Part shown: in pieces, positions 1 through 64,000 of the stretch
How positions within the stretch are numbered: the stretch's first letter is position 1
Layout: each line of letters opens with the position of its first letter
Origin: Naegleria gruberi
Lineage: Eukaryota
Length of the DNA: 64,000 nucleotides
Assembly: GCA_000004985.1 (NCBI GenBank)
Contig: GG738864.1
Strand: one strand, 5' to 3'
Notes under the pieces: generated by a model
What the model saw: only the letters and a program-made list of their open reading frames with translations
Database searches by the model: none
Told to the model about the DNA's origin: nothing
Made by a program: the position numbers and the translations under genes

Positions 1-307
1 GAACATAGGTTTGTTGATTGACAGAAGGAGCCATAACCTTTTCATTGGTAGGTTGTTCACCGAAAAAGTCATCAAAATCAGTGTCTTCTTGATCAAACCA
101 ATTACTATTAGAGGCTTGTTGTTGTTGCTGTTGCTGTTGTTGCCTTGGGAAGATTAAATTACGTTCCTCTGGAGGAATATGAGACTTATTCTTGTGGGAA
201 TGTTTGGCATATTGAATACTTTCAGTATAGAATGGTGATTGTTCTGAAAGGAAGTCAATAGATTCGGTAACAACGGAAGTAAGTTCCTTGTGATTATGTG
301 GCAACAT
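1..307 (-). CDS. 5' portion of an unidentified gene (Met at 307..305, continues leftwards out of the window); Gln/Ser-rich N-terminus with a poly-Gln tract
   Basis: The minus-strand frame is open from the ATG at 305-307 to the window edge, giving MLPHNHKELTSVVTESIDF...QQQQQQQQ. The poly-Q is encoded by the ttgttgctg repeat at ~118-150. It is absent from the ORF track only because it is unterminated. Confidence 0.35.
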   Translation of the reverse strand, partial: MLPHNHKELTSVVTESIDFLSEQSPFYTESIQYAKHSHKNKSHIPPEERNLIFPRQQQQQQQQQASNSNWFDQEDTDFDDFFGEQPTNEKVMAPSVNQQTYV

Positions 308-2014
308 GTTGTATTAATAGATATTGAAAAAGGCTTTTTGATTGTTTTTTTCTTTGGAAAGATTCTACTCTGGTAAGCTTGACTATGTTGTATTAATAAT
401 ACACAAAAAAACTTTGGATGATCAATGATGATGGGTAATGAAAGCTATATCTCTTAATATACTCTCAATATTAATATTATTAGGTAACAAAGCAAAAAAC
501 ACACAATACTATCTGGGAGAAGATACGACTTGATATTGCACTAGTAGGATCAGCAGCTTGTGTTAAGCTAGGCTTGTTGGTGTCTTTTTTTTTTGTTTGG
601 GAAGTGAATGTTTCGTGTTCAAGCTGGAGCCAAAATAGATTTTGTGATTTTCTGCTCAGAATCGGATTTTGTATTACGTTATGAGGAGGCCTAAAAATGT
701 TGCGTCCATCACATCTGATGTCGCTTCTTCAACCCGATTGTGATGGAAGCACATTAATGGTGAGGACGCTGTAATTTTGCTTTTAACAGATAATTTATCA
801 AAGAATATTCTTATTGTTGAAAACGTGTTTCAAATCTGAACATGAAGGTAAAAATCATTGTGAAGTATCTGATGAATGATGCCTCAAGGAATTAGGAACT
901 GTAAGTGATGTTGTGGTTACAACTCGATTTTTCACTTCATTTCATCCATTTACACCTCCATAAGAGAACACCAAACTATTTTTAATGTTAAATGATGTTG
1001 CAGTCTTTGAACACTTTACAATAAAATGTAATAATTGATGACACAATATTGAGGTGTAGTGGATTAATGATATTGTAAACCAATGTTACCTTAAAGTCAT
1101 TTCTAATGATCAAGTCCTTTTGGATACTTTGTAAAGTTGAGACTGAGAAAATTCTAATTGGTGAGGAGTGCTACTATTTTGGATAATGGATTGACAAGAT
1201 TCGAAAGAAATAGTATTCATACAAAATGATGATCGTCATACAACAATATGCATTGTATAATAATTTTTGTTGAATCATCTGCAGCTGTAGTGTGGAAGAT
1301 TACAACGAAAATGATGGATTGTATTATTTGTTGAGTTGATCCTTATTAGCAGATCGCTTATTTTGTGAAACTGTAAATACGAGTGTATTCTATACTTGAT
1401 CTGAATGTCTATAACAAAAGTGAGTGGAATATACAGTTCAAAGGTTGAGGAAAGTTATTAATAAAGATAAATAACTAAATAAGAAAATAATTCAAATTTA
1501 ATTTTAATATGTTATCACTTGATGTCATCAGCACAATTAACAACTGTAAATTGCAATAATCAATTCACAGTGAAAACAAGTATTCCCAAATATTAGCTAG
1601 TCGAAAAGCAAATCTAAATCATGCCTAGAATCCTCTCTGTAAATCACCTTCATGTAGATCCATCTCTTGAACTCGAATTTAAATTCATTGATGATCCAAC
1701 TTGGAAAATTATCCAACATGATCATGCCTCCTTCCATATTCAAAATTTACGATTTAAATTCTTCGAGTAATGTGACCGAGAGCATCACCACCAAAATCAA
1801 CTCAATAGACATTAAGCTGTTCCAAAGAAAGATCATTTTACAAAAGCGAGGTCCCAAGTAAAAACGCGAAAAGCTCAACCTCGGGTTTTTATCAAAATTT
1901 GGGACAGTGGAAAATGGCCATTAAAAACTGCACAATGGATATCATCTTTAATATCAAAAAAACAAAACAAATACAATAACTTAAACATAATATATTAAAA
2001 CAATTCAAAAGAAG

Positions 2015-2773
2015 ATGAACTTCTCAATCAATCAATTAGCTAGCAAAAGATCAGTTTGCTTATTAACAACATTCATAATGATGGCCATTCTCTTATTGAT
2101 TCAATTATCAATGCCAATTCAAGCCATTAGTTTGAGTCTTGTCAAGGATGAGAAGGTGAGGAGTAGTTTTGAATCCACTTGGAAAAATTACATTCAGAAG
2201 AATTCTGATAATAGATGTTGTCTTCCAGATACCTATTCATTGAGTATGACCAATGGATTGAACAGAAAGAATATGCAAGTTCAAGGTGTTTCAATGATGA
2301 GAATTGAAACTTCTACTGTCAATTATTATCATGATAGAAAGACATTGAGAATGAGAATTGATTCTAATGGAACAAATGCTGAAGGTCAAGTTCTCAAGAC
2401 AAGCCAAATTACTTTCAGATTGGGTGAAAAGGATTTCGAATATAATATTGTCAATGGTGCATGCTCTTGCAGACTTACCAAATTGACCTGGGATAAGACA
2501 TGTTACAGTTTAGAACAAACAAGTTCAGTTGGAAAGATTGGTGATTTTGAAGCAACCAATGTTTTTGTCAACTCTGTTCCAAATCAATTCTTCTTCTCTC
2601 AATGGACTGTTAGAAGCAAATCTATGGACAAGTCAACCTGTTTCCCACTAAGTATTGAATTTGTTCATGATGATACTAGTTTACTTCAAAATGCTTTCAA
2701 TCAAGCAACAAATGTTGATCCATCTGTTTTCAGACTTCCACTCAATTGCCCAGTCTTTTCCTCATGTCAATAA
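2015..2773 (+). CDS. hypothetical secreted/type-II membrane protein (252 aa) with N-terminal hydrophobic signal-anchor and ~8 Cys
   Basis: ATG-initiated ORF with an A-rich Kozak-like context. It has a hydrophobic segment LLTTFIMMAILLLIQL. I do not recognise a family. Confidence 0.45.
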   Translation: MNFSINQLASKRSVCLLTTFIMMAILLLIQLSMPIQAISLSLVKDEKVRSSFESTWKNYIQKNSDNRCCLPDTYSLSMTNGLNRKNMQVQGVSMMRIETSTVNYYHDRKTLRMRIDSNGTNAEGQVLKTSQITFRLGEKDFEYNIVNGACSCRLTKLTWDKTCYSLEQTSSVGKIGDFEATNVFVNSVPNQFFFSQWTVRSKSMDKSTCFPLSIEFVHDDTSLLQNAFNQATNVDPSVFRLPLNCPVFSSCQ

Positions 2774-3700
2774 TCCACAAGTTCTGTATCATACTGTATC
2801 ACTAATTGTAAAAACTAATAAATTATAAAACTAATCTGCTTTCCTTTCGAATATTCTTCAAACAAAGCAAAAATCAATTCTTGAACTAGTCTCAATATAA
2901 TCTCAATTTCACTACAGTCAATCACAGAGTTGCAATTGTGATTTTCCATGAACAAGTTCCAACCTTATTCATCACTGAAAAGCGACGTCCTCACTCTCTA
3001 TTAATAACCTCAAACAACTCGTCCATCTATTTTTACAACAAAAAAATCAAACTAAAAAAAAGATCCTCAACCAACCTCTTTCAATTTTTTATCTCTTTGA
3101 AGCAGACCAAAAAACTACTTTTCCTAGTCCTCCTTTAAGATCTGCATTGCTCTGATCAAGCATTTTCAAAACAAACAAACAAACAAACCACAACAACATT
3201 ATGTACAGCACATTCTATACCTTGGTTCATAATACCACTCAAACTAAAAAGCCAAAGAGAGAATCCTTCCTCAACTCATCCCAACCACTCTCTATCAGAC
3301 CATCTATTCATGCTAGTAGTGGTGGAAATGGAGGTGATGATAGTGGCTTGTCGAGTAGTCCTCCAACCAAGTTTCAATTGTACACCACTAGTAACAAACC
3401 GAATGTTTCTAATTAATAATGGCAGATGAAAGAATGCTTTTTGAAGGACATTCCTTTGCATGAGATTGAAGGAATGTTTAATGTGTAATTCCTTTTCTTT
3501 TGGAAGAATTACTTGGTGAAATTTATATTGTAACAATTTTGTAAATAATAACTTATTGGACTAGAGTCCACACAACAACACTACAAAACTAGGGCCTTTG
3601 TTTTTAAGGGAGAATACTTAACCACAATTTTATTGAAATGATTGTTTAATAAACAATACAGAGTTTCGTTTTTTAAAGTTAATCCTGTTTTTGAATTCAT

Positions 3701-5785
3701 TCAATCCAAATCAGTTTGAATTTCAAATCTTGAACCTTTCAATTTCAATATTTGATTCATTTTCATTTTGAAGAGTGAAATCTTTTGTGAGATTGTTGTT
3801 CTGATAGTTCTGTATTTCTCACTTGTTGATTTGTAAAATTTTCTGATATTAGAAACAATTGGAGAAATCACACAATCATTTAAAATATCAACAAGAACTC
3901 TCCTTTGATGTCTTCCATCTTCTTCATACTCTTCTGGTTCATCTTCTTCATTATCCAAATAGTACAATTGCCTCCTAGTGAAAAGGAATGGTACAAGCCA
4001 CATTCGAATAGGAACCAATATCAAAATCAAGATTGGAAATGACAATGCAGCAGGTGATTCAGTAATGGCATAAATAATTCCAAGAAAACCCATTTGAATA
4101 CATGTAAAGACAATATTGTGAAATAATGGAAGAGTATTAACATAGGGAGAATGCAATTCTTTCCTTTGTGAACTTCTTACAAACCAGAGTTTGATTCTAT
4201 CCATCATTTGATTTCCATCGAATGAAGTAAATCCCATATAGAGGAAAATGCCAGTCATGGCACCCTTTGGAATTGTTTTCAGAACTACCTGTCCATACAT
4301 CATTAACACTCCAATGATAAGAGCATGAAGAAAATTTGAAACTCTATTCTCACGAACTGAGCCAATCACTTCCTTCTTCTTTCCATTCGGTAATTCTTTC
4401 ATTTCCACTCTACCTAAACTGGTTACATGAAGAGGAGCTTGTGGAATGAGTCCATGAGTGAAGGGAATTCCCACCAATGAGCAAACCAAAATATTCAATC
4501 CACACACGAATAAATCCCAATGAAATGCACTTCCCTTCTTCAAATTAAACTCCTTCTTTTGAGAGAGGAGTGAAGAAATGTTGTGATCAAAGAAAATCAA
4601 AGCTGCCAAAATGGATGCTGGAATGATGGCTGCAAAAATCGACCACAATGGCAAGCTGGAGTAATTGACCAGCCATGAACCATTCCTCTCTCCAAAAGTT
4701 GGTTCAAATGTTGAAGGAACATTCAAGAAGGGAATTTCAACCTGATCAAAAACTGGAAGGTGTGAAATTCCTGTAAATATTCCAACACTAATGGCAACAG
4801 CATAGGCCTTTAAAATCTTTACAATGAAATTTGGAAAATAAATCCAAGTAGTTGAGTAATGTAATTGATAGGAAACGTAAAATGATCCAATCGAAATAAT
4901 AAATGATAATAAGGCAGAATCCAAACTAAAGTTATTGAAATACTCAACAATATCCTCAACTGCTCCCACAATATAAATCACTCCAATTAAACATCCAAAT
5001 ATTTCAGCAGTAAATCTTGAAACATATTTCACCAGCGTTGATAAATTCAAAACAGCAATCATGAAACACAAAAAACTTGTGAAAAATCCAATAATTGACA
5101 GCCATGGCAGGAAGGGTATTTCAGCTCTCTTACAAATATCAAATATTGTGATGCAAAAGACACAAATAGGTCCAGTCACTCCAACAATCACTAATGGTTG
5201 ACCAGAAATTAATGAAAATATAATTCCACTTAAAGAGGTTGCAAATAGTACTTCCATAACTCCTAATTGATTTTCAGTACTTTTAGAAAGCAAAACTCCA
5301 AAACTTAAAGCAGGGAAAATACTCGAAAATAACATGAATAGGGCTGAGGCAAGAACTGTTGGATGGAAACCTTGTGTGAAATCATTGATATAATGAGGAG
5401 CTCTCCTCCGTATGTCAGTAATCATTCCATAACATGGAATACATGATTTTTTCATAAATATTCTTTTTAAAGTAAATTTCATTCGAAAGGCCATCGGAAT
5501 GTCATCCAAATTATCTGTTTTTTCATCATTTTGCATGTCAACTTTTGAATTGACTCTGTTCATCCCATCTTGTTGATTTTCCTCTTGAACATTCTCATCA
5601 AATGTGAGTGGATATCGTGAATCAACAGAAGTCAATGTAGATTCCGAAGTAATGGAGGGCAGAGAATTGTGCTGCTGGTGATTTGCACCATTTTCATTGT
5701 GTTCCGATGATGGTAGCATGTTGAATAACTTGAATTTGGTTGTTTTTTCTTCAGGAAAGTTTGTGAATGAAAATGGATTATCCAA
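3701..5785 (-). CDS. SLC4-family anion exchanger / borate (BOR1-like) transporter, single exon, 694 aa
   Basis: The motif GMITDIRRRAPHYINDF matches the SLC4/AE1 signature (FGGLxxDIRRRYPxYxSD). There are multiple TM helices throughout. The real ATG is at 5785..5783. Confidence 0.85.
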   Translation of the reverse strand: MDNPFSFTNFPEEKTTKFKLFNMLPSSEHNENGANHQQHNSLPSITSESTLTSVDSRYPLTFDENVQEENQQDGMNRVNSKVDMQNDEKTDNLDDIPMAFRMKFTLKRIFMKKSCIPCYGMITDIRRRAPHYINDFTQGFHPTVLASALFMLFSSIFPALSFGVLLSKSTENQLGVMEVLFATSLSGIIFSLISGQPLVIVGVTGPICVFCITIFDICKRAEIPFLPWLSIIGFFTSFLCFMIAVLNLSTLVKYVSRFTAEIFGCLIGVIYIVGAVEDIVEYFNNFSLDSALLSFIISIGSFYVSYQLHYSTTWIYFPNFIVKILKAYAVAISVGIFTGISHLPVFDQVEIPFLNVPSTFEPTFGERNGSWLVNYSSLPLWSIFAAIIPASILAALIFFDHNISSLLSQKKEFNLKKGSAFHWDLFVCGLNILVCSLVGIPFTHGLIPQAPLHVTSLGRVEMKELPNGKKKEVIGSVRENRVSNFLHALIIGVLMMYGQVVLKTIPKGAMTGIFLYMGFTSFDGNQMMDRIKLWFVRSSQRKELHSPYVNTLPLFHNIVFTCIQMGFLGIIYAITESPAALSFPILILILVPIRMWLVPFLFTRRQLYYLDNEEDEPEEYEEDGRHQRRVLVDILNDCVISPIVSNIRKFYKSTSEKYRTIRTTISQKISLFKMKMNQILKLKGSRFEIQTDLD

Positions 5786-6234
5786 AAATATTCACACTGT
5801 CAATCGAATATTAGAGATTACAATTCAAATTTCACTCAGTATTAGTAAGGCAGGGTATTAAGAGGATTTGTTAATCATTTTCAAAGATTTTCAATAAACT
5901 CTTTATCCATTGTTGGATATTTTTTCCAACCATTACAAAATTCCATAACTATTACTAACTGTAAACTCTCCAACTTGATAGTTCCAAAAGGACAACGACT
6001 CCATTATCTTCTTCCGCCTTCCACACTACAGCAACAAAGCCAAACCAAACCTGGTTGCATTCCCTATTCAATATCCCCCATCAATGTCAAATCCTAATCA
6101 TCAACTCCAATATCGAATATCGTACTTCCAAGCAGCGAAGAAACTCGACTTGTCTTGACTTCAGACTGAAAAAGTCCAAACAGAAATTCTAAAGAAAAAA
6201 TTTCTTAAAGGAAGGCTTTCGATTTTCTGCATCA

Positions 6235-6305
6235 GACGGCGCCTTTTTCCTTCAATCTTCCTCACCTCCCTCACCTCCTCTTTTCTGACCACCACAATCA
6301 TCAGT
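6235..6305. promoter_or_regulatory. CT-rich (pyrimidine) tract in the 640-bp divergent intergenic region between the SLC4 gene and the large gene at 6423
   Basis: The sequence is ccttcaatcttcctcacctccctcacctcctcttttctgaccaccac. It is locally more GC-rich than the flanks. CT-rich tracts are typical of fungal-type core promoters. Confidence 0.3.
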
Positions 6306-6422
6306 GTGTTTCAATATACGGGTGAGATCGTCTCTTCTATATTAGCAGTGTGGGAGAATTTAGAGAAATTAACTTGAAGTTTATTAATTTATTTATTGAT
6401 CATCAACAACAATAACAACAAG

Positions 6423-9400
6423 ATGGATGATAGTAGTGATGATGGAAGTTGCGATATTCCAATACCTCCAGGACCAATTATAGTCCAATCAATTGATGAT
6501 AATCATCTGAATGAAGAGGAAAATAATTCATCAAAAGTAATAGCAAATGTTCCTTCTTCTTCTTCGTCATCATCATCGATATCGGCTGTGGATGAAAATC
6601 AGATAGAAGAATATTCAGAGAATAATAATGGCCATCAAAAAGACTCGGACCCTACCATCCAGCCACCAGAATTACAAGCTTGCTCATCATTGGAAGATTC
6701 ATCCGATGAAGAAGAGGAAGACAACATTCAACCTCCTTTTAGACCTCCACCATCTTTACCTTCTCTGAATGTGCCAAATCTAGTCCCTAATTCTATCCCT
6801 ACCAATTCTACCACTCCAAATATTGTCACACAACCAAAATTTGTTGCAAAGGAAGAAATTGATGAATATACCAGTAGTGATGAATCTGATGACAAAATGA
6901 CAAAAGAAAATCCAGTAAGTATGAAATTAGACAAACTTGTTTCTAATTGACCAAATTTTAGCATGATGTTGTTATGGTACTTTCCCCTCCTCCACAACCA
7001 CCTTCTAATGGCAATAGCCCTGTAAATAATAGACCAAGCATTGTTCCAAAGTTGACCCTCACCAGCTCATCATCGTCTGATAATATTGTTCCAGGTCCTG
7101 TCAATACTACTCCTTCTTTTGAAATTTCTGTTACAACAACACCAAATACTGGAAAACAAAACACAACAAGTACAGCCCGATCATCTAATTCAACCTATTC
7201 TTCACATACTAATGGGTTGGCTGTTCCAAGTGGAGGAAGAACACCAGAAACTAATCTAGCCAAAAGATCACTTAAACTTGGAGATGATTTCGAACAACAG
7301 TCAAAATATCTTTTCCAAGTTAATGAAAAAGGATTTGTTGTCTCAGTAGCTGCGAGTATTTTAATGGAATTCCAACAATATGTCGAAAATGAATTTATTG
7401 AAAGTTCTAAATTAATACCTTATCAAGTACTAGCAGAAATGAAGGAAAAGAAAAAGGAGGATGTTAATTTTACCAAACTCTTTAGTTTTAGAAATTCTGA
7501 AGGGTATCTGAAACACTTGAAATTATTTAAAGAGACAACTTTTGAAAAGAGTTGCCAACTATATTGCCAACTTTTATTGGATTGGCTTCAATCTTCAACC
7601 TCTGAGGTTGCCATTCCTGAATGGTCGTACACAAGATTCACCTCCAGATTAATTCAAAAACTTAATTTATCTGGTGAAGAAAAAACTCACGTTCTTGTTC
7701 AATCCATTAACATTTTAATATGGCTCGTTGTCAGTGATGTATTCTCTATTATATTGAAGAGCTATCATCCAAATATTGTTGACTCTCACGTAACAGAAAA
7801 TATTATGGGCTATTGTTTTGATATTGTCATCTTTGAAACTCATACAAATGCTAAAATTTATACAGTTTGGAAACAAATGCAATCTGTAATTAATGATCAA
7901 TGGGCATTTGTTTTGAGAAGATTGTCAAGAAGAAATTTAACAGAAGTGTGCTCCTTCTTCCTTTCAAGAGTTAATAAGAAGGTTGAAAAAGGGCTCACAA
8001 AATGCTACTTACAATCCCTCAAGTATATAGATATAGACCTTACCGACAGTGCTGGTGCTACACGTGAGCTTTTAGATACCTTGCTCAAACTCTCGGAGCA
8101 TGAAAAGATTGTTAAATCCTCAATAACTTTGAGAAATTGTGCTCTAGCAGTTTTGCAAACTGTCTATTCCCAACTTGATTTTGAATTGGAAGAAAATTGC
8201 AATTTATTGGAAGATTTCAACTTGAAGGTTTATAATTTGGCCAACTCTTTTGAAAAGAGCAAGATTGGTCAAAAAGGATCATCAAAAGGTGAATCTATGA
8301 TTCTCAAATCCTTGATTGTTAAACATGCCACTTTTCAATTCCACAATAATCATGCTTCCAAATTGGCAGATGAAGTTATTGAATTTGCTCTCAAAAAGAA
8401 AGATCAAACTTCCTTGTTAAATCAAGCTCTTTACTCCTTGTGTGTTATTACTAAGGACAAATACAATGTGGATAGAAACATGTCGCCATTTACATTTATT
8501 GGAGGTCCATATAGTAACAAGCTTTTAAAGAACAAACCATTCGTTGACTTGGTGTATTCTGAAACAGACAAGAATATCTCATACTTTACTGAGGACCAAA
8601 CCTCCAAGTCGAAATATACCGAAGTGATGAAGAAAGTTCTTGTCAGTGTTCAAGCATTCTTGCAAAAATTGAACGTCAGTATTGAGGCGGAGCTATTCGA
8701 TACTACTTCCTTCTTTTTAATGCTCTTGATTATGAGAATTGCCTCTCATGACATTGAAAGTGTTTTGGGACCAGATGGAATTGTCAGAAAGTATCTGAGC
8801 CGTGACTTCCAAAAGAATAGTCTCTTCTCTGTAGCTGCTTTCCGAGTATTGAAGGCTATGCAAAACAATGCAAAGGATTCCTACAATGTTGATGTTTTGA
8901 GTTGTGAATCTGAAATAGAATCAATCAAGAGACAGAGCTCATTTACATCACTTTTGAGTGGTTTCAAGGCAGAGGGCTTCTATTTGAAGAAAGTACTAGA
9001 GCACTGTAATGAACGTATGAATGTTTCAATCTTGCAATATGCTGATTTTGACCTTCCAGTTGTAAAACCAGAGAATACTATTACTTTCATTCAAGACGAA
9101 AGTGACAATGATAGCGATATTTATATATTCAAATCAACATCATCAGAAAGACAGGACGATAATTATAGTTTCAACTCAAGTGCTACTAGTGCTAGTACAA
9201 TTTCTGATACTGACCATAATCTTTCTTCTGCATCAGCTAATGTAATGCCTGTTAGCCCTCGTGTCAGAAAATTGACCAAAAAGGGTGCCTCAGAAACTGA
9301 TATTTTCAAACCTCTAATGAGACGTAAGACAGCAACAACTTCTGATTTCAGTAATACTCTGAATCGTTATCCATCAGTTACTAGTTCTTCATCTACACAG

Positions 9401-12400
9401 GCATCCAATGAGCAACAATTAGAAAAGAGAAAGACAACAAAAGAAGAAAAGTTAAAGAAGGAAAGATATGGACTTGTAAAGATTCTTATCCACAGTATTT
9501 CTACATTGCCACTGTTTGCTAGTGAGGATATATTAGCCTACGACAAGTTGGAAAACTTTTTGGGCAACTTCTTGATATGTGGAGATGTAACCATTGCACA
9601 AGCCACTTCTGCTGCTTTACAGGAAACTATGAAGCAACATCCATTATTGAGATCGTCAATAATTAAGAAATTAACAGAATTGCTTATTTATCAATTGAAA
9701 CAATTTGATGAGGTGAAAAGTATCAAATACTTGTTAAAGAATATTATTCAACTCATTGGAATTTGGTCCGAGGACAAGGCTAACATTGACCGTAGTATTG
9801 ATGCATGGATTTTCAAACTTGAGGCCGGTTGTTTAATTAGTATGTGCTTTGTTGATAGACAGTTGAGATTGACAGCACTAGAATGCCTTTCAGTCATCTC
9901 TAACTTGTTCTATGAACATGTATCTGGATTGAGCTATAGAATTATCATAGAAAATCAATCTACAATCATTCAAAGATCTATTAGAAAGATTGAAGTTAGA
10001 GATGCTATGGGTGTTGATGAGTACATCATGTCTGACGATTTGTTGCTCAAGTTAGAAAGAGAGAGTTTGGAAAGTGTTTCTCAAAGTGAAACAGCAGCAA
10101 CTGTTCTCTATACCTACATTTTAGGTTTCATTGGAGAAACTTTAGCCGAGCAAAATTGCAAAATGTATCCTGACTTGTTATTTTTAATTAAGGACTTTTG
10201 TATAGGAGTATCTGAGTTAGCACTCGAAGATGAAAAGTATGCCCCACTTTGGACAGATTCACTTTGCTTAATGTCATCCCTGTGCGGTGTTCCTAATCCA
10301 GAGGATCAAAATATGCTTGCAGCTTTAGAGAACTATAGAGGAATTGTCAAAAACACGTTGAAACAAATAGATCTTTTCGATAAGTTCCTTTGTTCTGAAG
10401 AAGTTTGGCACCACAGAGCCATTGTAAATATTTGCTCCTGCTTTAATTATCAATCTCTGCCAACTTTAATGGACATACTCTATTCATTCTTGGAAAATAA
10501 GAGAGAAAAGAAGGTATCCGTTACTACTATTATTGCCCTTAAGGATATTGCAAGAATTTTGAACAGTATTACACAAACTCAAAGTTTTGCCAAATTGGTG
10601 AAATATCTATCCATCTTTTCTCAATTCCTAAGACAAGCATCCGATTTGATTCAAAAATCTTATGGTATACTTGCTTCTGAGAGAGATGTGAAAATTAAGG
10701 ATCCATTCCATTTGTATTGTATTTTCCATTCGTATGCAAACAATGCAGCTGCTTTGAATAATATTGCCAAGACATTATTCCTTACAAAGAATAGTCAAAC
10801 CAGACAAAAATCTATCAAAATTACAAATGCTCTCTTCTTGAGAAACGGAAATGTTTGGCAAGAAGATGCCCGTGTGAATTCCATCAACAGTCTCAGAGAA
10901 TGTTTGGATAAGATAACTCAAATGCAACAAGTGGCTGATGTAACTGTTGAAAGATTGAAGGATGAGAAAGCCAAAGAATATTGGAGGGGTGAATATGCAA
11001 ACATTCTCTCAGTCAAATTGAAACATCTTTGCTACAGAGGTATTTCCAGTATTTTGAAGGTGGATCCTATTCCTACCTTATTCTCTAATTCAACATTTGA
11101 TTATCAAACCTTTTTTATTTCTTCAGAACTCCAAGGATACAGAATGTTGGACGGTGTTCTTTGTCACCACTTTGAACATTTATTTACAGAGTTTATTTCA
11201 ACAATTTACACAACCACCGATGATGACATTTCCGAAGTGTATATTAATGCAATCTATGACAATTTACTTCCAAGCAGCACTGCCTTTGCACCACACTATT
11301 GTACAAATGAAGATCGTTTGGAGTGGATGTTAACACTGAAGGGTCAAGAATTATTCGAAGGTGCTCCATCATTCCTCAATGAAGATGATATCATTCACAC
11401 AGTGATACAAAAGAATATCTTCTCCATTTTGCTCTTGATGCTCTATTTGTTGAACCATCCATATGATTCTGTTCACTCTAAAGCTGGTGAAGTTGTTTGG
11501 GCTTTGGTACATAACAACTTTTGTGTTGATGAAGTGGAAAAGACAATCAATCCTACCCAAAAAGAAAGAGTAATGGCTGAATTGGAAATTTTAGATGTTT
11601 CACTGAGAACCAATTCAACTACCTTGGAATATGCTCTTAGAGTTTCTGATGCTGTTTCTACATTGGTTAGTTTCTGGAGTAATAGATTGTTCTTAGAAGC
11701 ATTCAAATACTTACCTACTGTAGCTGTTACTCAAAGAAAGTCATTTTTGGTCAATATACTCAAACCTTGGGGCAAGTACTTGGAAGTTTGTCCAATACCT
11801 CCTCCAATGGATATTAACGAAGTTATACATGTCATTATCAAATTCTCATTGGAAATTCAAAGATCTATTGGAGTTACAAAGGATTTACAATTCATTTGGC
11901 AAGAAGTATGCCAACAAGGTGGAATCCTCATGAATCCACTTGCAGAACAATCTAATCAAATCATGGGATTAGATTATTCTATTGATCTCAAATATCCAAG
12001 AAATCTTGTAATGATTATAGATTACATCAAGGCTCTCCTCTCCAATGCCTATGATATTGAAAAGGATAAGAAGACCAAGTATGATATTGAAACAGTATGC
12101 AGAGGAACTGCTTTGGCTCTCTTCTCAGTTCAACCAAAACTAACCCTCCAACTTTTACTCGGCAACATAACCTCTTGTGATGATAATTATGGTGATGCGA
12201 TCATGTGTTTGTTACACGATATTGTCTGTCACAATGAACACAAGACTGTGGTATTGGAGCAAGCTCACATTATTTTGGTTTATGCTTTAATAAGAATGGA
12301 CGGAATGAACGAATATGCCCACAACCTTTTCACCAGTATGCTTTTGAGTTTAATGTCCCACACCAGTTCTCAATTATTGACAAGAAAGTACTGGTTGTTG

Positions 12401-14569
12401 CTCATCAAATTATTGAAGGACAAGGTTATTGTTATCAATTGGGTTGATTGCCTCATTGACCATCAATCTTCAAAGCTCTCCCAATTGGATGTTGAATCAT
12501 TGGTTCCATTCACAACGGTACAGGGCTCAATCAGTGCTGGTTATCTCATCAAGATACTTGTAGATTGTATTGAATCTTCTGTTGGATCTTCATTGGTTGA
12601 CCATTTCGCTCAACATGCCCTCGAAATGGCCACAAGAGAAACCAAGAACGTTGCTTTCATTCACAATTATTTGAGCATTTTCTACTTCTCTCTCCATCAA
12701 ACCAAGAGTGTCTCACTCACATCATCAGTTTTGTACAGAGTACTTCATTGTGCCTACGTATTCACAGAATCATCAGATACAAACTCAACACAAGCATCCC
12801 TGTCACTGGCTAATAGAGTATCCAATATTTCAAACAGTGAGGTTCTCACCGATTCAAAGATTCTTGCATTAGATGTTTTGCACTTGATTATTAGCAGAAG
12901 CTCCGCCTTGGACTACAAACATGTATTCTGGTACCTTGTTTCCCTTCTCACAGCAACAAATGCAAACGCCAATAATGAGTATGTTGCTGCTATTGTTGAT
13001 TGTTTGTATGTTCTCAAGGATAATGAAGCCTGCTTCTTAAAGTACTTCTTAGTTGATAATGAAAAAGTTGTAAAGACTGAATTGGACAGATACATTGCTG
13101 ATAGAAGCTGGAGAGGTTTAATCTATATTTTGGCTGAACAAATACCAAATAAGGTTGTGCAACAAAAGGTTTTGGACTTGATCTTAATCTTTATGAAGGC
13201 AAATCCTTCCCACATGCTTGATGACGTTCCAGATAGAAAGCTCTTTACTATTCTCATATCACTCATGCCATACTTTATTTGTGAATTGGATAGTCTTGTT
13301 TGTCAAAATCTCATCAAGTGTATGAGAGAAGAATTGTCAAGCCCTCTCTTTGATTGTTTCACCAAGCTTGAAACTATTTCTCCTATCGATTTCTCTAACA
13401 AAGTTTGTTCAGAACTGGTAAAATTCTTTGTCAATGTAGAATATGCTATTCATGCTGCTGATGTTTTGACAAACATGTACTTGACAAGTACATCAAGACT
13501 TAGAGATTCTATTCTCCTCCTTGTATCTTCTCTGGTCAGATATTCACCAAAAGAAGCTAATGCATTTGCCTTGCTCTACAAGTTGGCAATTACTTCAGAT
13601 ACATCTGTTGCCAGCTCATTCCTTTCTGAGGTTTTGAATCCTGCTGTGAAAGACTTTAAGCAATTACTCAAGTACAACTCTGAAGATGTTCAAAGATTGA
13701 ATGATATTTGCAAATATACTCCAAAGGCCATTGTTGATGGTACCCAACAAAAGGTTTTGTGTAATAGATTGAAGATACTCGTTGAGGAGTCCTACGGTCT
13801 CAGTAACAAGAATGACAGACCAAAAGTTCTCTCTATCAAACCAACCTCTGCTCGTAAAGTCTCTAACCCTGCAGTTAGTGTTGCAACTACGTCATCAGCA
13901 TATGTTCCAAACACTCTTCCTATACAAACCCCAAGATTAATTTCTCCTTCTATCAATCCTCCTAGTAATGTTTCTGATAATTCTCATAACCCAACTATCC
14001 CTACAAATATCCCTGTTATTATTCCAGAACATCACAATGTACCACCGCCAGTTGATTCTCATATTTCAATTCCCCTCCCAGATATTGTTCCAGAGAAAAT
14101 CTATTCTATTAGCATGCTTTCTAATCCACCTCCACAACCTTCCTCTTCCTCCTCTCCTTCTCTTGATAAGACTAATCGTATTCCTGATCTTGCTAATTTA
14201 TTATACAATGAAAGCTATGCCATGTATTTCAAGAACTTTGCACTCACCAAGTCAGATAATACTGAAGCACTCGATTTCTGTGTATCTGCCCTCAAGTATG
14301 AGAAGGCAACAGATTCCATTCAAAGAGCTGTATTTGCAAAGAGAATAGTCCAACAATATGTCAATCAAGAAAACTCCAATGTTTTGAATGACAATCAAAA
14401 GCAAGCAGTTCTTTCCAAGTATAGAGAGAATGTCATTAATCCATCCACTGATTTATTCTCTGAAATTGTGACAACAGTTCAAGCTCAATTATTAGATTTG
14501 TATCAACAATTTTTAGAAAGTTCTCACTGTTCTGAATTGAGTAACAAGATTAAGAATAACCTTATTTAA
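6423..14569 (+). CDS. very large (~2700 aa) alpha-helical protein, 2 exons (6423..6914, 6962..14569; 47-nt phase-0 intron 6915..6961); acidic/Ser-rich N-terminal exon; family unresolved (Furry/Mor2-like morphogenesis protein is one possibility)
   Basis: Track ORFs 6396..6950 (real ATG at 6423) and 6974..14569 are in frame across a GTAAGT...TTTTAG intron, giving ...KENP|HDVVMVLSPP.... The protein has Ser/Thr/Pro-rich linkers and no catalytic motif I recognise. Confidence 0.7.
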
Positions 14570-14633
14570 ATAAATTATTAATATATGTATTTTCTAGATA
14601 TCTTAGTTGTTTGAATTATGTACACTATTTGAT

Positions 14634-15109
14634 TCAGTTCACGACATAACTTGTCAGAAGGAGGTCGGTAATTTCCTTAAATTCCAATCTATCAATCATC
14701 CTTCTCAGCTCTTTCATAAAATTATCCAAGTCTTCCTTTGATTTGTTAAATCTTGCCTCAACATCCTTTGTAAAGACATCAATATCAATAATTTCCTCCT
14801 CACCAACAACCATTTTCAATTCTAGTTCCTTCCAATAATTCTTTTCATATCTCAATACTTTTAGTAATTTTAATTCTTCCGAGAGCATGTTGACATCCTT
14901 ATCAATTTCTTCCTCAATCAATTTTGTATGAATATTTGTTTGATCGACAAGTTTTTCAATACTATGTAAACGTTCCGATATCCATCAACAAATTGCTAAA
15001 TTACCTACATTTGTACTGTATTTGAATTTCCTTCTTGTTGAGCGTCCATCACTTCCTTCTCCAATCTCAGTTGAATCTTTTTAAATTCCTCCTTAACATA
15101 TAATTTCAT
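14634..15109 (-). CDS. small coiled-coil protein (~142 aa), 2 exons (15109..15009, 14961..14634; 47-nt intron with GTAGGT donor)
   Basis: Track ORF 14634..14921 extends upstream through the intron 14962..15008 to MKLYVKEEFKKIQLRLEKEVMDAQQEGNSNTVQ. It has a heptad-like charge pattern. A further 5' exon around 15162-15235 is possible but I could not resolve the frame. Confidence 0.45.
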
Positions 15110-15311
15110 TTCCTTTTGTTTGGCCACAAGGTTTTTTATTTGTTGCTCCAATACTATATTTGCCTCAATATAAAATCATGATAATCAGCAGAGAGAACCT
15201 ACCCGAAAGCTCAAAATTGGAGAAGATTCTTTCATACATTTTTTTCTTATTAAAAGTTTTGTAGTAAGAGAGTTGAATAAATATGTTGTTATTGTATTAT
15301 TATTTACATTC

Positions 15312-15876
15312 TCAATCCTTCTTAACTTCTTCCGATGATGATTCAATCTTCTTTTCGTCAGCATCTTGTTGTTGTTGGTAGGTTGTGTACTTGTCGGATC
15401 TTCCTAATGATTTGCCAACTGGATACTTGAGAGCATTCTTCTTCATTTTCTGTTTAATAAAATCATCATCAATTATCCAATAATTTAAAATGTATATCAA
15501 TGTTCAAATTAATTAGTAATATATTCAATGTAATATAAATATTATTAATTAAATACTTTAATCAAAAACAAACCTCAAAAGCAACTTCAGGCAAATTAAC
15601 ACCACACAAATCAGACAATCTCAACAAGTAGAATAAACAATCCGATAATTCATCTTGTAAATTTTCCTTCTCTTTATCAGAAAAGTCTCGCTGCACATCT
15701 TCACACATTTGATCCGATTTCCATTGGAAAATTTCAGCCAACTCACCAATCTCACCTACCAATGCGAGAGTTACATTACGAGGGGTGTGATACTTTTTCC
15801 ACTCTCTCTCGTTTATGAAATCTTCGTGTAGTTTTCTCAACTCTTCTAAAGTAATGTTTGGATTAAATGGCGCCAT
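15312..15876 (-). CDS. dCTP pyrophosphatase 1-like (MazG-type all-alpha NTP pyrophosphohydrolase), 2 exons (15876..15574, 15449..15312)
   Basis: Exon 1 (...RNVTLALVGEIGELAEIFQWK...ELSDCLFYLLRLSDLCGVNLPEVAFE) aligns with DCTPP1 (LLALVGEVGELAELFQWK / ELSDVLIYLV). A 124-nt intron with a GTTTGT donor splices to KMKKNALKYPVGKSLGRSDKYTTY, which matches the DCTPP1 C-terminus (KMDINRRRYPAHLARSSSRKYTE). Confidence 0.7.
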
Positions 15877-15898
15877 TTTATTTTTTAAATTTTTAAAA

Positions 15899-17077
15899 AT
15901 GCAAAAAGTGAAACAACATTTATTGGCGGCAAATCAATTCTTTGGTAAAAAGAGGCTTTTTAATGCATCTTTAATTAATTGCTCTGCTTCTTTAAATTAT
16001 TATTTATTTATTAATGATTCAAAGTACCAATATAACAGACAATATTCTAACAACATTGAAAAATCATGTGATTGTCAAATAGAAAAACATTCTCTCTTCG
16101 GAAGGGAAATATTCATTGCACAAGATGTTATTGGGAATGATGAGTTTTCAAAGTATGTGAGTGGAAACAAGTGGAGAAAGTTGCAATTTCTCATCAATCC
16201 AAGTGATGTTGAATATTTAACACAACAAATTAGGGAAATTCATTCGTATGGTTCTTTACAATCGAATGCCATGTTATCGATGGCTTATTTGTGTTTATTG
16301 AATGGATGGAAATTTAAATATCATGTCGACAGGAGTTTGGAATATATTGAGGATCAAGTGAATATTAGAAAGGTTGGGAATTTGTTTGAAACTGTCAAGT
16401 TGAGGGAGAGAGGTTTAGATTTGGAATTTATAGACTCGAGGGATTGTTATGAGAAATTGAAGGACGATTTCACACAGAGGTGTATTTTGAATGAAACTAT
16501 TCAGAATGATGGAATTTTATATGTGAGGGAGGGAGTAGCTCAGAAAGAAGCAGAATTTGGTTACGCTTTACTAGCTAGAGAAATATTTGAAAAGATGGCA
16601 GACAATACTCATTTGAATGTTTTTCTTCCTTCAGGTAAGTTTTTATTGAAATGCTACAAGTGAGACTATGAAATAATTTGAGAAGGAACTGGAACATCTG
16701 CTCTCTTTCTTTGTAAACACTTGAAAAAGTTAGCACCTAACAAATTTACTGTATATACCACAAATTGTGTTGGAAATGAGGAGTATTTAAAAAAGCAATT
16801 TCTTGAATTGGAAAGTGATGTAAGCATGCATCCCAAAATTATTAGCACCCGAAAGAATTATCGTTATGGACAATTATATCCTGAAATTTATCAAATTATT
16901 GAGGAGGTGAAACAACAGACAGGTATTCAATTTGATTACCTTTATGATGGTAAAGGATTATTGACAGTTAAAGAATACCTTGTCTCATCTAAATCACCAC
17001 CACTCTTGTACATTCACTCTGGTGGTCTTATTGGAAATGAAACAATGAGAGAACGTTATCAAACATCTACAAAATAA
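15899..17077 (+). CDS. ACC deaminase / D-cysteine desulfhydrase-family PLP enzyme (~375 aa), 2 exons (15899..16634, 16686..17077)
   Basis: The signature YVSGNKWRKL (GNKxRKL, PLP-Lys) is present. A 51-nt GTAAGT...AAG intron joins ...FLPSG|TGTSALFL, a Gly-rich PLP phosphate loop. The true ATG is at 15899, only ~22 bp from the divergent DCTPP1 start codon. Confidence 0.7.
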
Positions 17078-17118
17078 TACATGCTTCATTTACTATAATT
17101 TTTTATTAAGCTAGCTAA

Positions 17119-19110
17119 CTAGTATTGCATCATTACAAGAGTGACAGCAGAGTACATTGTAACAAGAGCTGTAACAGACTTTACAATAGCTCTATCATAT
17201 GAGTTTGAGGCACTACTACAGAAAAAGACACCAAAGAAACATGGACCCTTGCTGGTGTGAGGCTTTTGAGGTTCAGTGGTTGTGCCTTCCTCTGTTGTAC
17301 CTCCGTCTTCAACAAATGAACCATTGATGGCATAATTGGTTGTCTTGATAATCTTATTCTTGCAAAGAATTTCATATCCATTAATTGGACACTTGACATA
17401 GCCAGTGTAGGTTGCAGGCATGTTAGTTTTAGTTTCAGCTGATTGATCAGATGGACAACTGAACTTGGTTGTTCCAACATAGAATCCAAGAACACCATCA
17501 TCACATGAAATTCTCAAACATCTAGAATCCTTAGTCTTTTGACTTGATAAGATTCTCACAATATTTGCATCAAAACAAGCAGAAGATTCTCCAAATACTT
17601 CAGCTTCATATTTTGATGTATAACCAGTGACACAATCACCCTCTGCATATGAAGAAACAATAGGACAATAATCCATCAAGGCATCTGAACCACCTGCTTT
17701 TGGACTTCCTGGAACATGTTCATAATAACCCATGGAAGAGACATACGTATTAAGGGAACAATAACCCTTCTTTTTCAAATCAAATGTACATGTTGAAATG
17801 GATGGATCATCAGTACAGTAATAACCTGGTCTATCAGTTACTGACCAATCTTCACATCTTCCATCGGCCATTGGACATCCCATTCCCTTGCCCCATAATA
17901 GAGGTTCAGAGTGACTAAAGTTTCCTCTATACCATCCAGAATCTTCCAAAAAGGCAATAGTGAAACTACTCATAACTAATTCACCACTCACACTACCAAC
18001 CATAAGCTCATTCTTCATAATTCTCTTTTCCCAGTGAGAAAATGCTGTTCCTGAACCACCTCCTTCTTCAAATTGAACACCATCCAATGTTGGACATCCA
18101 TAGTATTTTCTGGCAATGTCCAATACTTTTGGAGTTTTAATCTTCATCACTGAAGCAGTTTTAACAGATCCAGTACTATCTGTAAACTTTTTAGTTTCCA
18201 TAGAGTAAACAGATGAAGCAGGTGTTACCTTTGTGGTATTTCTATCATAGAAATAGTTCAAAAATGTTTGAGAAAATCCAAGAGCATGCAAAGATTCGTG
18301 TCTGGCGACAGAAATCTTTTCCTTGAGTGTATAACTGATAAGTCTAGGTGATAAATTGAGTTGTCCTGCAATAGGTCTATTATTATCAGCTGATGAAACG
18401 CAAGCAACAGCCCATCCCAAAACGCCTTCTTGAGTCGGTCTAGTAGTAACAAAGATGACAACATCTGTATTCTTTCCATCAAATCCTGATTGTTTGATAT
18501 CATCTGGAATTGGAACGCCTCCTCTCGGTCCACATCTTGAAATACCTCTGAATGCAGTTGTATAGTCACCATCTTGAACAGTTCTAGTTTGAGCCATAAG
18601 GTAAAAGTCCTCTCTAACACTAGGAATCAAATCATTCTTGATAATGTTAACAAAATCAGTGGTAGGAACATCAGCACTTGTACATTGTCTCCAGCAATTT
18701 TGACTTGTTGCAGAGGCGCACAATGGTGTTCCAGGAAGATTTGTAGGAGTATCCACACCTTCCCAATAATAAGCACCTACTGAGGCACAACTTCTTTGTT
18801 CAACATCCTTACTGGCCAAATAATCATATCTAAAGGTAACTCTGAGATTGGACCAAATTTCAGCACTTAATGATCTCTTTAGGTTTTTCCCTTGTGAGGC
18901 ATGACTTTGTGCTATTTGACTAAATACACTTCTCGGATGATATCTATTATTCAATTCTTGTTCCATAATTTCATCATGAATACACTTGTGAGGTAAAGCT
19001 CCCTCTTCATCATGATCATGATGTTTATGTGCTAACGTTATGGAGTTATTCAAAACTAATACAACCATGAAAATAAGAACCAAGAGGTTCCTTAATATTA
19101 TAATCTTCAT
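17119..19110 (-). CDS. leishmanolysin (GP63) family M8 zinc metallopeptidase, single exon, signal peptide and C-terminal hydrophobic tail (GPI/TM)
   Basis: It has the HExxH zinc site (ARHESLHALGF) and a HKCIHDE N-terminal motif typical of leishmanolysins. It also has many conserved Cys, an N-terminal signal and a C-terminal hydrophobic stretch. The track ORF starts at a GTG. The real ATG is the next codon. Confidence 0.85.
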   Translation of the reverse strand: MKIIILRNLLVLIFMVVLVLNNSITLAHKHHDHDEEGALPHKCIHDEIMEQELNNRYHPRSVFSQIAQSHASQGKNLKRSLSAEIWSNLRVTFRYDYLASKDVEQRSCASVGAYYWEGVDTPTNLPGTPLCASATSQNCWRQCTSADVPTTDFVNIIKNDLIPSVREDFYLMAQTRTVQDGDYTTAFRGISRCGPRGGVPIPDDIKQSGFDGKNTDVVIFVTTRPTQEGVLGWAVACVSSADNNRPIAGQLNLSPRLISYTLKEKISVARHESLHALGFSQTFLNYFYDRNTTKVTPASSVYSMETKKFTDSTGSVKTASVMKIKTPKVLDIARKYYGCPTLDGVQFEEGGGSGTAFSHWEKRIMKNELMVGSVSGELVMSSFTIAFLEDSGWYRGNFSHSEPLLWGKGMGCPMADGRCEDWSVTDRPGYYCTDDPSISTCTFDLKKKGYCSLNTYVSSMGYYEHVPGSPKAGGSDALMDYCPIVSSYAEGDCVTGYTSKYEAEVFGESSACFDANIVRILSSQKTKDSRCLRISCDDGVLGFYVGTTKFSCPSDQSAETKTNMPATYTGYVKCPINGYEILCKNKIIKTTNYAINGSFVEDGGTTEEGTTTEPQKPHTSKGPCFFGVFFCSSASNSYDRAIVKSVTALVTMYSAVTLVMMQY

Positions 19111-19497
19111 CACTCAATAAAGTATATACAAAATAAATTAATTTTTATATTAAGCGTCGTGTATCGTCGATGGTGTGATGTAATATGATGATTTCCAAGT
19201 AAAAACAACAACAATAACAATTTAACGCTCTCTCTGTTGAATCTTTTTGGAAGGTTTTCTCGCCAATCTAATTTTTTTTATTGAATAAAACGTTATATTC
19301 CCTTAAAAGGCGACTGTTGAGAGTGTTGATATTCGTTCATGTTTAAGGCGCCAAAAGAAACAAAGGAAATCATGACCCTTAAATTAGAAGACTACCGAGG
19401 AAACCCTGACACATATTTGTAATTTCGCTCTCTGTTTTAACAGATTTATTAGGAAAGGGTTATTTTGGCATTAGTATGAATGCTTCAGTTGATTCAC

Positions 19498-22400
19498 CTA
19501 AGCATGCTTTTCAATTTGAACATGCTCTTCTATTTGATTATCATCAAACACGCCCAAACTATCATAATGCTTGAAGAATTCATTCGTGTACTTGAGACAT
19601 GATGTTTCCACAAGGGAGAGAACACTGCTGTTTCTTGATACATGGTTTGCCTTGTCACTTTCAAGTGTTTTGGTGTGAAAACGTTGCTTCTTGAGTGAGA
19701 ACAATGCCAATTCATAAGGAGATACAACCAATTGGTCTTGTTCATATGCCTCCTCTATTTCAATAAGTGGATAATCTTGTCTATACTCTTTAAGAAATGC
19801 TTGCAAGTTCTTCAAACAATTCGAATCATATCTCATCAATTCCTTATCCAATCTTCTCTTCTCATTGCTTTCATTCTCTTGAATTGATTGAACTGAATAA
19901 TCATCTCTCAATAGAATAAATTTATCACCGCTTGCCATCAACATTAAATGAAGAAAGTTCAATTCTTTCATGTAAATATTCTGTGTAAATTGCCTGTTCA
20001 CACAAAGTTTGAATTCTGGAGATTGTTTCATCAATCGAACAAGTTCAAACCAGCCAATTGAGAAGAGATCAAATTCTGGAGAATCTTGGTTCAGATTTTG
20101 TTCAGATCTTTCAAGGAATAGACATTGAAGTAAAATGTAAATTAGGCACGTGTAAATTTCTCTTCTGATTTGTTGGTCTTCTGTTTCGTGAACATTAGTT
20201 TCATCTTCAGGTGGAAGAAAATCAGAAGAATCAACACTTCTTGGAGAATTACATTCTTCGTTTGATTCCACAGTGGACAATTCAGTTTCTAATAAAGAAA
20301 GTAAACTTTGAGAAATAACTGGAAGTATTCTACATGCCTCATTCTTCAAATTATCCAATTCCAATTTCTCATCTTGCATTATACCAGTATTATCGTCCAA
20401 ATAGTTTAGGATAAATTTGTGAAGAATCATTAAAAGAATAGGAGGTGCATCGTTTTCCATGAAAATTTCACGATAACTGAATTTCCATCTATCAATTTGA
20501 ATATTATCAAGGAATTCATTTGATTTGAAGGAGACATCGAATGGTTTCTTATCGTTTTTAGAAGAAACTTGATCGTCACTATTCGATTCTTCCATTAATT
20601 GACCATCATTACTTGAATAGTGTATTTTCCTGGAAGAAACATTCATCAACTTGAGAATTTGTCTTCCCAATTCTAAATTCCTGTAAAATCTTGAACTTTT
20701 CACAATTGTCATTGGAAGAAGTCTTTCTAATCTATTACAATTATTCAAGCAACTTGTTAGACAGTCATTTTCTAAAAGGAAAGTCAATAAGAAGGAAGAA
20801 TCCTTGGCTATTTGTATACACATTGTTTCTTCATCATTATTCGAAAGACTTTTCAATGAATCGGATAAGAAACAATTCAAATCATAAACAGTACTTTGAT
20901 TCCAATTCAACTTTTCAACCGATTCACTCAAACATAAAATTAAACTAAATGCAAATGAAGTTGAACCCAAGCAATTTTTCAAAATTTCACTTTCCTTTTC
21001 CATTGTTAACTCCACTTTCTTATTCGAAACTTTGTAAACTTCTGGATTAAACATTCTTCCCGCCATTTCCATAAAGAATTCCAACAAGCATTGAATATAA
21101 TCCTTAAACGAATCAAAATGTTTCAATGTCAATCTCAACAATTCAGTCATCACTTGAATTGTGTTAAATTCTGTCAAAATCAAAATTATCAAACTTTGAT
21201 ATTTTGAAAGTTTACAAAGAGTTGTAATGGAGTTTACAATATTACAACTAGTTTCGTGAGAGTTGTATAGGGAAATGGATTTGAAATGTCTTACTTGTGT
21301 TAGAATTTCCAAATCGGATTGAAGTTTTCTTGTGGAAAGTTTTAACATTTCGGCAACATTCAATGGAGAAAGGTCAATAATTTCGTTTGGAGGAAATGAG
21401 TGGATAATCTCAAGATGCTTGTATAATCTTTGATATCCTTTGAATTTGGAACAGTTTAAATCACTGTAGAGTCTTGTCAAAAGTGAAGGAATTTGATATC
21501 CTAAATAGTAAGAACTATTCGAAAGGATATTAGAAAAGAATGGAAAGACTTGCTTACTTACTGTTCGAAAATGATATTCTCTAAATCAACAATTAGTTGG
21601 CTATTGTCAAATTCTTCAATAATTGGAGAAATTAGAGACTTGGATAATTCTTCCAATTTGTTCGAAAGTTTCTTTCTATACGATTCACACTTGTAAATGG
21701 AACACAAAGCAAGACATGAATATCCCATAGTAATAATAGTTTCCAATCTATTCTTAACTGTTTGTTCTTCCATTTTAAGTTGAATATCCTTTCGAATACT
21801 ATGTTTCGTATTACCATCTTTCAAAGCTTGACACCTTTCGAATATTTCTTGATGTTCTTTAGCCTGTTCTTCCAACTGTTCAACTTCCTTTTCTAATAAA
21901 TCCAATTCTCTCAATTCTCTAGAAGGATCTTTCTTGATCGCAAAGAGCTTTCGTTTCGGTGTTGTTTCTCCATGTTTCGTTTTTCGTTGTTTTTCAGTTT
22001 TTGGAGAATTTACCTTCTTTTCCTGATTACTATTTCTAATAGGGCTGTCAAATATTTTACATTCCTCTTCGAAAGAAACTTGTCTCAAATATTCGATTGG
22101 AATTTCACAAACTCCATCGTTATCAAACTTGTTCAATATCAGTTCTTTCAATTCGAATATTTCAGGTTGGTTTCTACTCAACAGTTGACACAATTTTGAA
22201 ACATTTTGCTCGTTTCCATCCAAGCAGAAAACATAGGATAATGGTGGTTTGGAAAAAACCGAAACCATATTCGAATCTTGACTCATACTTTTACAATGAT
22301 CCAATTCCTTCTTTACATTTCTCACCATTTCATGCATTTGGAAGGAAGTCAATAAATTTTCAAAGCTTTCTGAAAATTCATGACCAAATCTTGTGAATGA

Positions 22401-23759
22401 GCTTTTCAAATCTTTATACGAAACTTCAAGTGAACGATTCTTCTTTCTTTCCTTAAATTGACTAAATTTTTCTTTCAAATTCTGATTTACCAATTCATTT
22501 TCTCTCAAATGATTAGAACACAACTCGATAATCGTAAATGGTTTTTCAATTACCAAATCTTGTGGAATTTCCTTGAATTCATGTTCGTGATGGTCGAAAC
22601 CTCTGACTTTATGGAGATACGAAACAAGATATTCATTACAAATAGTTTGAAAGTAGAGAAATAAATCTTGGTAGAGTTGATTGATTTGGTGAGTGATGAA
22701 AGTTGGTTTTTCCTCTTGTGGAATTTCAGACGAAAGTAGTTCCAAGTAATTTTCTAACAAACTTTCTAATAAACAGTCGCAGTTGATGGGATCTCTGGAG
22801 AGGTATTGATCCAAATTGAACATCATTGTCTTGAATTGTTCAAAATTTTCTTGTTGATTCTCGAAAATTCTCTTTACACATTTGGAAAATTCATCTCCAA
22901 AACTTTCCATTTCTAGAAATAGCTCAAATATCTTTGTTCTTCTAGATTTCAAATTTTTATATTCTAATATTTGAGAATCTTCACAATTGTCCAATAAATT
23001 CTCAATTGGTTCATAATGAATATTAACATATCTCAAAATCTCTTTCATAAATGTTGGAGCTTTAGATTGATAATCGTGAGTTAATTTCACATACGGAGTT
23101 GACTGGAACGAGGTCGATCTATTAGCCAACCAATCATTCTCTCCACATCTTATCCAAAACAATGCCAACACTTCCTTTACCATATTAACTTCATTCAGAA
23201 ATTCGACACGTTTCGAATTATTCAACAGGAGACGACTCTTCATCATTTGAAACAATGAAGATTTGTAATTTGTTCTATCATGCCCATACTCCCCTTCCTG
23301 AATCATTGAATTGCTAATAACAATTGGACTCGGATTCGAACTCTGACTCCATTGAGAAAAAGAATCCAAATCCTTAAAGTACCGCAAGTGGAAGGATGAA
23401 GAGTTTTGATTGGGAGAAGTTGGTGAGACACTTCCCTCAATGATTGTATTCCTAAAGATATTCCTCTCGATAATGAGATGAGAGAGTTTCAATTGTTGAA
23501 AGCATTGGCAGAGAAATTGATCGGAGCTTAATTTTGGACTTGTTGTTTGCGGGGAAGAAATATTGAGGGACGTGTTGATGATATTGGGAGGAGAGGATTC
23601 TTCTAGGGTGATTTTGTTGGATGGTGTTGATTGTGAAGGTGTGGGTTTTCTTGAGGGGAGTGAAAATGTTTTCATTCTTTTTTTTAATAGTAATAAAACA
23701 GGAAATTTCCAAAATAGCTGTTTTATAAACTGTTGTATTTTCCATAGATGAATGAACAT
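19498..23759 (-). CDS. large hypothetical protein (~1400 aa), 2 exons (23759..21562, 21514..19498) joined by a 47-nt GTAAGT...AATAG intron
   Basis: Track ORFs 21558..23759 and 19498..21480 (TTG pseudo-start) are contiguous in frame across the intron, giving ...ENIIFEH|SYYLGYQIPSLLTRLYSD.... The N-terminus is Ser/Pro-rich and a coiled-coil lies around residues 770-820. No family recognised. Confidence 0.55.
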
Positions 23760-23831
23760 TTCAATTCCACATTAATTGAATCGTTTTGAGGATAAGAAGA
23801 TAATCGAACAAATTAACCAAAGGTGAGCAAT

Positions 23832-25808
23832 TTATTGTATCTTCCATTGCATGATACAAACATCACCTCCACCAGCACTGAAGAGATAATCACCATTTTC
23901 TGTAAATTTGACATTTGTAACATGTGAACAGTGACCCAAATATTCGACTCGTTGAGGAGTTGTTGTGGCTGTTGGATAGTGGAATGTTGTCACTCTTCCA
24001 TTATCACCTGCTGATACAAGTAATTGTCTTCCAAAATGAACAGCTGTTGCATTGATATCAGTTCCATCCATGTCTGATTTCCAAACACCTCTAACTTTCC
24101 AAGCAACTGTACAAGTAACACTTGCCCAGTCAAATTCTTCCAAATGACCATCATGAGTAAGTTGCTTGCCTTGAGAAACATCCCACAATAAAACTTCGTA
24201 ATCTCCACTCAATGTTCTCATCAATTTACCATCTGTAGTAAAGTCAATTGATTTAACAAATGAAGTGTGACCCACCAACTTTTTGATAACCTTAAAGGTA
24301 CTTGTTTCATACAAATAGATATTATTATCGTGAGAACCAGCTGCGAGGTATTTTCCATCTGGTGAAAATTGAAGAGCAGCAATTTCTTCTTTAGCATCTC
24401 TGGAATTTACAATAGGTTGAGATGAAATAGAGTCTCCATTGAAAGAATAAACGAAAAGAGTTCCATATTTAGTACCTGTTGCAATGTAGTGGCCAAAATA
24501 TGCTACCGATCTCAAATCCCCCTTTGTTGTAACCTTAATTTGTTGTACATGTTTTCTTGTTCCATAATTCCACAAGATTAATCTTCCATCGTCACCGCAA
24601 GAGCAAAAGTATGGGGTTTGTGGAATTGTACATAATCCCCACAATTCAGTTTGTTGATCTCCGTAGTGAGAAACCAATAAGAGCTCGACCTTGGACTTGT
24701 TAGAAATTCTTACCAAATCACCATTTGTCCTGGAAGCATAAACTACATCATCCTCCACTGTTGAAGGAACAACACTTCTAACTTGATCCATTAAATTGAG
24801 GGAGGCAACATCTTTGAACATGTTTACACCTTCAACTTTTTCATTTGTGAATTGCCACCAAATAACTTTACCATCTCTACCGCTTGAAATGAATCCATTA
24901 CTAGTTCTATAAATACAATATACAGTTCCTGAGTGAGCTTGTTTTTTAAAGACAAGTTTGTTTGAAGAAAAGACATAGAGAGAACCGTCCTTCATACCAC
25001 AAATTGGATTTCCCTCCAAATCGTAGCAGGATGTGTAGGATGATTGAGCAGTACCTCTTGGTGAAAAGATTGCTTGATTAAAATGTTCAGTATTGAGACA
25101 CAACGTATCAAAACATACCTTGTTTTGCTTTGAGACCTTCGTTGATTTCAAAGAATTTGGCAGTATTTTTACCTCCAAGTAAAATCTTACTGTCATCTGG
25201 ACTAAAGCTCAAATCAAAAACTTCTCCGTTATGAGCTTTACAATGACCTAGAAGAGTTCCACTTTGCCAATCATAGACCAATAGAAGATTATCTAACTCA
25301 GGACCTCCAACAGCTGCCAATTTGGTTCCATCATTTGAAAAAGCAAGTGTATAAACACCACCATTTTTGAAAAAGATATGTGAATCCAAAACTTGAATTG
25401 GTTCATAAGGGTTACTACTATTCCAAACACAAATTATATTATTCTTTCCCAAATTACCTGTTGCAAATGTTTCTCCATTCGGACTAGAGAATTTCATTAA
25501 TATATTACATCCACTTTTAAAACCTACTGTTTGGCAATACAAGTAACATCATCAGTGTGCTTGATAAATATCTTTTGAGCATTAATTTCTGGATTATAAA
25601 CAACACCACAAGCAGCAGCAGGATAGACCAATTCTCCACTATTATTCATATGGAAAATATTACCATTACATCCCTTCTTACTACACCCATGAATAAATTC
25701 CAACTCGAGATTATTTGGAGGAGGAATATCCAGCAATGAGGAGGCATCCGAAGGAGCATGTAAGGTTGTTTTCAAAAAGCGAGGATGACGGCCAGCAGAG
25801 GTTATCAT
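23832..25808 (-). CDS. EML/EMAP (echinoderm microtubule-associated protein-like) WD40 protein, ~628 aa, 3 exons (25808..~25528, 25483..25119, 25072..23832)
   Basis: The HELP motif region LELEFIHGCSKKGCNGNIFHMNNSGELVYPAAACGVVYNPEINAQKIFIKHTDDVTCIA|KHPNGETFATGNLG matches EML (LELEWVYGYRG...HTDDVKCLAIHPDKIRIATGQ). WD40 blades run throughout. The introns are 44 and 46 nt with GTAGGT and GTATGT donors. Confidence 0.85.
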
Positions 25809-26044
25809 TTTTTTTCAAGTAGTGTTGCTTGTTTGGTTCAATTAAGGGGTTGTGATGGTGTAACGGAAACCTTTAACTACAGAATGGAGAAAAAAAATTT
25901 GGAGGGAAAAATTTGCATCTCGAGAAAAGACATGTTTTTATTGAATCAATTATCACTCAATCATCAAGGAAGGAAATAATACTTTTGCATTGAGGAATGA
26001 TTTTGAAATAAAATTGATAGAAACAATTTAAAGATTACAAAAAA

Positions 26045-26581
26045 ATGGAACAACAATCATTAATGGTGGCCAAATTACCTCCGACTATTCGATTTCTGTT
26101 AGATAAGGCCTTCCGTAGACAAGTATTGGACAAGTGGAGTGATTGTAGTACTTTTACACAATTTATACAAATGTACAGAGTGGAGGCAGTGAGTGGAATT
26201 TTAGGATTAATAGGAAGTTGGGTTCTTGTAAATTGGAGATGGTTGTCTCATCCTGTTAGAGTGTCGTGGACTGCTGATCAAGAGTCGAGTAAAATTGTAT
26301 ATATTTTGACATCAAATAGTAAGAATTTTACAAAGGAATTGGCTATTGAAGCACTCAAAGAATTGAGATATATTCCCGATGATTTTCCAATTGCCACAAC
26401 TAATGTTCAAGTGTTGAGTGACAAGGAAATGCAAGTCACAATCGGAAAACAATCAAAGGAACAATTGAAAGCTTTTGTGGAGGAGAGGGATTTAATGTTT
26501 TCATCAAGTATTAAATCAACATTGTTTGGTACCTTGTTTAGTATTGGAATTGTTAATTGGATGAGAGCAATGACGAAATAG
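26045..26581 (+). CDS. hypothetical 178-aa protein with one predicted TM helix (SGILGLIGSWVLVNW); function unknown
   Basis: ATG-initiated ORF sharing a 236-bp divergent promoter with the EML gene. Confidence 0.4.
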   Translation: MEQQSLMVAKLPPTIRFLLDKAFRRQVLDKWSDCSTFTQFIQMYRVEAVSGILGLIGSWVLVNWRWLSHPVRVSWTADQESSKIVYILTSNSKNFTKELAIEALKELRYIPDDFPIATTNVQVLSDKEMQVTIGKQSKEQLKAFVEERDLMFSSSIKSTLFGTLFSIGIVNWMRAMTK

Positions 26582-26615
26582 TTAAATTTTAATTAAAAAA
26601 TATTATTTTCAATTT

Positions 26616-27071
26616 TATTGTAAGTTTCCAGAAAGCGTTTACGCAAAAAATTAACTTTTTTGATCGACTTGGTGCGACCTGACTTGATTTTGGATGACGT
26701 TAAAAACAGACGACTTTTGATTGATCCCCAAATCAACTAACACCAACCTGCAGTTGAAAGAAGAATTAACTCAATTTATTTTCTTTTGATATATTTGCAT
26801 AATTTGGTGTCAATTCTTCTTACTTTAACCTTTATTTCTCTCCAAGTTCTTTAGAAGTCTATTTGATAATAGTTCCACTGCAGTGCAAGCAATTAAAACA
26901 AGAATTGGATCGACCTTGAATCGATTGTAGTTGATTGCCGGTAGTCTGTGAATCGACTTTGAATCGATTTTGTTGCCAGTAAATTGACTTTTTTTTTCGA
27001 CTTAAAATGACTTTAGACGACTTGACTTGAAGTTAACTTTTGGCGTAAACGCTTTCTGGAAACTTACAATA
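26616..27071. mobile_element. MITE-like non-autonomous DNA transposon (~452 bp) with 27-29-bp perfect terminal inverted repeats and candidate TA target-site duplication (Tc1/mariner-Stowaway-like)
   Basis: The left end is TAttgtaagtttccagaaagcgtttacgc (26616-26644). The right end gcgtaaacgctttctggaaacttacaaTA (27043-27071) is its exact reverse complement. The TIR continues imperfectly inward to ~50 bp (aaaaaattaactt / aagttaactttt). The interior has no ORF and is rich in gacttga / gaatcgat subrepeats. Confidence 0.55.
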
Positions 27072-27187
27072 TCTCATTGATTTAAAATTAAAACAATAAT
27101 AGAGAATTATCTATGAACACATTGTAAATAACAAATATGAAAATTATTACGAAATTTTAAATTGAACTTTCATAATTTTACAAAAAT

Positions 27188-28336
27188 TTATTTGTTTTCG
27201 AAAAGCTTGGCAATATTCTTGCGAGCTTGTTGAAACTTAGTATTTGGACTCATATTTTCCTTATCCATATCGTTAGGGGTTGAGAGTTGCTTATTGACAA
27301 CCTTTGGAGAAACCTTTGGTGAGGCTACAACCTTGGAAAGAGGAACAGGTTTTCTAATTGGAGAACAAGTAAAGCTAGAGCTAGATTCCACATCTGACTC
27401 GGCATCATCTTGTCTTTGTAAATTATGAACACTACTGAACTTATTCTTAATGGCAGCAAACAATTCACCTTGGAATGCATTTGGATTCTTCTTCATTGGA
27501 GTACCACCTGGAGACTTTTGAATTGGTCTTAATTTTACAGAACCAGCCTTCTTAATCAAATCAGATATGGACATTGGTTGTTGATGAAGTGGTTCAGCCT
27601 TAGGTTGCTCGTTGTCGTCTTTTTTAACTATAGTGAATTTTGGTTTGGTAAGAACAATTGGTACTGTTGGAATACTCAACAATGGTGGTGGAGGAACACC
27701 AGCAGCAGCAGCTCCACCTGGAATCATCATCATTGGAGGAGGTTGAGGAATGTTAGAAATTGGAGGAGGTGGTGGAATATTGGTGGCTTGTTGTTGAATG
27801 GAGGATTTGACCCTCTTCTCGACTGTATTTCTGGCCACTGTTTTTCTGAGTGATGAAGATTGCTCGTTTTTAGAAACAATGGCAATTTGTTCCTTGAGCA
27901 TCATCAATTGTTGTTCCAAATCTTCCATCTTGGTGAGTGAATCCAAAGTAGATTCCAGACCTTCTAATGGTGATGTATTGTATGATGATTCTTGTTGTTT
28001 CTTCTTCTTATCGGGAGTAAAGTATCCCATTTGATGTCTCAAACGTTGAAAGTAAGCCTTCTTCTTTCGCTTTCTCTCCTTCATATCCTTCAAGGAGGAG
28101 ACATCATAGTTCTGAGTTATGGCATTAAAGACATCCTTTGCATACTCAACAAACCAATCTCTTGTATTGGAGAGAAGGGCCCACATGAAGAGGAAAGCTC
28201 GTTCGCCAAACACTGGCTGTTCAGATGATGCTGATGATGATTGATAATTGTGAAGACTTGAACTTCCTTGACGATTCATCATCCTAGCATGAGAGTTGTA
28301 ATTATTATTGGGTTGATAGTAATATTGGCCGTTCAT
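27188..28336 (-). CDS. proline-rich protein with WH2-like and C/A-like C-terminal motifs (possible WASP/WAVE-type actin nucleation-promoting factor), 382 aa
   Basis: A coiled-coil segment is followed by polyproline (NIPPPPPISNIPQPPPMMMIPGG...VPPPP). After that comes DLIKKAGSVKLRP (WH2-like), then GELFAAIKNKFSSVH (amphipathic C-like helix) and an acidic tail DDAESDVESS. Confidence 0.5.
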   Translation of the reverse strand: MNGQYYYQPNNNYNSHARMMNRQGSSSLHNYQSSSASSEQPVFGERAFLFMWALLSNTRDWFVEYAKDVFNAITQNYDVSSLKDMKERKRKKKAYFQRLRHQMGYFTPDKKKKQQESSYNTSPLEGLESTLDSLTKMEDLEQQLMMLKEQIAIVSKNEQSSSLRKTVARNTVEKRVKSSIQQQATNIPPPPPISNIPQPPPMMMIPGGAAAAGVPPPPLLSIPTVPIVLTKPKFTIVKKDDNEQPKAEPLHQQPMSISDLIKKAGSVKLRPIQKSPGGTPMKKNPNAFQGELFAAIKNKFSSVHNLQRQDDAESDVESSSSFTCSPIRKPVPLSKVVASPKVSPKVVNKQLSTPNDMDKENMSPNTKFQQARKNIAKLFENK

Positions 28337-28622
28337 ATTATTGTTGTTGTTGTCTTGATGATGCTCGCAGAAATGTAATTAATCATCAACAATAATGTGT
28401 CTAGTGGTTGTTTTTTTTGCTGATGAATTTTAATTTGTTTTGTGAATAAATGTAACGTTCGAATTTTTAATTCAAAACGGTCTTGTTTGGCGCCAAAGAT
28501 TTTATTTACCGTTTTGGATCTCTATTTAATTTAACTGCTGTCAGCCTTCTCTTTGAAACAAAAGCAATGTTGATTGTTATCCATCTGCCAGGAACAGTCA
28601 TCCACAGATTACGAATTGTCTT

Positions 28623-28716
28623 GAGTATCAACAATAATACCCTGATCTTATCTAATATTCAAAACAATATTTGACATTTAAGATATTTCAAGATTAGGGT
28701 ATTATTGTTGATACTC
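28623..28716. repeat. intergenic hairpin: 26-bp inverted repeat (1 mismatch) separated by ~40 nt
   Basis: The arm gagtatcaacaataataccctgatct (28623-28648) pairs with agattagggtattattgttgatactc (28691-28716). It lies in the ~1-kb divergent region between genes starting at 28336(-) and 29361(+). Confidence 0.5.
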
Positions 28717-29360
28717 AAACCAACTCTGACAAAGTATTGATCATCACCACTACTATTCATGCCATTGGAGGAATCATTCTGATATTGAGAAGACTATTGA
28801 GGCTAACATTTGTTTATTTTTCAACAAGGGTTAACATTTTGTTCAAAACAATTACAAAATCATTATTCAAAAAGTAATTATTTTATGGATGGCCCATGGA
28901 AAAAAGCTCTAAATCGACTCGGCATATCCTCACTTCATTATAATTCTACAATGCTCAATATCCTCTCCAAAGGATCAACAAGGATCGTCGAAATGTAGGC
29001 TCAAACTCTGAAAAATATTGCGCATTCTCACTCCGTAAAAAATATCTCTTTTGGTTGGTGATTTTTTCAAACTCCATTGCAATACTACTTCTTGGAGTAT
29101 TAATATCTTTCATCATCACATCTTGTTTATATAATTATAAATAATTATTTTGAGAAAGGATTTTTTTGGAAGATACTATCCCTCTCAATCCGATAATTAG
29201 ATCATCATCATTGGGTGAATTCACTTTTCCAATTTTTTTAAATTGTTGTAGGAGTTTAATATTTCAAACTGTACTTTTTTGCTAGTTGTAAACTCCATCA
29301 ACTCCGTTTAATAGAGAAAGAACATCCTTTTTGTTAGAAGAAGATAAATAACAGTTCAAC

Positions 29361-31787
29361 ATGCAGCCACCATCTGTTCTTCCACCACCACCCTTCTCCG
29401 AGCTTTACGTAAAAAGAGAATCAAATTATGAAGCAGCTGAACAAGTGAGTCATGCCAATAACCATCATCCATCTTTATCACCAGCAGAATCATCCAATAA
29501 CAATTCATCATCAGTAGTTGCTATATCCAATTTCCCACCAATCCTACCTCACCCAATACCAGTAAATACCGTCTCTAACCAACATCCATCCACTCATCAA
29601 CAACAACACTATTCAACAACAACCACCACTATTTTGGATCATGGACCAATGTTGTTAAATAATTCATACCATCAACCACAATCGACATCTTTTAATCCAG
29701 TATCCGCTTCAACAAACACCTCTGAAAAACAACCAAAGAAGAGAAAACAATCATCAGCGTCCATTCCTGTAAACAATATGATGACTGATGTAAACAATGG
29801 TGACTCACCAAAAAAGAAAAAGAAGAGAAAACAAGTGAAAAGAGCTTGTATTAATTGTCATAAGAGCCATGCTGGGTGTGATGAAGTTAGACCATGCAAG
29901 AGATGTGTTTCGTTAGGTTTAGAAGCAACATGTCTCGATGTTGAACCTAGAAATACCAAGAGAAAGTCAAGTGATGTTAAGAGTGAATCAAATAGTAATG
30001 CTGGAAATGGTTTGAGTGCTCCTCATTCTGGAAATCAGAATGTCGTGCAACAGACCTCATCTAATTCAATGCTTTCCAATTCTCATCTCCATTCTCTCCA
30101 CCATCACAACCCTAATAGTACAAATAATACCTCTCAAACAACAGCTAGTTTACCTCCTCCAATTTCTGCTTTGGGAGCTGCTTCATTGGGGGCAACAGTC
30201 AATTTGCATTCTCCACCTCAATTCACTCATCCAGGTCATCATTATTCAGCAGGTGGTCATCATTATGGAGCTTCTAGTGCACCAGGTTCATCTTACTTGC
30301 ATCATCCACTGTATCCACCTTCTGGTTCATTGATGGCTTCTCCTTCACTTTCACAAAATTCTGGAGGTTCAGGAGGATCCTATCAACAATATTCACAATC
30401 CTATCAGAGACACGCATTGTTACCTCCTCCATCATCTCTGATAAATTCAACAGATTATGATAATACACAAAATCCTGCTCAAAGAGGAGTTAATCCTGCA
30501 GGCCAACCAATTTCTGCACAATCACATTTGGCCTTAATTAATAGTGTAATGATGCAACAACAATTACTCATTCAAGCATTACAAAAACTTGAATCAGGTT
30601 CTACATTGGATCCAAGTATTACCAATAGCTTAATTGCTGGAAATAACATGATTGGACAAACATTGGATAACATGCCAACTAAATCTCAAGCATTACCAAA
30701 CTTGGCAGAGAAGACTCCATTAACCAGTTTAGACCCACATCTCAGACCTTCGGGTTACTTTTTACCACCATCTAGTCATTCATTATCTCCACCTAATTTA
30801 CTACCATCTGTAAATAGCAATTTATTATCACCAGGTACAAATACTAACCAAACCCCAATGAATAGAACCTACTCTTCAAGTTCATTGGAAGGATTACTTG
30901 GTCCAGCAACACCAACTGCAGCAACCCCCCTCTCTCATGTTGTTACAACACCTCTCAATTTGCATCCAGAAAGTGGTCCAATTACACCAATGCAAGAAGC
31001 TAGTCTTGCATTGTCAGGTCATTCTAATAGCCAAACTTTGAGTGCAAACAAGAATATTGAACAAACTCATCAACAACATCAACCATTATCACAACATCAA
31101 CATATTCAACAACCTCAAAAGGAAATGCAAAGAAAGGAACCAGAAAATTCTCCTTTACAGGAGAAACAACCAGAGCAAGAGCAAAAAGATGATGAACCAG
31201 AGGAATACGTTGTCAGTCTCTTTAGAAAACCAAATAATGACGTAGATATTATCGATGACTATTTTGCTCTTTTCAACAGCAATATTTCTGATGATGGCTA
31301 TGAGGAATATAATGTGGCCGAAACTCAAAACGAAAATACAACAGAAAGACCATCATCTGAGAATATTGTTGACGATTCGGAATTTAATACTTGTATAATA
31401 GGCAGGGATAATATTAATGATCCTTCACAATGTTCTGGAAGTGTATTCCTACCAGCTGGAGACGTTTGTGTTGCTGTTTGGAAATTGAATGGAGTACTGT
31501 ATTCAGGAAATAAGAACTTTTTCTCAGTTTTTGGAGTGCCAAGCCTTGTTGAAGGCAATCAAATTAATTTTTCATCGATTTTAGATATGGATTCAGATCC
31601 AGATTTGAAACAACTGTTTAGTTGTCGATCTGATTTTTATGCAAAGAAGACTAAATTGCACAGATATGTGGAAAAGAGAGATCAACCTGCAGATACTATT
31701 GAAGGTTTTTTACAGGCCTATGTTATCAGAGACTCTCAAGGAATTTTGCCAATCTATATCACCACCCACATATCTATTGCTAAATAA
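29361..31787 (+). CDS. Zn(II)2Cys6 binuclear-cluster (Gal4-type) transcription factor with C-terminal PAS-like domain, 808 aa
   Basis: A basic run KKKKKRKQVKRA is followed by CINCHKSHAGCDEVRPCKRCVSLGLEATC, which fits CX2CX6CX5CX2CX8C. Long His/Gln/Ser/Asn/Pro low-complexity regions follow. The C-terminal ~130 aa (VAVWKLNGVLYSGNKNFFSVFGV...IEGFLQAYVIRDSQGILPIYITTHISI) looks like a PAS fold. Confidence 0.8.
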   Translation: MQPPSVLPPPPFSELYVKRESNYEAAEQVSHANNHHPSLSPAESSNNNSSSVVAISNFPPILPHPIPVNTVSNQHPSTHQQQHYSTTTTTILDHGPMLLNNSYHQPQSTSFNPVSASTNTSEKQPKKRKQSSASIPVNNMMTDVNNGDSPKKKKKRKQVKRACINCHKSHAGCDEVRPCKRCVSLGLEATCLDVEPRNTKRKSSDVKSESNSNAGNGLSAPHSGNQNVVQQTSSNSMLSNSHLHSLHHHNPNSTNNTSQTTASLPPPISALGAASLGATVNLHSPPQFTHPGHHYSAGGHHYGASSAPGSSYLHHPLYPPSGSLMASPSLSQNSGGSGGSYQQYSQSYQRHALLPPPSSLINSTDYDNTQNPAQRGVNPAGQPISAQSHLALINSVMMQQQLLIQALQKLESGSTLDPSITNSLIAGNNMIGQTLDNMPTKSQALPNLAEKTPLTSLDPHLRPSGYFLPPSSHSLSPPNLLPSVNSNLLSPGTNTNQTPMNRTYSSSSLEGLLGPATPTAATPLSHVVTTPLNLHPESGPITPMQEASLALSGHSNSQTLSANKNIEQTHQQHQPLSQHQHIQQPQKEMQRKEPENSPLQEKQPEQEQKDDEPEEYVVSLFRKPNNDVDIIDDYFALFNSNISDDGYEEYNVAETQNENTTERPSSENIVDDSEFNTCIIGRDNINDPSQCSGSVFLPAGDVCVAVWKLNGVLYSGNKNFFSVFGVPSLVEGNQINFSSILDMDSDPDLKQLFSCRSDFYAKKTKLHRYVEKRDQPADTIEGFLQAYVIRDSQGILPIYITTHISIAK

Positions 31788-31894
31788 TACTTTAATAAAC
31801 ATTGATTCATTGTACATTTTTGAAATAATTCTGACAATATATTTATTTAATAATATGCCCTTCCTAATTTCAGGTTTAAGAAAATTAATAAGGT

Positions 31895-33688
31895 TTATTG
31901 ACTCTTGATTTTTTGAGTCGAGGTGGAATCCTTACTCAAAGCAAACTTGAGAATAATGTAAAGGAAAAGACCGAAGAAGACTGGACCACCCAAAGTTTCC
32001 TTCCAGATAAAGATGGAGTGTTCAACAGAGAGCAAAACGAATGAACAACCAATATAGTTGGTCATTGCTTGAGTGAAGAAGTATCCAAGAATATTGTAGA
32101 TGGCAATGGTTGGGGTAATGTGCTTCATAGATTCAATTGGGTGATAAATATCAAAGTTGTAATCGGCTGGAATAATGTGCTTTCTGAATAAGCTTCTGAA
32201 CACTGTTTTTCAAATGTGATTAATAATTTAGTTAATTGAAAACAACTTACTTCTACCGAATTCAACACCAACACCACAGAGAACAAAGAAAAGATAATAA
32301 CCAGGATAGAAACCGTGCCAAAAAGCAATGACGAGGAAAGTTTCGAACAATTCCTTAGTACCTGGTCTAGCGCCCTTTTTCTTATTTCTGAGATAGACAT
32401 CTAGATGAAACAATAATTAATAAATGTTAAAATAATGATTACTTACACTTCTTGACCCACTTGTGAACACCAATATTCCAGTGAATTGACAAGAGATATG
32501 GTGAAGAGGCAAGTTCAAATCTCCAGAAATCAATTTGAGAAACAGCAGACCAATCTTTCTTTACAGGATCATAACCAAAACCAGCCAACCAAGCAGAACC
32601 TTGAGCCATGTGCCAGACAAGATAATAACGGAATCTGAAAAATTCGACAACCAAAACAATAAAGAAGAATTTAGAGATCAAAGACATGGCAGCGAATTCT
32701 TCTCTATTATACATGATGAATTCTCTATCGAATTTATCAATTTGGGAGAAACCAATAAAGCTGATAACAATCATACCCAAATTATAGAAGAATCCACTAA
32801 GGGAGAATGGAATATGATCCAAATCGTACTATTAATTGTCACATCCAATCTATTCAATCACGAAAACTTACATTTCTCAAATAATGTCTAAAGTACTTCA
32901 AATCAAATGGTGGACCAGCCAACAATGCAGGATAGTAAAAGCAATAGGAAACATATTCCATGAATGAAGGAAGTTCAGACACACTAGCCTTAACCAATTC
33001 TTCATCGAGTTCTTCCTTAGCATTTGGATTGAGACCATCAGCATAGTTGAAAGCACAAGAGTTAATTCTCAAAACCATCATCATTAACATTGCACTATAG
33101 TCAACTCTTTGACTGGTGAAATCAGTTTGCATACGAATAAAGTGGCTATAATTTAACATTAGCAATCTTGAAAATGTGTGAAAATACATACGCAACAGAC
33201 AAGTAGGTCCATACAAAGGCAAAAACAAGTTTTGGAGCAATATTCTTTGGAAGAACAGCCATCATAAAATAGGAAAGGAAACTACAAGCAACACCATGGA
33301 AACCTTCATATCCGAAAGTAAAGATGGCATAAAACAATCCGAGAGTGCACAAATAAACAGTTTTCAAAAACACATTGTTTTTCAACAAGTTATTGTTAAA
33401 AATAATTCTATAAACAAAGCTCCAGAAATAGGTAAGGAGCAACATCAAAATGAAAATAGTTTGGTCAGCCTTCAATCCGATAGAGCTTCCCTTCTCATCC
33501 AAAAATTGATAAATAGGCTCGAAAATTGGATAAATTGGTTCTCCGACAGGTTCCAATAAATATTGTTGGGCATACTTTGCTCCATAACAAACGAAATTTG
33601 TTGGCATCACCAACCCCTCACAAGGAGTCATAAAATTCGGATGACTACTCAACAACCTCGGGAACAGCGAGTAATTAATTTCAGCCAT
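31895..33688 (-). CDS. MBOAT-family lysophospholipid acyltransferase (ALE1/LPCAT3-like), ~536 aa, 5 exons (33688..~33192, 33145..32873, 32829..32447, 32400..32251, 32202..31895)
   Basis: Six track ORFs join through introns of 43-48 nt with GTATGT or GTAAGT donors. The MBOAT signature VIAFWHGFYPGYYLFF with the catalytic His is present. Multiple TM helices are predicted. The exon junction ...EFGR|MFRSLFRKH... is in frame. Confidence 0.8.
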
Positions 33689-34070
33689 TTTTTTTTAAAA
33701 TTTTAAATAGTTCGCGCCACAGTTTTGCGATATCGTAATGCAAATCCGATAAGTCCTACAGAGTTTCAACTCTCTGCTCCGCATCATATTGTGGATGAAC
33801 AATTCATTGAAGTGAGAGAGGTGAGGAAGAAACAATATTGTTAAATTCTTGTTCTGAATGAAGATTGAAAGTAAGGTTTCGGAATATATATTATTATGGA
33901 AAGATGCTGAATTGTTAGAGTTTACAATGAGATATCTTGTTACCAAAATTGCACTCTTCACACTACAGTACATAATTATTTCACTATACCATCAATTGAG
34001 TATTATTGCATCAATGGTTACAATCTTTGTAATCATCATGAACCAATCATTAATTACTAATCAAAAAAAA

Positions 34071-35177
34071 ATGAGTGAACAACAATCTGTTTCATCCTCT
34101 TGCTGCTTTAAAGAAATTTCTCTCTCCGATATTGAAAATGCCTCGGAACGTATCAGAAAATATATTCATAAAACTCCTGTTCTTACCAATTCGACAATTT
34201 CACAAATGACCGGAATTCCTAATTGTACATTATATTTAAAATGTGAAAATTTGAACAAGGTCGGAGCTTTCAAGATTCGTGGAGCTTGTAATGCAGTATT
34301 GAATGCATTGAATAATTCTGATGAGGAAATTGTGAAAAAAATCAAGGAAGGAGGTGTGATTACACACTCTTCTGGTAATCATGCTGGAGCTTTGGCTAAA
34401 TCTGCTCAAATGTTGGGATTGACAGCTCATATCGTAATGCCAAGTAATTCTCCTGCAGTCAAGAAGAATGCAGTTGAATTGACTTATGGTGCCAGAGTAA
34501 TTTTGTGTGAACCAACTTTGAGATCAAGAGAGGAAACTTGTGAAAGAATTATTCAAGAAACTGGAGCTTTATTTATTCACCCATATGATAATGATGATGT
34601 AATTACTGGACAAGGAACTGCTGTTTTGGAAATGTTGGATCAAGTGAAGGAGGAAAGATTGACTGACGAGTTCCCACTCGATGCATTGATTGTCCCTGTA
34701 GGTGGGGGTGGACTTTCCTCTGGATCTAGTATTTGTTTCAAATCAAAGGCAGCTTTGGAAATTAAGGATTTGGAAAAATTGAAGAAAACCAAAGTTATTG
34801 GTGTTGAACCTCAAGTTGTCGATGATGCTAAGAGATCTATGGAGCAAGGAAAGCTTGTTGGAAACGATCCTAATGTCCCAGCCAATACAGTTTGTGATGG
34901 TTTAAAGACAAACTTGTCAGAGAGAACATTCCATCATATTTCTAAGAATATTGATAGAATTTTCACAGTGACAGATGAGCAAGTTATCAAAGCCATGAAA
35001 CTTGTTTGGGAGAGAATGAAAATTGTTATTGAACCAAGCTCTGCCACTGTCGTTGCTCTCACTCTATTCCATGATGAATTCAAACAAATGGCCACTGAAA
35101 ATCAATGGCAACATATTGGAATGGTAATTAGTGGAGGAAATTGTGATTTGGATGCTCTTCCTTGGACGAAGAAGTAA
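34071..35177 (+). CDS. serine racemase / serine-threonine dehydratase-like PLP (fold type II) enzyme, 369 aa
   Basis: HKTPVLTNSTISQMTG...KCENLNKVGAFKIRGACNAV matches the serine racemase PLP-Lys region (SFKIRGA). A GGGG Gly loop is present. The track ORF starts upstream at 33858. The first ATG at 34071 preceded by an A-run is the better start, divergent from the MBOAT gene. Confidence 0.8.
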   Translation: MSEQQSVSSSCCFKEISLSDIENASERIRKYIHKTPVLTNSTISQMTGIPNCTLYLKCENLNKVGAFKIRGACNAVLNALNNSDEEIVKKIKEGGVITHSSGNHAGALAKSAQMLGLTAHIVMPSNSPAVKKNAVELTYGARVILCEPTLRSREETCERIIQETGALFIHPYDNDDVITGQGTAVLEMLDQVKEERLTDEFPLDALIVPVGGGGLSSGSSICFKSKAALEIKDLEKLKKTKVIGVEPQVVDDAKRSMEQGKLVGNDPNVPANTVCDGLKTNLSERTFHHISKNIDRIFTVTDEQVIKAMKLVWERMKIVIEPSSATVVALTLFHDEFKQMATENQWQHIGMVISGGNCDLDALPWTKK

Positions 35178-35354
35178 ATATTAAATGAAGAAATTAAAAT
35201 TGTACTGCAACTATTTATCTGTACCAAATCCATTACTATTGTATACTTCAATGTTGGAGAGGTTTCATTCTCAATGGCTTTTTTCAAATACAGAATTGAA
35301 CCAATCCTTCTTGAAATCACCTTTCACAAACATGAACTTTAAGATCAAAAAAAA

Positions 35355-36407
35355 ATGCAAAGATCACAACAACAGCAAACCATCAAACTCGCCAAAGCAA
35401 AACAAAAGAAAACAATTTCTTCCGAAAGATTGCCAACAGAAACATTTACATCCATTGTAAGAGATTGTTTAAAATTAAAACTTGATATTCGACCTTTACA
35501 ATTCAAGAAGAAATTTTCTAACGGAACAGACTTTCTTTATGATAAGGTAAAGAATTTGAAGGCAGTTTGTCGAGAAATCAATAGAGGAGATAATGTCATG
35601 ATGAAAATAATTTTCACATGTCAAGATTCTCAACCAATAATTCCAAATTATATACAAGGAGCAGAGAGTAATATTGAAAAGCATAAAATTTCGTACCCAG
35701 ATAAGATCATGTCAATAGACACTTTACGAATTGATATTGAATTTCCATACCATAATTCAATAACAGAGGTTGCTAAGAAGATTAATTTACATGAGGAAGA
35801 ACTGATCAATTCTCTTATAACTATTATTGATATGGATGATCATCAAGTTTATTTCAAAATGAAAACTAATTATTTCAATGAGGATAAGGAGCATTTGTAT
35901 AGATATATTGTAATTGGAAAAATGGATCAAAGTGAACATGCTTTCATCTTTGATGTGAGCGATTTTTCAAATATTTGTGGTACCAATGGTGCTATTCCAA
36001 AAAATCTCAAAAAGATTTATGATTTGTGCATGCCACAGGATTTAGCCCAATATTTTGAAAAGACTGGATGCAGCTCAACAAATTCAGATACAAGTGTTAG
36101 AAGAGTTGGATTTGGAATGTTCTTCAGATCAGATACCAGACCAAGCAGAGAGCGTTGCAGAAGACACTACTATTCGGGTTGGGAATCAGATGGTTCAGTT
36201 GCAACCTTAGTGAACTCGTATTCAAGGAATGGAGATTATGGTATTCAAATATTGGCACAGGGTGCAAGAAAATTCTATCCAACTGAGTATTCTGGTGAGA
36301 TTGATGTAGGATATTACAAATTTAAAATGGGATGGTGTAGATTCACTTCATTCCATTCAGCCCAGCACTACACTTGCAAATTAATCCAGGAAGTTAAAAA
36401 TTCATAA
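35355..36407 (+). CDS. hypothetical protein, 350 aa
   Basis: ATG-initiated ORF with an A-rich context. No family recognised. Confidence 0.45.
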   Translation: MQRSQQQQTIKLAKAKQKKTISSERLPTETFTSIVRDCLKLKLDIRPLQFKKKFSNGTDFLYDKVKNLKAVCREINRGDNVMMKIIFTCQDSQPIIPNYIQGAESNIEKHKISYPDKIMSIDTLRIDIEFPYHNSITEVAKKINLHEEELINSLITIIDMDDHQVYFKMKTNYFNEDKEHLYRYIVIGKMDQSEHAFIFDVSDFSNICGTNGAIPKNLKKIYDLCMPQDLAQYFEKTGCSSTNSDTSVRRVGFGMFFRSDTRPSRERCRRHYYSGWESDGSVATLVNSYSRNGDYGIQILAQGARKFYPTEYSGEIDVGYYKFKMGWCRFTSFHSAQHYTCKLIQEVKNS

Positions 36408-36728
36408 ATATTGAATTGTATTCTGATATGCAGTTTCAACTTCGATATGATCAGAAAATTGGTAAGCAAAATTTTCATCATGTAGAACGTTCAATAAATA
36501 TAGAAGATTGAGCAACCGTTTCAAATTCTTCAACCAAACCTTACTGAACCAACAATCTAACGTTTCGGTCCAAGTGTATATTTTTATGTAAATACCAGAA
36601 ATTATAGACATAAATGACTATGGCCATCATCCCGTCCGATTTGAGAAGTTAAATATTGTCGAGTACTGAGGTTGGAGACAACTTGGGAACCTTTGCTAAT
36701 TGTAAAGTCAAAAAAAATACCCTCACTC

Positions 36729-38768
36729 ATGCCACAAGGGAATGCCATCATTTTTCTTGATTGTAAAATCTCATCCGACTTGCTATCGGGCATGTATCAA
36801 CACTCGAAACGAATACAACTCTACAAGCAGATAATTTTACAATTTTACATGTATAAAATGGATGTGCCACTCTCCGATACTTTGAAAAACGATCGTCAGT
36901 TTATTCTACAAGCACTCCAATACGATTTTATATTCCATAAATATGGAAAGAAATTTGTAGAAGAGTTTTTAAGGAAAGATGAAGAATTTATTATGGAAAT
37001 GATAAGAGTCAATCCAAGGATTATTAGATATTGTCCAAAAAGACCTAAATATTGTTTACAAGCTGTAAAGTATGATCCTCAAATGTTGTTGTATGCGCCA
37101 AAGGAGGTTAAAAGATCAGAATCAATTGTTTGGGAATTATTCAAGAGGGATGCTTCCTGTTTGAGATATGCAAGTCAACGATTGACAAGTGGACCATTTG
37201 CTTTTAAAGTTTTTGAGTACAATGAGAGTGCATTTAGAACATTTTGTAAACATCCATTTACAATTAATTCAATATCTAAAAGGGAGGATTTGTTAAAACT
37301 TGTGTCTATGGGCTCATACTATTCGAAAATTAGTCCTACATTGAGAGAGGATGAGGAGGTTCAATTGGCAGCTCTCAACCATGACGCATATGTTTGGCAA
37401 TTATTGAGAGATGATTTAAAAAATGATAGGAACTTGGCAATGGAATGGGTTAAGAAAAATAGAGAAATTCTTGGATATACGAAATTTATTCACGATTATG
37501 AATTTATGGTGGAGCTGATTGAGGAGAATACTATTTATTTTTGGGATTTCAAAGGAGAAATGAAAGAACAACTTTTCAGAAAGAACAAAAAACTCCTTAT
37601 GACTGCTTTGGAGGATTACAAAATATTGGACTATCATTGGATACCTATTATTTCTACAAGTTGGTATTCCCTTCCTTCATCAATAAGTCAAGATAGAGAA
37701 GTAATCATGTTGTTTTTGAGAAAATTATGTAAAAATGAAAATGGATATAGATACTTTACATTTACCGTTTCTGGAGGAAATATTACAATCAATTGTGACC
37801 AATATTTTAAGGTATGCCTTGAAAATTTCCAAACTGACAGAGATTTCTTCCATTTAAATTTATCTAAAATTGGGTTGAATAGAGTATACGCATATGCTGA
37901 TCAATCAATGAAGAGAGATCCCAAATTCATTGCTTTTGTATTCAATTCATATCCTAACAATAATATCACTTTTGAATATGACAAGAATATAGTGAGAGAA
38001 CTTATTCCGCTTCTCAAGACAAATCCGTCTCAATTATTCACGGATATCAGATCATTGATTTCGGATGACAAGGAGCTATTACTGTTATGCATCAAGAATA
38101 TTAGCCCTTATTGCTTTAATTATGCATCTGAACACTTGAAAACTAATGTGGATTTTATAGAGGAGTGCATGCGAGTTAATAATTCAGTCATAGCAACTGT
38201 TTCCTTGAAATTGGTTAGAATGAATAAGGAATTGGCAATCCTAGCATTCAAAAAGGCAGTAGAAATAGATATAATACTCCCTATTTTAAAAGAATATTTG
38301 GCTGATGATGAATTATTTCAACTGCTATTCCAACCTTATTCAAATATTACTAGCGATCGATTGCTGAAAATATGTGAGGAATTAAGAATTTCTGATAATT
38401 TGAAAAATGATTATGAGCTTGCAAGAAGGATAATGAATAGATCTATCAAGTTCAGTATCATATTCAAAGACGCACCATTCATCAAAGAATTGATAATTGA
38501 AAAACTCATTCAGGGTCCAATCTGCTATTTAGAATTGAACGATTGTTTTAAATTTGATTGGGATTTGTTTAGTACTGTATACAGAAAGGCAGATTACATG
38601 GGTAGAACTAATTTGGTGTATAATAATCAGCACCTCAAGAAAAAAGATGTTTTAGTTAAATTATTAGGGAAAGGAGTGTATATTAGTGATAATGATAATG
38701 GTTTTATTGATAAGAAAATTACAAATGTGGATTTCATGTTGGAAAACTGTTCTCAAATGTTGATTTGA
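36729..38768 (+). CDS. repeat protein (~680 aa) built from tandem ~25-50-aa helical repeats resembling DUF4116
   Basis: Repeats of the form xFILQALQYDxxxLxYAPKEVKRDxExV recur throughout, for example LQAVKYDPQMLLYAPKEVKRSESIVWELFKRDASCLRYASQRL. The track ORF begins at a TTG (36672). The first in-frame ATG is at 36729. Confidence 0.45.
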   Translation: MPQGNAIIFLDCKISSDLLSGMYQHSKRIQLYKQIILQFYMYKMDVPLSDTLKNDRQFILQALQYDFIFHKYGKKFVEEFLRKDEEFIMEMIRVNPRIIRYCPKRPKYCLQAVKYDPQMLLYAPKEVKRSESIVWELFKRDASCLRYASQRLTSGPFAFKVFEYNESAFRTFCKHPFTINSISKREDLLKLVSMGSYYSKISPTLREDEEVQLAALNHDAYVWQLLRDDLKNDRNLAMEWVKKNREILGYTKFIHDYEFMVELIEENTIYFWDFKGEMKEQLFRKNKKLLMTALEDYKILDYHWIPIISTSWYSLPSSISQDREVIMLFLRKLCKNENGYRYFTFTVSGGNITINCDQYFKVCLENFQTDRDFFHLNLSKIGLNRVYAYADQSMKRDPKFIAFVFNSYPNNNITFEYDKNIVRELIPLLKTNPSQLFTDIRSLISDDKELLLLCIKNISPYCFNYASEHLKTNVDFIEECMRVNNSVIATVSLKLVRMNKELAILAFKKAVEIDIILPILKEYLADDELFQLLFQPYSNITSDRLLKICEELRISDNLKNDYELARRIMNRSIKFSIIFKDAPFIKELIIEKLIQGPICYLELNDCFKFDWDLFSTVYRKADYMGRTNLVYNNQHLKKKDVLVKLLGKGVYISDNDNGFIDKKITNVDFMLENCSQMLI

Positions 38769-39083
38769 TTTTTTCAATACTATTTATTTAATGGATAGTG
38801 CTTTGGTACTGTTGGTGTTAATCCATTGAGATCCACTGAATATTAATTCCCTTCATTACATGTGCTTATCATGTGATCTGCTGGAATATCTCTATTTCCA
38901 TGTTTTCCAATCCAAACAGATTGAAATTCTTCAAAGAGATTTCTTGCTTGGTCAACTAAACCTTGTTCTAATAATTGAATGGCTTGATTGTAGGTTTTCC
39001 ACTTGTCTCCCGATTCTTTCTGTTCCAATTCATACATCCTTAAAAAATATATTGTTAAATCTTGTTAGAATGTAAAACAAAAC

Positions 39084-41257
39084 TTACCATTCATCCATAG
39101 CTACCTGCTTTGAAGCCCCCACTTCATATATTGGAATTTTAGTAACCGATTGACTATAATTATCCATCAACAAATTATTCCATGAAACAATTCTCGTGTG
39201 GAACATTTGGTCAATCCCCTTTTCCTGAACTGCTTTTGTAACTGCCAAATCAACCTTCAAATGTTTCATAATATTAATCATATGTTCCAAATTTTGTTGA
39301 TAACTGCCAATAATTGTAAAGGTCTTGACTGCGTTTGTTCCAATATTACCTGCCTTACACAATTGACTCACAACGGCAATGCAAGGTTTGATATTCTTGT
39401 CAACAAGTTTCAGAGCTGTTAACATTTGTGAAAGAGTTGACAAGGCCTTTTCTTCTGGTTTCTGTACACTTGTATACGAATTCCAACTCACAATTATTGA
39501 ACTCTTCTCCAAAGTTCCAACCATTGCATTTGAAGTATTTGCAAACTTTTGAATAACTCCAAAAATATTCGTAAACAAGTTGACCAATTCATTTTCTTTC
39601 AAATTTGTACTAATTTCTTCCATTCCCTCAAAATAAATCATGGCACTTACAACCTGTCTCTGTTCAACTCCCAATTTGAAAAGAAACTTATTCTTTGGGT
39701 TGTGAACTGATGAGGAATGAGCATGATCTGAATCCATCTTTTTGCTGCTGAATTTACTGCTGATTGATGGCTCTGTCATGGATTCGTTATTGTCCAATTT
39801 GGCTAACAAGTGTTGTGGAATGAAAGCTCTGTAAGATTTCATCTTCCTAATCATGGTTGAGATGTGTTGTTGGAATTCTTCAATTTCGGTTAGGTTCGAA
39901 GAGATTTTCATAGCTTCTGCAACATCCAATTGCATTTCTGAAATAAATTCAAACTGATTCAACAGCTGCTTGAATGGCTTTACAATTCTTGAACTAAATC
40001 CCAAACTAATCAATGTTGCACACACAGTAATCACCACACTGACAACTGACGCAACAATGACAGCAATAATAATTGAGGAAATATAATTCCATTGAGGAAC
40101 TGAAAATATAATCAACCAATTCAATCCAGTTGCAGTACATAATCTATAAACACCAACATAATAATCTTCAACACTGGTATACATAAAGGTTGAGCATTTC
40201 ATTGATTTCAAATCATTTCCTAATTGGGAATAAACGGCTTTTCCAACAATTTGAACATTTTCGTCCTCGAATGTGAAGACTGTTTTTCTGTGGGATGTTC
40301 CATTTTTGTAAAATATGGTAGGTGGAATGTCAGGAAAACTATCTAAGTCAAATGTCATTTTTGTCATGTCTAAAATCAATACTTACTAGCAATCAATGCA
40401 TTACTCTCAATCTCTATCACAATTGCCATCGAATTTTGAATCTTACTCGTAAAATCTGATAAGAAAACCGAAAGTGAATGCGCAGTAATATCTATAGCAA
40501 AATACCAATCAAAATTATTTGCACCAGGTTTCGTATAAGCACTCACACAAGTAAACCAAACCCATAATGGAAAACTTGAATGGACATAGGAAGTTGAAAA
40601 GATTGTCGTATTCTTTGCCTTACTGGCATAGTTGACCACATAACTCATATCAAAAGCTCCATAATCAAAATCATATTCTGCATCACCATCTGGAACACAA
40701 TTAGTCACAGATTTGTAATAATCACATCTTTTAAAAAAACCGTTCGTGTCATTTCCAAGCATTTTATATCTGTAGAGTAGTGGCAGGTTTAATTGTCTGG
40801 CGACACTTGTGGTGATTCCAATATATCCACCTAAACCTATTCGATTCCCAAAATAGGCATTGATGGTGAGACCATTGACAAAGTTTTCTTGAGATTTGTA
40901 AACCATGAATGTTGTATCAAATATCCATTGATTTCTATTGTAATCAAATTCGTTTAGTACTGCGTTTCGTGTAGTTTCGGCTGACATGGCAATTTTCTTC
41001 ATTGAATTATCGACAAAGTCAATAATTTGCCCAAAGTTAGATTCTAATAACTTTTGACTCATGGTTACAACTGATCCTGTAAAGCTTGATGCCCAAACTA
41101 TAGTCAAGAATAGGACACATGCAATGACTAAACCTAATAGCAAGAGAATTAAACTCAATTTAATGGAAATAGTCTTGTTTCCACCATTTAAATCAGCACT
41201 AGTTGTAGATTCTGAGCTGACTGAATCAGCTTCTTGAGAGATGGGTTGTATTTTCAT
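39084..41257 (-). CDS. two-TM receptor with extracellular sensor domain and cytoplasmic class-III nucleotidyl-cyclase-homology (CHD)-like domain with non-canonical catalytic residues; 709 aa, 2 exons (41257..40387, 40342..39084)
   Basis: Track ORFs 40376..41257 and 39084..40379 look like a 4-nt overlap, but they are joined by a 44-nt GTAAGT...TTAG intron that restores frame. TM1 is LILLLLGLVIACVLFL, followed by a ~250-aa extracellular region, then TM2 IIIAVIVASVVSVVITV. The C-terminal region (MIYFEGMEEIS...AMVGTLEKSS...CKAGNIGTNAVKTFTIIGSYQQNLEHMI) aligns with cyclase motifs (FADIVGFT...KTIGDAYM...AGVVGxxxPRYxxFGDTVNxASRME), but the metal-binding Asp positions are substituted. Confidence 0.55.
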
Positions 41258-41657
41258 TGCACTATTCGAAAGTTAGTTTTTTTTTGGTTTTTGAACTAAA
41301 TGATTTTGTAGTTGGCAAGTGGGAGAACGGTAAATATTTGATATCAAATGATGGAGATATTTATTGGCAAGCTAAATGCATCAAAATTCAATAGAAAAAG
41401 AATTATACAAAACGTCAGCAATCATCAAGGTCTTTTTGAGTTTCAGTGTTGTTTCAAGAAAGCAAATTTCCCATAGCACTGAAAGTTCTGTTTCAAAAAC
41501 TCTACAGATTCAACAAATTGCTGATTCATTCAAAATTCTACAGAAAACCTCAAAATTCATTTTGATCTTTTTTCTTCACCTAAAATTAGAATTTTCTTGA
41601 TCAGCAAAATTTCAAACAATAAAAAAACAAACAAAATTCAAAATCACTCAATTTACA

Positions 41658-42308
41658 ATGCAAAATTACACCACTAAGCAACAATTCACAGCTGAAAAGT
41701 CCATTGATGAAGCAATATCTTGTATTTCAATCAGTCAACCTTCAATGTCATCTGTTACAAAAAAGAACAGAAGAGGTGGAAGAGGATTGAGAAGAAATAG
41801 GACAATTCATCATGGACAGTCATCATTCACTGATCGTTTCTCATTCAAAACTCGTGCTAATCAAGTTTTATTAAGAAATGATCAAATGATTGCTGACAAT
41901 CAAACAAGACCGTCATGGGGAAGTTTGTTCACAACTTCTCAAAACATGTCAAATGCAGAGAAAGAATCTGCAGAAAGAATTGGATTGAATGATAATTTTA
42001 TCATGTCACCAATTTCTGGTTGCTTTTTGAAGTGGTTTGCTGGTGATGATTTGACAATTGACAGGCAAGCAATTTCAATTGTTAATAAGGTGTACATTCA
42101 AGAGGGTGTTTCAGTTAGTGTTGAAACAATGAAAGAATTGGAGGGAAAGGCTAATGTGGAAATAGTTGACTTTCGTAACATTTCGTTTATGCAATTATTA
42201 AACGAAACTAGAGATAAAAATTGTGTGTTGAGTATTCTTCCAATTTCAAACACCACTAACATGGAAACAGTCATGTTTCTCATTAGTGAATTCAAATTTA
42301 AAATGTGA
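41658..42308 (+). CDS. hypothetical protein, 216 aa
   Basis: ATG-initiated ORF. No family recognised. Confidence 0.35.
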   Translation: MQNYTTKQQFTAEKSIDEAISCISISQPSMSSVTKKNRRGGRGLRRNRTIHHGQSSFTDRFSFKTRANQVLLRNDQMIADNQTRPSWGSLFTTSQNMSNAEKESAERIGLNDNFIMSPISGCFLKWFAGDDLTIDRQAISIVNKVYIQEGVSVSVETMKELEGKANVEIVDFRNISFMQLLNETRDKNCVLSILPISNTTNMETVMFLISEFKFKM

Positions 42309-42374
42309 GATTCTATCAACTTGGGATTAGAATTGAACAAATGTTTTAGATCCCCATATATTATAAAGAAACTG

Positions 42375-42790
42375 AAAACTTTACCACTGGTACAATCAAT
42401 TGACATATCTATTTAAATATTCTAATTGAATCATCTTGTTGATCTGTATATCAACAATTCTTAATGTCATAATCTGAAAGAAATATTTTCCCTCCTGTTC
42501 TATCAATTGCCATTCCATACAAAAATCTTTCAATTTTCCAAATACAATCAGCACTTGATCCTAATCTCATTAAATTCTTCACTCTATATTTGAAAGTATA
42601 CTTATTCTCTCCAAAATAAATAGCATCATTTTATTGATCATCAAAATTCTCTTCAATTAACAAACCAGGCACTCCTCCTTCGACAAGAAAGGCTCCTAAA
42701 TATTCATGAGTAATCAAATCAAAAAATTTCACTTCAGAATTTGAAACATCAGAGATGCACAAACAATTGTGTGAGAAATATTGGCATGGT
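42375..42790 (-). pseudogene. degraded partial copy (3' half plus 3' flank) of the soluble NHL-propeller gene at 61841..62800, lying immediately downstream of kinase gene A's stop codon
   Basis: The reverse complement of 42375-42790 aligns with 62020-62820 at about 90% identity in the retained blocks, for example tttctcacacaattgtttgtgcatctctgat...gatttgattactcatgaatatttaggag.... It carries a CAA>TAA stop in gatcaaTaaaatgatgc. Two internal deletions of ~275 and ~100 bp are each bounded by short direct repeats (ggcaatt, aattgttg). Similarity continues past the parental TAG into the 3' flank. Confidence 0.6.
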
Positions 42791-42795
42791 TCTTT

Positions 42796-45700
42796 TCAAT
42801 AGTCAAATAAATCATTCAAAGTTTCAAGTATTGACATGATTGGTGGTCGTTTCTCTTCCTCAGCTTTCCAACACTCCTGAATTAATCCACATAGACTGTA
42901 TACTTTGCTAGCTTCCAATGAATCAAAAGTTTGTGGATTATTTCTCTTACACCACTGAAAACATTCTTCCTTAGAATGGAAAGGGATGAGAGGTCTGAGA
43001 TTATCTTGACAAATCTTACTGGTGAGGAAGGGAGTACTTGGGAATTTTCTTTCCTTATCAAGATTTAATCGTTGTAAAGTTCTTGGTTCAGTGTAAGTGT
43101 AGGCATCTTGACATTCGAATAATAATTGCCACATGATAATGCCAAATGCATAAACATCACATGATTTGGCATCTTGAATAGTTCCATTAATCAATTGAGG
43201 GCTCATGAAATTATGTGTACCAATCAAGTGTGTCATTATTGAATTATTCTTATCTGACATTTTGCGTGACAATCCAAAATCACATAATTTACAAATTCCA
43301 TCTTTGGTTAATAAAACATTTCCTGGTTTGAGATCTCTGTGGACAATTGGAGTTGGTAAAGTGTGTAAATACTCAATACCTCTTGCAATACCTAAAAACA
43401 TTTGAATTTTACGATCAAATGTCATTATGACAGTTCCCTTTTCTAACTCATGAATTACATCAACTAGAGATTTGTCCAATCGTTCCATTACTATAAATCC
43501 CTTGTTAGGCATTATTGAAACTCCATAGAAAGATGTAATATTAGGATGTCTCAATTTGACCAGTATTTTGACCTCATTGATAAATTCCTGATCTTGAATG
43601 TCAGAATCCATTTCGAATACTTTTACAGCAACACTAATTCCTTTCCACATACTTTCTATAACCATTCCTTGTCCTCCTTTTCCAAGTCTCTTTCTATTTC
43701 TCAAGTCCAAATCACCAATAGGAATGATAAAATCATTTTGTGGACTAGATTCTGGATCTTGCAGCTCTATTGGTTTGTAATCATCACCAAATAACAATTG
43801 CTTTGATAGAGAATCTGCATCTCCAATAATTTTCTTCTGTTTTCCATATTTTCTGCACAGGAATACCAATAAAGACACCAATAATATCAAAAGTGCTAAA
43901 AAGACAATACTCAAAACGATTGGAACAATTGCTGAAATAACGGAATCATTCTTTTCACAATAATCTCCAGAAGATCCACTTAAACATTTGCAATCATCCA
44001 CGGAATTACACATTCCACGACCACTACATACGTTTGGATCATTCTGTGCTAAGCCATAACACATGGTAAATTGGCATTGGTTTCCTGTATATCTATTCTT
44101 ACTGCATGTACACTTATCAATATCGGTGCAATTTCCTCGACTTTTGGCACCTCCACACGCATCCGGGTTGACCTTTCCATAGCAGGTTGCAGTTTCACAA
44201 TTACTTCCCAAATATTGATCACTATTGCATTTGCAAGAGTTGGATGATTGGCATGTTCCTCTTCCATTACACACGTCCTTATTTGCATTGGTCAATCCAA
44301 AACACACAGGTATATCACATTCCTTTCCAGTAAATCCAGATTGACATTCACATTGATTATATCCTATGCATTTTCCTTTTCCACAAGCATCCCCCTCTGT
44401 TTTTCCATAACAAACAGGCAAACACAATGTGAAATTATCATTCAAAATGTAGCCATTAATTTCACAGTGTGGTGTCAATGTATAAATTGCTGTTCGAGTG
44501 CAATAAATGATTGAGCCAGTAAGTGGGTCGAATTCAATATCTAAGGCATTCTCATTCAGATTTGAAATAGTTTCCACTTCTCTTTCTGATTTGATTAAAC
44601 TAATTTTCCTTCCATATTTGTGAAGGACAATTATTTTGTTATCTAAATTGAATACAGGTGAAAATGGACCCTCCAATCCTGATTCAGCAATTGTTGTAAT
44701 TATTCCATTCTTATTAATTCTTCTAATTCTGTCATTTAACATGTCGCAAAATACTAGATCTCCGAAATCATTAATCAATAGTCCAGTAGGTTTGTTGAGA
44801 GAGGATTTCGTTGCTTGGATGTAGTTCGATCCTCTACCAACATCTCCGTCTCCTGCAAGAGTTGTCAGCATGCCATTTCTGTCAAGTTTTCTAATATTTG
44901 AAAATAAGTCATCTGTGAAATAAACAACATTGAAACTATCCACAACAACAGAATATGGATAAGCAATGCTCAATCTTTCAGTAATATTATCTCTTCCGTA
45001 TCCACCTAAAAATCATTTGATTAGAATCTTTGAGATTCTATGAAAATTTCAACATACCAGAAATGAATGTAATTTCTTTAGTTCTAATTGAATCTTCACC
45101 AGTCATGTTCAATCCTAAAACTCGGTGATTTCTCGAATCTAGAAAATAAAGCATGTCGCCATCCACAAATAAACCTTTAGGGCTGTTCAATTTAATCTTT
45201 GCTGGACTAGTGTCTCTGTTAAATCCAGAAACTCCAACTCCAATTGCTGTTGAAATAAAATGTGAATTCACATTAATTAGTCTAATACGATTATTGAAAG
45301 TATCTGAAACGAAAATTAATTCATTTCCATCGTGATCTGTATAATATTCAGCAAATGTTGGATAGAGAAAGCTGATAAAATTATTAGAAAGACTATGAAA
45401 GAAGCACATGTACTCACCTTGCACTCAGGGAGGAGCCACCATCACCTCCATAACCATCGCTTCTTCCTGCTATTGTTTGAGTATTGGAATTGGCATTGCC
45501 ATTTTGTAAAATTATCTTTCTAATTCTATGATTTGCTAATATAATTAGAATAGTTTGGAAAATTTGAAAACTTACCAGAATCTACAATATACAAATGGGT
45601 AATCTTCTCTGGTTTTTCAACACATAATAAACCATACGGTTGATTGAATGCTGATGCAAGAGGAGCCCCATCAATATATCCTTGATATCCAACACCTGCT

Positions 45701-47577
45701 AATAAGTATCCTCTAGTTTCTTTTAAAGGAAATTCCAAAATACGATGATTGAATGTATCTGAAACATATAGAGTATCTGAATTTGCAGAATATTTAATGT
45801 CAGTAGGAGCATTCATTTGGATTGCACGTCTTGGCTTACCACTATATGGAATAGCTGACCCATCATTGGGAATGGTGAATGTTGGAATTCCAGCAAATGT
45901 ATCAATTATTCCAGTAAGTAACGAAACGTTTCTGATCAATCCATTTCTTGAATCCACAATATACATGACATTTTTCACTATGCATAATCCTTTAGGAGTG
46001 GATAACTGAGCATTAATAGCTAATCCTCCATCACCACTAAATCCAGATTGTCCAGTACCGGCTACAACATAGATTTTCCCCTCTTTGGTAATTTTTCTCA
46101 CCATATTATTTCCTGATTCAGTGAAATAAATATTTCCATCATCTGCTTTGTAAATCGATAAAGGGGTGTCCAGAACTGCATTACTGGCATCCATTCCATC
46201 TTTCTGCTTATTTTTTTTCGAAGAATCAATTAGTACTGTTTTAACTTTCTTCTTGATAACAGCTAAGGATGTGACAGAGGTTTCTGGATCAATAGATGTC
46301 ACGTAAACGCTCTCATCTTCTCCTAAATCGAGCTCTGTATAAATTACACTTTGAGATGAGGAAATTTCAGTACTACTACCCTCCAAAGAGGATACTCTTC
46401 CTGTTGTGAGCGAAATATTTCGAATAATATTACCATCAGTCACGTACAAATTCCTCAATAGTGGAGATAAGGTAATTTTCTCCATTCCCGAAAATCCATA
46501 TTTTAACATGGGTATTCCGTCTAAACTCAATCCATCCTCTGAGAAGATTTTCATCAGATTTCCATTAATAATTGTTAAAATTGCATCGTGATAGGCAATG
46601 AATACATTACTTCCAATATACATATCAGTTACTTCTCCTAGTTCAACTTTGAGGGCAGGTCCATAACTGTACTCTGTTGAATCCTTTCCAGAACCAACAA
46701 TTGCCTTACTTGTTCCATTTCTATTAATTTCGAATATTCTCTGGTAGCAAAAGGCAAATAATTGATCTTGATAAATAGTGGAGGTTCTTAAAATTGTTTT
46801 TGAATTGATAAATTCTTCTTGGTTATTACCAGCTATGGTTACATTCATTGAAAATAGATATTTTGGTTGATTGCCAATTTCATCAAGAATAATGTAGAGA
46901 GAATCATCCTTCAACACGACGAATATTTCATTAGAATCCAAATTAATCGACATGGTAGCTATTGTCATATTAAAAGCAGCAACAGGTTCCGTCCTCAACT
47001 CATTCGTTGTAACATTAAAAGCCATAATCCTATTCGAATCGGCAAAATACAGCATTCCTCTATTAATGACTGCTCTGAGTGGTGGATTGGTCAATTGAGT
47101 TGGTTTCACAAGTGTAGTTGCCTTCCCTGACTTGGTATCAAATTTCCTAATGGCAGGTATTCCTTTATCAATGAAATACACTTGATCATAGGCAATTCCA
47201 TCATCATGAATACTTTTCGAAATGAAAATCGATGAAGGATTTGAAATTAAAGTACCATTCCAACCACCCTGTTTGCTATTAAATGGTTTTCCATACTCTC
47301 CAATCACAGTTTCCACATCACCACTCGACATGTTCACTCGCATGATGCTATTTTTCGAATGTGAAAAGTAGAAACAATTTGGATGAGAAACGGATGGAAA
47401 TACAGAGAGAATATTTCCGAGTTGAATATCTTGGGATTGAGCCAAGATGTTTTCTGCATAATTTACAGGAAGGGACAATTGGGATTGAACGTGATGATGA
47501 TGATAGAAACAAAGAAGAAGAAATGAAACTAAACAAAACGTGAATGATGTGAATAGTTGCATTTTTTTAAATATCAT
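42796..47577 (-). CDS. receptor kinase A: signal peptide - ~25-30 NHL beta-propeller repeats - 4-5 EGF-like Cys modules - TM - Ser/Thr (TKL-like) kinase; ~1547 aa, 4 exons (47577..45576, 45535..45418, 45371..45058, 45005..42796)
   Basis: Introns are 40, 46 and 52 nt with GTAAGT, GTGAGT and GTATGT donors. A 46-nt intron was chosen over a 25-nt alternative because it conserves the NHL spacing GDGGxxxxAxFxxPxF. The NHL consensus recurs, for example GFSGDGGLAINAQLSTPKGL...YIVDSRNGLIRNV. The EGF-like region is CNGRGTCQSSNSCKCNSDQYLGSNCETATCYG. The TM helix is IVPIVLSIVFLALLILLVSLLVFLC. Kinase motifs are LGKGGQGMV, VAVKV, HRDLKPGNVLL and DFGLS, with APE replaced by SPQ. Confidence 0.8.
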
Positions 47578-48421
47578 AGTGGAACCCGCTCATTGACAGC
47601 AGTTACTTACTCACCTTTCACTGCTGTTGAACTGACCATACCTGGAAGTTAAATAGTGATGGAATACGCTAAATAGTACGAACAAAAGATATTACACAAA
47701 TTACAATAACACAAAACCTCACAAGATGAAAGATTTATACAGCTCTTGCTATGAGAAGGGATTTTGGTTTTGTCAACACACGGTGTTGTTAACAATGTGC
47801 TGTTTACAGTGGTAATCATATCATCTTCGTGCTACTATCTTCTTCAACAACATGATGAGGTGTGGCTCCAAGTCTTTCTACTCACCAAACCAGAAGTTTT
47901 GCACGTAGATTTTGGTGAGTTAAAACAATATATTCTATTAATTCTAAAGAATATTCATCTTCTCTTGCGTTCGTCTTATCATACTTTTTGCAAATAAATA
48001 TTACCTGATGAGAGGGTTGGGTCATATTGCCAACAAGCGTTGCTGGTTTGTTGAGAGTGTTCAAAGTAGCAATTACCACATGTTGTTCTAGAAACAACAG
48101 TACTTCTGGGTTCTTGTACATGAACCTTCATTACCAACAATTTCAAGTAAATGGGCAGGCACTTACTAGATGATGTTTTGGTGAATGTAGTAATGGCTGG
48201 TGTGGAAGGAAGCAAAGGGATAGTCTCAAGGTAGCATGCTGCAGATTGGTATAGCGATGATGAAATCGTGATGAGTTATTATTGTTTTTTTGTTGAATAT
48301 TTAACGGTCAAAACAAACAACTTTCAGCGCGAAATTACAACATAACTACAAAAAACAATAAATTCAAGGTATAGACAAGTGTAGTAACCCCATCAAGGAA
48401 AAATACTTGTTGTGAATGTAA

Positions 48422-48493
48422 TCCCGTGTAGTCCAATGGCTAGGATACCTGGCTTTCACCCAGGAGGTCCGGGTTCAATTCCCGGCATGGGAG
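48422..48493 (+). tRNA. tRNA-Glu (anticodon UUC), 72 nt, no intron
   Basis: The cloverleaf folds by hand. The acceptor TCCCGTG pairs with CATGGGA (one G-U). The D stem is GTCC/GGAT. The anticodon stem CCTGG/CCAGG carries the loop CT-TTC-AC. The variable loop is 4 nt. The T stem CCGGG/CCCGG has the loop TTCAATT. The A box is TAGTCCAATGG and the B box GGTTCAATTCC. Overall it resembles eukaryotic tRNA-Glu-TTC. Confidence 0.9.
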
Positions 48494-48498
48494 GATAA

Positions 48499-48540
48499 TT
48501 TTCCATTTACGATTTAATGTTTATTTCTCACGTTTTTTTA
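48499..48540 (+). terminator. RNA polymerase III terminator T-runs downstream of tRNA-Glu (TTTT at ~48499-48502; T7 at ~48534-48540)
   Basis: The first oligo-T run lies 5-6 nt past the tRNA 3' end. A second longer run lies ~40 nt downstream. Confidence 0.4.
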
Positions 48541-48566
48541 AAAGAAAGTCAATTATATATTCCCAA

Positions 48567-49511
48567 TCATGGCTTCTTACTTGTTTTTTTCTTAATGCAA
48601 ATCTTCTTCTTAATTGACTTGCAACACTTCTTCTTTCCACCAACTAATTTGAATTTCTTACAAATCTTCTTTCCCTTTGAACGTTTCAAGCATTTCTTAT
48701 AATACTTCTTCTTGATACATCTTGGTGGAATGACAATTGACTTTGCACAATACTTCTTCTTTTGATATTTGACACATTTGGAAATAGTCTTCTTGTGCTT
48801 ACAGAACTTGATTGTCTTATGCTTGGCACAGAAGAATTTCTTCTTAATGAGACAACATTTCTTGATGGATTTTCTCTCCTTACAATATTTAACCTTCTTA
48901 TACTTGGCACATTTCTTTGCCCATGCAACAATCTTGCACTTTTTAACATATCTACATTTGGCGACCTTCTTTTTGTAGGAATCAATAGTGTACTTGTCGC
49001 AAATCTTCCTCTTTTCACACTTCTTGATTGGAACCTTCTTGAATTTCTTACAGACCTTCTTAACTCCCTTCTTGAAACACTTGTTGATAATCTTGTGTTT
49101 GGCACAGAATTTCTTGAAACTCTTCTTGATGCAAATCTTTCTAGTTCCATAAGAATCACAAACTTTCCAATACTTCTTCTTGGCACATCCAACAATCTTG
49201 TACGCGTGCAAGACACACTTCTTTGTTGGCTTGCTGTACTTGTCACATTTGGAATATTTCTTATGTTTGAGACATTTGCCAGCACCGACGATGGCATATT
49301 TATCACAGACTTTCTTTTGACCGACGAGTTTGTGTTTCAAACACTTCTTAATCCACTTGTGCTTTAAGCATTTTCTCTTACAATGCTTTGGTTTGTGATA
49401 CTTGTCAACTATGGCGACTGGAGGTTTAGTTCGATAGGTGTCACTTGCTTGAACTGAGAGGATTGCAAGTAAGAGAAGAATTGCAAATGAAAAGATTAGA
49501 TTTGCTTTCAT
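48567..49511 (-). CDS. secreted, extremely Lys/Cys-rich repetitive protein (314 aa; signal peptide MKANLIFSFAILLLLAILSVQA; ~35% Lys, ~12% Cys in CxK / KKC / CxKHK periodic motifs)
   Basis: ATG-initiated ORF. Its composition is far outside this window's norm. The long antisense ORFs over it (48686..49306, 48762..49367) are low-complexity shadows. Confidence 0.6.
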   Translation of the reverse strand: MKANLIFSFAILLLLAILSVQASDTYRTKPPVAIVDKYHKPKHCKRKCLKHKWIKKCLKHKLVGQKKVCDKYAIVGAGKCLKHKKYSKCDKYSKPTKKCVLHAYKIVGCAKKKYWKVCDSYGTRKICIKKSFKKFCAKHKIINKCFKKGVKKVCKKFKKVPIKKCEKRKICDKYTIDSYKKKVAKCRYVKKCKIVAWAKKCAKYKKVKYCKERKSIKKCCLIKKKFFCAKHKTIKFCKHKKTISKCVKYQKKKYCAKSIVIPPRCIKKKYYKKCLKRSKGKKICKKFKLVGGKKKCCKSIKKKICIKKKTSKKP

Positions 49512-49736
49512 TTTTTTTTGTTATTGGATGGAATAGTTCAACAAGTGGGTGATAATTTAAACCCTTTCGAATAGTTTTGCATTAGGAACAAACTAAAACA
49601 AGTTGCATGTAAGGTTCCAATTTTGGATAGAAAGCTGATCTCCATTCGAAATCTTTAACTAATTCAATTTGCAATTCATCTTTCAAAAGAATTCATAATC
49701 TTAAGGTATTGTTTCTCAGAAAATCATTAGATTAAG

Positions 49737-51119
49737 ATGAATCTTGAGTTGCATCGTTTGAAACGCGAACTCATTTCTAATGAACTTTCCAATAAAAAAT
49801 CATCAAAAAAAATGTCAAAAGAACTGCTCATTCAAGACACTTACGAATTTGTGGATATTTTCTCTCAAGTTTTCCAATTCATGGAAATTAAAGATATCTA
49901 TCCACTACAAAGAGTTTCTGGTTTCTTCTATCGGATGATTGAAAACTTGAAGGAAACTTACATTCGTCCAGTTTACGAAATCGGAGTTGTGGCCACAAAC
50001 GAAGAGCAGTTAGAAAATTTTATTCGAATCTATTTAAATTCATCACAACCACCAAAGAAATATCCAACAATGGACGAATTTATTGCTTCGGATAATTTCA
50101 CAGACGAAATTGCTTCCATTAATAATGTTTTTACAGTTTATGAGAAATACGAAAGGCAGTTTATTTTCAAACAAGATAGATTTAGGGCAATTTTCTATCC
50201 GATTCTGTGTCATAGACATGGAAGTTTGGGAAGAGATGAGCTGAATAGATTGGAAGGGTTTATTTTCCTTTCGCCAGAATATTCGACAGGTTATGCACTC
50301 ATGCCTGAGGGTGTTGATATTTGTGCAACTGTTTTGGATGATCACTATTATTCCAGTAAGCATTTCGTTAAGGAGGAAGAAAAGGAAAAGCTTACAGATA
50401 GAGGATTAGGATTTGTTAAAAATCCAAATTCGAATCCACCAAATACGAATCCACCTTTTGTAAAATTGAAGAAAATTCGAATGCCAGTCATTGAATTTGG
50501 AACTGTTGAAGTGGATGAGAAAGTTTACAAGTACCAGGAGGAATCTCTTGTACAATGCTTAATGTATATTGTGAGTCATTCTAAGAGATGTCTAGATTTG
50601 GATCACTCACTTTCGAATAAGAAACAAAATATGGAAGAATTGAAAGGTTCTCAAAAATTATTTGAAAAAATTACAAAATTAATCAAATTGAAAGATGAAG
50701 AGTTGATGAAAACATTGAAAAGTCTTTTCAAAAATCGATTTGAATATTACAATTTGTTGACCACAGACAATTTGGTCTACATGACGAAACGTCTATGTTT
50801 CTTCCACATTCCTCTTGGAGTTCAAGTTGTTTTATTGAAGAAATTATACACTACACTTGTAAAGAATACTGCATCCCTTTCTGTTAATAATGGAAAAGCT
50901 TCTGTCAAAGTGGAAAGTGAATTTATCAGTGTCCAGTACAAGCAATTAGTTTCCACCGACGATTATGAGTATGTTTATGGATATCATACAAGGAAAAATA
51001 AGAAGGACATTCGGATGGTAACTATTCGATTCTATTATGGAGAGAAAATTGAATTTAAATATGAAAATATTGGAAAGGAAAATACCACACAAAAAGAAGA
51101 TAAATGTTCTTTACAATAG
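49737..51119 (+). CDS. hypothetical protein, 460 aa, with an N-terminal F-box-like segment
   Basis: LLIQDTYEFVDIFSQVFQFMEIKDIYPLQRVSGFFYRMI resembles the F-box consensus LPxEILxxIFxxL...LxxVCKxW. The rest is unassigned. Confidence 0.45.
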   Translation: MNLELHRLKRELISNELSNKKSSKKMSKELLIQDTYEFVDIFSQVFQFMEIKDIYPLQRVSGFFYRMIENLKETYIRPVYEIGVVATNEEQLENFIRIYLNSSQPPKKYPTMDEFIASDNFTDEIASINNVFTVYEKYERQFIFKQDRFRAIFYPILCHRHGSLGRDELNRLEGFIFLSPEYSTGYALMPEGVDICATVLDDHYYSSKHFVKEEEKEKLTDRGLGFVKNPNSNPPNTNPPFVKLKKIRMPVIEFGTVEVDEKVYKYQEESLVQCLMYIVSHSKRCLDLDHSLSNKKQNMEELKGSQKLFEKITKLIKLKDEELMKTLKSLFKNRFEYYNLLTTDNLVYMTKRLCFFHIPLGVQVVLLKKLYTTLVKNTASLSVNNGKASVKVESEFISVQYKQLVSTDDYEYVYGYHTRKNKKDIRMVTIRFYYGEKIEFKYENIGKENTTQKEDKCSLQ

Positions 51120-51159
51120 AGTTGAAAAGAGCTGTCAAAAAAGGAAAATAATTGAAATT

Positions 51160-54100
51160 TTATTTGAAATAATTGAGGGAAAGAAGTTGAGATGCATTTG
51201 GTCTTTGTTTTGAATCTTTTTCTAACATTTGCAATACAATTTCAATTAAATCATTCGAATATTCATTATCATTGGATTGTTTCATTTGTTTTGTTAGAAT
51301 GTTGATTGCGTTTTGTGATTGAATTCCCATCAACAAGTTGCTGATTGATGTTTCCTTGTCTTTTGTCATGATTTGATAAATTGAAACACCCAAAGAGAAA
51401 ATATCAGTATTAAAGGAATAGGAACTGCCAAGGGCAATTTCTGGACTCATATCTGAATGGTTTAGTTTCGTCTAAATAAAAAAATAAACTTACATAAAGG
51501 AGTTCCAGCATAGGATTGACCTTTTGATTCTTGAAACTTTTTAGCCAATCCAAAATCTGCCAAAACAATTTCAATTTTTTCACTTTCCAACTTTTTTATA
51601 AATATATTTGTTGGCTTAATATCTCTATTTTTCCAAAATTGATTTTACAAATTCCTAATATATACTTACCTATGAATAATATGCATCTCCTCATGAACAA
51701 GTTTCAATGCACTCAACATTTGTTTCAATATTTGCTTCAATAATTTCTCACTCACTACTTCGTCGTGTTTCAATAAATTTGTCAAATCTCCACATTCATA
51801 ATAATCCATGTCAATAATCAATAAATTGTCGTTGGTGATGAAATAATCATTCACCTTGATGATATTTGGATGATTGATATGGCTCAATTGGGATGCCTCT
51901 TTCATGATGGTATTCAAATCAGTGAATGATTCAAATCTGATAAGTTTGATTGCTTTCAGTTTGTTTCCATGTTTAATATCTGAAACTTTGAAAACACTTC
52001 CAAATGCTCCTTGTCCAATTCTTACAATATTCGAATATCTTGAGAAGGGATTTTCTTCAGAACTACTGGACGAGCCATTTGATGAAGAAATAATCATTGA
52101 GCTGGTGGAAGGAAATTCATTATCCGAAAGTTCAATATTGTTAGTATTGACCTGAACAATTTCCAATTTCTTATTCTTTCTTTTTCTTGAATTGAAGCAC
52201 ATTACCATAATGACTACTATTACAATTATTGTAAACAAAATTAATAAAGATCCAACAATAGGAATAACAATTGCAACTATTAATACTGATGAGTTGGTCG
52301 ATAATTGTCTTGCAATCTTAGTTATTTCACAATACTTTCCTTCAAAATCATCTTTACATTGACACGTGTCAAAATCCGAACAAATTCCATTTCCATTGCA
52401 AACACTTGAATTAGTTGCCAAAGTTCCATTACAATTCAATAGCATATCACACGTATTATTCCAAGTATTGAAAACATAATTTTCCTCACATTGTGGAATA
52501 ATCTTTCGAATATAAGTTGTTGCATCAATGAAGAAAATTTCACCTGAACTTTCGTCAAATTCAACTTGTTTTGTGAAGGAAGTAAATATTGTATCGGAAC
52601 CCTTTCCATCTCCATTGAATGCAGGAGAGGATGACCTCTTTCCAGCCAAGTCAATCAATAATCCACTCTTTTTCTCGTACATTCGAATAAGATTAGGAGC
52701 GCCTTTACTAGTTACTGTTCCATCTAACAATATAATATCACCATTCTTCTTGACAAAGATAGCAGAGGGGTTATCAATCGAAGATTCTAGTGCTGGTAAT
52801 CTGTCTCCTGAATATCCTTGAGAGAAAGTTCCCACCAAAGTTCTCAAATAAAATTGATTATTCGAAATCTTTTCAATTCTTCTAATGGTTTCCATTGTAC
52901 TTAAATAAAGATTTCCATCAATATAAAAAAGTGAAGTAATTAATCCAGGATACGTTTGAAAATTAACAACTATTCCGTCAGTAGATATTGGATTTGAGGA
53001 ATTGAACGTAAATTCCAGATTTAGTAGTTGAGTTTCCAAGCTGTATCTGTAAATATGCAAGATGTCTGATATTACTAAATCACCATTTGATTCATCTATT
53101 GTAAACCCTGACATTGCATTTGGTGGACAAGGTGAAAGTGTTCCCTTGACATTTGGTACAAAAGCTCCACAAGCACTTCCAATCACTCTTTCATAATTCA
53201 TAGTTTCTGGATCAAGTCTGATAATTCTACATGTTTCCTTAATGTATATCTTGTTATCAAATTTGGAAAGTTTACCAAAAGTTTTTAAACCAAGTATTGA
53301 CATGGTGATTGTCAAATAAGGAAAATCAAAAACTGGAATAGAAGGCAATAAAAACCAGCTAAGTGAAATTGACTTGCCTGTTTTTTCGTCAAACTTTTTT
53401 AAAACTCGATAATTATCAATGAAATAGTTTATCTTTTTAGCCGAATCTCTCATCAACAAAACAGGACTCAATGTTTTAGCTAATGGATTGAGTCCAGCTA
53501 TGGTTTTGATTGTTCCATTTGAAATTTCACTGATATAATTGGAGCAGGAGATGTAAATTCTTGAATCTTCTCTGTTCACTTGAATTGCATAACTTTGTAT
53601 TTGATTGTAATCTAATTTCAGTTTACAAAAATTACTTACGTTGCTGAAGTTTCAATAGGAATGTCATCACCATTGAATCCAGATGTATAAATATTAGTAT
53701 TTGAAATGTTAACCGCATCAAGTCCAACAATTTTCTTTAATGAAAGTGAATCCCATGAATATTCATAAACTTGTGAATAAATATAGAAATAGAAAATTCT
53801 GCCAAATGTAGTAAATCCATTAAATGATATATCTGATATTTTTCTAATACTAGTTGTATAATTTCCATTCTTATAATCAATATATTCATAAATACTGTTA
53901 CCAGAATAATATAACAGAGAATTAGTTCCATTTATGGTTAAATCTGGAATAACACGTATCAAACCTAACCCAGGGATATCAATTTTCAGGATATACAATA
54001 GATTGGATTTGTGAAAAACTGAAAAGGTTTGAACGTAAGTTTGATAATAAATTGTTGAATTCTCATAGGAATCCCCTGTTGCAGTAATGGCACTCGAATA

Positions 54101-55548
54101 ATATTTTGGATCGTGAACAAGTGTCAAATTTTGAGTTTCCATATTGAATACGTATAATCCCAAATTTATACTACCAGTAATCAAAATTTCTCCATTTCCA
54201 AAATGATGTAAAAAGCCAATTGAGAAGAAAATTCGACTAGGTTTGTTGGAGGGGTATTTCAATTCTTTGGAAGAGCCAAATACTGTTGTCATTTTCCCAT
54301 TCGAAACCTTTCGAATTACTAAAGATTGTTCAACAAAATAGAGATCGTTCTTGTATCGAAATGGAAATGTAGTAGCTCCGTAAGTGTACATTTTGAGAGG
54401 TGAAATATTTTCACCATACGGATGATTGATTATTCCACCTGCAAGTGTAGAAACCATCTTGCTTTGTAAATCAATCTTTCGAATACAACTGTTCGATTTA
54501 TCCGCAACCAAAATTGAATTACGAGTCACAATCAAAGAAGAAGGTTCATAAAACTTGATACTAGAGGTATCATATAATTGATTATCACCTTCATATCCAC
54601 TTTCAGATACAGAACTTCCAATAAATAAAAGAGTAGAGGATGATTTTTCCTTTTTCATCTGAATGAAATGATTTGATTGTGAAGAGGTGTAAATTTCACC
54701 TTCATTCGAAACATAAATTCCATATCTGAAAGTAAATATTAAATTTCATCATTATTACTATTCGAAACTTACAAATTAGATTGAGATAATCCTCCATCCA
54801 CAATTCTATAAAATCCATTTTCATCAATTGACTTGACTCTTTCCTCATCTGTGAAATATACAATATCATTCTTTCCATTATTAGAATAAACATATATATT
54901 CTTTGGTGATTTTAAAAGTAATGACTTGGCATCAACTCCATCATAATCTCCATTTAGATAACCACCTCCTCCTAATATGGAAAGTGTTTGAGTGGCAATT
55001 TCATATTTCCAAATTAAGTTATTATTAGTATCTGCAATGTAGGCATTTCCATTCTTTGAAACACTGACACCTTTTGGTTTGTTAAAGGTATGCGAAATGG
55101 AAGAAACCAATTTGGTCGAATACGAAACTATTCGAATCATATCATTCAAAGTATCGGCAATAAACAAATCACCATTCAATGGATTCACTGCCACAGATGT
55201 TGGTGTATTCAGTAGAGTACCAACAGCACTCTGTCCATCTCCATTAAACCCACTCGTTGTAAATCCAGCATAAACTTCCAAAGTTGACCAATTTTGATCA
55301 TAAATTCTATAAATTAAATGTCTTTCAATATCAGAAATATAAATCTCACCATTCAATCCTTCACATAATCCACTCGGTGATAACATGTAAGCAAATTTCG
55401 CATCCACCACATCAAAATTAGTTGTACTTCCTTCAATTGTTTTGGTTGAGTAATATTTCACATTCTTCGATCTTTCCACAGCAGCACATGTGCTGGCCAA
55501 CAAGTTGCTGAGCAGGAGTAGTAGTAGTATTGAAGTGGTGACCTCCAT
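51160..55548 (-). CDS. receptor kinase B (paralog of A/C): signal peptide - NHL propeller repeats - EGF-like modules - TM - Ser/Thr kinase; ~1402 aa, 5 exons (55548..54773, 54725..53640, 53592..51670, 51624..51494, 51452..51160)
   Basis: The signal peptide MEVTTSILLLLLLSNLLASTCAA starts at an internal Met of track ORF 54769..55824. Introns are 47, 47, 45 and 41 nt, all with GTAAGT donors. A kinase exon missed by the ORF track encodes HRDIKPTNIFIKKLESEKIEIVLADFGLAKKFQESKGQSYAGTPLY|MSPEIALG. Other kinase motifs are IGQGAFGSV and AIKLI. The TM helix is LIVAIVIPIVGSLLILFTIIVIVVIMV. EGF-like modules include CNGNGICSDFDTCQCKDDFEGKYC. Confidence 0.8.
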
Positions 55549-56212
55549 TGAAAGACACCTGCCAACTGTCGCATGTCTTGAGTAATGGTACAACATGTTT
55601 GCTTTATTTTTGTTTATTTTGAACAATACATCTTGTGCGTCTATTTCCGAATAATCAATGTGGGTTAAAGGATAATTGTTCCAACTCCATAACAGATGTT
55701 GTAAAGAAATTGATGTATGGTGATTGGATGAATATTCCTCTTTTTTGGCAAGTTTCGTCATCATCTCATGCGGGTAAATTAGTGTTACTGTACCGTTGTA
55801 GTAGCTCGAACATTCTATGTTCAAAGGATTAGTCTAAATTCGAATAAAAATTAAAGATCTAATTAAACTCCACATGATTCATTTCTTGTGTAATATGCAA
55901 ATTATCAGCAATAGATTCAGGAAATTGTAAACTCCATCTTCATGATCCAATTCATAATATTCATTGTTTTCCAAATTTACAATAACTGAACAAACAAACC
56001 TTGCTTCAAAAAATCAACCAAACTCTCGTAATACCTTGCTTGGTTTTCGTTCCAACAATTCATCTCTTGCTGTAAATTAAGATGAATTACTGTGTGATCA
56101 AGTTTTTTCCTTAGATTCTAGTTGTAAAAGAGAATTCTCCATTTCTAAAAGAGATCCAAAGGAGGATTGACTAAAGTGCATACATATAAGTGTTAAAGTG
56201 ATTGTTTATTAA

Positions 56213-59200
56213 TTAATTTTTGAGTGAATTTTTCAATAGAGAAAGAATTTCATTAAAGTGGTGAATAGAAGGTCTTTGAGAAGGATTAGTTTCCCATCCC
56301 TTCTTAATTAAATCAAGTAATTGGTAGATTACTGTACTTTCTTGGAGTGAATAGGCCTTTTTCATTTCACACCAAGATTGACAATCTTCCAAAGTTTCGA
56401 ATGGAATGAGTGGACGATGTCCAGATGCAATCTTTGGAAGCAGTTGGCTTAATAAATTTTGATATTGAACTGGTTGTTCAAGATTCAACTTGTTTAATAT
56501 CAATGGATTCGTATAATAATAAGGATCCATAATTTCAAATAGAATTTGCCACATGATTATTGACAAACTATAAATGTCAACAGCAGTTAACAATTGCCTT
56601 TCAATTTCACCAAATGATTCAGGACTATTAATCAAAATCATTAGAAAGATAATAAATAGTAATACTCTACCTCATATAATAAAAAGTTCCAATTTGATTT
56701 GTAATTTGCGTGTTGTTTTGCTTATTCAAGAGTCTGGACAAACCAAAATCACACAACTTGCTCACTCCATGAACATCTTGCAAAATATTGGCAGGTTTCA
56801 AATCTCTGTGCACGATCGTTGGTTTCAGATTGTGTAAATATTCGATTCCTTTGCAGATATCAAGCATAATATCCATCTTTTGACTCAATGACAATTTCAT
56901 TCTATTAGATTGGAGTTCAGCAATAATATTTTCAAGACTTCTCTCCATTTTCTCCATTACAATATATCTCTTGGTTGGAGTAGAAGAAACTCCAAAGAAG
57001 GAAATAATATTTGGATGTCTCAATCTGGAAAGAACTGTTGCTTCAGACCTAAAATCATTTTCATCAATATTCATATTATTCAAATCGAAAACCTTAATAG
57101 CTACTTCAGTTCCAATCCATTGAGATTGATAAACTGATCCATAGCCACCAGAACCAAGTTTCTTCATTTTACCCAAATCCAACTTGTTAATAGAAATGAA
57201 GAATGAATCTGCTTCATCCTTCTTCTTTCCATCATTGTCAATTTCCAGTTCAAGCATGTTATCAGTAACAAATTGATCAGTTTTAATGATCTTTCTCTGA
57301 ACATAATACTTTCTGAATAGACCAATAATAATGAAAAGTGAACCACCAATGCAAAAGACAAGAACTGCAACACCTATTAAAGCACCAATAAGAGCCCACA
57401 GTTCATCAGAATGTTGACATTGTTCACCTGAATAACCAAATTGACAGGTGCATTGATTTGGAAGTGAACAACTGCCTCTTCCATTACAAACGTCTGCCTC
57501 TTTTTCATTCCTTCCAAAACATGTCATTAATTCACATTCTAAACCAGTATATCCAGTATTACAAGAACATTGATTCTTGTCAAGGCAACTTCCTCTTACT
57601 GAACCACCACAAGCCCCGTCAAGAATCTTTCTGAAACAAATTGGCGTTTGACACATTGAGGAAGTATATCCTTCTTTACAAATGCAAGTATTTGGAGCTG
57701 TGCAGTTACCTCTTCCATTTGTGCAAACACTGGAACTATTAGAAGCTTCTCCATAACAAACTGGTATTTCACATTCGAAACCTGTATATCGAGACGAGTC
57801 ATAACATTGACACAAATCTGGTGAAAGACATTCTCCATTATTATTGCAAACATTTCCACTCAACAGTTTGATCTTTCCATAACAAATTGGAAGGCAAGTA
57901 TCATTCTTTGAATAGACATGACCATTCTCACAGAAAGCTTCCAATTTTCTAACATTATTCAATGAAGAATCGATAAAGAATAATACATTTCCTTCATTGT
58001 TAATTGTCATGGAGGTGGGTGAAATACTGAAAGGTTTTGATTTGGTTTGAGATGGAGCAGATCCATCCCCCGCAATTACATCAAATGGATGACTAGCAAT
58101 GGTTGAAATCTTTCTAATAAAATTGTTTTTGCTATCTGAAATAATTGTTTGTCCCTTATAAGAAACAACTGAGGAAGGTGAATTTAAGGAACTTGTTTTT
58201 GGATCAGAGGTTTGAGAGAAGCCAGTGAACCCATTACCTGCTACAGTTTCCAATAATCCTTTCTTGTTAATTTTTCTCACCTTACTAATTCCAGATTCGA
58301 CAAAGATTAATTCACCCTCTTCATTGACATACAATCCTTTAGGTGCTGCAATATCTGATGAAATGGCCAATCTTCCATCCTCGGAGATTCCAAACAATCC
58401 AGTTCCTGCAATAGTTGAAATTACTCCATTTGTGGAAATCTTTCTAATTCTATTCTGAGCTGTTTCACTAACGTACATTTCACCACTCGAGGAGAAGGCA
58501 ACATACGAAGCCTCAACTTGTGAATAAAGAGCCAAGTTATTGTCGCCAATTCCTCCAGCAAATTTCTTTACCCACTTTCCTTCAATTTGACTTTCCAATA
58601 TTCTATTGTTACCTTTTCAAATTTCTTAATAAAATAATTCTAAATACTTTTAACTTACCTGAATCAGCAATAAATAAAATAGATTTGGAATGGTCAAAGA
58701 AGGTACATTGTGGATTATTCAATTTGACATTAGAACCTGTAATGTTTCCTTCGAAATAATTATAACCTGCAAAACCATTACCAACAACTGAATAAGTGGA
58801 CGAAAGGACAGCAAATCTAATTCTATGAGATTGGGAATCAGTAATGTGGATATCAGTTAAAGCAGATCCAACTGAGTTTACACTCGAAACACAAGTTGGT
58901 GTATTGTAAATTGCATTTGGTAAATTAAAATCATCTGTGTAACCCTTAGCTCCACTACCACTATGCGTAGTTACAGTTACTGGATCATTAAAAAGTGGTT
59001 GTAGATCAACATATCTAATACGATTATTTCCAGAGTCTGCAAAATAGATAATCCAATCTGAATTGAGAGAGAATCCCATAGGTGTGTCCAAATGAGTGGA
59101 GAGAGCTGGCCCATCACCATTGAATCCCTTTACACCACTTCCAGCAATGGTTTGAATAATACCAGTACTAAGAGTAATTTGTCTTAATCTATTATTGAAA

Positions 59201-61022
59201 GTATCAGAAAAAAACAATTCATGATAATAATTGACTTGGAGATAGGTTGGAGAATTCAATTGAGCAGTAAGGGCATTAATATTGTCTCCATTGTAACCTT
59301 GTATTCCATTTCCTGCAATGGTTTGGATGATTCCAGATGTTATGTTGACAGCTCTAATTCTATGATTATTGGTATCGGCAACATAGAGCACATTATTATC
59401 CAAATAGATTCCAGTTGGAGAATTAAGCTTGGCCAATGTTGCTAAACCACCATCACCATCAAATCCAGAAGTTCCACATCCAGCAACACCAATTACCACA
59501 CCACTAGTTCTGTGAACCTTAATAATTCTATGATTTCCAGAATCAGAAATGTATACATAACTAGTTGTTGCAAAAATTCCCTTTGGAGAGTTTAGAACTA
59601 GTTGATCTTTGTGTTGCTGTAAAAGCCTGGATGCTGTTATTGGACCTGCAAACATTGTTGAAATGCTTCCATTATATTTGTGAATGAAACCCTTTGATGA
59701 GACAACATATAGATCACTGTTATTGGTTGAGACTGAAACTGGATTGAGAGCAAAAGGTTGATAGGTATCAATGAAATTCAACTCCTTCTCTGGGGCTATC
59801 ATTTCAAGTTTGTTGTTTGCTGAGATTTTTCGTACAGCTCCATAGTCAGAAACGTAAAGGTTTCCACTTTGCTGATCCAGAACTATTCCAGTTGGAGAAT
59901 GAAGTGTTGTCTCACTAGAATTGTATCCATCAATAAATGGACCAATAACAGCTCCATCATAATTAATAAACAAGATCAATGATATTGTTTCATCAATCAT
60001 TGAAATTTTTCTAATTGTTTTCAGTCCAAAATCGCTAACGTACATGAAACCATTATGAATACCAAAATACTGATTTATGGCAATGAATTCAGCATCACTT
60101 GCCTTTCCACCATCTCCAAAAGTGGTTGCTTCCAAACTAGCCTGTTTACCATTTCCAACAAATCTTGAAATATTTCCATTTCTCAAATCCATTTTCCTTA
60201 TTGTCGAAGAAAGCTCTTTAGTATCCACGTATAGCAAGTAATTATCCACTCTCAACAGTCCTGGATGAGTAAAATCTAAATTTTCTACCAACAGCTCTTC
60301 ACCATTATCAATGGTCCATCTACAAAGTGATTTCACATCAATATCTTTAAATTTGAAATAATAAACGACACCATCATCATCCACATAGACATCCAAAACA
60401 TTTGATGATGTTGAAATGTAGGTGCTGACAATACCATTCTCTACTTTTCTAATTGCATCATTATACCCATCTGCAATGTACATAATTCCATCTTTATCAA
60501 TGAACATTGAATAGATCCTAGTGTGTATGAAATGTGTTAGATAAAGAACAAATAATTGAACACATACCCATCAAAGAGAGCTTCTCTTGCATCTCCTCCA
60601 TCACCACTATATCCTGATTCATCTTTGATTCCGACAATTACTGTATAATTAGCCTCAACTTTTTCATTGATAATACTTATGGAAGTGGAATCGGAACAAT
60701 AAACAACACCACTTTTAACATTCACGTATAATGAACAAATGAATGGCTTCTTGAGGAGTGTCATCTTTTTTGATACTGCATCTATTTTAGCAATGAAACT
60801 ATCATCCACGGTATCACATTCAAAATAAATGTGTCCTTCATTAGTAACATGGACAGCTCCTAAACCACTGAATACATTCTGTTTGTGAGGTTTGGTTACA
60901 TCACTCAGTGAGTATTTTGGTGTTGTTTGACCAAAGGATTCCCTTAGTAGGAATTGTGTGAAAAAGCAACAAGCTAACAACACTAAGGCAATGACGGATT
61001 GGAAAGGAAGGTGTTGCTTCAT
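56213..61022 (-). CDS. receptor kinase C (paralog of A/B): signal peptide - NHL propeller repeats - EGF-like modules - TM - Ser/Thr kinase; ~1555 aa, 4 exons (61022..60568, 60517..58659, 58612..56671, 56624..56213)
   Basis: The signal peptide is MKQHLPFQSVIALVLLACCFF. Introns are 50, 46 and 46 nt with GTATGT, GTAAGT and GTAGAG donors. The exon junctions ...EALFDG|IYSMFIDKDG and ...IADSG|GNNRILES fall inside NHL repeats, and ...GTFYYM|SPESFG inside the kinase. NHL consensus examples are YVADTNNHRIRAV, FFSDTFNNRLRQI and ADSGNNRIRYV. EGF-like modules include CNNNGECLSPDLCQCYDSSRYTGFECEIPVCYG. The TM helix is LIGALIGVAVLVFCIGGSLFIIIGLF. Kinase motifs are LGSGGYGSVY, VAIKV, HRDLKPANIL, DFGLS and YMSPE. 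Confidence 0.8.
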
Positions 61023-61774
61023 ATTTTTTCTTCTTGTTCAACAAGTCTAATGAATGTTTGGTCAGTGCTAATAATTGGTTTTGCCTTTTCCAAGATTGGA
61101 GAATATATATGGAAATACTGTATTTTCCTTTACTGATCCTCTATTTTATATACAGGTAAAGATTATTATTAAGCAAAGAAATGTTCATAATATTGAATCA
61201 TTTTCAATACAACCCTTCAACTCTGTTTTGTCTGATTCTTTATTCACTATTACTACTCACTATATCACAATGAAATATAATGACGATGCATAACATTTCT
61301 AAGGAAAGTTTAAAAAATTTAGGAAACAAAGTGGCTTCACTTCTTCTCATCATTGTTGCTACCCTCATCAAACCTCAAAAGAGAGGAGGAATATTTCATG
61401 ATGAATAGAGGTACTCTAAGAGAATTAAGCTCTGAAACATTTATCAACTCACAAATGTCATCTCTTTAGTAAAACTTAAATTCGGAGCACAACAATTAAT
61501 CATAATAAATTAATACTCGGAGAAGATACACCAACAACAGATGAACTTAATTAACACTAGTGGAAGTTGGATGTAAACATTAGTATTACGCTAATTTCCT
61601 ATTCAACAATGGGACAATAATTGTGTGTTCCTTTAAGCATTCCTTCTTTTGAAATGTACACTGTCGAAAGTTGATCAAGTATTATCCTCCTACTTGTTGT
61701 AAAGACACAGTTCCTTAAATGAATTTAAGAGAATTTCCTCCTGTGACTCCAAATGGAGTTGACTTAAGTGGCAA

Positions 61775-61830
61775 ATGAAGCAACCTTTCACACAACTTGC
61801 TCACTCCATCGTAAATCAAAGTTTTTCTTC
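61775..61830 (-). pseudogene. short antisense footprint of a kinase catalytic-loop/DFG region (remnant of a further paralog)
   Basis: A 22-nt exact match tcacacaacttgctcactccat occurs with kinase C at ~56745-56766 on the plus strand. The minus-strand translation ...LIYDGVSKLCERLLH matches kinase C's DVHGVSKLCDFGLSRLL. It overlaps the first 18 codons of track ORF 61775..62800. Confidence 0.4.
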
Positions 61831-61840
61831 AACTTGGAAC

Positions 61841-62800
61841 ATGTCAAAAATTACGAAAAAAAATGCAAGACGATTGTCTCTCATTAATCACAATCCTTCC
61901 CTACAGCTGAACGATGCCTTGTTCGAAAAATTTAAAATTCATATGAGAAGTTATCGGAATTGTGTGCCATTTTCAATGAAGTTTGAAGAGATGAATAATA
62001 TCAAGTCGATCGAACATAAATTGCACTGTCCCTCCCAAGCCAAGATTTCTCACTCACACAATTGTTTGTGCATCTCTGATAATTTAGATTCTGAACTGAA
62101 ATTTTTTGATTTGATTACTCATGAATATTTAGGAGGCTTTCTTGTTGAAGGAGTGACTGGTTTGTTAATTGAAGAGAATTTTGATGATCAACAAAATGAT
62201 GCTATTTATTTTGGAAAGAATAAGTATACTTTCAAATATAGAGTGAAGGATTTAATGAGATTAGGATCAAGTGCTGATTGTATTTGGAAAATTGAAAGAA
62301 ATCATATGTATGGAATGGCAATTAGAACAATTGGAAATCAGAAACAATTATTCAGATATAGTGCTTCCCAAGGAGTTATGGATATTATAGATACTGTGAA
62401 TGGAAAGGTCATTAAAGAGTTGAAACTTGAAAAACTCGACAGAGTAATGGATATTATTTTCATCAATCCAAAAAGAATGCTTGTTGCTGAACTTTTTCAT
62501 AATGCATGTTTTATTTATGATGAAATGAACGAAAATGAATGGAAATTGATACAAACAATTGAAAAAGCAGAGAATATTTATTTTAGTCAACCATTAGGAT
62601 TGGCAATTGACAGAACAGGAGGGAAAATATTTCTTTCAGATTATGACATTAAGAGAATTGTTGTATTTAATGAGAGTTTAGATTTGATTGATTGTCATTA
62701 TCCAGAATCTCTGAATCCATTTCGTCTCGATTTTGATGAAACAACAGGATTACTCTATATTACTGATCAACAAGATGATTCCATTAGAATATTTAAATAG
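61841..62800 (+). CDS. soluble NHL-repeat beta-propeller protein (~320 aa) with a Cys/His-rich N-terminal segment (possibly B-box-like); no signal peptide or TM
   Basis: About 5-6 NHL-like blades are present, for example LGLAIDRTGGKIFLSDYDIKRIVVFNES and TGLLYITDQQDDSIRIFK. The start is moved from 61775 to the in-frame ATG at 61841 because the first codons overlap the kinase footprint. The parent of the degraded copy is at 42375-42790. Confidence 0.6.
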   Translation: MSKITKKNARRLSLINHNPSLQLNDALFEKFKIHMRSYRNCVPFSMKFEEMNNIKSIEHKLHCPSQAKISHSHNCLCISDNLDSELKFFDLITHEYLGGFLVEGVTGLLIEENFDDQQNDAIYFGKNKYTFKYRVKDLMRLGSSADCIWKIERNHMYGMAIRTIGNQKQLFRYSASQGVMDIIDTVNGKVIKELKLEKLDRVMDIIFINPKRMLVAELFHNACFIYDEMNENEWKLIQTIEKAENIYFSQPLGLAIDRTGGKIFLSDYDIKRIVVFNESLDLIDCHYPESLNPFRLDFDETTGLLYITDQQDDSIRIFK

Positions 62801-62875
62801 ATATGTCAATTTATTGTACCACTGGTAAAGTATCCACAGTTCCTTAAATGAAATTAAGAGAAGATTGAAATTTTA

Positions 62876-63964
62876 TTACAAGTTTCTTATTCCTAATGGA
62901 TCTGGATCTGGATTGACTAAACTTCCACATGAAGAAACACTTCCATAATTCTTGCATTGAGAAATGGTCATTGTTCTTTCGGTTGTTTCAGTCTTTCCTT
63001 CCATTCCAACAAATCTCATGTTATCCACCAAGAATTCGACATAATTAGTTTGATCTACCAAGTAGATGGTAATTCTTTGGATTAATTGAACAGGATCGAA
63101 ACTTAAAGACGAAACTGGAATTCTCACACGAGTTGCTCTGTTTCCATCGATTTTGTACAAGTGTTGGAAGTTGCTTGTGGTTGCAACGTATCTGCCAGCT
63201 TCTACCAATTTCGAATTATTGTAATAACTAAATACGAAACCAATACTTTGAATACTGTAAATTGGATTCGCAGTCTTGATGAATAATTCAAAGTATTTGT
63301 AAATGCTAGTGTCAACAAACAACTTTGGACCAATCTTGTTGAATGAAATATCGCCCTTTCTTAAACCAAAATGCAATGAAGTATTTCCACAAATTGCAGG
63401 ACTATAGGATACATTGAAGAATGAGTTTCTGACATCGGTTGGACTGTATGCAGTCAATGACCATTCTCCACTCAAAGCACTAGCTTCATTGTAAATGGAA
63501 ATAACGTGAGATGAATTTTTCACGTTAGGACTGTCACATGGTTTGACAGACGAAACCAAAGGAGGTAAATTACAACTTGTGGAAGTTCCATTACTTAAAT
63601 ATAATTGAGCCCTCAAATGACCATTTGGATTTTCACTAGTTGACAATTTTACAAACATTTTTCCCTGAAGCAAGTAATTCCACTCCTCGTAGGATAATTT
63701 ATATCCGAATCTACTTTGAGAATAGGGAACAGTCTTTGAAGTTGGAGTGGCAATGTAATCTTCCTTACCAGGTTGACCAAATCCAACATCCAAACTTGTT
63801 ACAATAGAACTCAAACTGTGTGGAACTGTAAAATCAAGTGAAGCTGCTTCTGTATCCAAGAAGGCAAACACTAATCCACCACCAACTGTTGATCCAGAGG
63901 CCAATGGTTGTATATTTGATTGCTGACAGGTTTCCAATCTACCAACAAATCGATCTTCTCTCAT
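62876..63964 (-). CDS. CHRD (chordin-like) domain protein, >=362 aa; 5' end may lie beyond the window
   Basis: KMFVKLSTSENPNGHLRAQL matches the CHRD hallmark LYVNVHTxxNPxGEIRGQL. The upstream part (GGGLVFAFLD...VGFGQPGKEDYIATP) fits the CHRD N-terminal half. The frame stays open to the Met at 63964, and sequence continues to 64000. Confidence 0.45.
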   Translation of the reverse strand: MREDRFVGRLETCQQSNIQPLASGSTVGGGLVFAFLDTEAASLDFTVPHSLSSIVTSLDVGFGQPGKEDYIATPTSKTVPYSQSRFGYKLSYEEWNYLLQGKMFVKLSTSENPNGHLRAQLYLSNGTSTSCNLPPLVSSVKPCDSPNVKNSSHVISIYNEASALSGEWSLTAYSPTDVRNSFFNVSYSPAICGNTSLHFGLRKGDISFNKIGPKLFVDTSIYKYFELFIKTANPIYSIQSIGFVFSYYNNSKLVEAGRYVATTSNFQHLYKIDGNRATRVRIPVSSLSFDPVQLIQRITIYLVDQTNYVEFLVDNMRFVGMEGKTETTERTMTISQCKNYGSVSSCGSLVNPDPDPLGIRNL

Positions 63965-64000
63965 GAGTGCCTTGTAGGTAGCTCCAGGATTCTTTGGATT

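What the first reader, a model, noticed from the sequence alone, without database searches (positions are those of the whole stretch)
6915..60567. Uniformly tiny introns (40-52 nt) with GTAAGT donors and TCTAAT-like branch motif; the ORF track fragments most spliced genes
Twenty-three of the 25 introns I could place by homology or frame are 40-52 nt; the two in the MazG-like gene are ~124 nt, one of them with a GTTTGT donor. Donors are GTAAGT, GTATGT, GTAGGT or GTGAGT, and acceptors are TAG, CAG or AAG. A TCTAAT or CTAAT motif lies 10-25 nt upstream of the acceptor in roughly half of them, which is fungal-like. Because the introns are short and phase-variable, the six-frame track splits genes into adjacent ORFs or produces misleading 4-nt ATGA overlaps (40376-40379). 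Gene models must be built by splicing.
Basis: seen in the sequence. Interest (0 to 1): 0.5.

Follow-up and report, generated by a model that had tools for sequence, protein, structure and literature searches.

The report
Ordinary short introns in Naegleria gruberi
The window is nuclear DNA of the amoeboflagellate Naegleria gruberi, and the tiny 40-52 nt interruptions are genuine but ordinary spliceosomal introns, about half of which are already in the public gene models.

Summary
A window ORF is 100% identical to a Naegleria gruberi protein on a 441,990-bp contig, so this is a heterolobosean, not a fungus.

I placed 24 introns in 11 genes between 6915 and 60567. Twenty-two are 40-52 nt (median 46), one is 124 nt, and one is unresolved. 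Donors are GTAAGT x14, GTATGT x4, GTAGGT x3, and GTGAGT, GTTTGT and GTAGAG x1 each. Acceptors are TAG 13, CAG 5, AAG 5, GAG 1.

- **Eleven introns** give spliced proteins identical to RefSeq models.
- **Six more** are supported by gap-free homology across the junction.
- **Six** rest on frame and splice signals only.

ORF-joining pairs with a strong donor peak at 40-52 nt: 14 donors against 1 decoy. CTAAY lies 9-26 nt from the acceptor in 9 of 24 introns against about 1 expected.

Corrections:
- The MazG-like gene has one 124-nt intron, not two.
- One kinase intron uses a GTAGAG donor.
- The 4-nt overlap at 40376-40379 is TTGA, not ATGA.

This is a known genome with known introns, so interest is low. 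No RNA evidence was available.

The parts
6915..6961 (+). Intron A1 (47 nt, GTAAGT..TAG, TTCTAAT box) in the giant RGS-domain gene, exons 6423-6914 and 6962-14569
   Evidence: The spliced 2699-aa model is identical to XP_002677880.1 NAEGRDRAFT_79498. The unspliced alternative starting at 6974 is not in the collection.
15450..15573 (-). Intron B1 (124 nt, GTTTGT..CAG) in the MazG-like/dCTP pyrophosphatase gene, exons 15876-15574 and 15449-15310
   Evidence: The spliced protein aligns without a gap across junction residue 101 to mouse/human DCTPP1 (6sqw, 2a3q; E=5e-34). Pfam MazG-like matches residues 42-123 in one stretch. The exact model is not in the collection.
15164..15202 (-). Unresolved first intron of a small coiled-coil gene downstream of the MazG-like gene. 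The GTAGGT donor is at 15202. In-frame acceptors give 39, 57, 90, 111, 114 or 126 nt.
Evidence: No variant matched the collection. The gene may instead start at the ATG near 15105.
14962..15008 (-). Intron B3 (47 nt, GTAGGT..TAG) in the same coiled-coil gene
   Evidence: Frame and signals only: it joins open frames of 55 and 108 codons, and read-through stops 1 nt into the intron.
16635..16685 (+). Intron C1 (51 nt, GTAAGT..AAG) in an ACC-deaminase/D-cysteine-desulfhydrase-like gene, 15815-17077
   Evidence: The alignment to 9jqf_A (E=6e-33) runs across the junction. It has a 1-residue gap with the 48-nt variant (FLPS-E-GTGTS against FLPS-GTGTS), so the 51-nt AAG acceptor fits better.
21515..21561 (-). 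Intron D1 (47 nt, GTAAGT..TAG, TTCTAAT box) in a gene of unknown function, 23759/22910-19498
   Evidence: The annotated N. gruberi protein P0121 maps to 22910-21562 and 21514-19501 with exactly this junction, ENIIFE|HSYYLGY.
25484..25527 (-). Intron E1 (44 nt, GTAGGT..TAG) in the EML-like WD40 gene
   Evidence: The spliced 628-aa model is identical to XP_002677973.1 NAEGRDRAFT_66832.
25073..25118 (-). Intron E2 (46 nt, GTATGT..AAG) in the EML-like WD40 gene
   Evidence: Same exact match as E1. The two ORF pieces carry consecutive parts of the Pfam EML beta-propeller.
33146..33191 (-). Intron F1 (46 nt, GTATGT..TAG, GCTAAT box) in the MBOAT/LPCAT-like gene
   Evidence: The spliced 509-aa model (start MPTNFV) is identical to XP_002677975.1 NAEGRDRAFT_33112. 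The LPCAT3 alignment is contiguous at the junction.
32829..32871 (-). Intron F2 (43 nt, GTAAGT..TAG) in the MBOAT gene
   Evidence: Exact match to the annotation. The LPCAT3 alignment spans the junction with a 1-residue gap there. Pfam MBOAT matches residues 163-452 in one stretch, 123 bits against 32 and 34 bits for the separate ORFs.
32401..32446 (-). Intron F3 (46 nt, GTAAGT..TAG) in the MBOAT gene
32203..32250 (-). Intron F4 (48 nt, GTAAGT..CAG) in the MBOAT gene
40343..40386 (-). Intron G1 (44 nt, GTAAGT..TAG) in a membrane protein gene of unknown function. It contains the 4-nt ORF overlap at 40376-40379 (TTGA).
   Evidence: An alignment with 9 full-length family homologues has no gap at the junction...IA|NSF... 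Sequence.
39039..39087 (-). Intron G2 (49 nt, GTAAGT..AAG, TTCTAAC box) in the same gene
   Evidence: The junction falls inside the motif DEW|MYELxxKE, which is conserved in 7 of 9 homologues. The other two end as if they read through an intron at this point.
45536..45575 (-). Intron H1 (40 nt, GTAAGT..TAG, TTCTAAT box) in NHL-EGF-kinase receptor gene H, 47577-42796
   Evidence: Frame and signals. By my reading of the sequences, the junction restores an NHL repeat core, YIVDS|ANHRIRKI, with the same spacing as in paralogue K. The exact model is not in the collection.
45372..45417 (-). Intron H2 (46 nt, GTGAGT..CAG, TTCTAAT box) in gene H, following a 118-nt exon
   Evidence: Frame and signals. 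By eye, the spacing GDGGSSLSAS|FLYP matches the NHL repeats of K.
45006..45057 (-). Intron H3 (52 nt, GTATGT..TAG, TTCTAAT box) in gene H
   Evidence: Frame and signals. With H1 and H2 it gives a single 1547-aa frame with NHL, EGF and kinase domains (Pfam) and, by my reading of the sequence, an N-terminal signal peptide and a transmembrane segment.
54726..54772 (-). Intron J1 (47 nt, GTAAGT..CAG) in receptor gene J, about 55560-51160
   Evidence: Frame and signals only.
53593..53639 (-). Intron J2 (47 nt, GTAAGT..AAG) in gene J
   Evidence: Frame and signals only.
51625..51669 (-). Intron J3 (45 nt, GTAAGT..TAG) in the kinase domain of gene J
   Evidence: The junction restores IIH|RDIKPTN, the catalytic HRD loop. 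Pfam Pkinase then matches 1-263 of 263 in one stretch, 195 bits, against split fragments before splicing.
51453..51493 (-). Intron J4 (41 nt, GTAAGT..CAG) in the kinase domain of gene J
   Evidence: The junction restores GTPLY|MSPE.
60518..60567 (-). Intron K1 (50 nt, GTATGT..TAG, TCTAAC box) in receptor gene K, 61022-56213
   Evidence: The spliced 1555-aa model is identical to XP_002677980.1 NAEGRDRAFT_66846.
58613..58658 (-). Intron K2 (46 nt, GTAAGT..AAG) in gene K
56625..56670 (-). Intron K3 (46 nt, GTAGAG..TAG, TTCTAAT box) in the kinase domain of gene K
   Evidence: The junction restores GTFYYM|SPE. The 73-nt GTTTGT alternative (56671-56743) would delete the activation loop and is rejected.

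Best explanation
The window is nuclear DNA of Naegleria gruberi. The short interruptions are conventional U2-type GT-AG spliceosomal introns near the lower size limit for splicing (about 40-52 nt).

Their likely mechanism is intron definition, which is inferred and not shown here. The GUAAGU-type 5' splice site would pair with the 5' end of U1 snRNA. A CUAAY branch box, where present, would pair with U2 snRNA 9-26 nt upstream of a YAG/AAG acceptor. There is no long polypyrimidine tract, only A/T-rich sequence.

Removing the introns restores single long reading frames and intact protein domains. Nearly every intron carries an in-frame stop or is not a multiple of 3. An unspliced transcript would therefore be truncated, and a prokaryote-style ORF caller splits each gene into pieces.
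For: Organism: searches give 100% identity to N. gruberi RefSeq proteins on a 441,990-bp contig.

Eleven introns reproduce annotated N. gruberi proteins residue for residue:
- A1
- D1
- E1, E2, K1, K2, K3
- F1-F4

Six more restore gap-free homology across the junction:
- B1 to DCTPP1
- C1 to 9jqf
- G1 and G2 to nine family homologues
- J3 and J4 to a full Pkinase profile, 1-263 of 263

For F1-F4 there is additional domain support: Pfam MBOAT rises from 32 and 34 bits in the fragments to 123 bits in one stretch after splicing.

Length peak: 14 donors against 1 decoy at 40-52 nt, with almost none in the flanking bins.

Signals:
- GT and AG are invariant. Position +3 is A in 22 of 24 introns, and +5 G and +6 T in 23 of 24.
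- CTAAY is enriched about nine-fold at 9-26 nt from the 3' end.
- Intron GC is 23.6% against 34.4% in exons.
- 22 of 24 introns have an in-frame stop inside the intron, and 20 of 24 are not multiples of 3.

The published genome description gives 1.7 exons per gene (PMC8296547), consistent with 24 introns among about 30 genes (my count of ORFs, not a tool result) in this window.
Against: - No RNA evidence (EST, RNA-seq or spliced contig) could be reached with these tools.
- The annotated models were themselves built partly from frame and signal logic, so a match to the annotation shows that the introns are known, not that they are spliced.
- Six introns (H1-H3, J1, J2, B3) rest on frame, signals and repeat spacing only.
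- My models for B, B2, C, G, H and J are not found as exact sequences in the protein collection. The public models therefore differ somewhere, in the start codon or at another junction.
- About 60% of the introns have no recognisable branch box.
- The published mean intron length (203 bp) is far above the 46-nt median seen here.
Confidence: 0.95

Rival explanations
1. The window comes from a fungus with short introns (such as Pneumocystis, Schizosaccharomyces or a mucoromycete). This is what the reader's 'fungal-like' branch motif and the Zn(2)Cys(6) domain hit would suggest.
For: Low GC (about 34%), intron length near 46 nt, a CTAAT/CTAAC box, and a weak Pfam Zn_clus hit (E=5e-05).
Against: Five window-encoded proteins are 100% identical to N. 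gruberi RefSeq entries. The next-best hits to the serine racemase are N. lovaniensis (75%), N. fowleri (69%) and Willaertia (59%).
Confidence: 0.01
2. The frame breaks are not introns. They are frameshift errors in the assembly or decayed pseudogenes, and the GT..AG ends are coincidental.
For: No transcript evidence was obtained here. Six junctions have only frame support.
Against: - Errors or decay would not give 22 segments of 40-52 nt, all bounded by GT..AG.
- 21 of 24 donors are GT[AG][ATG]GT, against a decoy rate of 1.
- The CTAAY box is enriched at a fixed distance from the acceptor.
- Precise removal restores exact domain continuity.
- Independent ENA/Logan contigs carry ORF fragments of the same lengths as the window's ORF pieces, in the same 90%-identity clusters.
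Confidence: 0.01
3. Only some of the 24 are constitutive introns. Several of the frame-only ones (H1-H3, J1, J2, B3, the B2 first intron) are wrongly placed, use a different acceptor, or are often retained.
For: - Models B, B2, C, G, H and J are not exact matches to any stored protein.
- The first intron of B2 has six in-frame acceptors.
- C1 needed correction from 48 to 51 nt.
- Intron retention is reported as the dominant alternative-splicing mode in non-animal eukaryotes, N. gruberi included (PMC6142364).
Against: All three H introns carry a TTCTAAT box and consensus donors. H and J become single frames of about 1500 aa with the same architecture as the annotated paralogue K.
Confidence: 0.3

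Closest known systems
Annotated spliceosomal introns of the Naegleria gruberi NEG-M genome (JGI/RefSeq models; Fritz-Laylin et al. 2010, cited from PMC3488318 and PMC8296547)
   Same: Same organism and same locus. Eleven of the 24 introns give proteins identical to XP_002677880.1, XP_002677973.1, XP_002677975.1, XP_002677980.1 and P0121.
   Different: Nothing in kind. The published summary statistic (mean intron 203 bp) does not convey the tight peak near 46 nt seen in this window. Six of my gene models differ somewhere from the stored proteins.
Short-intron, intron-definition systems in fungi (S. pombe, Pneumocystis, S. cerevisiae with its UACUAAC branch site)
   Same: GTAAGT/GTATGT donors, a CTAAC/CTAAT box 10-25 nt before a YAG acceptor, a length mode of about 40-50 nt in S. 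pombe and Pneumocystis, and no long polypyrimidine tract. The fungal features are from general knowledge and were not tested here.
   Different: The lineage is unrelated (Heterolobosea, Discoba). Only about 40% of these introns have the box. AAG acceptors are common (5 of 24).
Tiny introns of ciliates and nucleomorphs (Paramecium about 25 nt, Bigelowiella nucleomorph 18-21 nt)
   Same: A narrow length distribution near a lower limit. In-frame stops or non-3n lengths make retention detectable. The comparison is from general knowledge.
   Different: The Naegleria introns are about twice as long and have ordinary extended 5' splice-site consensus sequences.

Membership tests
U2-type (major) GT-AG spliceosomal introns | GT at the 5' end and AG at the 3' end | tested here: met
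   24 of 24.
U2-type (major) GT-AG spliceosomal introns | Extended 5' splice site complementary to U1 snRNA (GTRAGT-like) | tested here: met
   +3 is A in 22 of 24, +5 G in 23 of 24, +6 T in 23 of 24. GTAAGT occurs in 14 of 24. The U1 sequence of Naegleria itself was not examined.
U2-type (major) GT-AG spliceosomal introns | Branch-site motif (yUnAy / CTAAY) a short distance upstream of the acceptor | tested here: inconclusive
   CTAAY lies 9-26 nt from the 3' end in 9 of 24 introns against 0.99 expected (P<0.0005). The other 15 have no motif enriched above background. Branch points were not mapped.
U2-type (major) GT-AG spliceosomal introns | Precise removal restores the reading frame and protein homology | tested here: met
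   Eleven introns match annotated proteins exactly. Six more restore gap-free homology. All 24 join open frames.
U2-type (major) GT-AG spliceosomal introns | Absence from the mature mRNA | not testable with these tools
   No N. gruberi transcript data were reachable. The look-up of encoding contigs has no record for this genome. The ENA/Logan members are unspliced ORF fragments.
U12-type (minor) introns | [AG]TATCCTT donor and TCCTTAAC branch site | tested here: not met
   No donor is GTATCC or ATATCC.
   100% identity to N. gruberi proteins. The nearest relatives are other Naegleria species and Willaertia.

The most novel reading that the evidence does not exclude
Genome-wide, N. gruberi introns might form a sharply size-constrained class (about 46 +/- 3 nt) made of two populations. 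About 40% would carry a strict yeast-like TTCTAAY branch box, and about 60% would have no recognisable branch motif, which would imply two modes of branch-site selection in a deep-branching eukaryote. The published mean of 203 bp would then be largely a product of a tail of long or mis-modelled introns. I found no paper in the held library that describes the length mode or the branch-site motif for Naegleria.
Probability: 0.25. Interest if true: 0.25.

Novelty: already known. Interest (0 to 1): 0.1.

Why it matters
The practical point is that this window must be annotated with a eukaryotic, splice-aware gene finder.

Prokaryote-style ORF calling splits 11 genes into 2-5 pieces each. Those pieces already exist as separate 'proteins' in public metagenome-derived collections, and some even serve as cluster representatives. 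That can mislead homology searches.

Biologically, the introns are typical of a compact protist genome and raise no new question. The tight 40-52 nt length window and the partial CTAAY box could help tune intron models when Naegleria genomes are re-annotated.

Tried and rejected
1. The look-up of encoding contigs with a window ORF and with the annotated N. gruberi protein found no record. The annotated neighbourhood could not be fetched.
2. A concatenated query of junction-flanking segments in the search for homologous proteins returned only one Naegleria protein, gene D.
3. The full spliced H protein in the search for homologous proteins returned only bacterial NHL-repeat proteins. The annotated versions of H and J were therefore not recovered.
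4. Exact look-ups failed for B (spliced and unspliced), B2 (four variants), C (six start/acceptor variants), G (two variants), H (three variants) and J (two starts).
5. The 73-nt GTTTGT candidate for K3 (56671-56743) was rejected because it would delete the kinase activation loop. The true intron is 56625-56670 with a GTAGAG donor.
6. The 48-nt variant of G1 (40339-40386) was rejected because it shifts the frame and gives 32 stops.
7. The 48-nt variant of C1 was rejected in favour of 51 nt.
8. The candidate intron 48126-48166 (or 48113-48166) has no ATG in its upstream frame (by my hand translation of the sequence) and no Pfam support. It is left unsupported.
9. The GTAAGT hexamers at 26620(+) and 27067(-) are the ends of an inverted-repeat element, not splice donors.
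10. A spliced protein cannot be handed to the search of protein representatives. The exon-2 translation was used instead.
11. The literature search found no published length histogram or branch-site analysis for Naegleria introns. The 2010 genome paper is not held.
12. Rfam found only one tRNA in the window and no snRNA.


Full report
**Identity of the window**

The window has about 34% GC throughout and is densely packed with ORFs on both strands. Pfam domains on these ORFs are eukaryotic. They include an HCO3 transporter, an RGS domain, leishmanolysin, an EML-type WD40 propeller, MBOAT, DUF4116, and three receptor-like genes with NHL, EGF and kinase domains.

The ORF at 33858-35174 is 100% identical to a Naegleria gruberi predicted protein (serine racemase) on a 441,990-bp contig. 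The next-best hits are N. lovaniensis (75%), N. fowleri (69%) and Willaertia magna (59%). Four more proteins encoded in the window are residue-for-residue identical to N. gruberi RefSeq entries. The window is therefore N. gruberi nuclear DNA, not fungal DNA.

**Finding the introns independently**

I scanned both strands for GT[AGT][AGT]GT donors with an open frame upstream, paired with AG acceptors 30-160 nt downstream that continue an open frame, where read-through meets a stop. I then read the sequence at each candidate.

This gave 24 introns in 11 genes between 6915 and 60567.

One intron needed a hand correction. In kinase gene K, the scan offered a 73-nt GTTTGT candidate that would delete the DFG...APE activation loop. 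Reading the sequence shows a 46-nt intron at 56625-56670 with a GTAGAG donor and a TTCTAAT box, which restores GTFYYM|SPE.

**Is it more than chance?**

I applied strict criteria: at least 100 open codons upstream, at least 40 downstream, and a stop inside the intron.
- Strong-donor/AG pairs of 40-52 nt occur at 14 donors. A reversed-motif decoy (TGxxTG..GA) gives 1.
- The flanking length bins hold 0 (28-39 nt) and 1 (53-65 nt).
- Fourteen of the 32 GTAAGT hexamers in the window are at proposed donors.
- Most of the remaining 18 are on the antisense strand of genes, and two are the ends of an inverted-repeat element.

**Verification against known proteins**

Spliced, full-length translations were looked up by exact sequence.
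- Model A (2699 aa, intron A1) equals XP_002677880.1.
- Model E (628 aa, introns E1 and E2) equals XP_002677973.1.
- Model K (1555 aa, introns K1-K3, including the GTAGAG donor) equals XP_002677980.1.
- Model F, started at its third in-frame ATG (509 aa, introns F1-F4), equals XP_002677975.1.
- The annotated protein P0121 maps to the window with exactly my D1 junction.

That makes 11 introns already in the public annotation.

**Verification by homology**

Six further introns are supported by homology that runs across the junction.
- **B1.** The spliced MazG-like protein aligns to mouse and human dCTP pyrophosphatase 1 from residue 4 to 127, with no gap at junction residue 101.
- **C1.** The spliced protein matches an ACC-deaminase/D-cysteine-desulfhydrase structure (9jqf, E=6e-33). 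A one-residue gap exactly at the junction shows that the 51-nt AAG acceptor is right and the 48-nt GAG acceptor is not.
- **G1 and G2.** An HMMER search with the exon-2 translation found a family of proteins of roughly 770-870 aa. In an alignment of nine of them, both junctions are gap-free. G2 falls inside the conserved DEW|MYELxxKE motif.
- **J3 and J4.** Splicing restores the HRD catalytic loop and the GTxxYMSPE segment. It gives a Pkinase match covering 1-263 of 263 profile positions in one stretch.

For the F introns, which already match the annotation exactly, the Pfam MBOAT score adds support: it rises from 32 and 34 bits on separate ORFs to 123 bits in one stretch, and the LPCAT3 alignment is continuous across F1-F3 apart from a 1-residue gap at F2.

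**Introns that rest on frame and signals**

Six introns have weaker support: H1-H3, J1, J2 and B3.
- All three H introns have consensus donors and a TTCTAAT box.
- By my reading of the sequences, H1 and H2 restore NHL repeat cores (YIVDS|ANHRIRKI and GDGGSSLSAS|FLYP) with the same spacing as in the annotated paralogue K.
- With these introns, H and J each become a single frame of about 1500 aa with the architecture of K.
- My exact H and J models are nonetheless not in the collection. The public models must differ somewhere.

**Properties of the set**

- **Lengths:** 39-52 nt (median 46) plus one of 124 nt. Twenty-two are 40-52 nt.
- **Donors:** GTAAGT 14, GTATGT 4, GTAGGT 3, and GTGAGT, GTTTGT and GTAGAG 1 each.
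- **Acceptors:** TAG 13, CAG 5, AAG 5, GAG 1.
- **Phases 0/1/2:** 4, 9 and 11.
- **Composition:** intron GC is 23.6% against 34.4% for the exons.
- **Retention signals:** 22 of 24 have an in-frame stop inside the intron, and 20 of 24 are not a multiple of 3.
- There is no polypyrimidine tract. The last 12 nt are simply A/T-rich.

**The branch motif**

CTAA[TC], with its branch A 9-26 nt from the 3' end, occurs in 9 of 24 introns against 0.99 expected from dinucleotide shuffles. None of 2000 shuffles reaches 9. The longer TTCTAA[TC] occurs in 7 of 24 against 0.26 expected. TTAAT alone is not enriched.

The motif is real but is present in about 40% of introns, not half. It is the generic eukaryotic branch consensus and is not a fungal marker.

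**Corrections to the finding**

1. The MazG-like gene (15876-15310, minus strand) has one intron, B1 (124 nt, GTTTGT donor). After it, the frame runs 46 codons to a TGA at 15310-15312, and the DCTPP1 homology ends there.
This is my inference.
   - That donor lies downstream of the MazG stop, in a separate small coiled-coil gene.
   - It has six in-frame acceptors (39, 57, 90, 111, 114 and 126 nt), and no variant matched a stored protein. It stays unresolved.
2. The overlap at 40376-40379 reads TTGA (a TTG start called by the ORF tool over a TGA stop), not ATGA. Both codons lie inside intron G1.
3. The candidate at 48126-48166 has no ATG in its upstream frame (by my hand translation of the sequence) and no domain support.

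**The 'ORF track' claim**

The claim is true and has a public counterpart. In the 90%-identity protein clusters, the annotated N. gruberi proteins E, K and F sit with ORF fragments called on ENA/Logan contigs. These have 94 and 129 aa for E; 161, 633 and 643 aa for K; and 111 aa for F. They correspond to the un-spliced ORF pieces of this window, and some are the cluster representatives.

**Mechanism and comparison**

The features fit conventional U2-type splicing by intron definition. They include a strong U1-complementary donor, a short fixed span, a U2-complementary branch box where present, and a YAG/AAG acceptor. These steps are inferred from sequence and were not shown here. No donor is of the U12 type.

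The published N. gruberi statistics are 1.7 exons per gene and a mean intron length of 203 bp (PMC8296547). The density agrees with this window. The mean does not, which probably reflects a tail of long or mis-modelled introns. I found no paper in the held library that reports the length mode or a branch-site motif for Naegleria.

**Verdict**

The feature is ordinary and already known, since this is a published, annotated genome. Interest is low. RNA-seq junction mapping remains the decisive test for the six frame-only introns and the unresolved one.

Noticed in passing
window 26616-27071: A 456-bp element lies between two convergent genes. It is bounded by 42-nt terminal inverted repeats (26616-26657 and 27030-27071, 95% complementary) and has no ORF of note, so it looks like a miniature inverted-repeat transposable element. 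Its ends contain GTAAGT hexamers that mimic splice donors. There is no other copy in the window.
   Followed up: partly
window 48422-48493 (+): A tRNA-Glu (anticodon TTC) found by both ARAGORN and Rfam (67 bits). It is the only RNA family hit in the window.
   Followed up: yes
window 51453-51493 and 56625-56670 (-): Paralogous receptor kinases J and K each have an intron in the same GTxxYMSPE segment. The two positions are 7 nt apart (phase 1 in the Tyr codon against phase 2 in the Ser codon), and paralogue H has no intron there. This could be intron sliding or independent gain; it was not resolved.
   Followed up: no
window 42796-61022 (-), and 61775-62800 (+): Three paralogous receptor-like genes (H, J, K) lie in tandem. 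Each has a signal peptide and transmembrane segment (by my reading of the sequences) with NHL repeats, EGF repeats and a protein kinase domain (Pfam), and is about 1500 aa. A further ORF with a weak NHL hit follows. Gene J has no ATG at the start of its first ORF. A signal-peptide-like segment (MEVTTSILLLLLLSNLLASTCAAV) about 95 codons in is the likely true start, but that model is not in the collection.
   Followed up: partly
proteins P0277 and P0264 (homologues of gene G): Two public homologues end abruptly right at the conserved DEW motif (..MDEWMVSI and ..MDEVCTRL..). The 'VS' in the first is what a read-through GTAAGT donor would encode. This suggests the same intron position exists in paralogues or orthologues and was missed by their gene callers.
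   Followed up: no
window 22910-23759 (-) and 33858-34070 (+): Annotated N. gruberi proteins start well inside longer open frames. Gene D is annotated from 22910, although the frame with an ATG opens at 23759. The serine racemase is annotated at 368 aa against a 439-aa ORF. These are possible start-codon choices to revisit.
   Followed up: no
clusters of P0129, P0132 and P0398: ENA/Logan contigs of 2.6-5.3 kb carry prokaryote-style gene calls that match the un-spliced ORF pieces of window genes E, K and F. For E, K and F such a fragment is the representative of the 90% cluster. This probably explains why word-based homology searches failed to return the full Naegleria proteins.
   Followed up: partly
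window 2-728 (-): Three consecutive minus-strand ORFs at the left edge (483-728, 157-444, 2-313) could be one spliced gene. It would have a longer intron of 122-140 nt with a GTGTGT donor at 504. This lies outside the finding's span and was not examined.
   Followed up: no

What the first reader, a model, noticed from the sequence alone, without database searches (positions are those of the whole stretch)
26616..27071. Intact MITE-like element with perfect 27-29-bp TIRs and TA duplication
A ~452-bp ORF-less element sits in the 3' intergenic region between two convergent genes. It is bounded by perfect inverted repeats (ttgtaagtttccagaaagcgtttacgc) flanked by TA on both sides. An additional imperfect inward TIR extension and internal subrepeats are present. 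These are hallmarks of a recently mobilised Tc1/mariner-derived MITE. The perfect TIRs suggest recent activity.
Basis: seen in the sequence. Interest (0 to 1): 0.55.

Follow-up and report, generated by a model that had tools for sequence, protein, structure and literature searches.

The report
Small non-coding transposon insertion in Naegleria
A 452-base, gene-less DNA segment with matching inverted ends sits between two genes of the amoeba Naegleria gruberi, looks like an ordinary small 'hitch-hiker' transposon inserted at a TA, and appears to be missing from a near-identical environmental strain.

Summary
At 26618-27069 a 452-bp ORF-less segment is bounded by perfect 27-nt inverted repeats. 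Each is flanked by TA (29 nt perfect, 42 nt at 95%). Simulated windows give at most 18 nt.

The window is Naegleria gruberi. The element lies between convergent genes NAEGRDRAFT_66833 and NAEGRDRAFT_66834.

Four things point to an insertion:
- The same gene pair in three other heteroloboseans is 15-155 bp apart. Here it is 606 bp, which is 452 + 154.
- The element is 34% GC. Its flanks are 3% and 16% GC.
- It shows no protein or Rfam similarity.
- An environmental contig 98.7% identical to the right flank runs through the TA. It then reads the left-flank bases, not the inverted repeat. This matches the empty site predicted for a TA duplication and rejects AT or no duplication, but only 2 nt are informative.

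The best reading is a non-autonomous inverted-repeat transposon (MITE-like) that is present or absent between close strains. It was probably moved by a Tc1/mariner-type transposase.

Not shown: further copies and an autonomous partner. The N. gruberi assembly could not be searched with these tools. The superfamily call rests on the TA alone.

This is ordinary biology and of low interest.

The parts
26616..26617 (.). Left copy of the TA target-site duplication
   Evidence: Read directly from the sequence. A single TA appears at the apparent empty site in L005.
26618..26644 (+). Left terminal inverted repeat, 27 nt, perfect: TTGTAAGTTTCCAGAAAGCGTTTACGC
   Evidence: It occurs only here and at the right end; 0 matches are expected by chance.
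26645..26657 (+). Imperfect inward extension of the left arm. With the TA it makes a 42-nt inverted repeat with 2 mismatches.
   Evidence: repeat I1: 26616-26657 against 27030-27071, 95% complementary.
26658..27029 (.). Non-coding core of 372 bp at 34% GC. CpG is enriched (15 across the whole 452-bp element, against 5.4 expected). It carries CGAC(C)TT motifs at 26665, 26711, 26911, 26954, 26998 and 27018, all on the + strand. It also carries direct repeats at 26666-26687/27009-27030 and 26906-26926/26949-26969.
   Evidence: The six-frame translation has no protein relative at E<=10. There is no Rfam match at E<=1 and no tRNA.
27030..27042 (-). Imperfect inward extension of the right arm
   Evidence: repeat I1.
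27043..27069 (-). Right terminal inverted repeat, 27 nt, exact reverse complement of the left one
27070..27071 (.). Right copy of the TA target-site duplication
   Evidence: The L005 alignment to the window stops at 27070. After that the contig reads the left-flank bases.
26045..26581 (+). Upstream flanking gene, 178 aa, NAEGRDRAFT_66833. Its stop codon ends 36 bp before the element.
   Evidence: Orthologues sit in the same convergent arrangement in L001-L004.
27188..28336 (-). Downstream convergent gene, 382 aa, NAEGRDRAFT_66834. Its stop codon lies 118 bp from the element.

Best explanation
The segment 26618-27069 is a non-autonomous class II (cut-and-paste) transposon of the MITE type. It inserted at a TA dinucleotide in the short 3' intergenic spacer between two convergent Naegleria gruberi genes.

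Inferred mechanism: a DDE/D transposase encoded elsewhere binds the 27-42-nt terminal inverted repeats. It excises the element and integrates it at a TA. Repair of the staggered cut duplicates the TA. The TA target makes a Tc1/mariner/pogo (IS630-Tc1-mariner) enzyme the most likely mobiliser.

Shown here:
- the architecture of inverted repeats, TA flanks and no coding capacity;
- that it is extra DNA relative to orthologous loci;
- that a near-identical strain appears to carry the empty site with a single TA.

Inferred only: the transposase superfamily, the existence of other copies, and current activity.

At this site the element most likely has no function. It makes up three quarters of the spacer and could contribute 3'-end sequence to the upstream gene.
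For: 1. The inverted repeats are far beyond chance: 29 nt perfect against 12-18 nt in simulations.

2. There is no coding or RNA-family signal.

3. The convergent gene pair is syntenic in N. lovaniensis (133-bp spacer), a Logan Naegleria-like assembly (155 bp) and two metagenome contigs (15 bp). Here the spacer is 606 bp, which is 452 + 154.

4. Composition changes sharply: flanking spacer is 3% and 16% GC, the element is 34% GC.

5. ENA contig L005 is 98.7% identical to window 28976-27070. After the TA it continues with the two bases of the left flank, not with the inverted repeat. Its first 30 nt (reverse complement) match the predicted TA-duplication empty site exactly and do not occur in the filled window. 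Predictions for an AT duplication or for no duplication do not match.

6. No 3-10-bp direct repeat flanks the repeat ends under any boundary choice. That excludes hAT, Mutator, PIF, piggyBac and similar duplication types.
Against: - No second copy and no autonomous element were found. There is none in the 64-kb window or in 49 kb of related loci. There is none in JGI metagenomes, IMG/VR or GTDB genomes for two 20-22-mers from the inverted repeat.
- The empty-site evidence is only 2 informative nucleotides at a contig end. The two ENA contigs do not overlap; there is a 20-nt gap.
- TA is palindromic, so within one copy it cannot be told apart from an extension of the inverted repeat.
- The terminus TTGTAAG does not resemble classic Tc1, mariner, pogo or Stowaway termini (my own knowledge).
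- The subterminal CGACTT motifs all point the same way rather than being inverted. That is not the usual Tc1/mariner layout.
Confidence: 0.7

Rival explanations
1. It is a non-autonomous inverted-repeat transposon of a superfamily other than Tc1/mariner. Examples are an ISL2EU/PHIS-type element with an AT duplication, or a type that makes no duplication. The apparent TA would then be part of the palindromic junction.
For: The junction reads TAT|TG...CA|ATA, so TA, AT or no duplication all fit this single copy. Subterminal repeated hexamers are more typical of hAT, CACTA or P-like elements than of Tc1/mariner.
Against: - The L005 junction reads TTTA|TCTCA. That fits only the TA model. The AT model predicts TATA|TCTCA and the no-duplication model predicts ATTT|TCTCA.
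- ISL2EU elements have the target A|AT|T, inverted repeats that start with GG, and an animal-only distribution (PMC4482050). None of these fits.
- No 3-10-bp duplication is present.
Confidence: 0.12
2. It is a unique, locally generated palindrome. A 42-bp inverted duplication, for example from template switching, arose around lineage-specific spacer DNA. It is not mobile.
For: Only one copy has been seen anywhere. TA at the repeat tips would occur by chance about 7-10% of the time; f(TA) = 0.067.
Against: - The whole 452-bp unit, not just the arms, is the excess over orthologous spacers.
- The composition jump falls exactly at the repeat tips.
- The near-identical strain appears to lack the unit cleanly at the TA.
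Confidence: 0.1
3. It is a functional structured element. Candidates are a long-hairpin small-RNA precursor, or a terminator or insulator between convergent genes. The inverted repeat would then be kept by selection rather than by recent transposition.
For: It has strong hairpin potential, z = -7.45. It sits between two converging transcription units. MITE-derived miRNA genes are known (PMC1784062, seen as a title and abstract).
Against: - There is no Rfam match.
- It is absent from the orthologous spacers of three relatives, and apparently from a 98.7%-identical strain. It is therefore not conserved.
- Any inverted-repeat element folds this way.
Confidence: 0.05

Closest known systems
Stowaway-like / Tc1-mariner-derived MITEs (for example plant Stowaway, mosquito Tc1/mariner-derived MITE families in PMC3814204, human MADE1 from Hsmar1)
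   Same: It is short (452 bp) and non-coding, with terminal inverted repeats of tens of bp. It is flanked by TA, can fold as a long hairpin, and lies close to genes in a 3' intergenic or UTR region.
   Different: - The terminus TTGTAAG is unlike the canonical CTCCCTCC (Stowaway), CAGT (Tc1/pogo) or YYAGGT (mariner) ends (my own knowledge).
- The subterminal CGACTT motifs are all in one orientation.
- Copy number is unknown.
- No related transposase has been identified.
Submariner MITEs of Pandoravirus salinus / Acanthamoeba (PMC4495683)
   Same: These are MITEs that the paper's listing links to DNA transposons in an amoeba and its giant virus. That shows such elements exist in free-living amoebae and their viruses.
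   Different: The host lineage is different (Amoebozoa, not Heterolobosea). The inverted-repeat 22-mer has no match in IMG/VR viral contigs. Only the title and abstract of that paper were seen here.
ISL2EU (PHIS superfamily) non-autonomous elements
   Same: They make a 2-bp AT-rich target-site duplication, so their junctions can look like this one in a single copy.
   Different: ISL2EU duplicates AT within A|AT|T, its inverted repeats start with GG, and it is reported only in animals (PMC4482050). Here the empty-site reading supports TA. The termini start TTG, or TG under the alternative reading.

Membership tests
MITE (miniature inverted-repeat transposable element, generic) | Short (under about 800 bp) and without coding capacity | tested here: met
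   It is 452 bp. The longest internal ORF is 31 aa. The six-frame translation has no protein relative at E<=10.
MITE (generic) | Terminal inverted repeats | tested here: met
   The repeats are 27 nt perfect (29 nt with the TA) and 42 nt at 95%. The maximum in simulated windows is 18 nt.
MITE (generic) | Target-site duplication, with an empty site in a related genome | tested here: met
   TA lies on both sides. L005, 98.7% identical, reads TTTA|TCTCATTG. That equals the predicted single-TA empty site. The evidence is weak: 2 informative nt at a contig end.
MITE (generic) | Multiple homogeneous copies dispersed in the genome | not testable with these tools
   The N. gruberi assembly cannot be retrieved or searched here. 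There are 0 further copies in the 64-kb window and 0 in the other collections.
Tc1/mariner (IS630-Tc1-mariner) derived non-autonomous element | TA target-site duplication | tested here: met
   The AT-duplication and no-duplication partitions are rejected by the L005 junction. No 3-10-bp duplication is present.
Tc1/mariner derived non-autonomous element | Inverted repeats or subterminal sequence shared with an autonomous element that encodes a DD(E/D) transposase with paired-like HTH DNA-binding domains | not testable with these tools
   No transposase domain was found in any window ORF of 180 aa or more, nor in the 178-aa flanking ORF. No protein matches the element's translations. The genome is not searchable. 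The accessible literature names no Naegleria Tc1/mariner family.
ISL2EU / PHIS | AT duplication in an A|AT|T target; inverted repeats starting with GG | tested here: not met
   The predicted AT-model empty site TATA|TCTCA does not match the observed TTTA|TCTCA. The termini are TTG or TG. The criteria come from PMC4482050.
hAT / Mutator / PIF-Harbinger / piggyBac / Kolobok / Sola / Merlin / Transib | Duplications of 8, 9-10, 3 (TWA), 4 (TTAA), 4, 8-9 and 5 bp respectively | tested here: not met
   The flanks ...TTTTCAATTT(TA) and (TA)TCTCATTGAT share no direct repeat of 3-10 bp under either boundary choice.

The most novel reading that the evidence does not exclude
The element belongs to an uncatalogued TA-targeting DNA-transposon family that is still active in Naegleria gruberi, and insertions differ between strains that are about 99% identical. 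An endogenous, currently active cut-and-paste system in Naegleria would be a starting point for transgenesis tools, which I believe are still limited in this genus.
Probability: 0.2. Interest if true: 0.4.

Novelty: new member of a known kind. Interest (0 to 1): 0.2.

Why it matters
This is mostly housekeeping. [quoted passage not shown] None of the papers found in the searchable library describes a MITE family in Naegleria. If a whole-genome search shows a family with an intact transposase partner, that would document recent DNA-transposon activity in Heterolobosea. It might also offer a native vector for Naegleria genetics. At this locus the element simply enlarges a 3' spacer roughly fourfold, and it is a candidate marker for telling strains apart.

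Tried and rejected
- Retrieving the N. gruberi assembly through exact-protein look-ups of window genes failed. Copy number could therefore not be measured.
- Exact scans with two sub-sequences of the inverted repeat (22-mer and 20-mers) found nothing in JGI metagenomes, IMG/VR or GTDB genomes. These collections probably hold no N. gruberi DNA, so the negatives say little.
- I searched 5.8 billion proteins with a concatenated six-frame translation of the element, hoping to catch gene models or ORF calls over other copies or a transposase remnant. Nothing scored at E<=10.
- Pfam scans of 31 window ORFs (all but two of those of at least 180 aa, plus the 178-aa flanking ORF) found ordinary cellular genes and no transposase.
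- Rfam and tRNA scans of the element found nothing.
- Inverted-repeat scans of N. lovaniensis and other related loci found nothing resembling this repeat.
- Six literature searches found no described Naegleria MITE or Tc1/mariner family. A seventh attempt was rejected by the tool because of an invalid search term. Repbase and Dfam are not available here, so the element may already be catalogued there.
- I considered hAT, Mutator, PIF, piggyBac, Kolobok, Sola, Spy and ISL2EU and rejected them on duplication and target grounds. A Helitron2-type asymmetric inverted-repeat element cannot be excluded from one copy, but nothing specifically supports it.
- I ran no further search on a generic Tc1/mariner query. 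Naegleria hits could not have been singled out among the many transposase matches from other organisms.

Full report
**What is there**

The stretch reads ...TTTTCAATTT TA | TTGTAAGTTTCCAGAAAGCGTTTACGC ... GCGTAAACGCTTTCTGGAAACTTACAA | TA TCTCATTG....
- The 27-mer occurs exactly twice in the 64-kb window: at 26618-26644 (+) and 27043-27069 (-). There is no other match even with 3 mismatches, and none is expected by chance.
- With the TA dinucleotides the perfect inverted repeat is 29 nt. It extends inward to 42 nt with two mismatches.
- In 30 first-order Markov simulations of the window, the longest perfect inverted repeat within 1 kb was 12-18 nt.
- It is also the strongest inverted repeat in the real window.

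The 452 bp between the TAs hold no ORF longer than 31 aa, no tRNA and no Rfam family at E<=1. A concatenated six-frame translation found no relative among 5.8 billion proteins at E<=10. As single-stranded DNA the element folds into one long hairpin: -67.5 kcal/mol against -37.8 +/- 4.0 for shuffles, z = -7.45.

**Internal anatomy**

Beyond the 42-nt arms the two ends are not inverted copies of each other.
- The hexamer CGACTT occurs five times, and CGACCTT once. All six are on the + strand, clustered near both ends. The rest of the window has only four CGACTT on the + strand and two on the - strand.
- There is a 22-nt direct repeat at 26666/27009 and a 21-nt direct repeat at 26906/26949.
- There are two short tandem runs.
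- CpG is about threefold enriched: 15 against 5.4 expected.

These one-directional subterminal motifs may be protein-binding sites. They are not the usual Tc1/mariner layout, where binding sites lie inside the inverted repeats.

**Organism and setting**

The 382-aa ORF at 27188-28336 (-) is 100% identical to Naegleria gruberi NAEGRDRAFT_66834. The 178-aa ORF at 26045-26581 (+) is NAEGRDRAFT_66833. The two genes converge. The element starts 36 bp after one stop codon and ends 118 bp before the other. Pfam scans of the window's ORFs show ordinary cellular genes and no transposase.

**Is it an insertion?** Four independent lines say yes.

1. Synteny. The same convergent gene pair exists in N. lovaniensis, in a Logan assembly of a Naegleria-like organism, and in two metagenome contigs. 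Neighbour orthology was checked at E = 1e-34 to 1e-41. Their spacers are 133, 155 and 15 bp. In the window the spacer is 606 bp, which is 452 + 154.

2. Composition. The spacer outside the element is 3% GC on the left and 16% GC on the right. The element is 34% GC, and the change falls at the repeat tips.

3. No similarity. None of the related loci contains anything like the element.

4. An apparent empty site. The 90%-identity clusters of both flanking proteins each hold one further member, from the ENA metagenome assembly ERZ929261.
   - Contig L006 (98.9% identical to the window) carries the left gene. It ends 12 nt past the stop codon, 24 nt short of the site.
   - Contig L005 (98.7% identical) carries the right gene. 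It runs through the whole right flank and the TA at 27071-27070. It then reads two more bases and ends.
   - Those two bases are those of the left flank, not of the inverted repeat. On the + strand they read TT before the TA.
   - On the + strand the contig begins TTTA|TCTCATTG... Its first 30 nt match the empty site predicted for a TA duplication exactly. They do not occur in the filled window.
   - The alternative partitions of the palindromic junction fail. An AT duplication predicts TATA|TCTCA. No duplication predicts ATTT|TCTCA.
   - A clean single TA looks more like a never-occupied site than like an excision footprint.
   - Caveat: only two nucleotides are informative, they lie at a contig end, and the two ENA contigs leave a 20-nt gap in an extremely AT-rich stretch.

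**Mechanism**

The best-supported explanation is a non-autonomous cut-and-paste transposon.
- A transposase supplied in trans recognises the inverted repeats and integrates the element at TA. Gap repair duplicates the TA.
- The architecture, the insertion status and the TA reading are shown here.
- The identity of the transposase is inferred from the TA target alone.
- No direct repeat of 3-10 bp flanks the ends under any boundary choice. That argues against hAT, Mutator, PIF/Harbinger, piggyBac, Kolobok, Sola, Merlin and Transib.
- ISL2EU is the other family with a 2-bp duplication. It duplicates AT within AATT, has inverted repeats that begin with GG, and is reported only from animals (PMC4482050). 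None of this fits.

**What could not be done**

It could not be run.
- The N. gruberi assembly is not retrievable by the exact-protein look-up.
- The DNA collections that can be scanned gave no hit for the inverted repeat: JGI metagenomes, IMG/VR and GTDB prokaryotes. These negatives carry little weight, because those collections probably hold no N. gruberi DNA.
- The searchable literature gives a repeat content of 5.1% for N. gruberi (PMC6125883). It says few of its repeats are classifiable (PMC12344493). It describes no Naegleria MITE or Tc1/mariner family.
- Repbase and Dfam could not be consulted, so the family may already be named there.

**Rivals**

- A transposon of another superfamily is about 0.12 likely.
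- A unique local palindrome is about 0.10 likely. It is weakened by the whole-unit excess over orthologous spacers, the composition jump and the L005 junction.
- A selected structured element is about 0.05 likely. The element is not conserved even within about 1% divergence.

**Verdict**

It is a MITE-like, TA-flanked, apparently strain-polymorphic insertion. Multi-copy status and Tc1/mariner parentage remain untested. This is a new member of a well-known kind of element, and interest is low (0.2). The most novel reading still open is an uncatalogued DNA-transposon family that is still active in Naegleria (probability about 0.2).

Noticed in passing
window 28613-28726: A compact hairpin lies in the roughly 1-kb divergent spacer upstream of NAEGRDRAFT_66834. 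Its arms are 37 nt at 89% complementarity, around a 40-nt loop. It has no TA flanks. It is also present in the 98.7%-identical ENA contig L005.
   Followed up: partly
window 26665-27024: CGAC(C)TT occurs six times in the element, all on the + strand. GACTT occurs nine times on + and once on -. The motifs are therefore direct across both ends rather than inverted. CpG is about threefold enriched (15 against 5.4 expected).
   Followed up: partly
L005 and L006 (ENA ERZ929261, run ERR1078381, PRJEB11402): An environmental metagenome holds an organism about 98.7-98.9% identical to the N. gruberi reference over this locus. Both contigs break within about 25 nt of the insertion site, in a stretch of about 3% GC.
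   Followed up: yes
window 27141-27171: This is a small hypervariable patch between the window and L005 in the 3' flank of the 382-aa gene, with several substitutions and a 3-nt indel within 30 nt. The 70 nt nearest the insertion site are identical. Elsewhere the two genomes differ by four 3-nt (codon-sized) indels, three of them inside the 382-aa gene.
   Followed up: no
window 42796-60507: This is a run of paralogous ORFs on the - strand that combine NHL/teneurin-like repeats, EGF-like domains and protein kinase domains. It looks like a tandem receptor-kinase-like gene cluster.
   Followed up: no
window 29361-31787: An 808-aa ORF carries a 'fungal' Zn(2)-Cys(6) binuclear cluster domain (Pfam PF00172, E = 5e-5) in a heterolobosean genome.
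   Followed up: no
window 23832-25808: An EML-like (echinoderm microtubule-associated protein) beta-propeller gene is split over three adjacent - strand ORFs, presumably by introns. The HELP domain and the EML propeller were seen on the orthologous ENA contig L006.
   Followed up: no
window 48422-48493: This is the only tRNA gene in the window, tRNA-Glu(TTC).
   Followed up: no

Follow-up and report, generated by a model that had tools for sequence, protein, structure and literature searches.

Positions 29361-31787 (plus strand) of the 64,000-nucleotide stretch of Naegleria gruberi DNA analysed here, which we call the window, hold NAEGRDRAFT_48608, an intronless coding sequence that reads as a single uninterrupted open reading frame (ORF) of 808 amino acids and a stop codon. 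N. gruberi is an amoeboflagellate and belongs to the Heterolobosea (Discoba). The translation of the ORF is identical to the N. gruberi entries XP_002677882.1, EFC45138.1 and D2VDG6, which RefSeq names "predicted protein", and its beginning (MQP...) is kept in the orthologues. We predict that this protein is an uncharacterised transcription factor with an N-terminal Zn2Cys6 cluster and a C-terminal PAS domain (Table 1). Literature searches by accession and locus tag found no mention of the protein or its orthologues, and searches pairing Naegleria with Zn2Cys6, Zn_clus and zinc-cluster vocabulary returned nothing on the protein itself.

Table 1. Features of the NAEGRDRAFT_48608 product and selected genes of the window
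Feature	Position	Strand	Basis
Zn2Cys6 binuclear cluster, Ert1/AcuK subtype by sequence, with His170	29847..29933	+	aa 163-191; Pfam PF00172, hhalign, phmmer
Basic run KKKKKRKQVKR, aa 151-161	29811..29843	+	sequence; K153-R161 invariant in five closest orthologues
Helix aa 386-411 (...SHLALINSVMMQQQLLIQALQKLE), 26 residues	30516..30593	+	pLDDT ~74, full-length model
Ser/Thr-Pro-rich motif SSLEGLLGPATPTAATP, aa 507-523	30879..30929	+	conservation in orthologues; disordered in model
Acidic-aromatic motif DIIDDYFALFN, aa 629-639	31245..31277	+	conservation; short helix, low-confidence model
C-terminal PAS-fold domain (predicted), aa ~699-808	31455..31784	+	structure prediction; not detected by Pfam
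NAEGRDRAFT_66834, upstream neighbour, 382 aa, no Pfam domain	27188..28336	-	exact RefSeq match
Second upstream neighbour, 178 aa, position conserved	26045..26581	+	tblastn
SLC4 gene	3701-5785		Pfam
Leishmanolysin gene	17119-19113		Pfam
EML gene	23832-25196		Pfam
PLP-dependent enzyme gene	33858-35177		Pfam

Source genome and surroundings of the gene

Three ORFs of the window (29361-31784, 27191-28336 and 61775-62797) match RefSeq proteins of N. gruberi NEG-M exactly, all on one scaffold of 441,990 bp, and orthologues of the NAEGRDRAFT_48608 product occur across Heterolobosea, in N. fowleri (FDP41_012570), N. lovaniensis, Willaertia and Acrasis. A preliminary description of the window had argued for a fungal or near-fungal genome, a view that these exact matches and orthologues contradict. 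Nor do the lesser arguments in its favour hold: the kilobase upstream of the gene contains no CT-rich promoter tract (pyrimidines make up 54% of it, against 50.5% of the window, and no stretch of 30 nt exceeds 73%), and the appeal to short introns and CTAAT-like branch sites is inapplicable to this gene because it is intronless. Across the window, CTAA[CT] lies near the 3' end in only 6 of 44 candidate short GTA[AT]GT...YAG segments.

The surrounding gene content had been read with more success. Pfam identifies the leishmanolysin, EML and SLC4 genes, as well as three receptor genes that combine NHL, EGF and kinase domains; MBOAT and tRNA-Glu are likewise present, and Pfam also identifies a PLP-dependent enzyme gene. 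The supposed sensor cyclase-like receptor was not found: no window ORF of at least 150 aa shows a cyclase domain. As to the source lineage, "excavate" stood among the options offered, and that part of the proposal survives; the puzzle of an under-sampled lineage does not, the N. gruberi genome having reportedly been published by Fritz-Laylin et al. in 2010. Through their exact N. gruberi matches, the genes effectively fall within a well-sampled clade, the outcome that the preliminary description had itself named as telling against its puzzle.

Zinc clusters outside the fungi, including a set in N. gruberi, were in any case already known. For example, 71 zinc binuclear cluster proteins are recorded for N. 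gruberi (Scazzocchio 2014, PMC5611559), 22 for Acanthamoeba and 3 for Dictyostelium (PMC4053784); others are found in Capsaspora, Fonticula, diatoms and Ectocarpus (PMC5611559, PMC4053784), and Shelest 2017 (PMC5415576) states explicitly that possession of the cluster does not identify an organism as a fungus. The Naegleria proteins are, moreover, described in the literature as unlike their fungal counterparts. Thus the lineage puzzle is dissolved: the NAEGRDRAFT_48608 product is one among many (reported as 71) zinc-cluster proteins of N. gruberi, and the gene is therefore no sign of fungal affinity. The presence of a "fungal-type" Zn2Cys6 domain is no evidence that a genome is fungal, and the window is ordinary N. 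gruberi sequence.

That the gene itself might be fungal DNA, whether by contamination or by recent insertion, we regard as hardly conceivable. Its sole support is the "fungal-type" name of the domain, whereas the gene sits between Naegleria genes on the N. gruberi scaffold, has the same G+C as the rest of the window, is present at 99.5% identity in an independent assembly, has orthologues with conserved neighbours in N. lovaniensis and Willaertia, and resembles no fungal protein beyond the 45-aa cluster. Scaffold context, synteny and the independent assembly together rule such an origin out. The conserved neighbours are the two upstream genes: by tblastn, NAEGRDRAFT_66834 adjoins the orthologue in both N. 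lovaniensis (L002) and Willaertia (L003), and the 178-aa protein has matches in L002 (5260-5763) and L003 (5534-6025), again beside the factor orthologues. Both neighbours are context and lie outside the factor itself.

The zinc cluster and its basic arm

The cluster, CINCHKSHAGCDEVRPCKRCVSLGLEATC, places its six cysteines at C163, C166, C173, C179, C182 and C191, and the resulting spacing, C-X2-C-X6-C-X5-C-X2-C-X8-C, fits the PF00172 pattern C-X2-C-X6-C-X5-12-C-X2-C-X6-8-C. The Pfam Zn_clus model scores 23.8 bits on the whole protein (E 5e-5) and 27.7 bits on the isolated domain (E 2.8e-6), both above the curated PF00172 gathering threshold of 21 bits; the DNA-binding domain of Schizosaccharomyces pombe Pho7 (PDB 6o19/6e33) matches at E 5e-7 over 49 residues; and all six cysteines are invariant in the 8/8 family members compared. 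The Pfam score, the Pho7 match and the invariant cysteines put the Zn2Cys6 assignment beyond chance, and the preliminary description had correctly recognised both the cluster and the basic run before it. That run, KKKKKRKQVKR, can be aligned to the Pho7 domain's basic arm and is a putative nuclear localisation signal (NLS) that may double as an N-terminal DNA-contacting arm. In the structure model the zinc-cluster region reaches a pLDDT of only 53-63, as expected in the absence of zinc.

By sequence, the cluster belongs to the Ert1/AcuK subtype, a call made on a domain of about 45 residues, for which the outgroups were limited to the generic Pfam model and clusters of solved structure. Over 47 columns of an hhalign alignment with the Ert1/AcuK family it shows 51% identity and reaches 99.1% probability (E 5.6e-19), and by phmmer it scores 49 bits against S. 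cerevisiae Ert1 and 40-51 bits against most members of that family. The shared features are an N-terminal basic arm, an identical 29-residue cysteine spacing, (S/A)H in loop 1, and CD/E-xx-RPCxRC followed by GLxxxCxD. Pho7, the closest solved structure by sequence, has a similar basic arm and cluster (KRAC..C......CD..RPC.RC) but scores below the Ert1-family clusters, at 33.5 bits, and is not known to have a PAS domain. Classical Gal4-type activators such as Gal4, Put3, Hap1 and Ppr1 have the six-cysteine binuclear cluster (PF00172) in common with the NAEGRDRAFT_48608 product, but the similarity is weak (18, 16.6 and 14.8 bits to Put3, Hap1 and Ppr1, with Gal4 absent within E<=1). They also carry a Fungal_trans middle homology region, whereas neither Fungal_trans nor Fungal_trans_2 follows the cluster here, Zn_clus being the sole Pfam family in the whole protein at E<=1.

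The conserved Lys residues with which Gal4-type clusters contact DNA are replaced in this cluster (HKSHAG), so its target sequence does not lend itself to confident prediction. Together with the mostly disordered character of the protein, this replacement could be read to mean that it is no transcription factor at all, that the cluster binds protein or RNA, and that the whole serves in the cytoplasm as a signalling scaffold with a PAS domain. We consider such a role very improbable, since the basic arm and the cluster bear a close resemblance to the DNA-binding domains of Pho7 and Ert1, an NLS-like run stands directly before the cluster, and the characterised Zn2Cys6 proteins Pho7, Put3, Hap1, Ppr1 and AcuK/AcuM all bind DNA.

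The linker and the C-terminal PAS fold

Between the zinc cluster and the PAS domain lie some 500 residues, for the most part a disordered linker rich in Q, S, N and P, with a few short conserved motifs. No coiled coil is found directly behind the cluster. The helix at 386-411, which shows conservation of L403, Q405 and adjacent residues all the way from Naegleria to Acrasis, is a candidate dimerisation element. Further along, SSLEGLLGPATPTAATP keeps S507, S508, E510-P515, T517, P518, T522 and P523 invariant in 5/5 orthologues and might serve as a phosphorylation or docking site. The acidic-aromatic motif, with a helix modelled at 630-639, is invariant from D629 to F635 in the five closest orthologues, F635 itself being present in 8/8 family members; it is a candidate activation or PAS-docking motif.

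The predicted structure bears out a PAS-like C-terminal domain, as had been proposed: it has the PAS fold, a five-stranded antiparallel sheet with flanking helices in the order beta-beta-alpha-alpha-alpha-beta-beta-beta, and its structural matches are dominated by PAS domains, HIF-2a/ARNT and AHR PAS-B among them. Searches with its sequence gave no match among Pfam PAS families at E<=10 and none among PDB sequences, and the fold is thus revealed by structure prediction alone; the domain lacks annotation in sequence databases. Animal bHLH-PAS proteins (HIF, AHR/ARNT, CLOCK/BMAL) follow a common logic, in which a small DNA-binding module is joined to PAS domains for dimerisation and for ligand or signal sensing, but their DNA-binding fold is unrelated and their PAS-A and PAS-B stand in tandem, against a single PAS here, and the parallel is one of analogy only.

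The layout matches that of the fungal gluconeogenesis regulators Ert1/AcuK/Rds2, in which the cluster is likewise N-terminal and a PAS fold occupies the extreme C-terminus. Their family (Ert1/AcuK, Rds2/AcuM and Gsm1, and also Aod2/Aod5, Rse2/Rse3 and Cryptococcus Pas2/Rds2) combines Zn2Cys6 with PF24990 (PAS_13, "ERT1/acuK family PAS domain"). At the same time, the sequence of the heterolobosean PAS has no detectable relation to theirs. PF24990 gives no hit at its C-terminus at E<=10, whereas 103-121 bits are obtained for the positive controls from yeast (Ert1) and Rhizopus (ERT1); phmmer finds no match between the heterolobosean and Ert1/AcuK PAS domains; and hhalign of the heterolobosean PAS and of the post-cluster region against the family yields E 0.41 and 0.55, neither of them significant. 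In that hhalign comparison of the whole post-cluster region, the fungal pre-PAS block (...PFSY..GYH.L..YLK.RF...YRPSFIA...) has no significant counterpart. The heterolobosean linker is also far longer and disordered, and the host is a discoban protist. With the PAS sequences unrelated, we would call the protein a functional analogue of Ert1/AcuK rather than a demonstrated member of its family. A shared post-cluster motif (heterolobosean HLALINSV/HEYFPILTQL, fungal EYSILSNII) was considered and is not claimed, as it aligns only in the non-significant global trace.

These comparisons bear directly on whether the architecture was assembled convergently. Heterolobosea, with their large and varied zinc-cluster repertoire, may have fused a cluster to an unrelated PAS domain independently, in which case the likeness to Ert1/AcuK would concern a short DNA-binding module only and would carry neither functional nor historical meaning. 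We take both parts of this account as serious possibilities, though somewhat short of even chances. Consistent with it are the absence of significant similarity beyond the cluster and of any PAS_13 hit, the "variety of architectures" that Scazzocchio 2014 (PMC5611559) notes among Naegleria zinc-cluster proteins, and the fact that PAS domains are common, promiscuous modules. A Willaertia paralogue (P0006) and a Balamuthia protein (P0007) repeat the layout, which counts towards its use in transcription factors: their clusters are almost identical to this one, and at the C-terminus each has a putative PAS that Pfam PAS models hit below threshold. The two PAS domains are, however, mutually unrelated in sequence, which again favours convergence, and attempts with phmmer and hhalign to link the four PAS groups (the heterolobosean family, the Willaertia paralogue, Balamuthia and the Ert1 family) failed. 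Against convergence, the cluster is clearly nearer the Ert1/AcuK type than the other clusters tested, the domains come in the same order and sit at the same termini, and the global hhalign trace, of low confidence, is colinear, with PAS beta1-beta2 in register.

Descent and possible function

When 1.8 billion representatives were searched exhaustively with a profile, 14 proteins were found, and the named members with the full architecture are all heterolobosean. In Willaertia, the orthologue has a spliceosomal intron within the cluster-coding region. Counting the restriction of the family, the microsynteny, the Willaertia intron and the matching G+C in favour of vertical descent, we conclude that NAEGRDRAFT_48608 represents, in N. 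gruberi, a family of orthologues inherited vertically within Heterolobosea. This family is new here and so, as a modest point, is its resemblance to Ert1/AcuK.

The deeper origin of the family is another matter. The nearest non-heterolobosean clusters found are those of Mucorales (Parasitella, Backusella), at 60-64% identity over the domain; the pointer to them came from searching a word-indexed database with a profile of the zinc-cluster alignment, which yielded just six short proteins and did not recover the heterolobosean family. An Ert1/AcuK-like gene might have been acquired by an ancestor of Heterolobosea from an early fungal lineage, such as an aquatic or Mucoromycota-like one, its PAS and linker then diverging rapidly, a scenario of the kind proposed for Naegleria zinc clusters by Scazzocchio 2014 (PMC5611559). 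Set against this are the span of the gene from Naegleria to Acrasis, its synteny in Naegleria and Willaertia and the Willaertia-specific intron, so that any transfer would have to be very old, and further the similar cluster and putative PAS in the amoebozoan Balamuthia, as well as the shortness of the domain, whose 45 or so residues are too few for a trustworthy tree. On balance we hold ancient transfer to be rather unlikely.

Regardless of how the architecture arose, we believe that this protein, in which a basic arm and an Ert1/AcuK-type cluster are followed by a mostly disordered linker and a C-terminal PAS, is probably a nuclear, sequence-specific transcription factor. In such a factor, the zinc cluster would bind half-sites of the CGG/CCG type, and the PAS domain, possibly with helix 386-411, would mediate homo- or heterodimerisation, gate activity by sensing a redox or small-molecule signal, or do both, while the DIIDDYF motif might act in activation. 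The part played by PAS would parallel that in the fungal Zn2Cys6-PAS pairs AcuK/AcuM, Ert1/Rds2 and Pas2/Rds2. In fungi, AcuK/AcuM-family proteins combine Zn2Cys6 with PAS, act as heterodimers on CCGN7CCG and control gluconeogenic or respiratory genes, and PAS mutations impair their function in several species (PMC12719309). A role for the heterolobosean factor in carbon or respiratory metabolism is speculation by analogy with these fungal factors.

A bolder proposal would make the union of an Ert1/AcuK-type Zn2Cys6 cluster with PAS an ancient eukaryotic design rather than something invented by fungi, passed down vertically in Discoba, Amoebozoa (Balamuthia) and Fungi, with the heterolobosean protein as the counterpart of AcuK/AcuM, a PAS-mediated dimer that reprograms carbon or respiratory metabolism. 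We think this distinctly unlikely; if true, it would favour an "ancient family, massively lost" answer to the origin of zinc clusters, where Scazzocchio 2014 (PMC5611559) weighs ancient origin against horizontal transfer. The heterolobosean family offers a concrete case for testing these alternatives. For the evolution of transcription factors the gain is small: a Heterolobosea-wide protein with the cluster subtype and domain order of Ert1/AcuK/Rds2. The protein is, in addition, a candidate for a signal-responsive regulator in Naegleria, the genus to which the pathogen N. fowleri, with its orthologue FDP41_012570, belongs. The Gal4-like type of zinc cluster, finally, exists in Heterolobosea as well, in a neighbouring gene in Acrasis.

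Gene, product and DNA-binding cluster

The gene under study is one uninterrupted ORF of 808 codons, with the same G+C content as its flanks, in a window that is AT-rich (31-37% G+C) and dense in genes. An exact-sequence look-up identifies its product as Naegleria gruberi XP_002677882.1 / EFC45138.1 / UniProt D2VDG6, annotated as "predicted protein" (NAEGRDRAFT_48608), and two further exact matches, NAEGRDRAFT_66834 and NAEGRDRAFT_48615, lie on the same 441,990-bp N. gruberi scaffold. An independent assembly, a public 'metagenome' contig (ENA ERZ929261 / ERR1078381, PRJEB11402), matches window 29083-34415 over its whole length (5337 bp) at 99.5% DNA identity; the sample therefore held a closely related Naegleria strain. 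N. gruberi is a heterolobosean (Discoba), and its genome has been public since 2010 (Fritz-Laylin et al.).

The zinc cluster scores 23.8 bits against PF00172 (Zn_clus, Pfam) in the whole protein and 27.7 bits as an excised domain, both above the curated cut-off of 21 bits. Among solved structures, the S. pombe Pho7 DNA-binding domain is closest in sequence (6o19/6e33, E 5e-7), with Put3, Hap1 and Ppr1 well behind at 15-18 bits. Thus the Zn2Cys6 cluster noticed in the preliminary description is sound. That description went on to argue, from the Zn2Cys6-PAS combination, CTAAT-like branch sites, short introns and a CT-rich promoter tract, for a fungal or near-fungal genome, and it considered an under-sampled AT-rich lineage the likely source of the window. 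The core of the Zn2Cys6-PAS observation stands, but the lineage reading holds only in part: the DNA comes from an excavate, neither a fungus nor a near-fungus, and from a model organism that has already been sequenced. The gene itself is intronless, and there is no CT-rich tract within 1 kb upstream of it.

Indeed, zinc clusters are present in various non-fungal species (Shelest 2017, PMC5415576), with counts of 22 in Acanthamoeba and 3 in Dictyostelium (PMC4053784). For N. gruberi, 71 zinc binuclear cluster proteins are on record, described as different in appearance from the fungal ones and of varied architectures, and the same two scenarios of ancient origin or horizontal transfer have been set out (Scazzocchio 2014, PMC5611559). 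Both the lineage puzzle and the genome-wide count have thus been addressed in print. NAEGRDRAFT_48608 belongs to a known class of factors and is itself uncharacterised; neither its own accessions and locus tag nor those of its orthologues turned up in the literature searched. What is new is modest: an unannotated PAS domain, a heterolobosean-wide family, and an Ert1/AcuK-type cluster and layout.

Features of the window and of the 808-aa product (aa, residues of NAEGRDRAFT_48608)
Feature	Position	Strand	Remark
Giant RGS protein	6974-14569	+	single ORF, 2531 aa; sole recognisable domain C-terminal RGS, aa 2406-2517
Long ORF(s)	19498-23759	-
NAEGRDRAFT_66834	27191-28336	-
NAEGRDRAFT_48608	29361-31787	+
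Basic run	aa 151-161		KKKKKRKQVKR; directly before zinc cluster
Zn2Cys6 cluster	aa 163-191		CINCHKSHAGCDEVRPCKRCVSLGLEATC; six Cys, C-X2-C-X6-C-X5-C-X2-C-X8-C
Conserved helix	aa 386-411		ordered in model
Short helix	aa 629-639		ordered in model; spans invariant DIIDDYF motif
PAS domain	C-terminal		ordered in model
Long ORF	35355-36407	+
DUF4116-repeat protein	36672-38768	+	four repeats, E 6e-37
Long ORF	39084-41257	-
NHL-EGF-kinase gene	42796-47577	-
tRNA-Glu	48422-48493
Three overlapping ORFs	48567-49511	both	200-314 aa; just downstream of tRNA-Glu
Long ORF	49737-51119	+
NHL-EGF-kinase gene	51666-55824	-
NHL-EGF-kinase gene	56667-60507	-
NAEGRDRAFT_48615	61775-62797	+
ORF with weak NHL repeat	61775-62800	+	fourth, beside receptor genes; same ORF span as NAEGRDRAFT_48615
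ORF with weak CHRD match	62876-63964	-	sub-threshold
Leishmanolysin, EML beta-propeller, SLC4, PLP-dependent enzyme, MBOAT	within window

Resemblance to fungal Ert1/AcuK factors

In fungi, a Zn2Cys6 and PAS subfamily (Aspergillus AcuK/AcuM, yeast Ert1/Rds2/Gsm1, Aod2/Aod5, Rse2/Rse3, Cryptococcus Pas2/Rds2) forms heterodimers on CCGN7CCG-type sites and governs gluconeogenesis, alternative oxidase, hypoxia and iron responses, and PAS-domain mutations impair function in several species (PMC12719309). Profile-profile comparison joins the heterolobosean zinc cluster to that of the Ert1/AcuK family with 99.1% probability (E 5.6e-19, 51% identity over 47 columns). Against S. cerevisiae Ert1 the domain from N. 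gruberi reaches 49 bits, and against most members about 40-51, compared with 33.5 bits against Pho7 and at most 18 against other solved clusters; the two groups share the cysteine spacing, (S/A)H in loop 1, CD/E-xx-RPCxRC and GLxxxCxD. Downstream of the cluster, neither hhalign (E 0.41 and 0.55) nor phmmer gave a significant match to the family, the non-significant hhalign trace being colinear with the first PAS strands in register.

On these sequence comparisons, we conclude that NAEGRDRAFT_48608 resembles an Ert1/AcuK-type factor in layout and has the same DNA-binding subtype. Membership of the family is not established, because PF24990 ("ERT1/acuK family PAS domain"), which the retrieved members carry together with Zn_clus, was not found by Pfam in the C-terminal domain, nor did hhalign give a significant match to the conserved block that precedes the PAS domain in the fungal proteins. 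A Willaertia magna paralogue (ABK040_005651) and a Balamuthia mandrillaris protein each pair a near-identical Ert1-type cluster with a Pfam PAS hit below threshold in the C-terminal half. This suggests that another heterolobosean paralogue and Amoebozoa share the layout; of the remaining clusters found, the nearest were from Mucorales.

The N. gruberi protein combines a basic arm and an Ert1/AcuK-subtype Zn2Cys6 cluster with a long disordered linker carrying short conserved motifs and a PAS fold at the C-terminus. In the full-length structure model, pLDDT is below 50 in 606 of the 808 residues, which are likely disordered, and the zinc-cluster region is among the ordered elements. From what is established for Zn2Cys6 and PAS proteins in general, these parts might work as follows: the basic run would direct nuclear import, the cluster would bind CGG/CCG half-sites, the PAS domain, perhaps with the conserved helix, could serve dimerisation and/or signal sensing, and the acidic-aromatic DIIDDYF motif may contribute to activation. 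That the protein acts in carbon or respiratory metabolism, as the fungal factors do, is speculation.

Descent within Heterolobosea

Orthologues occur across Heterolobosea. Homologues of the same layout were found in N. lovaniensis (C9374_011021), N. fowleri (FDP41_012570), Willaertia magna (ABK040_004384) and Acrasis kona (AKO1_001049), and in several environmental assemblies. An exhaustive HMMER search of 1.84 billion representative proteins with the C-terminal domain profile returned only 14 at E<=1e-3; since all named full-architecture members among them are heterolobosean, this PAS type appears restricted to Heterolobosea in present sampling.

In N. lovaniensis and Willaertia, the orthologue has the same two genes directly upstream as in N. 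gruberi. A 47-nt GTATGT...TAG intron (JBEGDK010000026.1, 8214-8260) interrupts the cluster-coding region of the Willaertia orthologue, where it splits the Gly codon that follows HA; the N. gruberi gene has none. The shared neighbours and this intron led us to reject a contaminant or recent insertion; together with the orthologues, they identify NAEGRDRAFT_48608 as an old, vertically inherited heterolobosean gene.

In Acrasis kona, the family member is preceded on its own strand, some 3 kb upstream, by a second zinc-cluster gene of another, Gal4-like type (CANCKKLHKKCDRQLPECSRCIRRSRQC; JAOPGA020001311.1, 1726-3243), which encodes a long helical region and lacks a PAS-like end. Heterolobosea therefore hold several zinc-cluster subtypes.

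Other genes of the window

The unusual set of neighbours in the preliminary description was largely borne out, from leishmanolysin, EML, SLC4 and the PLP-dependent enzyme to the NHL-EGF-kinase genes, MBOAT and tRNA-Glu. Its sensor cyclase-like receptor was not: Pfam found no adenylate or guanylate cyclase domain in any window ORF of at least 150 aa. The three receptor-like genes (NHL/teneurin-NHL, teneurin-type EGF and C-terminal protein kinase) are paralogous and form a tandem array, each split over at least two ORFs, presumably by introns. Several long ORFs of 350-733 aa, in the four stretches so labelled in the table, had no Pfam match even at E<=1. The longest of the overlapping ORFs beside tRNA-Glu had no Pfam match, and this stretch may be low-complexity or repetitive sequence.

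Follow-up and report, generated by a model that had tools for sequence, protein, structure and literature searches.

A predicted pseudo-cyclase receptor of Naegleria gruberi with a dCache-type ectodomain and a class III cyclase-homology domain

Counts of receptor-type class III cyclases rest on domain matches, and Naegleria is cited with 81 or more class III cyclases (PMC9928731). A locus in the 64,000-nucleotide stretch of Naegleria gruberi contig GG738864.1 analysed here (the window) raises the question of whether a receptor with such a domain makes any cyclic nucleotide. An earlier note had described it as a two-TM receptor whose C-terminal cyclase-like domain has its catalytic aspartates replaced, and had named three alternatives: a pseudo-cyclase, a regulatory subunit or a highly diverged enzyme.

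Gene structure and domain order

The gene lies on the minus strand, starts with an ATG at 41257 and is intact, with three exons and not two. Two long ORFs (41257..40376 and 40379..39084, minus strand) are linked via a short GTAAGT...AG intron. The extent of 39084-41257 given previously agrees with this model in the start codon and the intron-joined ORFs, but not in the 3' limit: the true end is at 38843, reached via exon 3. The TAA at 39084 is in frame only when the 49-nt intron 2 is retained, and the stop sits inside that intron.

Exon 1: 40387..41257, minus strand; start codon, cytoplasmic N-terminus, TM1, long stalk helix and membrane-distal Cache module
Intron 1: 40343..40386, minus strand; GTAAGT donor at 40386, acceptor AG ending at 40343 or 40370
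Exon 2: 39088..40342, minus strand; membrane-proximal Cache module, TM2, HAMP-like linker, CTE-like motif, Ser/His insert and CHD
Intron 2: 39039..39087, minus strand; 49 nt, GTAAGT...TTTTTTAAG (TTAAG end), phase 2 within the Trp718 codon
Exon 3: 38843..39038, minus strand; MYEL continuation of the family DEWMYEL motif and TPR-like hairpin (residues 719-782), stop codon 38845..38843

Intron 1 has two frame-preserving GT..AG solutions, of 44 nt (40386..40343) and 17 nt (40386..40370). The 44-nt solution appears more likely, because the other GTAAGT introns of the window measure 46-49 nt (46, 47 and 47 nt for those inferred elsewhere, 49 nt for intron 2); the 17-nt solution was down-weighted after these measurements. 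The protein is 773 aa long with the 44-nt intron and 782 aa long with the 17-nt one. Residue numbers given here follow the 782-aa model, and after residue 291 a value of 9 is to be subtracted for the 773-aa model. Exon 1 is supported by the ORF with its ATG and by an N-terminus alignable to N. gruberi homologues. The exon 3 product (MYELEQKE..KWKTYNQA..) is kept in all full-length relatives, including the N. gruberi homologues, and the reading frame is open through all three exons. In the comparison with L001, a 98%-identical metagenome contig, indels that are not a multiple of three fall exactly within the two introns: L001 has a 2-nt insertion in intron 1, while intron 2 differs relative to L001 by a 4-nt deletion, a 2-nt insertion and two substitutions.

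The order of the encoded parts is TM1, dCache ectodomain, TM2, HAMP-like linker, CTE-like motif, class III cyclase-homology domain (CHD) and a single TPR-like hairpin, and the topology is that of a type-II-like two-TM receptor.

TM1: residues 34-57, 41158..41087, minus strand; hydropathy
TM2: residues 386-414, 40085..39999, minus strand; hydropathy
HAMP-like helix-loop-helix: residues 415-472, 39998..39825, minus strand; exon-2 AlphaFold model
CTE-like motif YRAFIPQHLL: residues 469-484, minus strand, within exon 2
CHD: residues 521-718, 39680..39038 including the split Trp codon, minus strand; exon 2 into exon 3

The hydrophobic helices at about 34-57 and 386-414 confirm the spliced two-TM gene proposed earlier; the extracellular domain between them is larger than the ~250 aa then estimated, at ~330 aa (residues 58-385). 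AlphaFold models were built for the exon-1 and exon-2 translations separately, and neither takes in the C-terminal tail. The exon-1 model (pLDDT 85.5) consists of a helix (32-99) and a beta-sheet module, and its best Foldseek matches are the dCache sensors CqsR, Tlp3, TlpA, KinD, HK1S-Z8 and Mlp37 (best E 4.7e-5), in line with the expected Cache-type sensor. The membrane-proximal Cache module is visible in the exon-2 model (its residues 17-91). The models thus predict the dCache layout of a stalk helix and two stacked PAS-like (PDC) modules between both TMs. The curated dCache_1 profile (PF02743) gave no Pfam match on this protein; among 62 relatives, dCache_1 was found in four and MCP-like_PDC_1 in four. 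When the family profile was run against PDB sequences, the dCache diguanylate-cyclase sensor 7k5n was matched at 8e-6.

HAMP domains (PF00672) are helix-connector-helix units of ~50 aa that follow TM2, with a conserved Pro in AS1 and an E-x-x-x-L-x-x-x-F-x-x-M pattern in AS2. HAMP-type motifs can be seen by eye in the linker (RIVKPF... and EIEEFQQHISTM). The best PDB match of the linker profile is the NarQ HAMP domain, at a sub-threshold E of 0.13, and Pfam HAMP was found in the linker of 3 of 27 members, always below threshold (best E 0.018). The sequence YRAFIPQHLL (family form YRxFIPxH) hardly varies within the family, and the exon-2 model shows it as a short helix; at the level of the motif it resembles the cyclase transducer element (CTE) of PMC5995499. 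A low-complexity, disordered Ser/His insert of ~36 aa (residues 485-520) separates it from the CHD. As for the tail, a TPR repeat is a 34-aa helix-turn-helix with a W/L-G-Y...A...F...A pattern, usually found in arrays. Residues 719-782 make a single TPR-like hairpin only; profile matches to designed PPR/TPR arrays are significant only through summed repeats, and a few relatives match Fis1_TPR_C and TPR_1 in Pfam.

Cyclase-homology domain and its catalytic positions

Searches with the single sequence (the 718-aa two-exon product) returned nothing relevant, either in Pfam at E<=10, where PF00211 was absent, or with phmmer against PDB. PF00211 is matched by 23 of the 62 relatives, so the homology rests on the family and not on a curated threshold. 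Against PDB sequences, the family profile reached CyaB at E 2.3e-8 when built from three sequences and at 8.5e-24 when built from 62; Cya2 and CyaC were also matched, and besides CyaB about 45 class III cyclases were retrieved. In the exon-2 AlphaFold model (pLDDT 88, above 90 in the CHD part), the predicted fold is a beta-alpha-beta-beta-alpha-beta core with a beta4-beta5 tongue. Foldseek placed only class III cyclases among the best 50 PDB matches of this model (E ~1e-11, target TM 0.73-0.78). The C-terminal domain is a class III CHD, as the earlier note had held. That note would have dropped the assignment given no profile match and an unrelated fold; Pfam was indeed null on the single sequence, but the fold and the family profiles are those of class III cyclases. 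Taken alone, the single-sequence searches would have wrongly pointed away from a CHD.

An exhaustive profile search seeded with the exon-2 and exon-1 translations gave 2668 representatives at E<=1e-3, of which 98 reached E<=1e-30. A word-indexed homologue search recovered 2 proteins from the single sequence; run with the 62-sequence profile, it recovered 18. This protein is closest to proteins of Naegleria and Willaertia, and the named relatives that were looked up come from N. gruberi, N. lovaniensis and Willaertia magna, some of them annotated as 'Guanylate cyclase domain-containing protein'. Distant matches such as P0142 keep all six catalytic residues and have a matching sensor/TM region.

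The residue register rests on the AlphaFold secondary structure and on alignments to CyaB made with HMMER, MAFFT and hmmalign.

Tyr536 codon: 39633..39635, minus strand; first metal-binding Asp position (FSD-IRGF in CyaB) by HMMER, MAFFT and hmmalign
Thr576-Leu-Glu578-Lys579-Ser580 codons: 39501..39515, minus strand; aligned to K-F-V-G-D of CyaB
Thr642 to Met654 codons (FTIIGSYQQNLEHM): 39279..39317, minus strand; specificity Thr kept, transition-state Arg lost

In class III enzymes, the substrate residue, Lys in adenylyl and Glu in guanylyl cyclases, stands four residues ahead of the second metal Asp. Here these two positions are Thr576 and Ser580, and the 'GD(A/C)' triplet reads Lys579-Ser580-Ser581, with residues 579/580 lying where the hairpin of the model turns from beta2 into beta3. 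The substrate column is fixed by the Cya2 Glu and the Lys of the Cya2 variant 6fht, which align together in the family-profile alignment; what PMC5995499 states on E488K fixes it as well. As for the first metal site, Glu538 lies two residues past Tyr536, just ahead of the conserved Gly539. Helix alpha1 of the model follows this Gly, which stands three residues after Tyr536, and canonical CHDs show the same order. The reading of the metal positions as E and LEK was therefore right in that both Asp are absent, but its register was shifted: the residues are Tyr536 and Lys579-Ser580-Ser581.

The second specificity residue of class III cyclases is Asp or Thr for adenine and Cys or Gly for guanine. 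It is retained here, Thr642 in FTIIG corresponding to the Thr of CyaB YTIIG. Where the N-x-x-x-R motif of helix alpha4 has the transition-state Arg, this protein has Met654 if the alignment is gapped and His653 if it is not. Asn650 fits the transition-state Asn only with a one-residue shift, and otherwise the position is Gln649. For this Asn/Arg pair, MAFFT is one residue off the HMMER alignment of the three-sequence profile, and the Arg is restored in neither. As aligned, four of the six canonical catalytic residues are lost: both metal Asp, the substrate Lys and the transition-state Arg.

These substitutions run through the family. The first metal site is Asp in 0 of the 65 relatives bearing the DEWMY tail, the Arg column is Leu or Met family-wide, and Ser or Asn occupies the Thr576 position in most relatives. 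Position 580 is Asp in roughly a third of relatives, and position 538 is acidic in only ~35% of the tail-bearing ones. Glu578 is conserved in the subfamily (E or D in 39 of 41 close relatives), as are, strongly, the other cleft and tongue residues N587, Q626, C-G-N-x-G-T 630-635, K639 and N650.

Proposed function and alternatives

On the residues present, the CHD is most likely unable to synthesise cAMP or cGMP, whether it forms a homodimer or pairs with an active paralogue. The regulatory-subunit alternative, with a half-site supplied by a partner, is not supported: the Asp pair (C1-like) and the Lys and Arg (C2-like) are both missing, and since both half-sites are defective, no partner would rebuild a canonical site and a role as complementing subunit falls away. 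Four of six catalytic residues are lost, yet the domain is strongly conserved; it therefore probably signals without cyclic nucleotide synthesis. We consider it probable that the protein is a ligand-gated pseudo-cyclase receptor with a predicted non-catalytic output, which keeps the CHD fold and the signal-input elements; among the three earlier alternatives, the pseudo-cyclase fits best, while a highly diverged enzyme is conceivable but has nothing in its favour. In the mechanism we infer, a small extracellular ligand would bind the distal Cache module, and the resulting change would reach the CHD dimer by way of TM2, then the HAMP-like linker and the CTE-like element. The receptor would respond with a conformation-dependent, non-catalytic event: a partner could, for example, be bound or released at the conserved cleft and tongue (E578, N587, Q626, 630-635, K639, N650) or at the TPR hairpin. 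Nucleotide binding may be retained.

Three other explanations were weighed. A decaying, functionless pseudogene copy of a receptor cyclase might account for the lost catalytic residues and for the 14-nt frame-breaking deletion that L001 carries at 39913..39900. The frame here is open in all three exons, however, and the same substitutions occur family-wide and are conserved across genera. The coding sequence differs from that of L001 by 21 synonymous and 2 non-synonymous changes (pN/pS 0.024, P = 3e-13), so the gene is maintained, and synonymous changes continue downstream of the deletion site; the pseudogene explanation was rejected on pN/pS and is hardly credible. An active nucleotide cyclase, or a related nucleotidyl transferase, with a re-wired site is improbable, if somewhat less so. 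The conserved acidic residues Glu578 and Glu538, near the lost Asp positions, might in principle bind metal at a shifted site (with Asp580 in many relatives); Glu578 is E or D in nearly all close relatives, position 538 is often acidic, and Asp is found at 580 in about one relative in three. With Thr642, Asn650 and Lys639 retained, nucleotide binding and hence some chemistry are conceivable. On the other side, 580 is Ser in this protein, the substrate Lys and the transition-state Arg are also gone, most tail-bearing relatives have no acidic residue at 538, mutagenesis of class III cyclases has established that losing either metal Asp abolishes activity, and the nearest Foldseek folds are cyclases and not GGDEF or polymerase palm domains.

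It is established that class III CHDs act as head-to-tail dimers, with sites formed across the interface. The dead CHD could thus pair with that of a competent paralogous receptor cyclase and, because it lacks both half-sites, silence or re-tune it, so that a Cache ligand would steer cAMP indirectly. The protein would then be an inhibitory or modulatory partner in a heterodimer. This idea is one particular form of the pseudo-cyclase reading and does not compete with it; we regard it as a minority possibility. The conserved cleft and tongue and the existence of distant matches like P0142, with six catalytic residues and a matching sensor/TM region, are consistent with it, as is the figure of at least 81 cyclases in Naegleria genomes (PMC9928731). 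However, HAMP-type two-TM receptors are normally homodimers, and a very large family suits autonomous receptors better than dedicated partners. The search for a partner gene suggested in the earlier note yielded none nearby: six-frame tblastn and HMM scans of the 64-kb window found no second or canonical CHD gene. A weak tblastn match at 51696..51944 was discarded as a partner cyclase; it sits in a receptor-kinase gene.

The pseudo-cyclase reading may, tentatively, be extended to a large, ancient heterolobosean family of ligand-gated pseudo-cyclase receptors, in which the sensor-to-CHD chain is kept and cyclic nucleotide synthesis is replaced by a new output that uses the TPR hairpin and a remodelled cleft (the F-E-N hairpin, the invariant Asn587 and C-G-N-x-G-T). 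This output could be a nucleotide-sensing or protein-recruiting switch, undescribed so far for class III cyclase domains. Within the literature collection searched, nothing specific was found on pseudo-cyclases or inactive CHDs in Naegleria. If the extended reading is true, the family is part of the 81-plus Naegleria 'cyclases'; if a large conserved subset makes no cyclic nucleotide, such counts overstate the capacity for cAMP/cGMP and mask a separate receptor class. A dead CHD under strong purifying selection, with sensor, linker and cleft kept, would be a natural test case for non-catalytic CHD roles. N. lovaniensis is a close non-pathogenic relative of N. fowleri, and because the family occurs in it, orthologues may exist as N. 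fowleri surface receptors.

Comparison with known systems

The proteins N. lovaniensis XP_044550760.1 ('Guanylate cyclase domain-containing protein'), N. gruberi XP_002679537.1 and XP_002673367.1 ('adenylate/guanylate cyclase') and W. magna KAL9645173.1 belong to the same family. The Naegleria and Willaertia relatives share the full-length architecture, the DEWMYEL and TPR-like tail, the YRAFIP motif and the loss of the first Asp, but are only 25-33% identical to this protein, which differs in its own Cys-containing insert of ~43 aa in the distal Cache module and in the replacement of the second metal Asp by Ser. No functional description was found among the members looked up, and their cyclase names imply an enzyme activity that, judging by alignment, their residues do not support.

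The best sequence and fold matches are the bacterial class IIIb cyclases CyaB (P. aeruginosa, 3r5g), Cya2 (Synechocystis, 2w01) and CyaC (Spirulina, 1wc1). Bacterial sensor-coupled class IIIb cyclases likewise combine an extracellular sensor, TM, helical transducer and CHD, and CyaB shares the Thr at the second specificity position. The bacterial enzymes keep D, D, K/E, T, N and R, whereas D, D, K and R are replaced here, and the present protein has an additional C-terminal TPR-like hairpin and the low-complexity insert of ~36 aa. A 'bacterial-type adenylate cyclase' with a Cache domain has been noted in Naegleria (PMC4822843).

The heterodimeric mammalian adenylyl cyclases and soluble guanylate cyclase differ from the present case: each of their chains keeps one complementary half, giving one active site per dimer, whereas in the present protein a single chain has two defective halves. 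In the forskolin site of mammalian AC C1/C2 and in soluble guanylate cyclase alpha/beta, the CHD fold is kept, catalytic residues are lost and the use is regulatory.

A resemblance to Dictyostelium ACG, an osmosensor (PMC9928731), had also been suggested, but the closest architectural analogues are the bacterial dCache/HAMP class IIIb cyclases. ACG and the trypanosomatid receptor adenylate cyclases are likewise eukaryotic, with an extracellular sensor and a cytoplasmic CHD. Both are active enzymes. The receptor described here is distinguished by its dCache-fold sensor, HAMP-like linker and TPR-like tail.

Gene structure and neighbouring genes

The window is eukaryotic, with a GC content of 33%, and the neighbouring genes, among them DUF4116 repeats, leishmanolysin, NHL-EGF receptor kinases and an RGS giant protein, fit a Naegleria-like genome. 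The receptor gene comprises two long ORFs and a second intron:

41257..40376, minus strand: long ORF
40379..39084, minus strand: long ORF, overlapping the first at a GTAAGT donor
39087..39039, minus strand: intron 2, 49 nt, GTAAGT...TTAAG, within a Trp codon; its removal joins the downstream coding sequence in frame

Two GT..AG options keep the frame at intron 1, namely 17 nt (40386..40370) and 44 nt (40386..40343), giving proteins of 782 aa and 773 aa, respectively; residues are numbered by the 782-aa model. The 44-nt intron appears more plausible, because in three other introns inferred in the window from GTAAGT donors, the shortest lengths that keep the frame are 46, 47 and 47 nt. The inferred introns of this genome cluster at 46–49 nt. 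An early AG 19 nt past a GTAAGT donor is also found in another gene (58658..58640), where its use would lead to a stop.

Beyond '..MDEW', N. gruberi homologues carry 'MYELQEKEKKAKWTKYNQA..', and matching sequence is encoded immediately downstream in the window. The earlier note placed the gene at 39084–41257. Its 3′ limit has to be moved, since 39084 is the stop of the unspliced intron 2, and removal of this intron restores the homologue-matching frame to the true stop codon at 38845..38843. The gene of a DUF4116-repeat protein (36672..38768, plus strand, E 6e-37) runs towards the receptor gene from the opposite strand, and its stop lies about 75 nt from the corrected one at 38843, which leaves the two 3′ ends almost touching. 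Other genes in the window are as follows:

3701..5785, minus strand: SLC4-type HCO3- transporter gene, E 8e-132
6974..14569, plus strand: 2531-aa single ORF; sole Pfam match a C-terminal RGS domain, E 5e-8
42796..47577, minus strand: NHL-repeat/teneurin-like EGF/TM/protein kinase receptor gene
48567..49511, minus strand: 314-aa ORF; signal-peptide-like start, then extreme Lys/Cys-rich repeats (KKC..KHK motifs)
51160..55824, minus strand: second receptor gene in tandem, same architecture
56667..60507, minus strand: third receptor gene in tandem, same architecture

Each of the three tandem kinase genes is interrupted by short introns, and the receptor kinases look locally expanded beside the pseudo-cyclase receptor. 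The 314-aa ORF overlaps other mechanical ORFs. Some class III cyclases are regulated by bicarbonate; the SLC4-type gene lies 33 kb from the receptor gene, and the data suggest no link.

Domain architecture and fold of the protein

A word-indexed search with the window protein gave only two matches, N. gruberi 'predicted proteins' of 27–28% identity, and phmmer against PDB sequences found nothing. The Pfam profile search, proposed in the earlier note as a check, was negative for the window protein alone (no match even at E ≤ 10) and positive for its relatives, 23/62 of which match PF00211 (best E 2.5e-10). An exhaustive profile search recovered 2668 cluster representatives at E ≤ 1e-3, 532 at ≤1e-10 and 98 at ≤1e-30. 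N. gruberi, N. lovaniensis and Willaertia magna supply the named top matches, and several of these bear the automatic name 'Guanylate cyclase domain-containing protein' or 'adenylate/guanylate cyclase'; at middle ranks, metagenomic entries labelled 'class 3 adenylate cyclase' predominate. Among full-length relatives, an N. lovaniensis protein ranks first (33% identity).

Against the PDB, a three-sequence domain profile matched the bacterial cyclases CyaB (3r5g, 2.3e-8), Cya2 (7.5e-6) and CyaC (1e-3), and a 62-sequence profile matched CyaB at 8.5e-24 along with about 45 more class III cyclases, including mammalian AC5/8/9, sAC, sGC and GC-A. The AlphaFold model of the exon-2 product has a pLDDT of 88 (above 90 in the cyclase-homology domain, CHD), and its best 50 Foldseek matches are all class III cyclases (E ~1e-11, target TM 0.73–0.78). 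Since the family profiles and the predicted fold both match cyclases, class III homology and fold of the C-terminal domain, as first proposed, are established despite the empty single-sequence searches.

In the exon-1 model (pLDDT 85.5), TM1 runs into a helix of about 70 residues, followed by an alpha/beta module. Its best PDB structure match is CqsR (E 4.7e-5), then Tlp3, TlpA, KinD, HK1S-Z8 and Mlp37; judged by the model, every one of these is a dCache sensor. Arabidopsis AHK4 is also matched, through its CHASE sensor domain. The membrane-proximal Cache module is seen in the exon-2 model, dCache_1 and MCP-like_PDC_1 are each found in 4 of 62 relatives, and the family profile matches the sensor of the dCache diguanylate cyclase 7k5n (8e-6). 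The distal module carries an insert of about 43 aa (window ~40700..40840, residues ~140–185; pLDDT 66–68), absent from N. gruberi homologues, with two Cys (KRCDYY, TNCVP); it could form a loop close to the ligand pocket, braced by a disulfide and specific to the lineage.

Past TM2, the model forms a helix-loop-helix with HAMP-like motifs (RIVKPF...; EIEEFQQHISTM). The linker profile places the NarQ HAMP domain on top, weakly (E 0.13), and in 3/27 members Pfam HAMP scores below threshold; we infer a HAMP-like linker. A nearly invariant YRxFIPxHLL motif is similar to the cyclase transducer element reported from class III cyclases (PMC5995499), and is followed by a Ser/His-rich disordered insert of about 36 aa (pLDDT < 50). 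In the profile searches, the tail matches designed PPR/TPR repeats, and TPR Pfam families occur in a few relatives; the tail amounts to a single TPR-like hairpin.

Catalytic residues in the window protein and its relatives

CyaB residues were mapped with HMMER, MAFFT of 124 CHD regions and hmmalign, which agree on the first metal Asp, the Lys and the second Asp:

First metal Asp (CyaB FSD-IRGF): Tyr536 (IY-FEGM)
Substrate Lys (CyaB IDK-FVGD): Thr576
Second metal Asp (CyaB VGD): Ser580 (LEKS)
Specificity Thr (CyaB YTIIG): Thr642, retained
Transition-state Asn (CyaB VNLASR): Asn650 with a one-residue shift, otherwise Gln649
Transition-state Arg (CyaB VNLASR): Met654, or His653 in the ungapped register

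The substrate-residue column is fixed independently by the Cya2 Glu and its E488K variant in 6fht (PMC5995499). The model's secondary structure is consistent with the mapping, with Gly539 ahead of helix alpha1 and 579/580 at the beta2-beta3 hairpin turn. On this alignment, four of the six canonical catalytic residues are gone. The earlier reading of the metal positions as E and LEK was out of register by two residues and one residue, respectively; the aspartate loss it reported stands and is stronger.

In class III cyclases, one subunit gives the Asp pair and the other gives Lys/Thr/Asn/Arg. The window protein is predicted to be defective in both roles and thus unable to build a canonical site, whether as a homodimer or alongside a fully competent partner, and most likely no cyclic nucleotide is made. 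The partner gene that the earlier note envisaged for the complementary half-site was not found, there being no other CHD gene detected within the 64-kb window.

The loss extends through the family. A [DE][DE]W[ML][YF] tail is present in 65/123 relatives with an alignable CHD; at the first metal site, these 65 have His, Lys, Tyr, Arg, Leu or Asn and never Asp, and the gapped Arg column is hydrophobic in all of them. The complete D/K/GD/T/N/R set occurs only in distant tail-less matches, e.g., the relative P0142. Among the 41 closest sequences, Asn587 is invariant, position 578 (Glu578) is acidic (E or D) in 39 and Asn is conserved at 579. Strong conservation is also seen for His at 595, Gln626, Cys-Gly-Asn-x-Gly-Thr 630–635, Lys639, Phe641, Asn650, Arg683, Tyr-Glu-x-Gly 705–708 and Asp-Glu-Trp-Met 716–719. 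Many of these conserved positions are predicted to border what was once the cleft, as well as the tongue.

Selection, signalling and relation to known cyclases

A metagenome contig, L001 (ENA ERZ929261), is 98% identical to window 41029..38581. Its indels of non-multiple-of-3 length include +2 nt in intron 1 and −4 and +2 nt in intron 2; because these frame-breaking changes sit there, both introns are non-coding. The exons differ by 21 synonymous and 2 non-synonymous substitutions (pS 0.050, pN 0.0012, pN/pS 0.024, binomial P 3e-13), a pattern indicating that purifying selection maintains the gene and that it is not decaying; the pseudogene reading was rejected on this ratio. L001 lacks 14 nt at window 39900..39913 (minus strand; residues ~440–445, HAMP-like connector), which breaks the frame, and gene callers divide the gene into P0043 and P0154. 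Divergence downstream of this loss is still synonymous only, which points either to a null allele of very recent origin or to an error in the assembly.

The predicted signalling chain from sensor to CHD is complete, the catalytic machinery is lost and purifying selection acts on the whole protein. A ligand would bind the distal Cache module, and the signal would reach the CHD dimer by way of TM2, then the HAMP-like linker and then the CTE-like motif. The conformation of the dimer, which possibly retains nucleotide binding, would be read non-catalytically, by a partner docking on the conserved cleft and tongue, or via the TPR hairpin. The data are also compatible with an inhibitory heterodimer with active paralogues, which we consider improbable. 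A re-wired active site built on Glu538 and Glu578 is very unlikely, because Ser580, Thr576 and Met654 are non-canonical too.

For the non-catalytic receptor proposed here, the literature searched yielded no description of a pseudo-cyclase or inactive CHD in the Naegleria lineage. 'At least 81 cyclases' have been counted in Naegleria, with catalytic competence not commented on (PMC9928731), and public databases hold relatives under generic cyclase-domain names. In architecture, the window protein is similar to bacterial dCache/HAMP class IIIb cyclases and to the Cache-bearing 'bacterial-type adenylate cyclase' previously reported from Naegleria (PMC4822843). It is homologous to class III cyclases, yet fails their defining catalytic features, and therefore neither adenylate cyclase nor guanylate cyclase is a suitable label for it.

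What the first reader, a model, noticed from the sequence alone, without database searches (positions are those of the whole stretch)
42375..42790. Degraded duplicate of the soluble NHL gene sits directly 3' of kinase A, with repeat-bounded deletions
About 15 bp after kinase A's stop codon, the minus strand carries a ~415-bp remnant of the 3' half and 3' flank of the NHL gene at 61841-62800. Retained blocks are about 90% identical. It has an in-frame CAA>TAA stop and two deletions (~275 and ~100 bp) whose breakpoints sit at short direct repeats in the parent (ggcaatt, aattgttg). Together with the antisense kinase footprint at 61775-61830, this shows segmental duplication and decay of kinase+NHL modules across the locus.
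Basis: seen in the sequence. Interest (0 to 1): 0.6.

Follow-up and report, generated by a model that had tools for sequence, protein, structure and literature searches.

The report
Decayed copy of a small NHL gene
A 412-bp dead fragment of a small NHL-propeller gene lies just after a receptor kinase gene in the amoeba Naegleria gruberi; it is an ordinary pseudogene left by a local duplication of that one gene, not evidence that kinase and NHL genes were copied together.

Summary
Window 42378-42789 (minus strand) matches the intact NHL gene at 61775/61841-62800 in three collinear blocks (E 1e-113; 5.7% substitutions). It starts 6 nt after kinase A's stop codon. The CAA>TAA stop is confirmed, and so are two large deletions (285 and 93 bp). 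The 285-bp deletion lies exactly between two TGGCAATT copies. The claimed repeat at the second deletion does not exist.

The source is Naegleria gruberi. The gene encodes a six-bladed NHL-type propeller of a family found across the genus Naegleria. The remnant is the sister copy of the window's intact gene (6:0:0 informative sites).

The 'kinase+NHL module' interpretation fails. Kinases A and B are only 35% identical in protein, homology stops at the edges of the NHL unit, and the gene arrangements at the two loci differ. The 'antisense kinase footprint' is real, but it is an exact 22-nt patch with abrupt edges copied from kinase B. It lies near a 28-bp repeat that brackets the intact gene. 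These junction marks are on the intact copy, so that copy may be the relocated one and the remnant the abandoned original. This is an ordinary pseudogene of low interest.

The parts
42378..42789 (-). NHL pseudogene remnant (whole): 5'-truncated copy covering codon 87 to the stop of the intact gene plus 31 nt of its 3' flank, with two large internal deletions
   Evidence: blastn gives three collinear blocks, best E 1e-113; tblastn with P0001 gives 79% identity over 103 aa
42496..42789 (-). Block 1, matches 62035-62329 (propeller blades 1-2 and the first strand of blade 3)
   Evidence: 90.4% over 301 columns; blades mapped on the AF2 model
42631..42633 (-). In-frame TAA stop (CAA in the intact gene at 62192-62194 and Q in P0002/P0173)
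42505..42512 (-). Single retained TGGCAATT at the junction of the 285-bp deletion
   Evidence: the intact gene has two copies, at 62316 and 62601
42452..42516 (-). Block 2, matches 62597-62663
   Evidence: 94% identity
42451..42453 (-). Second in-frame stop (TGA), created by a 2-nt GA loss next to the 93-bp deletion junction
42378..42448 (-). Block 3, matches 62761-62831 (last 12 codons, stop codon and 31 nt of 3' flank)
   Evidence: 94.4% identity; homology beyond it is at null level
42790..42795 (-). 6-nt spacer (AAAGAA) between kinase A's stop codon and the remnant
42796..44973 (-). Kinase A: last large ORF of a receptor kinase gene (EGF repeats, TM helix, complete kinase domain). It is intact and not truncated by the remnant
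   Evidence: Pfam Pkinase 6e-43; catalytic motifs, TM helix and C-terminus at the same position as in kinase B
41658..42308 (+). Convergent neighbour ORF (216 aa, no Pfam hit). The remnant fills 412 of the 487 bp between the two stop codons
61841..62800 (+). Intact small NHL-propeller gene (public model P0001 starts at 61775), the sister copy of the remnant
   Evidence: 100% match to a N. gruberi predicted protein; sister relationship 6:0:0; six-bladed propeller model with pLDDT 83.6, closest to NHL domains
62316..62323 (+). Left TGGCAATT copy bounding the segment lost in deletion 1
62601..62608 (+). Right TGGCAATT copy bounding the segment lost in deletion 1
62664..62756 (+). Segment of the intact gene absent from the remnant (deletion 2, 93 bp), with no bounding repeat
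61706..61733 (+). Left copy of the 28-bp direct repeat CACAGTTCCTTAAATGAA[T/A]TTAAGAGAA that brackets the intact gene
   Evidence: 27/28 identical; 0 of 100 shuffles give 2 matches
62835..62862 (+). Right copy of the 28-bp repeat. It begins 3 nt after the end of the remnant/intact-gene homology and lies 13 nt beyond the stop codon of the convergent gene 62876-63964
61788..61809 (+). Exact 22-nt patch identical to kinase B coding sequence (antisense to the kinase), inside the annotated N-terminal extension of P0001
   Evidence: longest same-orientation exact repeat in the window; no flanking similarity
56749..56770 (+). Source of the 22-nt patch: kinase B (minus strand) codons for HGVSKLCD, kinase subdomain VII

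Best explanation
The segment is a dead, decaying paralog (pseudogene fragment) of a small six-bladed NHL-propeller gene of Naegleria gruberi.

Origin. One local, gene-sized duplication copied only the NHL gene, with at most about 30 nt of 3' flank, in inverted orientation across 19 kb. It produced two sister copies. One copy (61841-62800) stayed open. The other (42378-42789) sits in the small 3'-3' spacer behind kinase A. It lost its first 86 codons and its start codon. It then lost two propeller blades through a 285-bp deletion between TGGCAATT repeats that occupy equivalent positions in two blades. It also lost a further 93 bp, and it gained two stop codons and several small slippage indels. 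It cannot encode a propeller, and it does nothing to kinase A, whose ORF ends normally.

Relation to the kinases. They were not co-duplicated. The adjacency reflects where a harmless insertion or decay was tolerated in a gene-dense genome.

Inferred, not shown. The duplication was DNA-level break repair or template switching. The intact copy's flanks carry a 28-bp bracketing repeat and a 22-nt patch copied from kinase B 5 kb away. This mildly favours the intact copy being the relocated one and the remnant being the abandoned original.
For: - Homology and its limits.
- Disabling lesions: TAA, TGA, indels of -4/-3/-2/-1, deletions of 285 and 93 bp, and no start codon.
- Neutral-like substitution pattern: 13 differences in 110 codons, 7/3/3 by codon position, 9 non-synonymous to 3 synonymous.
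- Sister relationship: (P0001, remnant)|(P0002, P0173) at 6 sites, with 0 and 0 for the alternatives.
- No public protein contains the remnant's translation.
- The gene is real and conserved: the family is present in N. gruberi, N. lovaniensis and N. fowleri; 7 of 10 members hit Pfam NHL; the AF2 model (pLDDT 83.6) best superposes on TRIM2, Thin and Brat NHL domains.
- Kinase A/B divergence is 35% amino-acid identity, and kinase A is intact.
- Junction marks on the intact copy. Their identity (27/28 and 22/22) is compatible with the 5.7% divergence of the copies.
- Local inverted duplication also occurs in this family in N. lovaniensis.
Against: - Direction of the duplication is not resolved. 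No outgroup locus could be fetched: N. gruberi DNA outside the window is not in the searchable collections, and there are no metagenomic relatives.
- The remnant's own junctions carry no target-site duplication, filler or poly(A), so they say nothing about mechanism.
- The 28-bp repeat could be a functional motif and not a repair scar.
- The intact gene shows at least as many private amino-acid changes as the pseudogene (6 against 4). Purifying selection on it is therefore inferred only from its open frame and near-absence of indels.
- Expression of the remnant was not tested.
Confidence: 0.85

Rival explanations
1. One reading: whole kinase+NHL modules were duplicated segmentally across the locus and are decaying. 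The remnant behind kinase A and the kinase footprint beside the intact NHL gene are the two halves of that history.
For: An NHL remnant does abut kinase A. A kinase-derived sequence does lie beside the intact NHL gene. In N. lovaniensis a kinase gene sits next to two small NHL genes.
Against: Kinases A and B are 35% identical in protein, while the NHL copies differ by 5.7% in DNA. Homology ends at the NHL unit's edges. Orientation and spacing differ between the two loci. The footprint is an exact 22-mer with abrupt edges. There are no remnants behind kinases B or C. The N. lovaniensis kinase is unrelated to kinases A and B (E 0.006) and that locus is not syntenic. The N. fowleri family member has no kinase nearby.
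Confidence: 0.04
2. The remnant is a 5'-truncated retrocopy. An mRNA of the NHL gene was reverse-transcribed and inserted behind kinase A, ending at the transcript's 3' end.
For: The copy is 5'-truncated and gene-sized. Its 3' boundary lies 31 nt after the stop codon, a plausible polyadenylation site, and coincides within 3 nt with the end of the unit at the intact locus.
Against: There is no poly(A) tract and no target-site duplication at the remnant. The source gene has no intron, so intron loss cannot be scored. Naegleria genomes are repeat-poor: 5.1% in N. gruberi, and only DNA transposons (1.25%) and LTR elements (0.68%) are quantified for N. lovaniensis (PMC6125883). No non-LTR machinery was identified here.
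Confidence: 0.12
3. The remnant is the daughter: a partial DNA copy of the intact gene inserted behind kinase A. This keeps the first reader's direction but drops the module idea.
For: Any insertion into an 80-bp 3'-3' spacer would land close to a stop codon. The remnant lacks the 5' third of the gene, as expected for an incomplete copy.
Against: The only rearrangement marks are at the intact copy: the 28-bp bracketing repeat, whose edge coincides with the end of homology, and the 22-nt filler. The intact copy's ancestral MQDDC start codon is out of frame, so its 5' end was remodelled.
Confidence: 0.4
4. The similarity reflects a transposable element or an assembly or cloning artefact and not gene sequence.
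For: The copies are dispersed, and one deletion lies between short repeats, which can also arise during cloning.
Against: The unit encodes a conserved NHL propeller with orthologs in three Naegleria species and has no transposase, LTR or TIR features. The 5.7% substitution divergence and multiple independent lesions cannot come from misassembly. No other repeat family is present in the window.
Confidence: 0.02

Closest known systems
Duplicated (unprocessed) pseudogene fragments produced by birth-and-death evolution of small gene families
   Same: A paralog of an intact nearby gene. It is truncated, carries nonsense and frameshift lesions, shows a neutral-like substitution pattern, and has a deletion between short direct repeats. 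The same subfamily has another truncated member, P0174 (118 aa).
   Different: The duplicated unit is only gene-sized, with no flanking DNA, and is inverted 19 kb away. The junction marks (28-bp bracketing repeat, 22-nt templated patch) lie on the intact copy and not on the decayed one.
NHL-repeat six-bladed beta-propellers (Pfam PF01436; TRIM2, TRIM71, Brat and Thin NHL domains)
   Same: The fold matches (TM 0.70-0.76 normalised to the target, rmsd 3.3-3.8 A). The blade motif matches.
   Different: This is a stand-alone protein of about 320 aa with a short N-terminal helix and no TRIM, RING or B-box module. Sequence identity to solved NHL domains is 12-14%. P0001 itself scores 19.3 bits, just under the Pfam cut-off of 20.
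Templated insertions and microhomology at break-repair junctions (polymerase-theta end joining, MMBIR/FoSTeS); comparison from general knowledge
   Same: Short exact patches copied from nearby sequence in direct orientation sit at a rearrangement boundary. One deletion lies between 8-bp repeats.
   Different: The 5-kb distance to the patch's source is long for typical theta-mediated fillers. No enzyme or pathway evidence exists for Naegleria here. The 28-bp repeat could equally be a target-site duplication or a functional motif.
Processed pseudogenes (retrocopies)
   Same: 5' truncation, and a 3' end close to the likely transcript end.
   Different: No poly(A) tract and no target-site duplication. 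Intron loss cannot be tested.

Membership tests
Pseudogene (non-processed, duplicated) | Clear homology to a functional paralog | tested here: met
   E 1e-113 in DNA; 79% amino-acid identity over 103 residues
Pseudogene (non-processed, duplicated) | Disabling lesions (stops, frameshifts, truncation) | tested here: met
   TAA and TGA stops; indels of -4, -2 and -1; loss of the first 86 codons and the start codon; loss of more than 2 of 6 blades
Pseudogene (non-processed, duplicated) | Neutral substitution pattern | tested here: inconclusive
   Differences by codon position 7/3/3, and 9 non-synonymous to 3 synonymous, which looks neutral. There are only 13 differences, and the intact copy contributes about half of them
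Pseudogene (non-processed, duplicated) | Not expressed as protein | not testable with these tools
   No transcript or proteome data. No public protein model contains the remnant
Processed pseudogene / retrocopy | Poly(A) tract at the 3' end | tested here: not met
   The remnant ends ...GGTAAAGT|TTTCAGTTTC
Processed pseudogene / retrocopy | Target-site duplication flanking the insert | tested here: not met
   The two flanks share no exact word of 6 nt or more
Processed pseudogene / retrocopy | Loss of the source gene's introns | not testable with these tools
   The intact gene is a single uninterrupted ORF
Co-duplicated kinase+NHL segmental module | Kinase and NHL parts show similar divergence between the two loci | tested here: not met
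   Kinases 35% identical in protein; NHL copies 5.7% divergent in DNA
Co-duplicated kinase+NHL segmental module | Homology continues across the kinase/NHL boundary | tested here: not met
   Extension into kinase A's tail is alignment drift and scores below the shuffle mean
Co-duplicated kinase+NHL segmental module | Same relative order and orientation at both loci | tested here: not met
   Tandem and abutting at kinase A; opposite strand and 1.3 kb from the kinase B gene at the other locus
NHL-repeat beta-propeller | NHL repeat profile match | tested here: met
   7 of 10 family members match, best E 2e-16. P0001 itself scores 19.3 bits against a cut-off of 20
NHL-repeat beta-propeller | Six-bladed propeller fold | tested here: met
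   AF2 pLDDT 83.6, pTM 0.80. Best superpositions are the TRIM2, Thin and Brat NHL domains
Microhomology / repeat-mediated deletion | Direct repeat at both breakpoints with one copy retained | tested here: met
   Deletion 1: TGGCAATT at 62316 and 62601, one copy in the remnant. Deletion 2 fails this test
Transposable element | Terminal repeats, transposition genes, many copies | tested here: not met
   Only the NHL domain is present. The window shows a single-digit number of copies, and no TIR or LTR was found

The most novel reading that the evidence does not exclude
The two loci record a gene relocation caught mid-way. The NHL gene originally sat in tandem behind kinase A. It was copied in inverted orientation 19 kb away by break repair or template switching. 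That event left a 28-bp duplication bracketing the new copy and a 22-nt filler templated from kinase B 5 kb away. It also forced a new start codon, because the ancestral MQDDC ATG is now out of frame. The original copy then decayed. If so, the public model's 22-residue N-terminal extension is partly read from the antisense strand of kinase-derived sequence.
Probability: 0.35. Interest if true: 0.3.

Novelty: new member of a known kind. Interest (0 to 1): 0.15.

Why it matters
It matters little beyond annotation. The work identifies an unannotated pseudogene and shows that a lineage-restricted NHL-propeller family in Naegleria turns over by local duplication and decay. It also corrects the idea that kinases and NHL genes travel as modules. 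The junction marks on the intact copy are a small, clean example of repair-scar anatomy in a heterolobosean genome. They also suggest that the public gene model's start at 61775 is probably too far upstream.

Tried and rejected
1. Extension of homology into kinase A's C-terminal codons. tblastn with P0002 reached 42849, but only 6 scattered identities support it and the DNA score is below the shuffle mean.
2. Extension of homology past 62831 into the 28-bp repeat. The best identity is 11/24 against a null mean of 9.9.
3. A larger duplicated flank, 61734-61800 against the tail of gene 62876-63964. It looked significant by shuffling. Against genomic windows it scores 20 while unrelated windows reach 19, and part of the match is the kinase B 22-mer. 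Dropped.
4. Frame preservation of the remnant and its being in frame with kinase A. This dissolved once the indels were separated into -4, -2 and -1. Deletion 1 is in frame because it joins equivalent positions of two blades.
5. Exact look-ups of N. gruberi proteins for genomic DNA: none on record.
6. Metagenome scans by protein pattern and by an exact 28-mer: nothing.
7. First AF2 run with 2 sequences: pLDDT 35, discarded.
8. Synteny between the N. lovaniensis kinase-NHL-NHL locus and this window: none.
9. Rfam and tRNA scans: nothing in or near the remnant.
10. Literature searches for Naegleria retroelements or pseudogenes gave only general genome statistics.

Full report
OBSERVATION. The reverse complement of 42378-42789 aligns to the small NHL gene region in three collinear blocks. 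42789-42496 matches 62035-62329 (90.4% over 301 columns). 42516-42452 matches 62597-62663 (94%). 42448-42378 matches 62761-62831 (94.4%). The best E-value is 1e-113. Counting substitutions only, the copies differ at 23 of 405 positions, or 5.7%. In a self-comparison of the window this is the only long nucleotide-level repeat, apart from a 75-bp kinase-kinase match and two small inverted repeats elsewhere. The remnant lies on the same strand as kinase A (42796-44973, minus) and begins 6 nt after its TGA stop. It fills 412 of the 487 bp between the stop codons of kinase A and the convergent ORF 41658-42308.

LESIONS. The CAA>TAA change is in frame: parent codon 62192, remnant 42631-42633. Glutamine at that site is shared by the paralogs P0002 and P0173. 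A second stop (TGA, 42451-42453) arises beside the second deletion. Deletion 1 is exactly 285 bp and lies between two exact TGGCAATT copies at 62316 and 62601, one of which is retained in the remnant. These two repeats occupy the same position (G-[ML]-A-I) in the first strand of two propeller blades. The deletion therefore removes two whole blades and is in frame for structural reasons. Deletion 2 is 93 bp (62664-62756) and has no repeat at its right breakpoint. Smaller indels are present: -4 (loss of one TCAC from a TCACTCAC tandem), -3, -2 (GA in GAGA) and -1. The first 86 codons and the start codon are missing. Among 110 comparable codons there are 13 differences, distributed 7/3/3 over codon positions, with 9 non-synonymous and 3 synonymous. 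That pattern looks neutral.

WHAT THE GENE IS. The window comes from Naegleria gruberi. The ORF 61775-62797 is 100% identical to a predicted N. gruberi protein on a 442-kb contig (P0001). Window GC of 34% agrees with the published 35% for a gene-dense genome with 5.1% repeats (PMC6125883).

A profile search of 1.8 billion representatives found many full-length relatives of 270-400 aa. Cluster look-ups name several of them:
- N. gruberi NAEGRDRAFT_76933 (P0002), 64796 (P0173) and 68909 (P0174, only 118 aa)
- N. gruberi 52433, 47131 and 58148
- orthologs or paralogs in N. lovaniensis and N. fowleri

Seven of ten family members hit Pfam NHL. P0001 itself scores 19.3 bits against a cut-off of 20. 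An AlphaFold model built from five family members is confident (pLDDT 83.6, pTM 0.80). It superposes best on the six-bladed NHL domains of TRIM2, Thin, Brat and TRIM71, with TM 0.70-0.76 normalised to the target and rmsd 3.3-3.8 A. The gene therefore encodes a stand-alone NHL-type propeller of a family found across the genus Naegleria. It is not a transposable element.

RELATIONSHIP OF THE COPIES. Over the 116 residues retained by the remnant, 6 informative sites group (P0001, remnant) against (P0002, P0173). No site supports either alternative grouping. The remnant and the window's intact gene are therefore sister copies from a local, inverted duplication 19 kb apart. Private changes number 6 plus one codon deletion in P0001, and 4 plus the lesions above in the remnant. 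The intact gene has thus changed in protein sequence at least as fast as the pseudogene. Selection on it is inferred only from its uninterrupted 319-341 codons and from a single in-frame indel, against six indels and two stops in one third of that length in the remnant.

THE MODULE HYPOTHESIS. Kinase A is an intact receptor-type kinase. It has EGF repeats, a TM helix at residues 352-372, and the G-loop, VAVK, HRDLKPGN and DFG motifs. It ends at the same position relative to the kinase domain as kinase B (58598-56673 plus 56596-56234, with a 76-bp intron). Kinases A and B are about 35% identical in protein, so their duplication is far older than that of the NHL copies. Homology between the two NHL loci stops at the unit's edges. 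The apparent tblastn extension into kinase A's tail is drift, and similarity past 62831 is at null level. The arrangements also differ: tandem and abutting at kinase A, but opposite strand and about 1.3 kb from the kinase B gene at the other locus, with ORF 60537-61022 in between. No P0001-like sequence lies downstream of kinases B or C. The NHL-bearing ORFs in that region belong to the receptor kinases' own ectodomains and are only remotely similar to P0001.

In N. lovaniensis, two small NHL genes in divergent orientation do lie next to a kinase gene. That kinase is unrelated to kinases A and B (E 0.006) and nothing else is syntenic. The N. fowleri member has no kinase nearby. The co-duplicated module idea is therefore not supported.

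THE KINASE FOOTPRINT AND THE FLANKS OF THE INTACT GENE. 61788-61809 is identical over 22 nt to 56749-56770, the kinase B codons for HGVSKLCD, in the same DNA orientation. Similarity vanishes immediately on both sides. A decayed paralog would show diffuse similarity, not an exact core with sharp edges. The intact gene is also bracketed by a 28-bp direct repeat (61706-61733 and 62835-62862, 27/28 identical). These two features are the only same-orientation exact repeats of 18 nt or more in the 64-kb window, and both fall within 130 bp upstream of the gene. The right repeat begins 3 nt after the point where remnant/intact-gene homology ends. Identities of 22/22 and 27/28 are compatible with the 5.7% divergence of the two gene copies, with probabilities of 0.27 and 0.52. 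The intact copy's ancestral start (ATG 61863, MQDDC as in P0002 and P0173) is out of frame and closes after 15 codons. The gene now relies on ATG 61841, or on 61775 as in the public model, whose extension reads through the kinase-derived patch. The remnant's own junctions carry no target-site duplication, filler or poly(A).

MECHANISM.
- Shown: a gene-sized local inverted duplication of the NHL unit alone. One copy then decayed by a repeat-mediated two-blade deletion, a second deletion, slippage indels and nonsense mutations.
- Inferred: the duplication was a DNA-level break-repair or template-switch event, because short templated patches sit at the boundary of the intact copy.
- Direction: the intact copy may be the relocated one, because the end of homology coincides with the edge of the bracketing repeat. 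I put about 0.35-0.45 on that direction, a similar weight on the reverse, and about 0.12 on retroposition, which lacks a poly(A) tract and a target-site duplication. None of these changes the main verdict.

VERDICT. This is an ordinary, previously unannotated pseudogene fragment. Interest is low.

Noticed in passing
window 42796-47577 (minus): The kinase A ORF (725 aa, with all catalytic motifs, EGF repeats and a TM helix) has no self-hit among 5.8 billion public proteins; the best hit is 30-40% identical. This apparently intact receptor kinase gene, probably with upstream NHL exons at 45038-45424 and 45526-47577, seems to be missing from the N. gruberi annotation.
   Followed up: partly
window 61775-61865: The public model P0001 starts at ATG 61775. 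The ancestral MQDDC start (ATG 61863) is out of frame, and the 22-residue extension upstream of ATG 61841 reads through a 22-nt patch copied from the antisense strand of kinase B. The true start is probably 61841.
   Followed up: partly
window 56597-56672 versus 43200-43260: Kinase B has a 76-bp intron inside its kinase domain, after ...GTFYYM. Kinase A is uninterrupted at the equivalent position. Kinase C (51666-53579) is split right after its HR(D) motif. Intron positions therefore differ among these paralogous receptor kinases.
   Followed up: no
outside the window: NAEGRDRAFT_68909 (P0174): A 118-aa annotated protein in the same 90% cluster as P0002 and P0173 covers only blades 3-5. It is probably another truncated copy of the same NHL subfamily on a different scaffold.
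   Followed up: no
L001 4916-9014 (N. lovaniensis PYSW02000016.1): A divergent protein kinase gene is followed after a 74-bp spacer by two small NHL genes in divergent orientation. The family duplicates locally in another species, but the kinase is unrelated to kinases A and B.
   Followed up: yes
window 26616-26657 / 27030-27071 and 28613-28726: A 42-bp inverted repeat pair (95% identical, about 370 bp apart) and a 114-bp imperfect palindrome (74%).
   Followed up: no
window 48422-48493 (+): tRNA-Glu(TTC), the only Rfam or ARAGORN hit in the window.
   Followed up: no
window 36672-38768 (+): A 698-aa ORF with four DUF4116 repeats (Pfam E 6e-37).
   Followed up: no
window 61775-62800 versus 42378-42789: Since the split, the intact NHL gene has accumulated at least as many private amino-acid replacements as its pseudogene sister (6 against 4 in 116 residues). 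Three of them cluster in 'DNLDSEL'. This hints at relaxed or positive selection on the propeller's first blade.
   Followed up: partly
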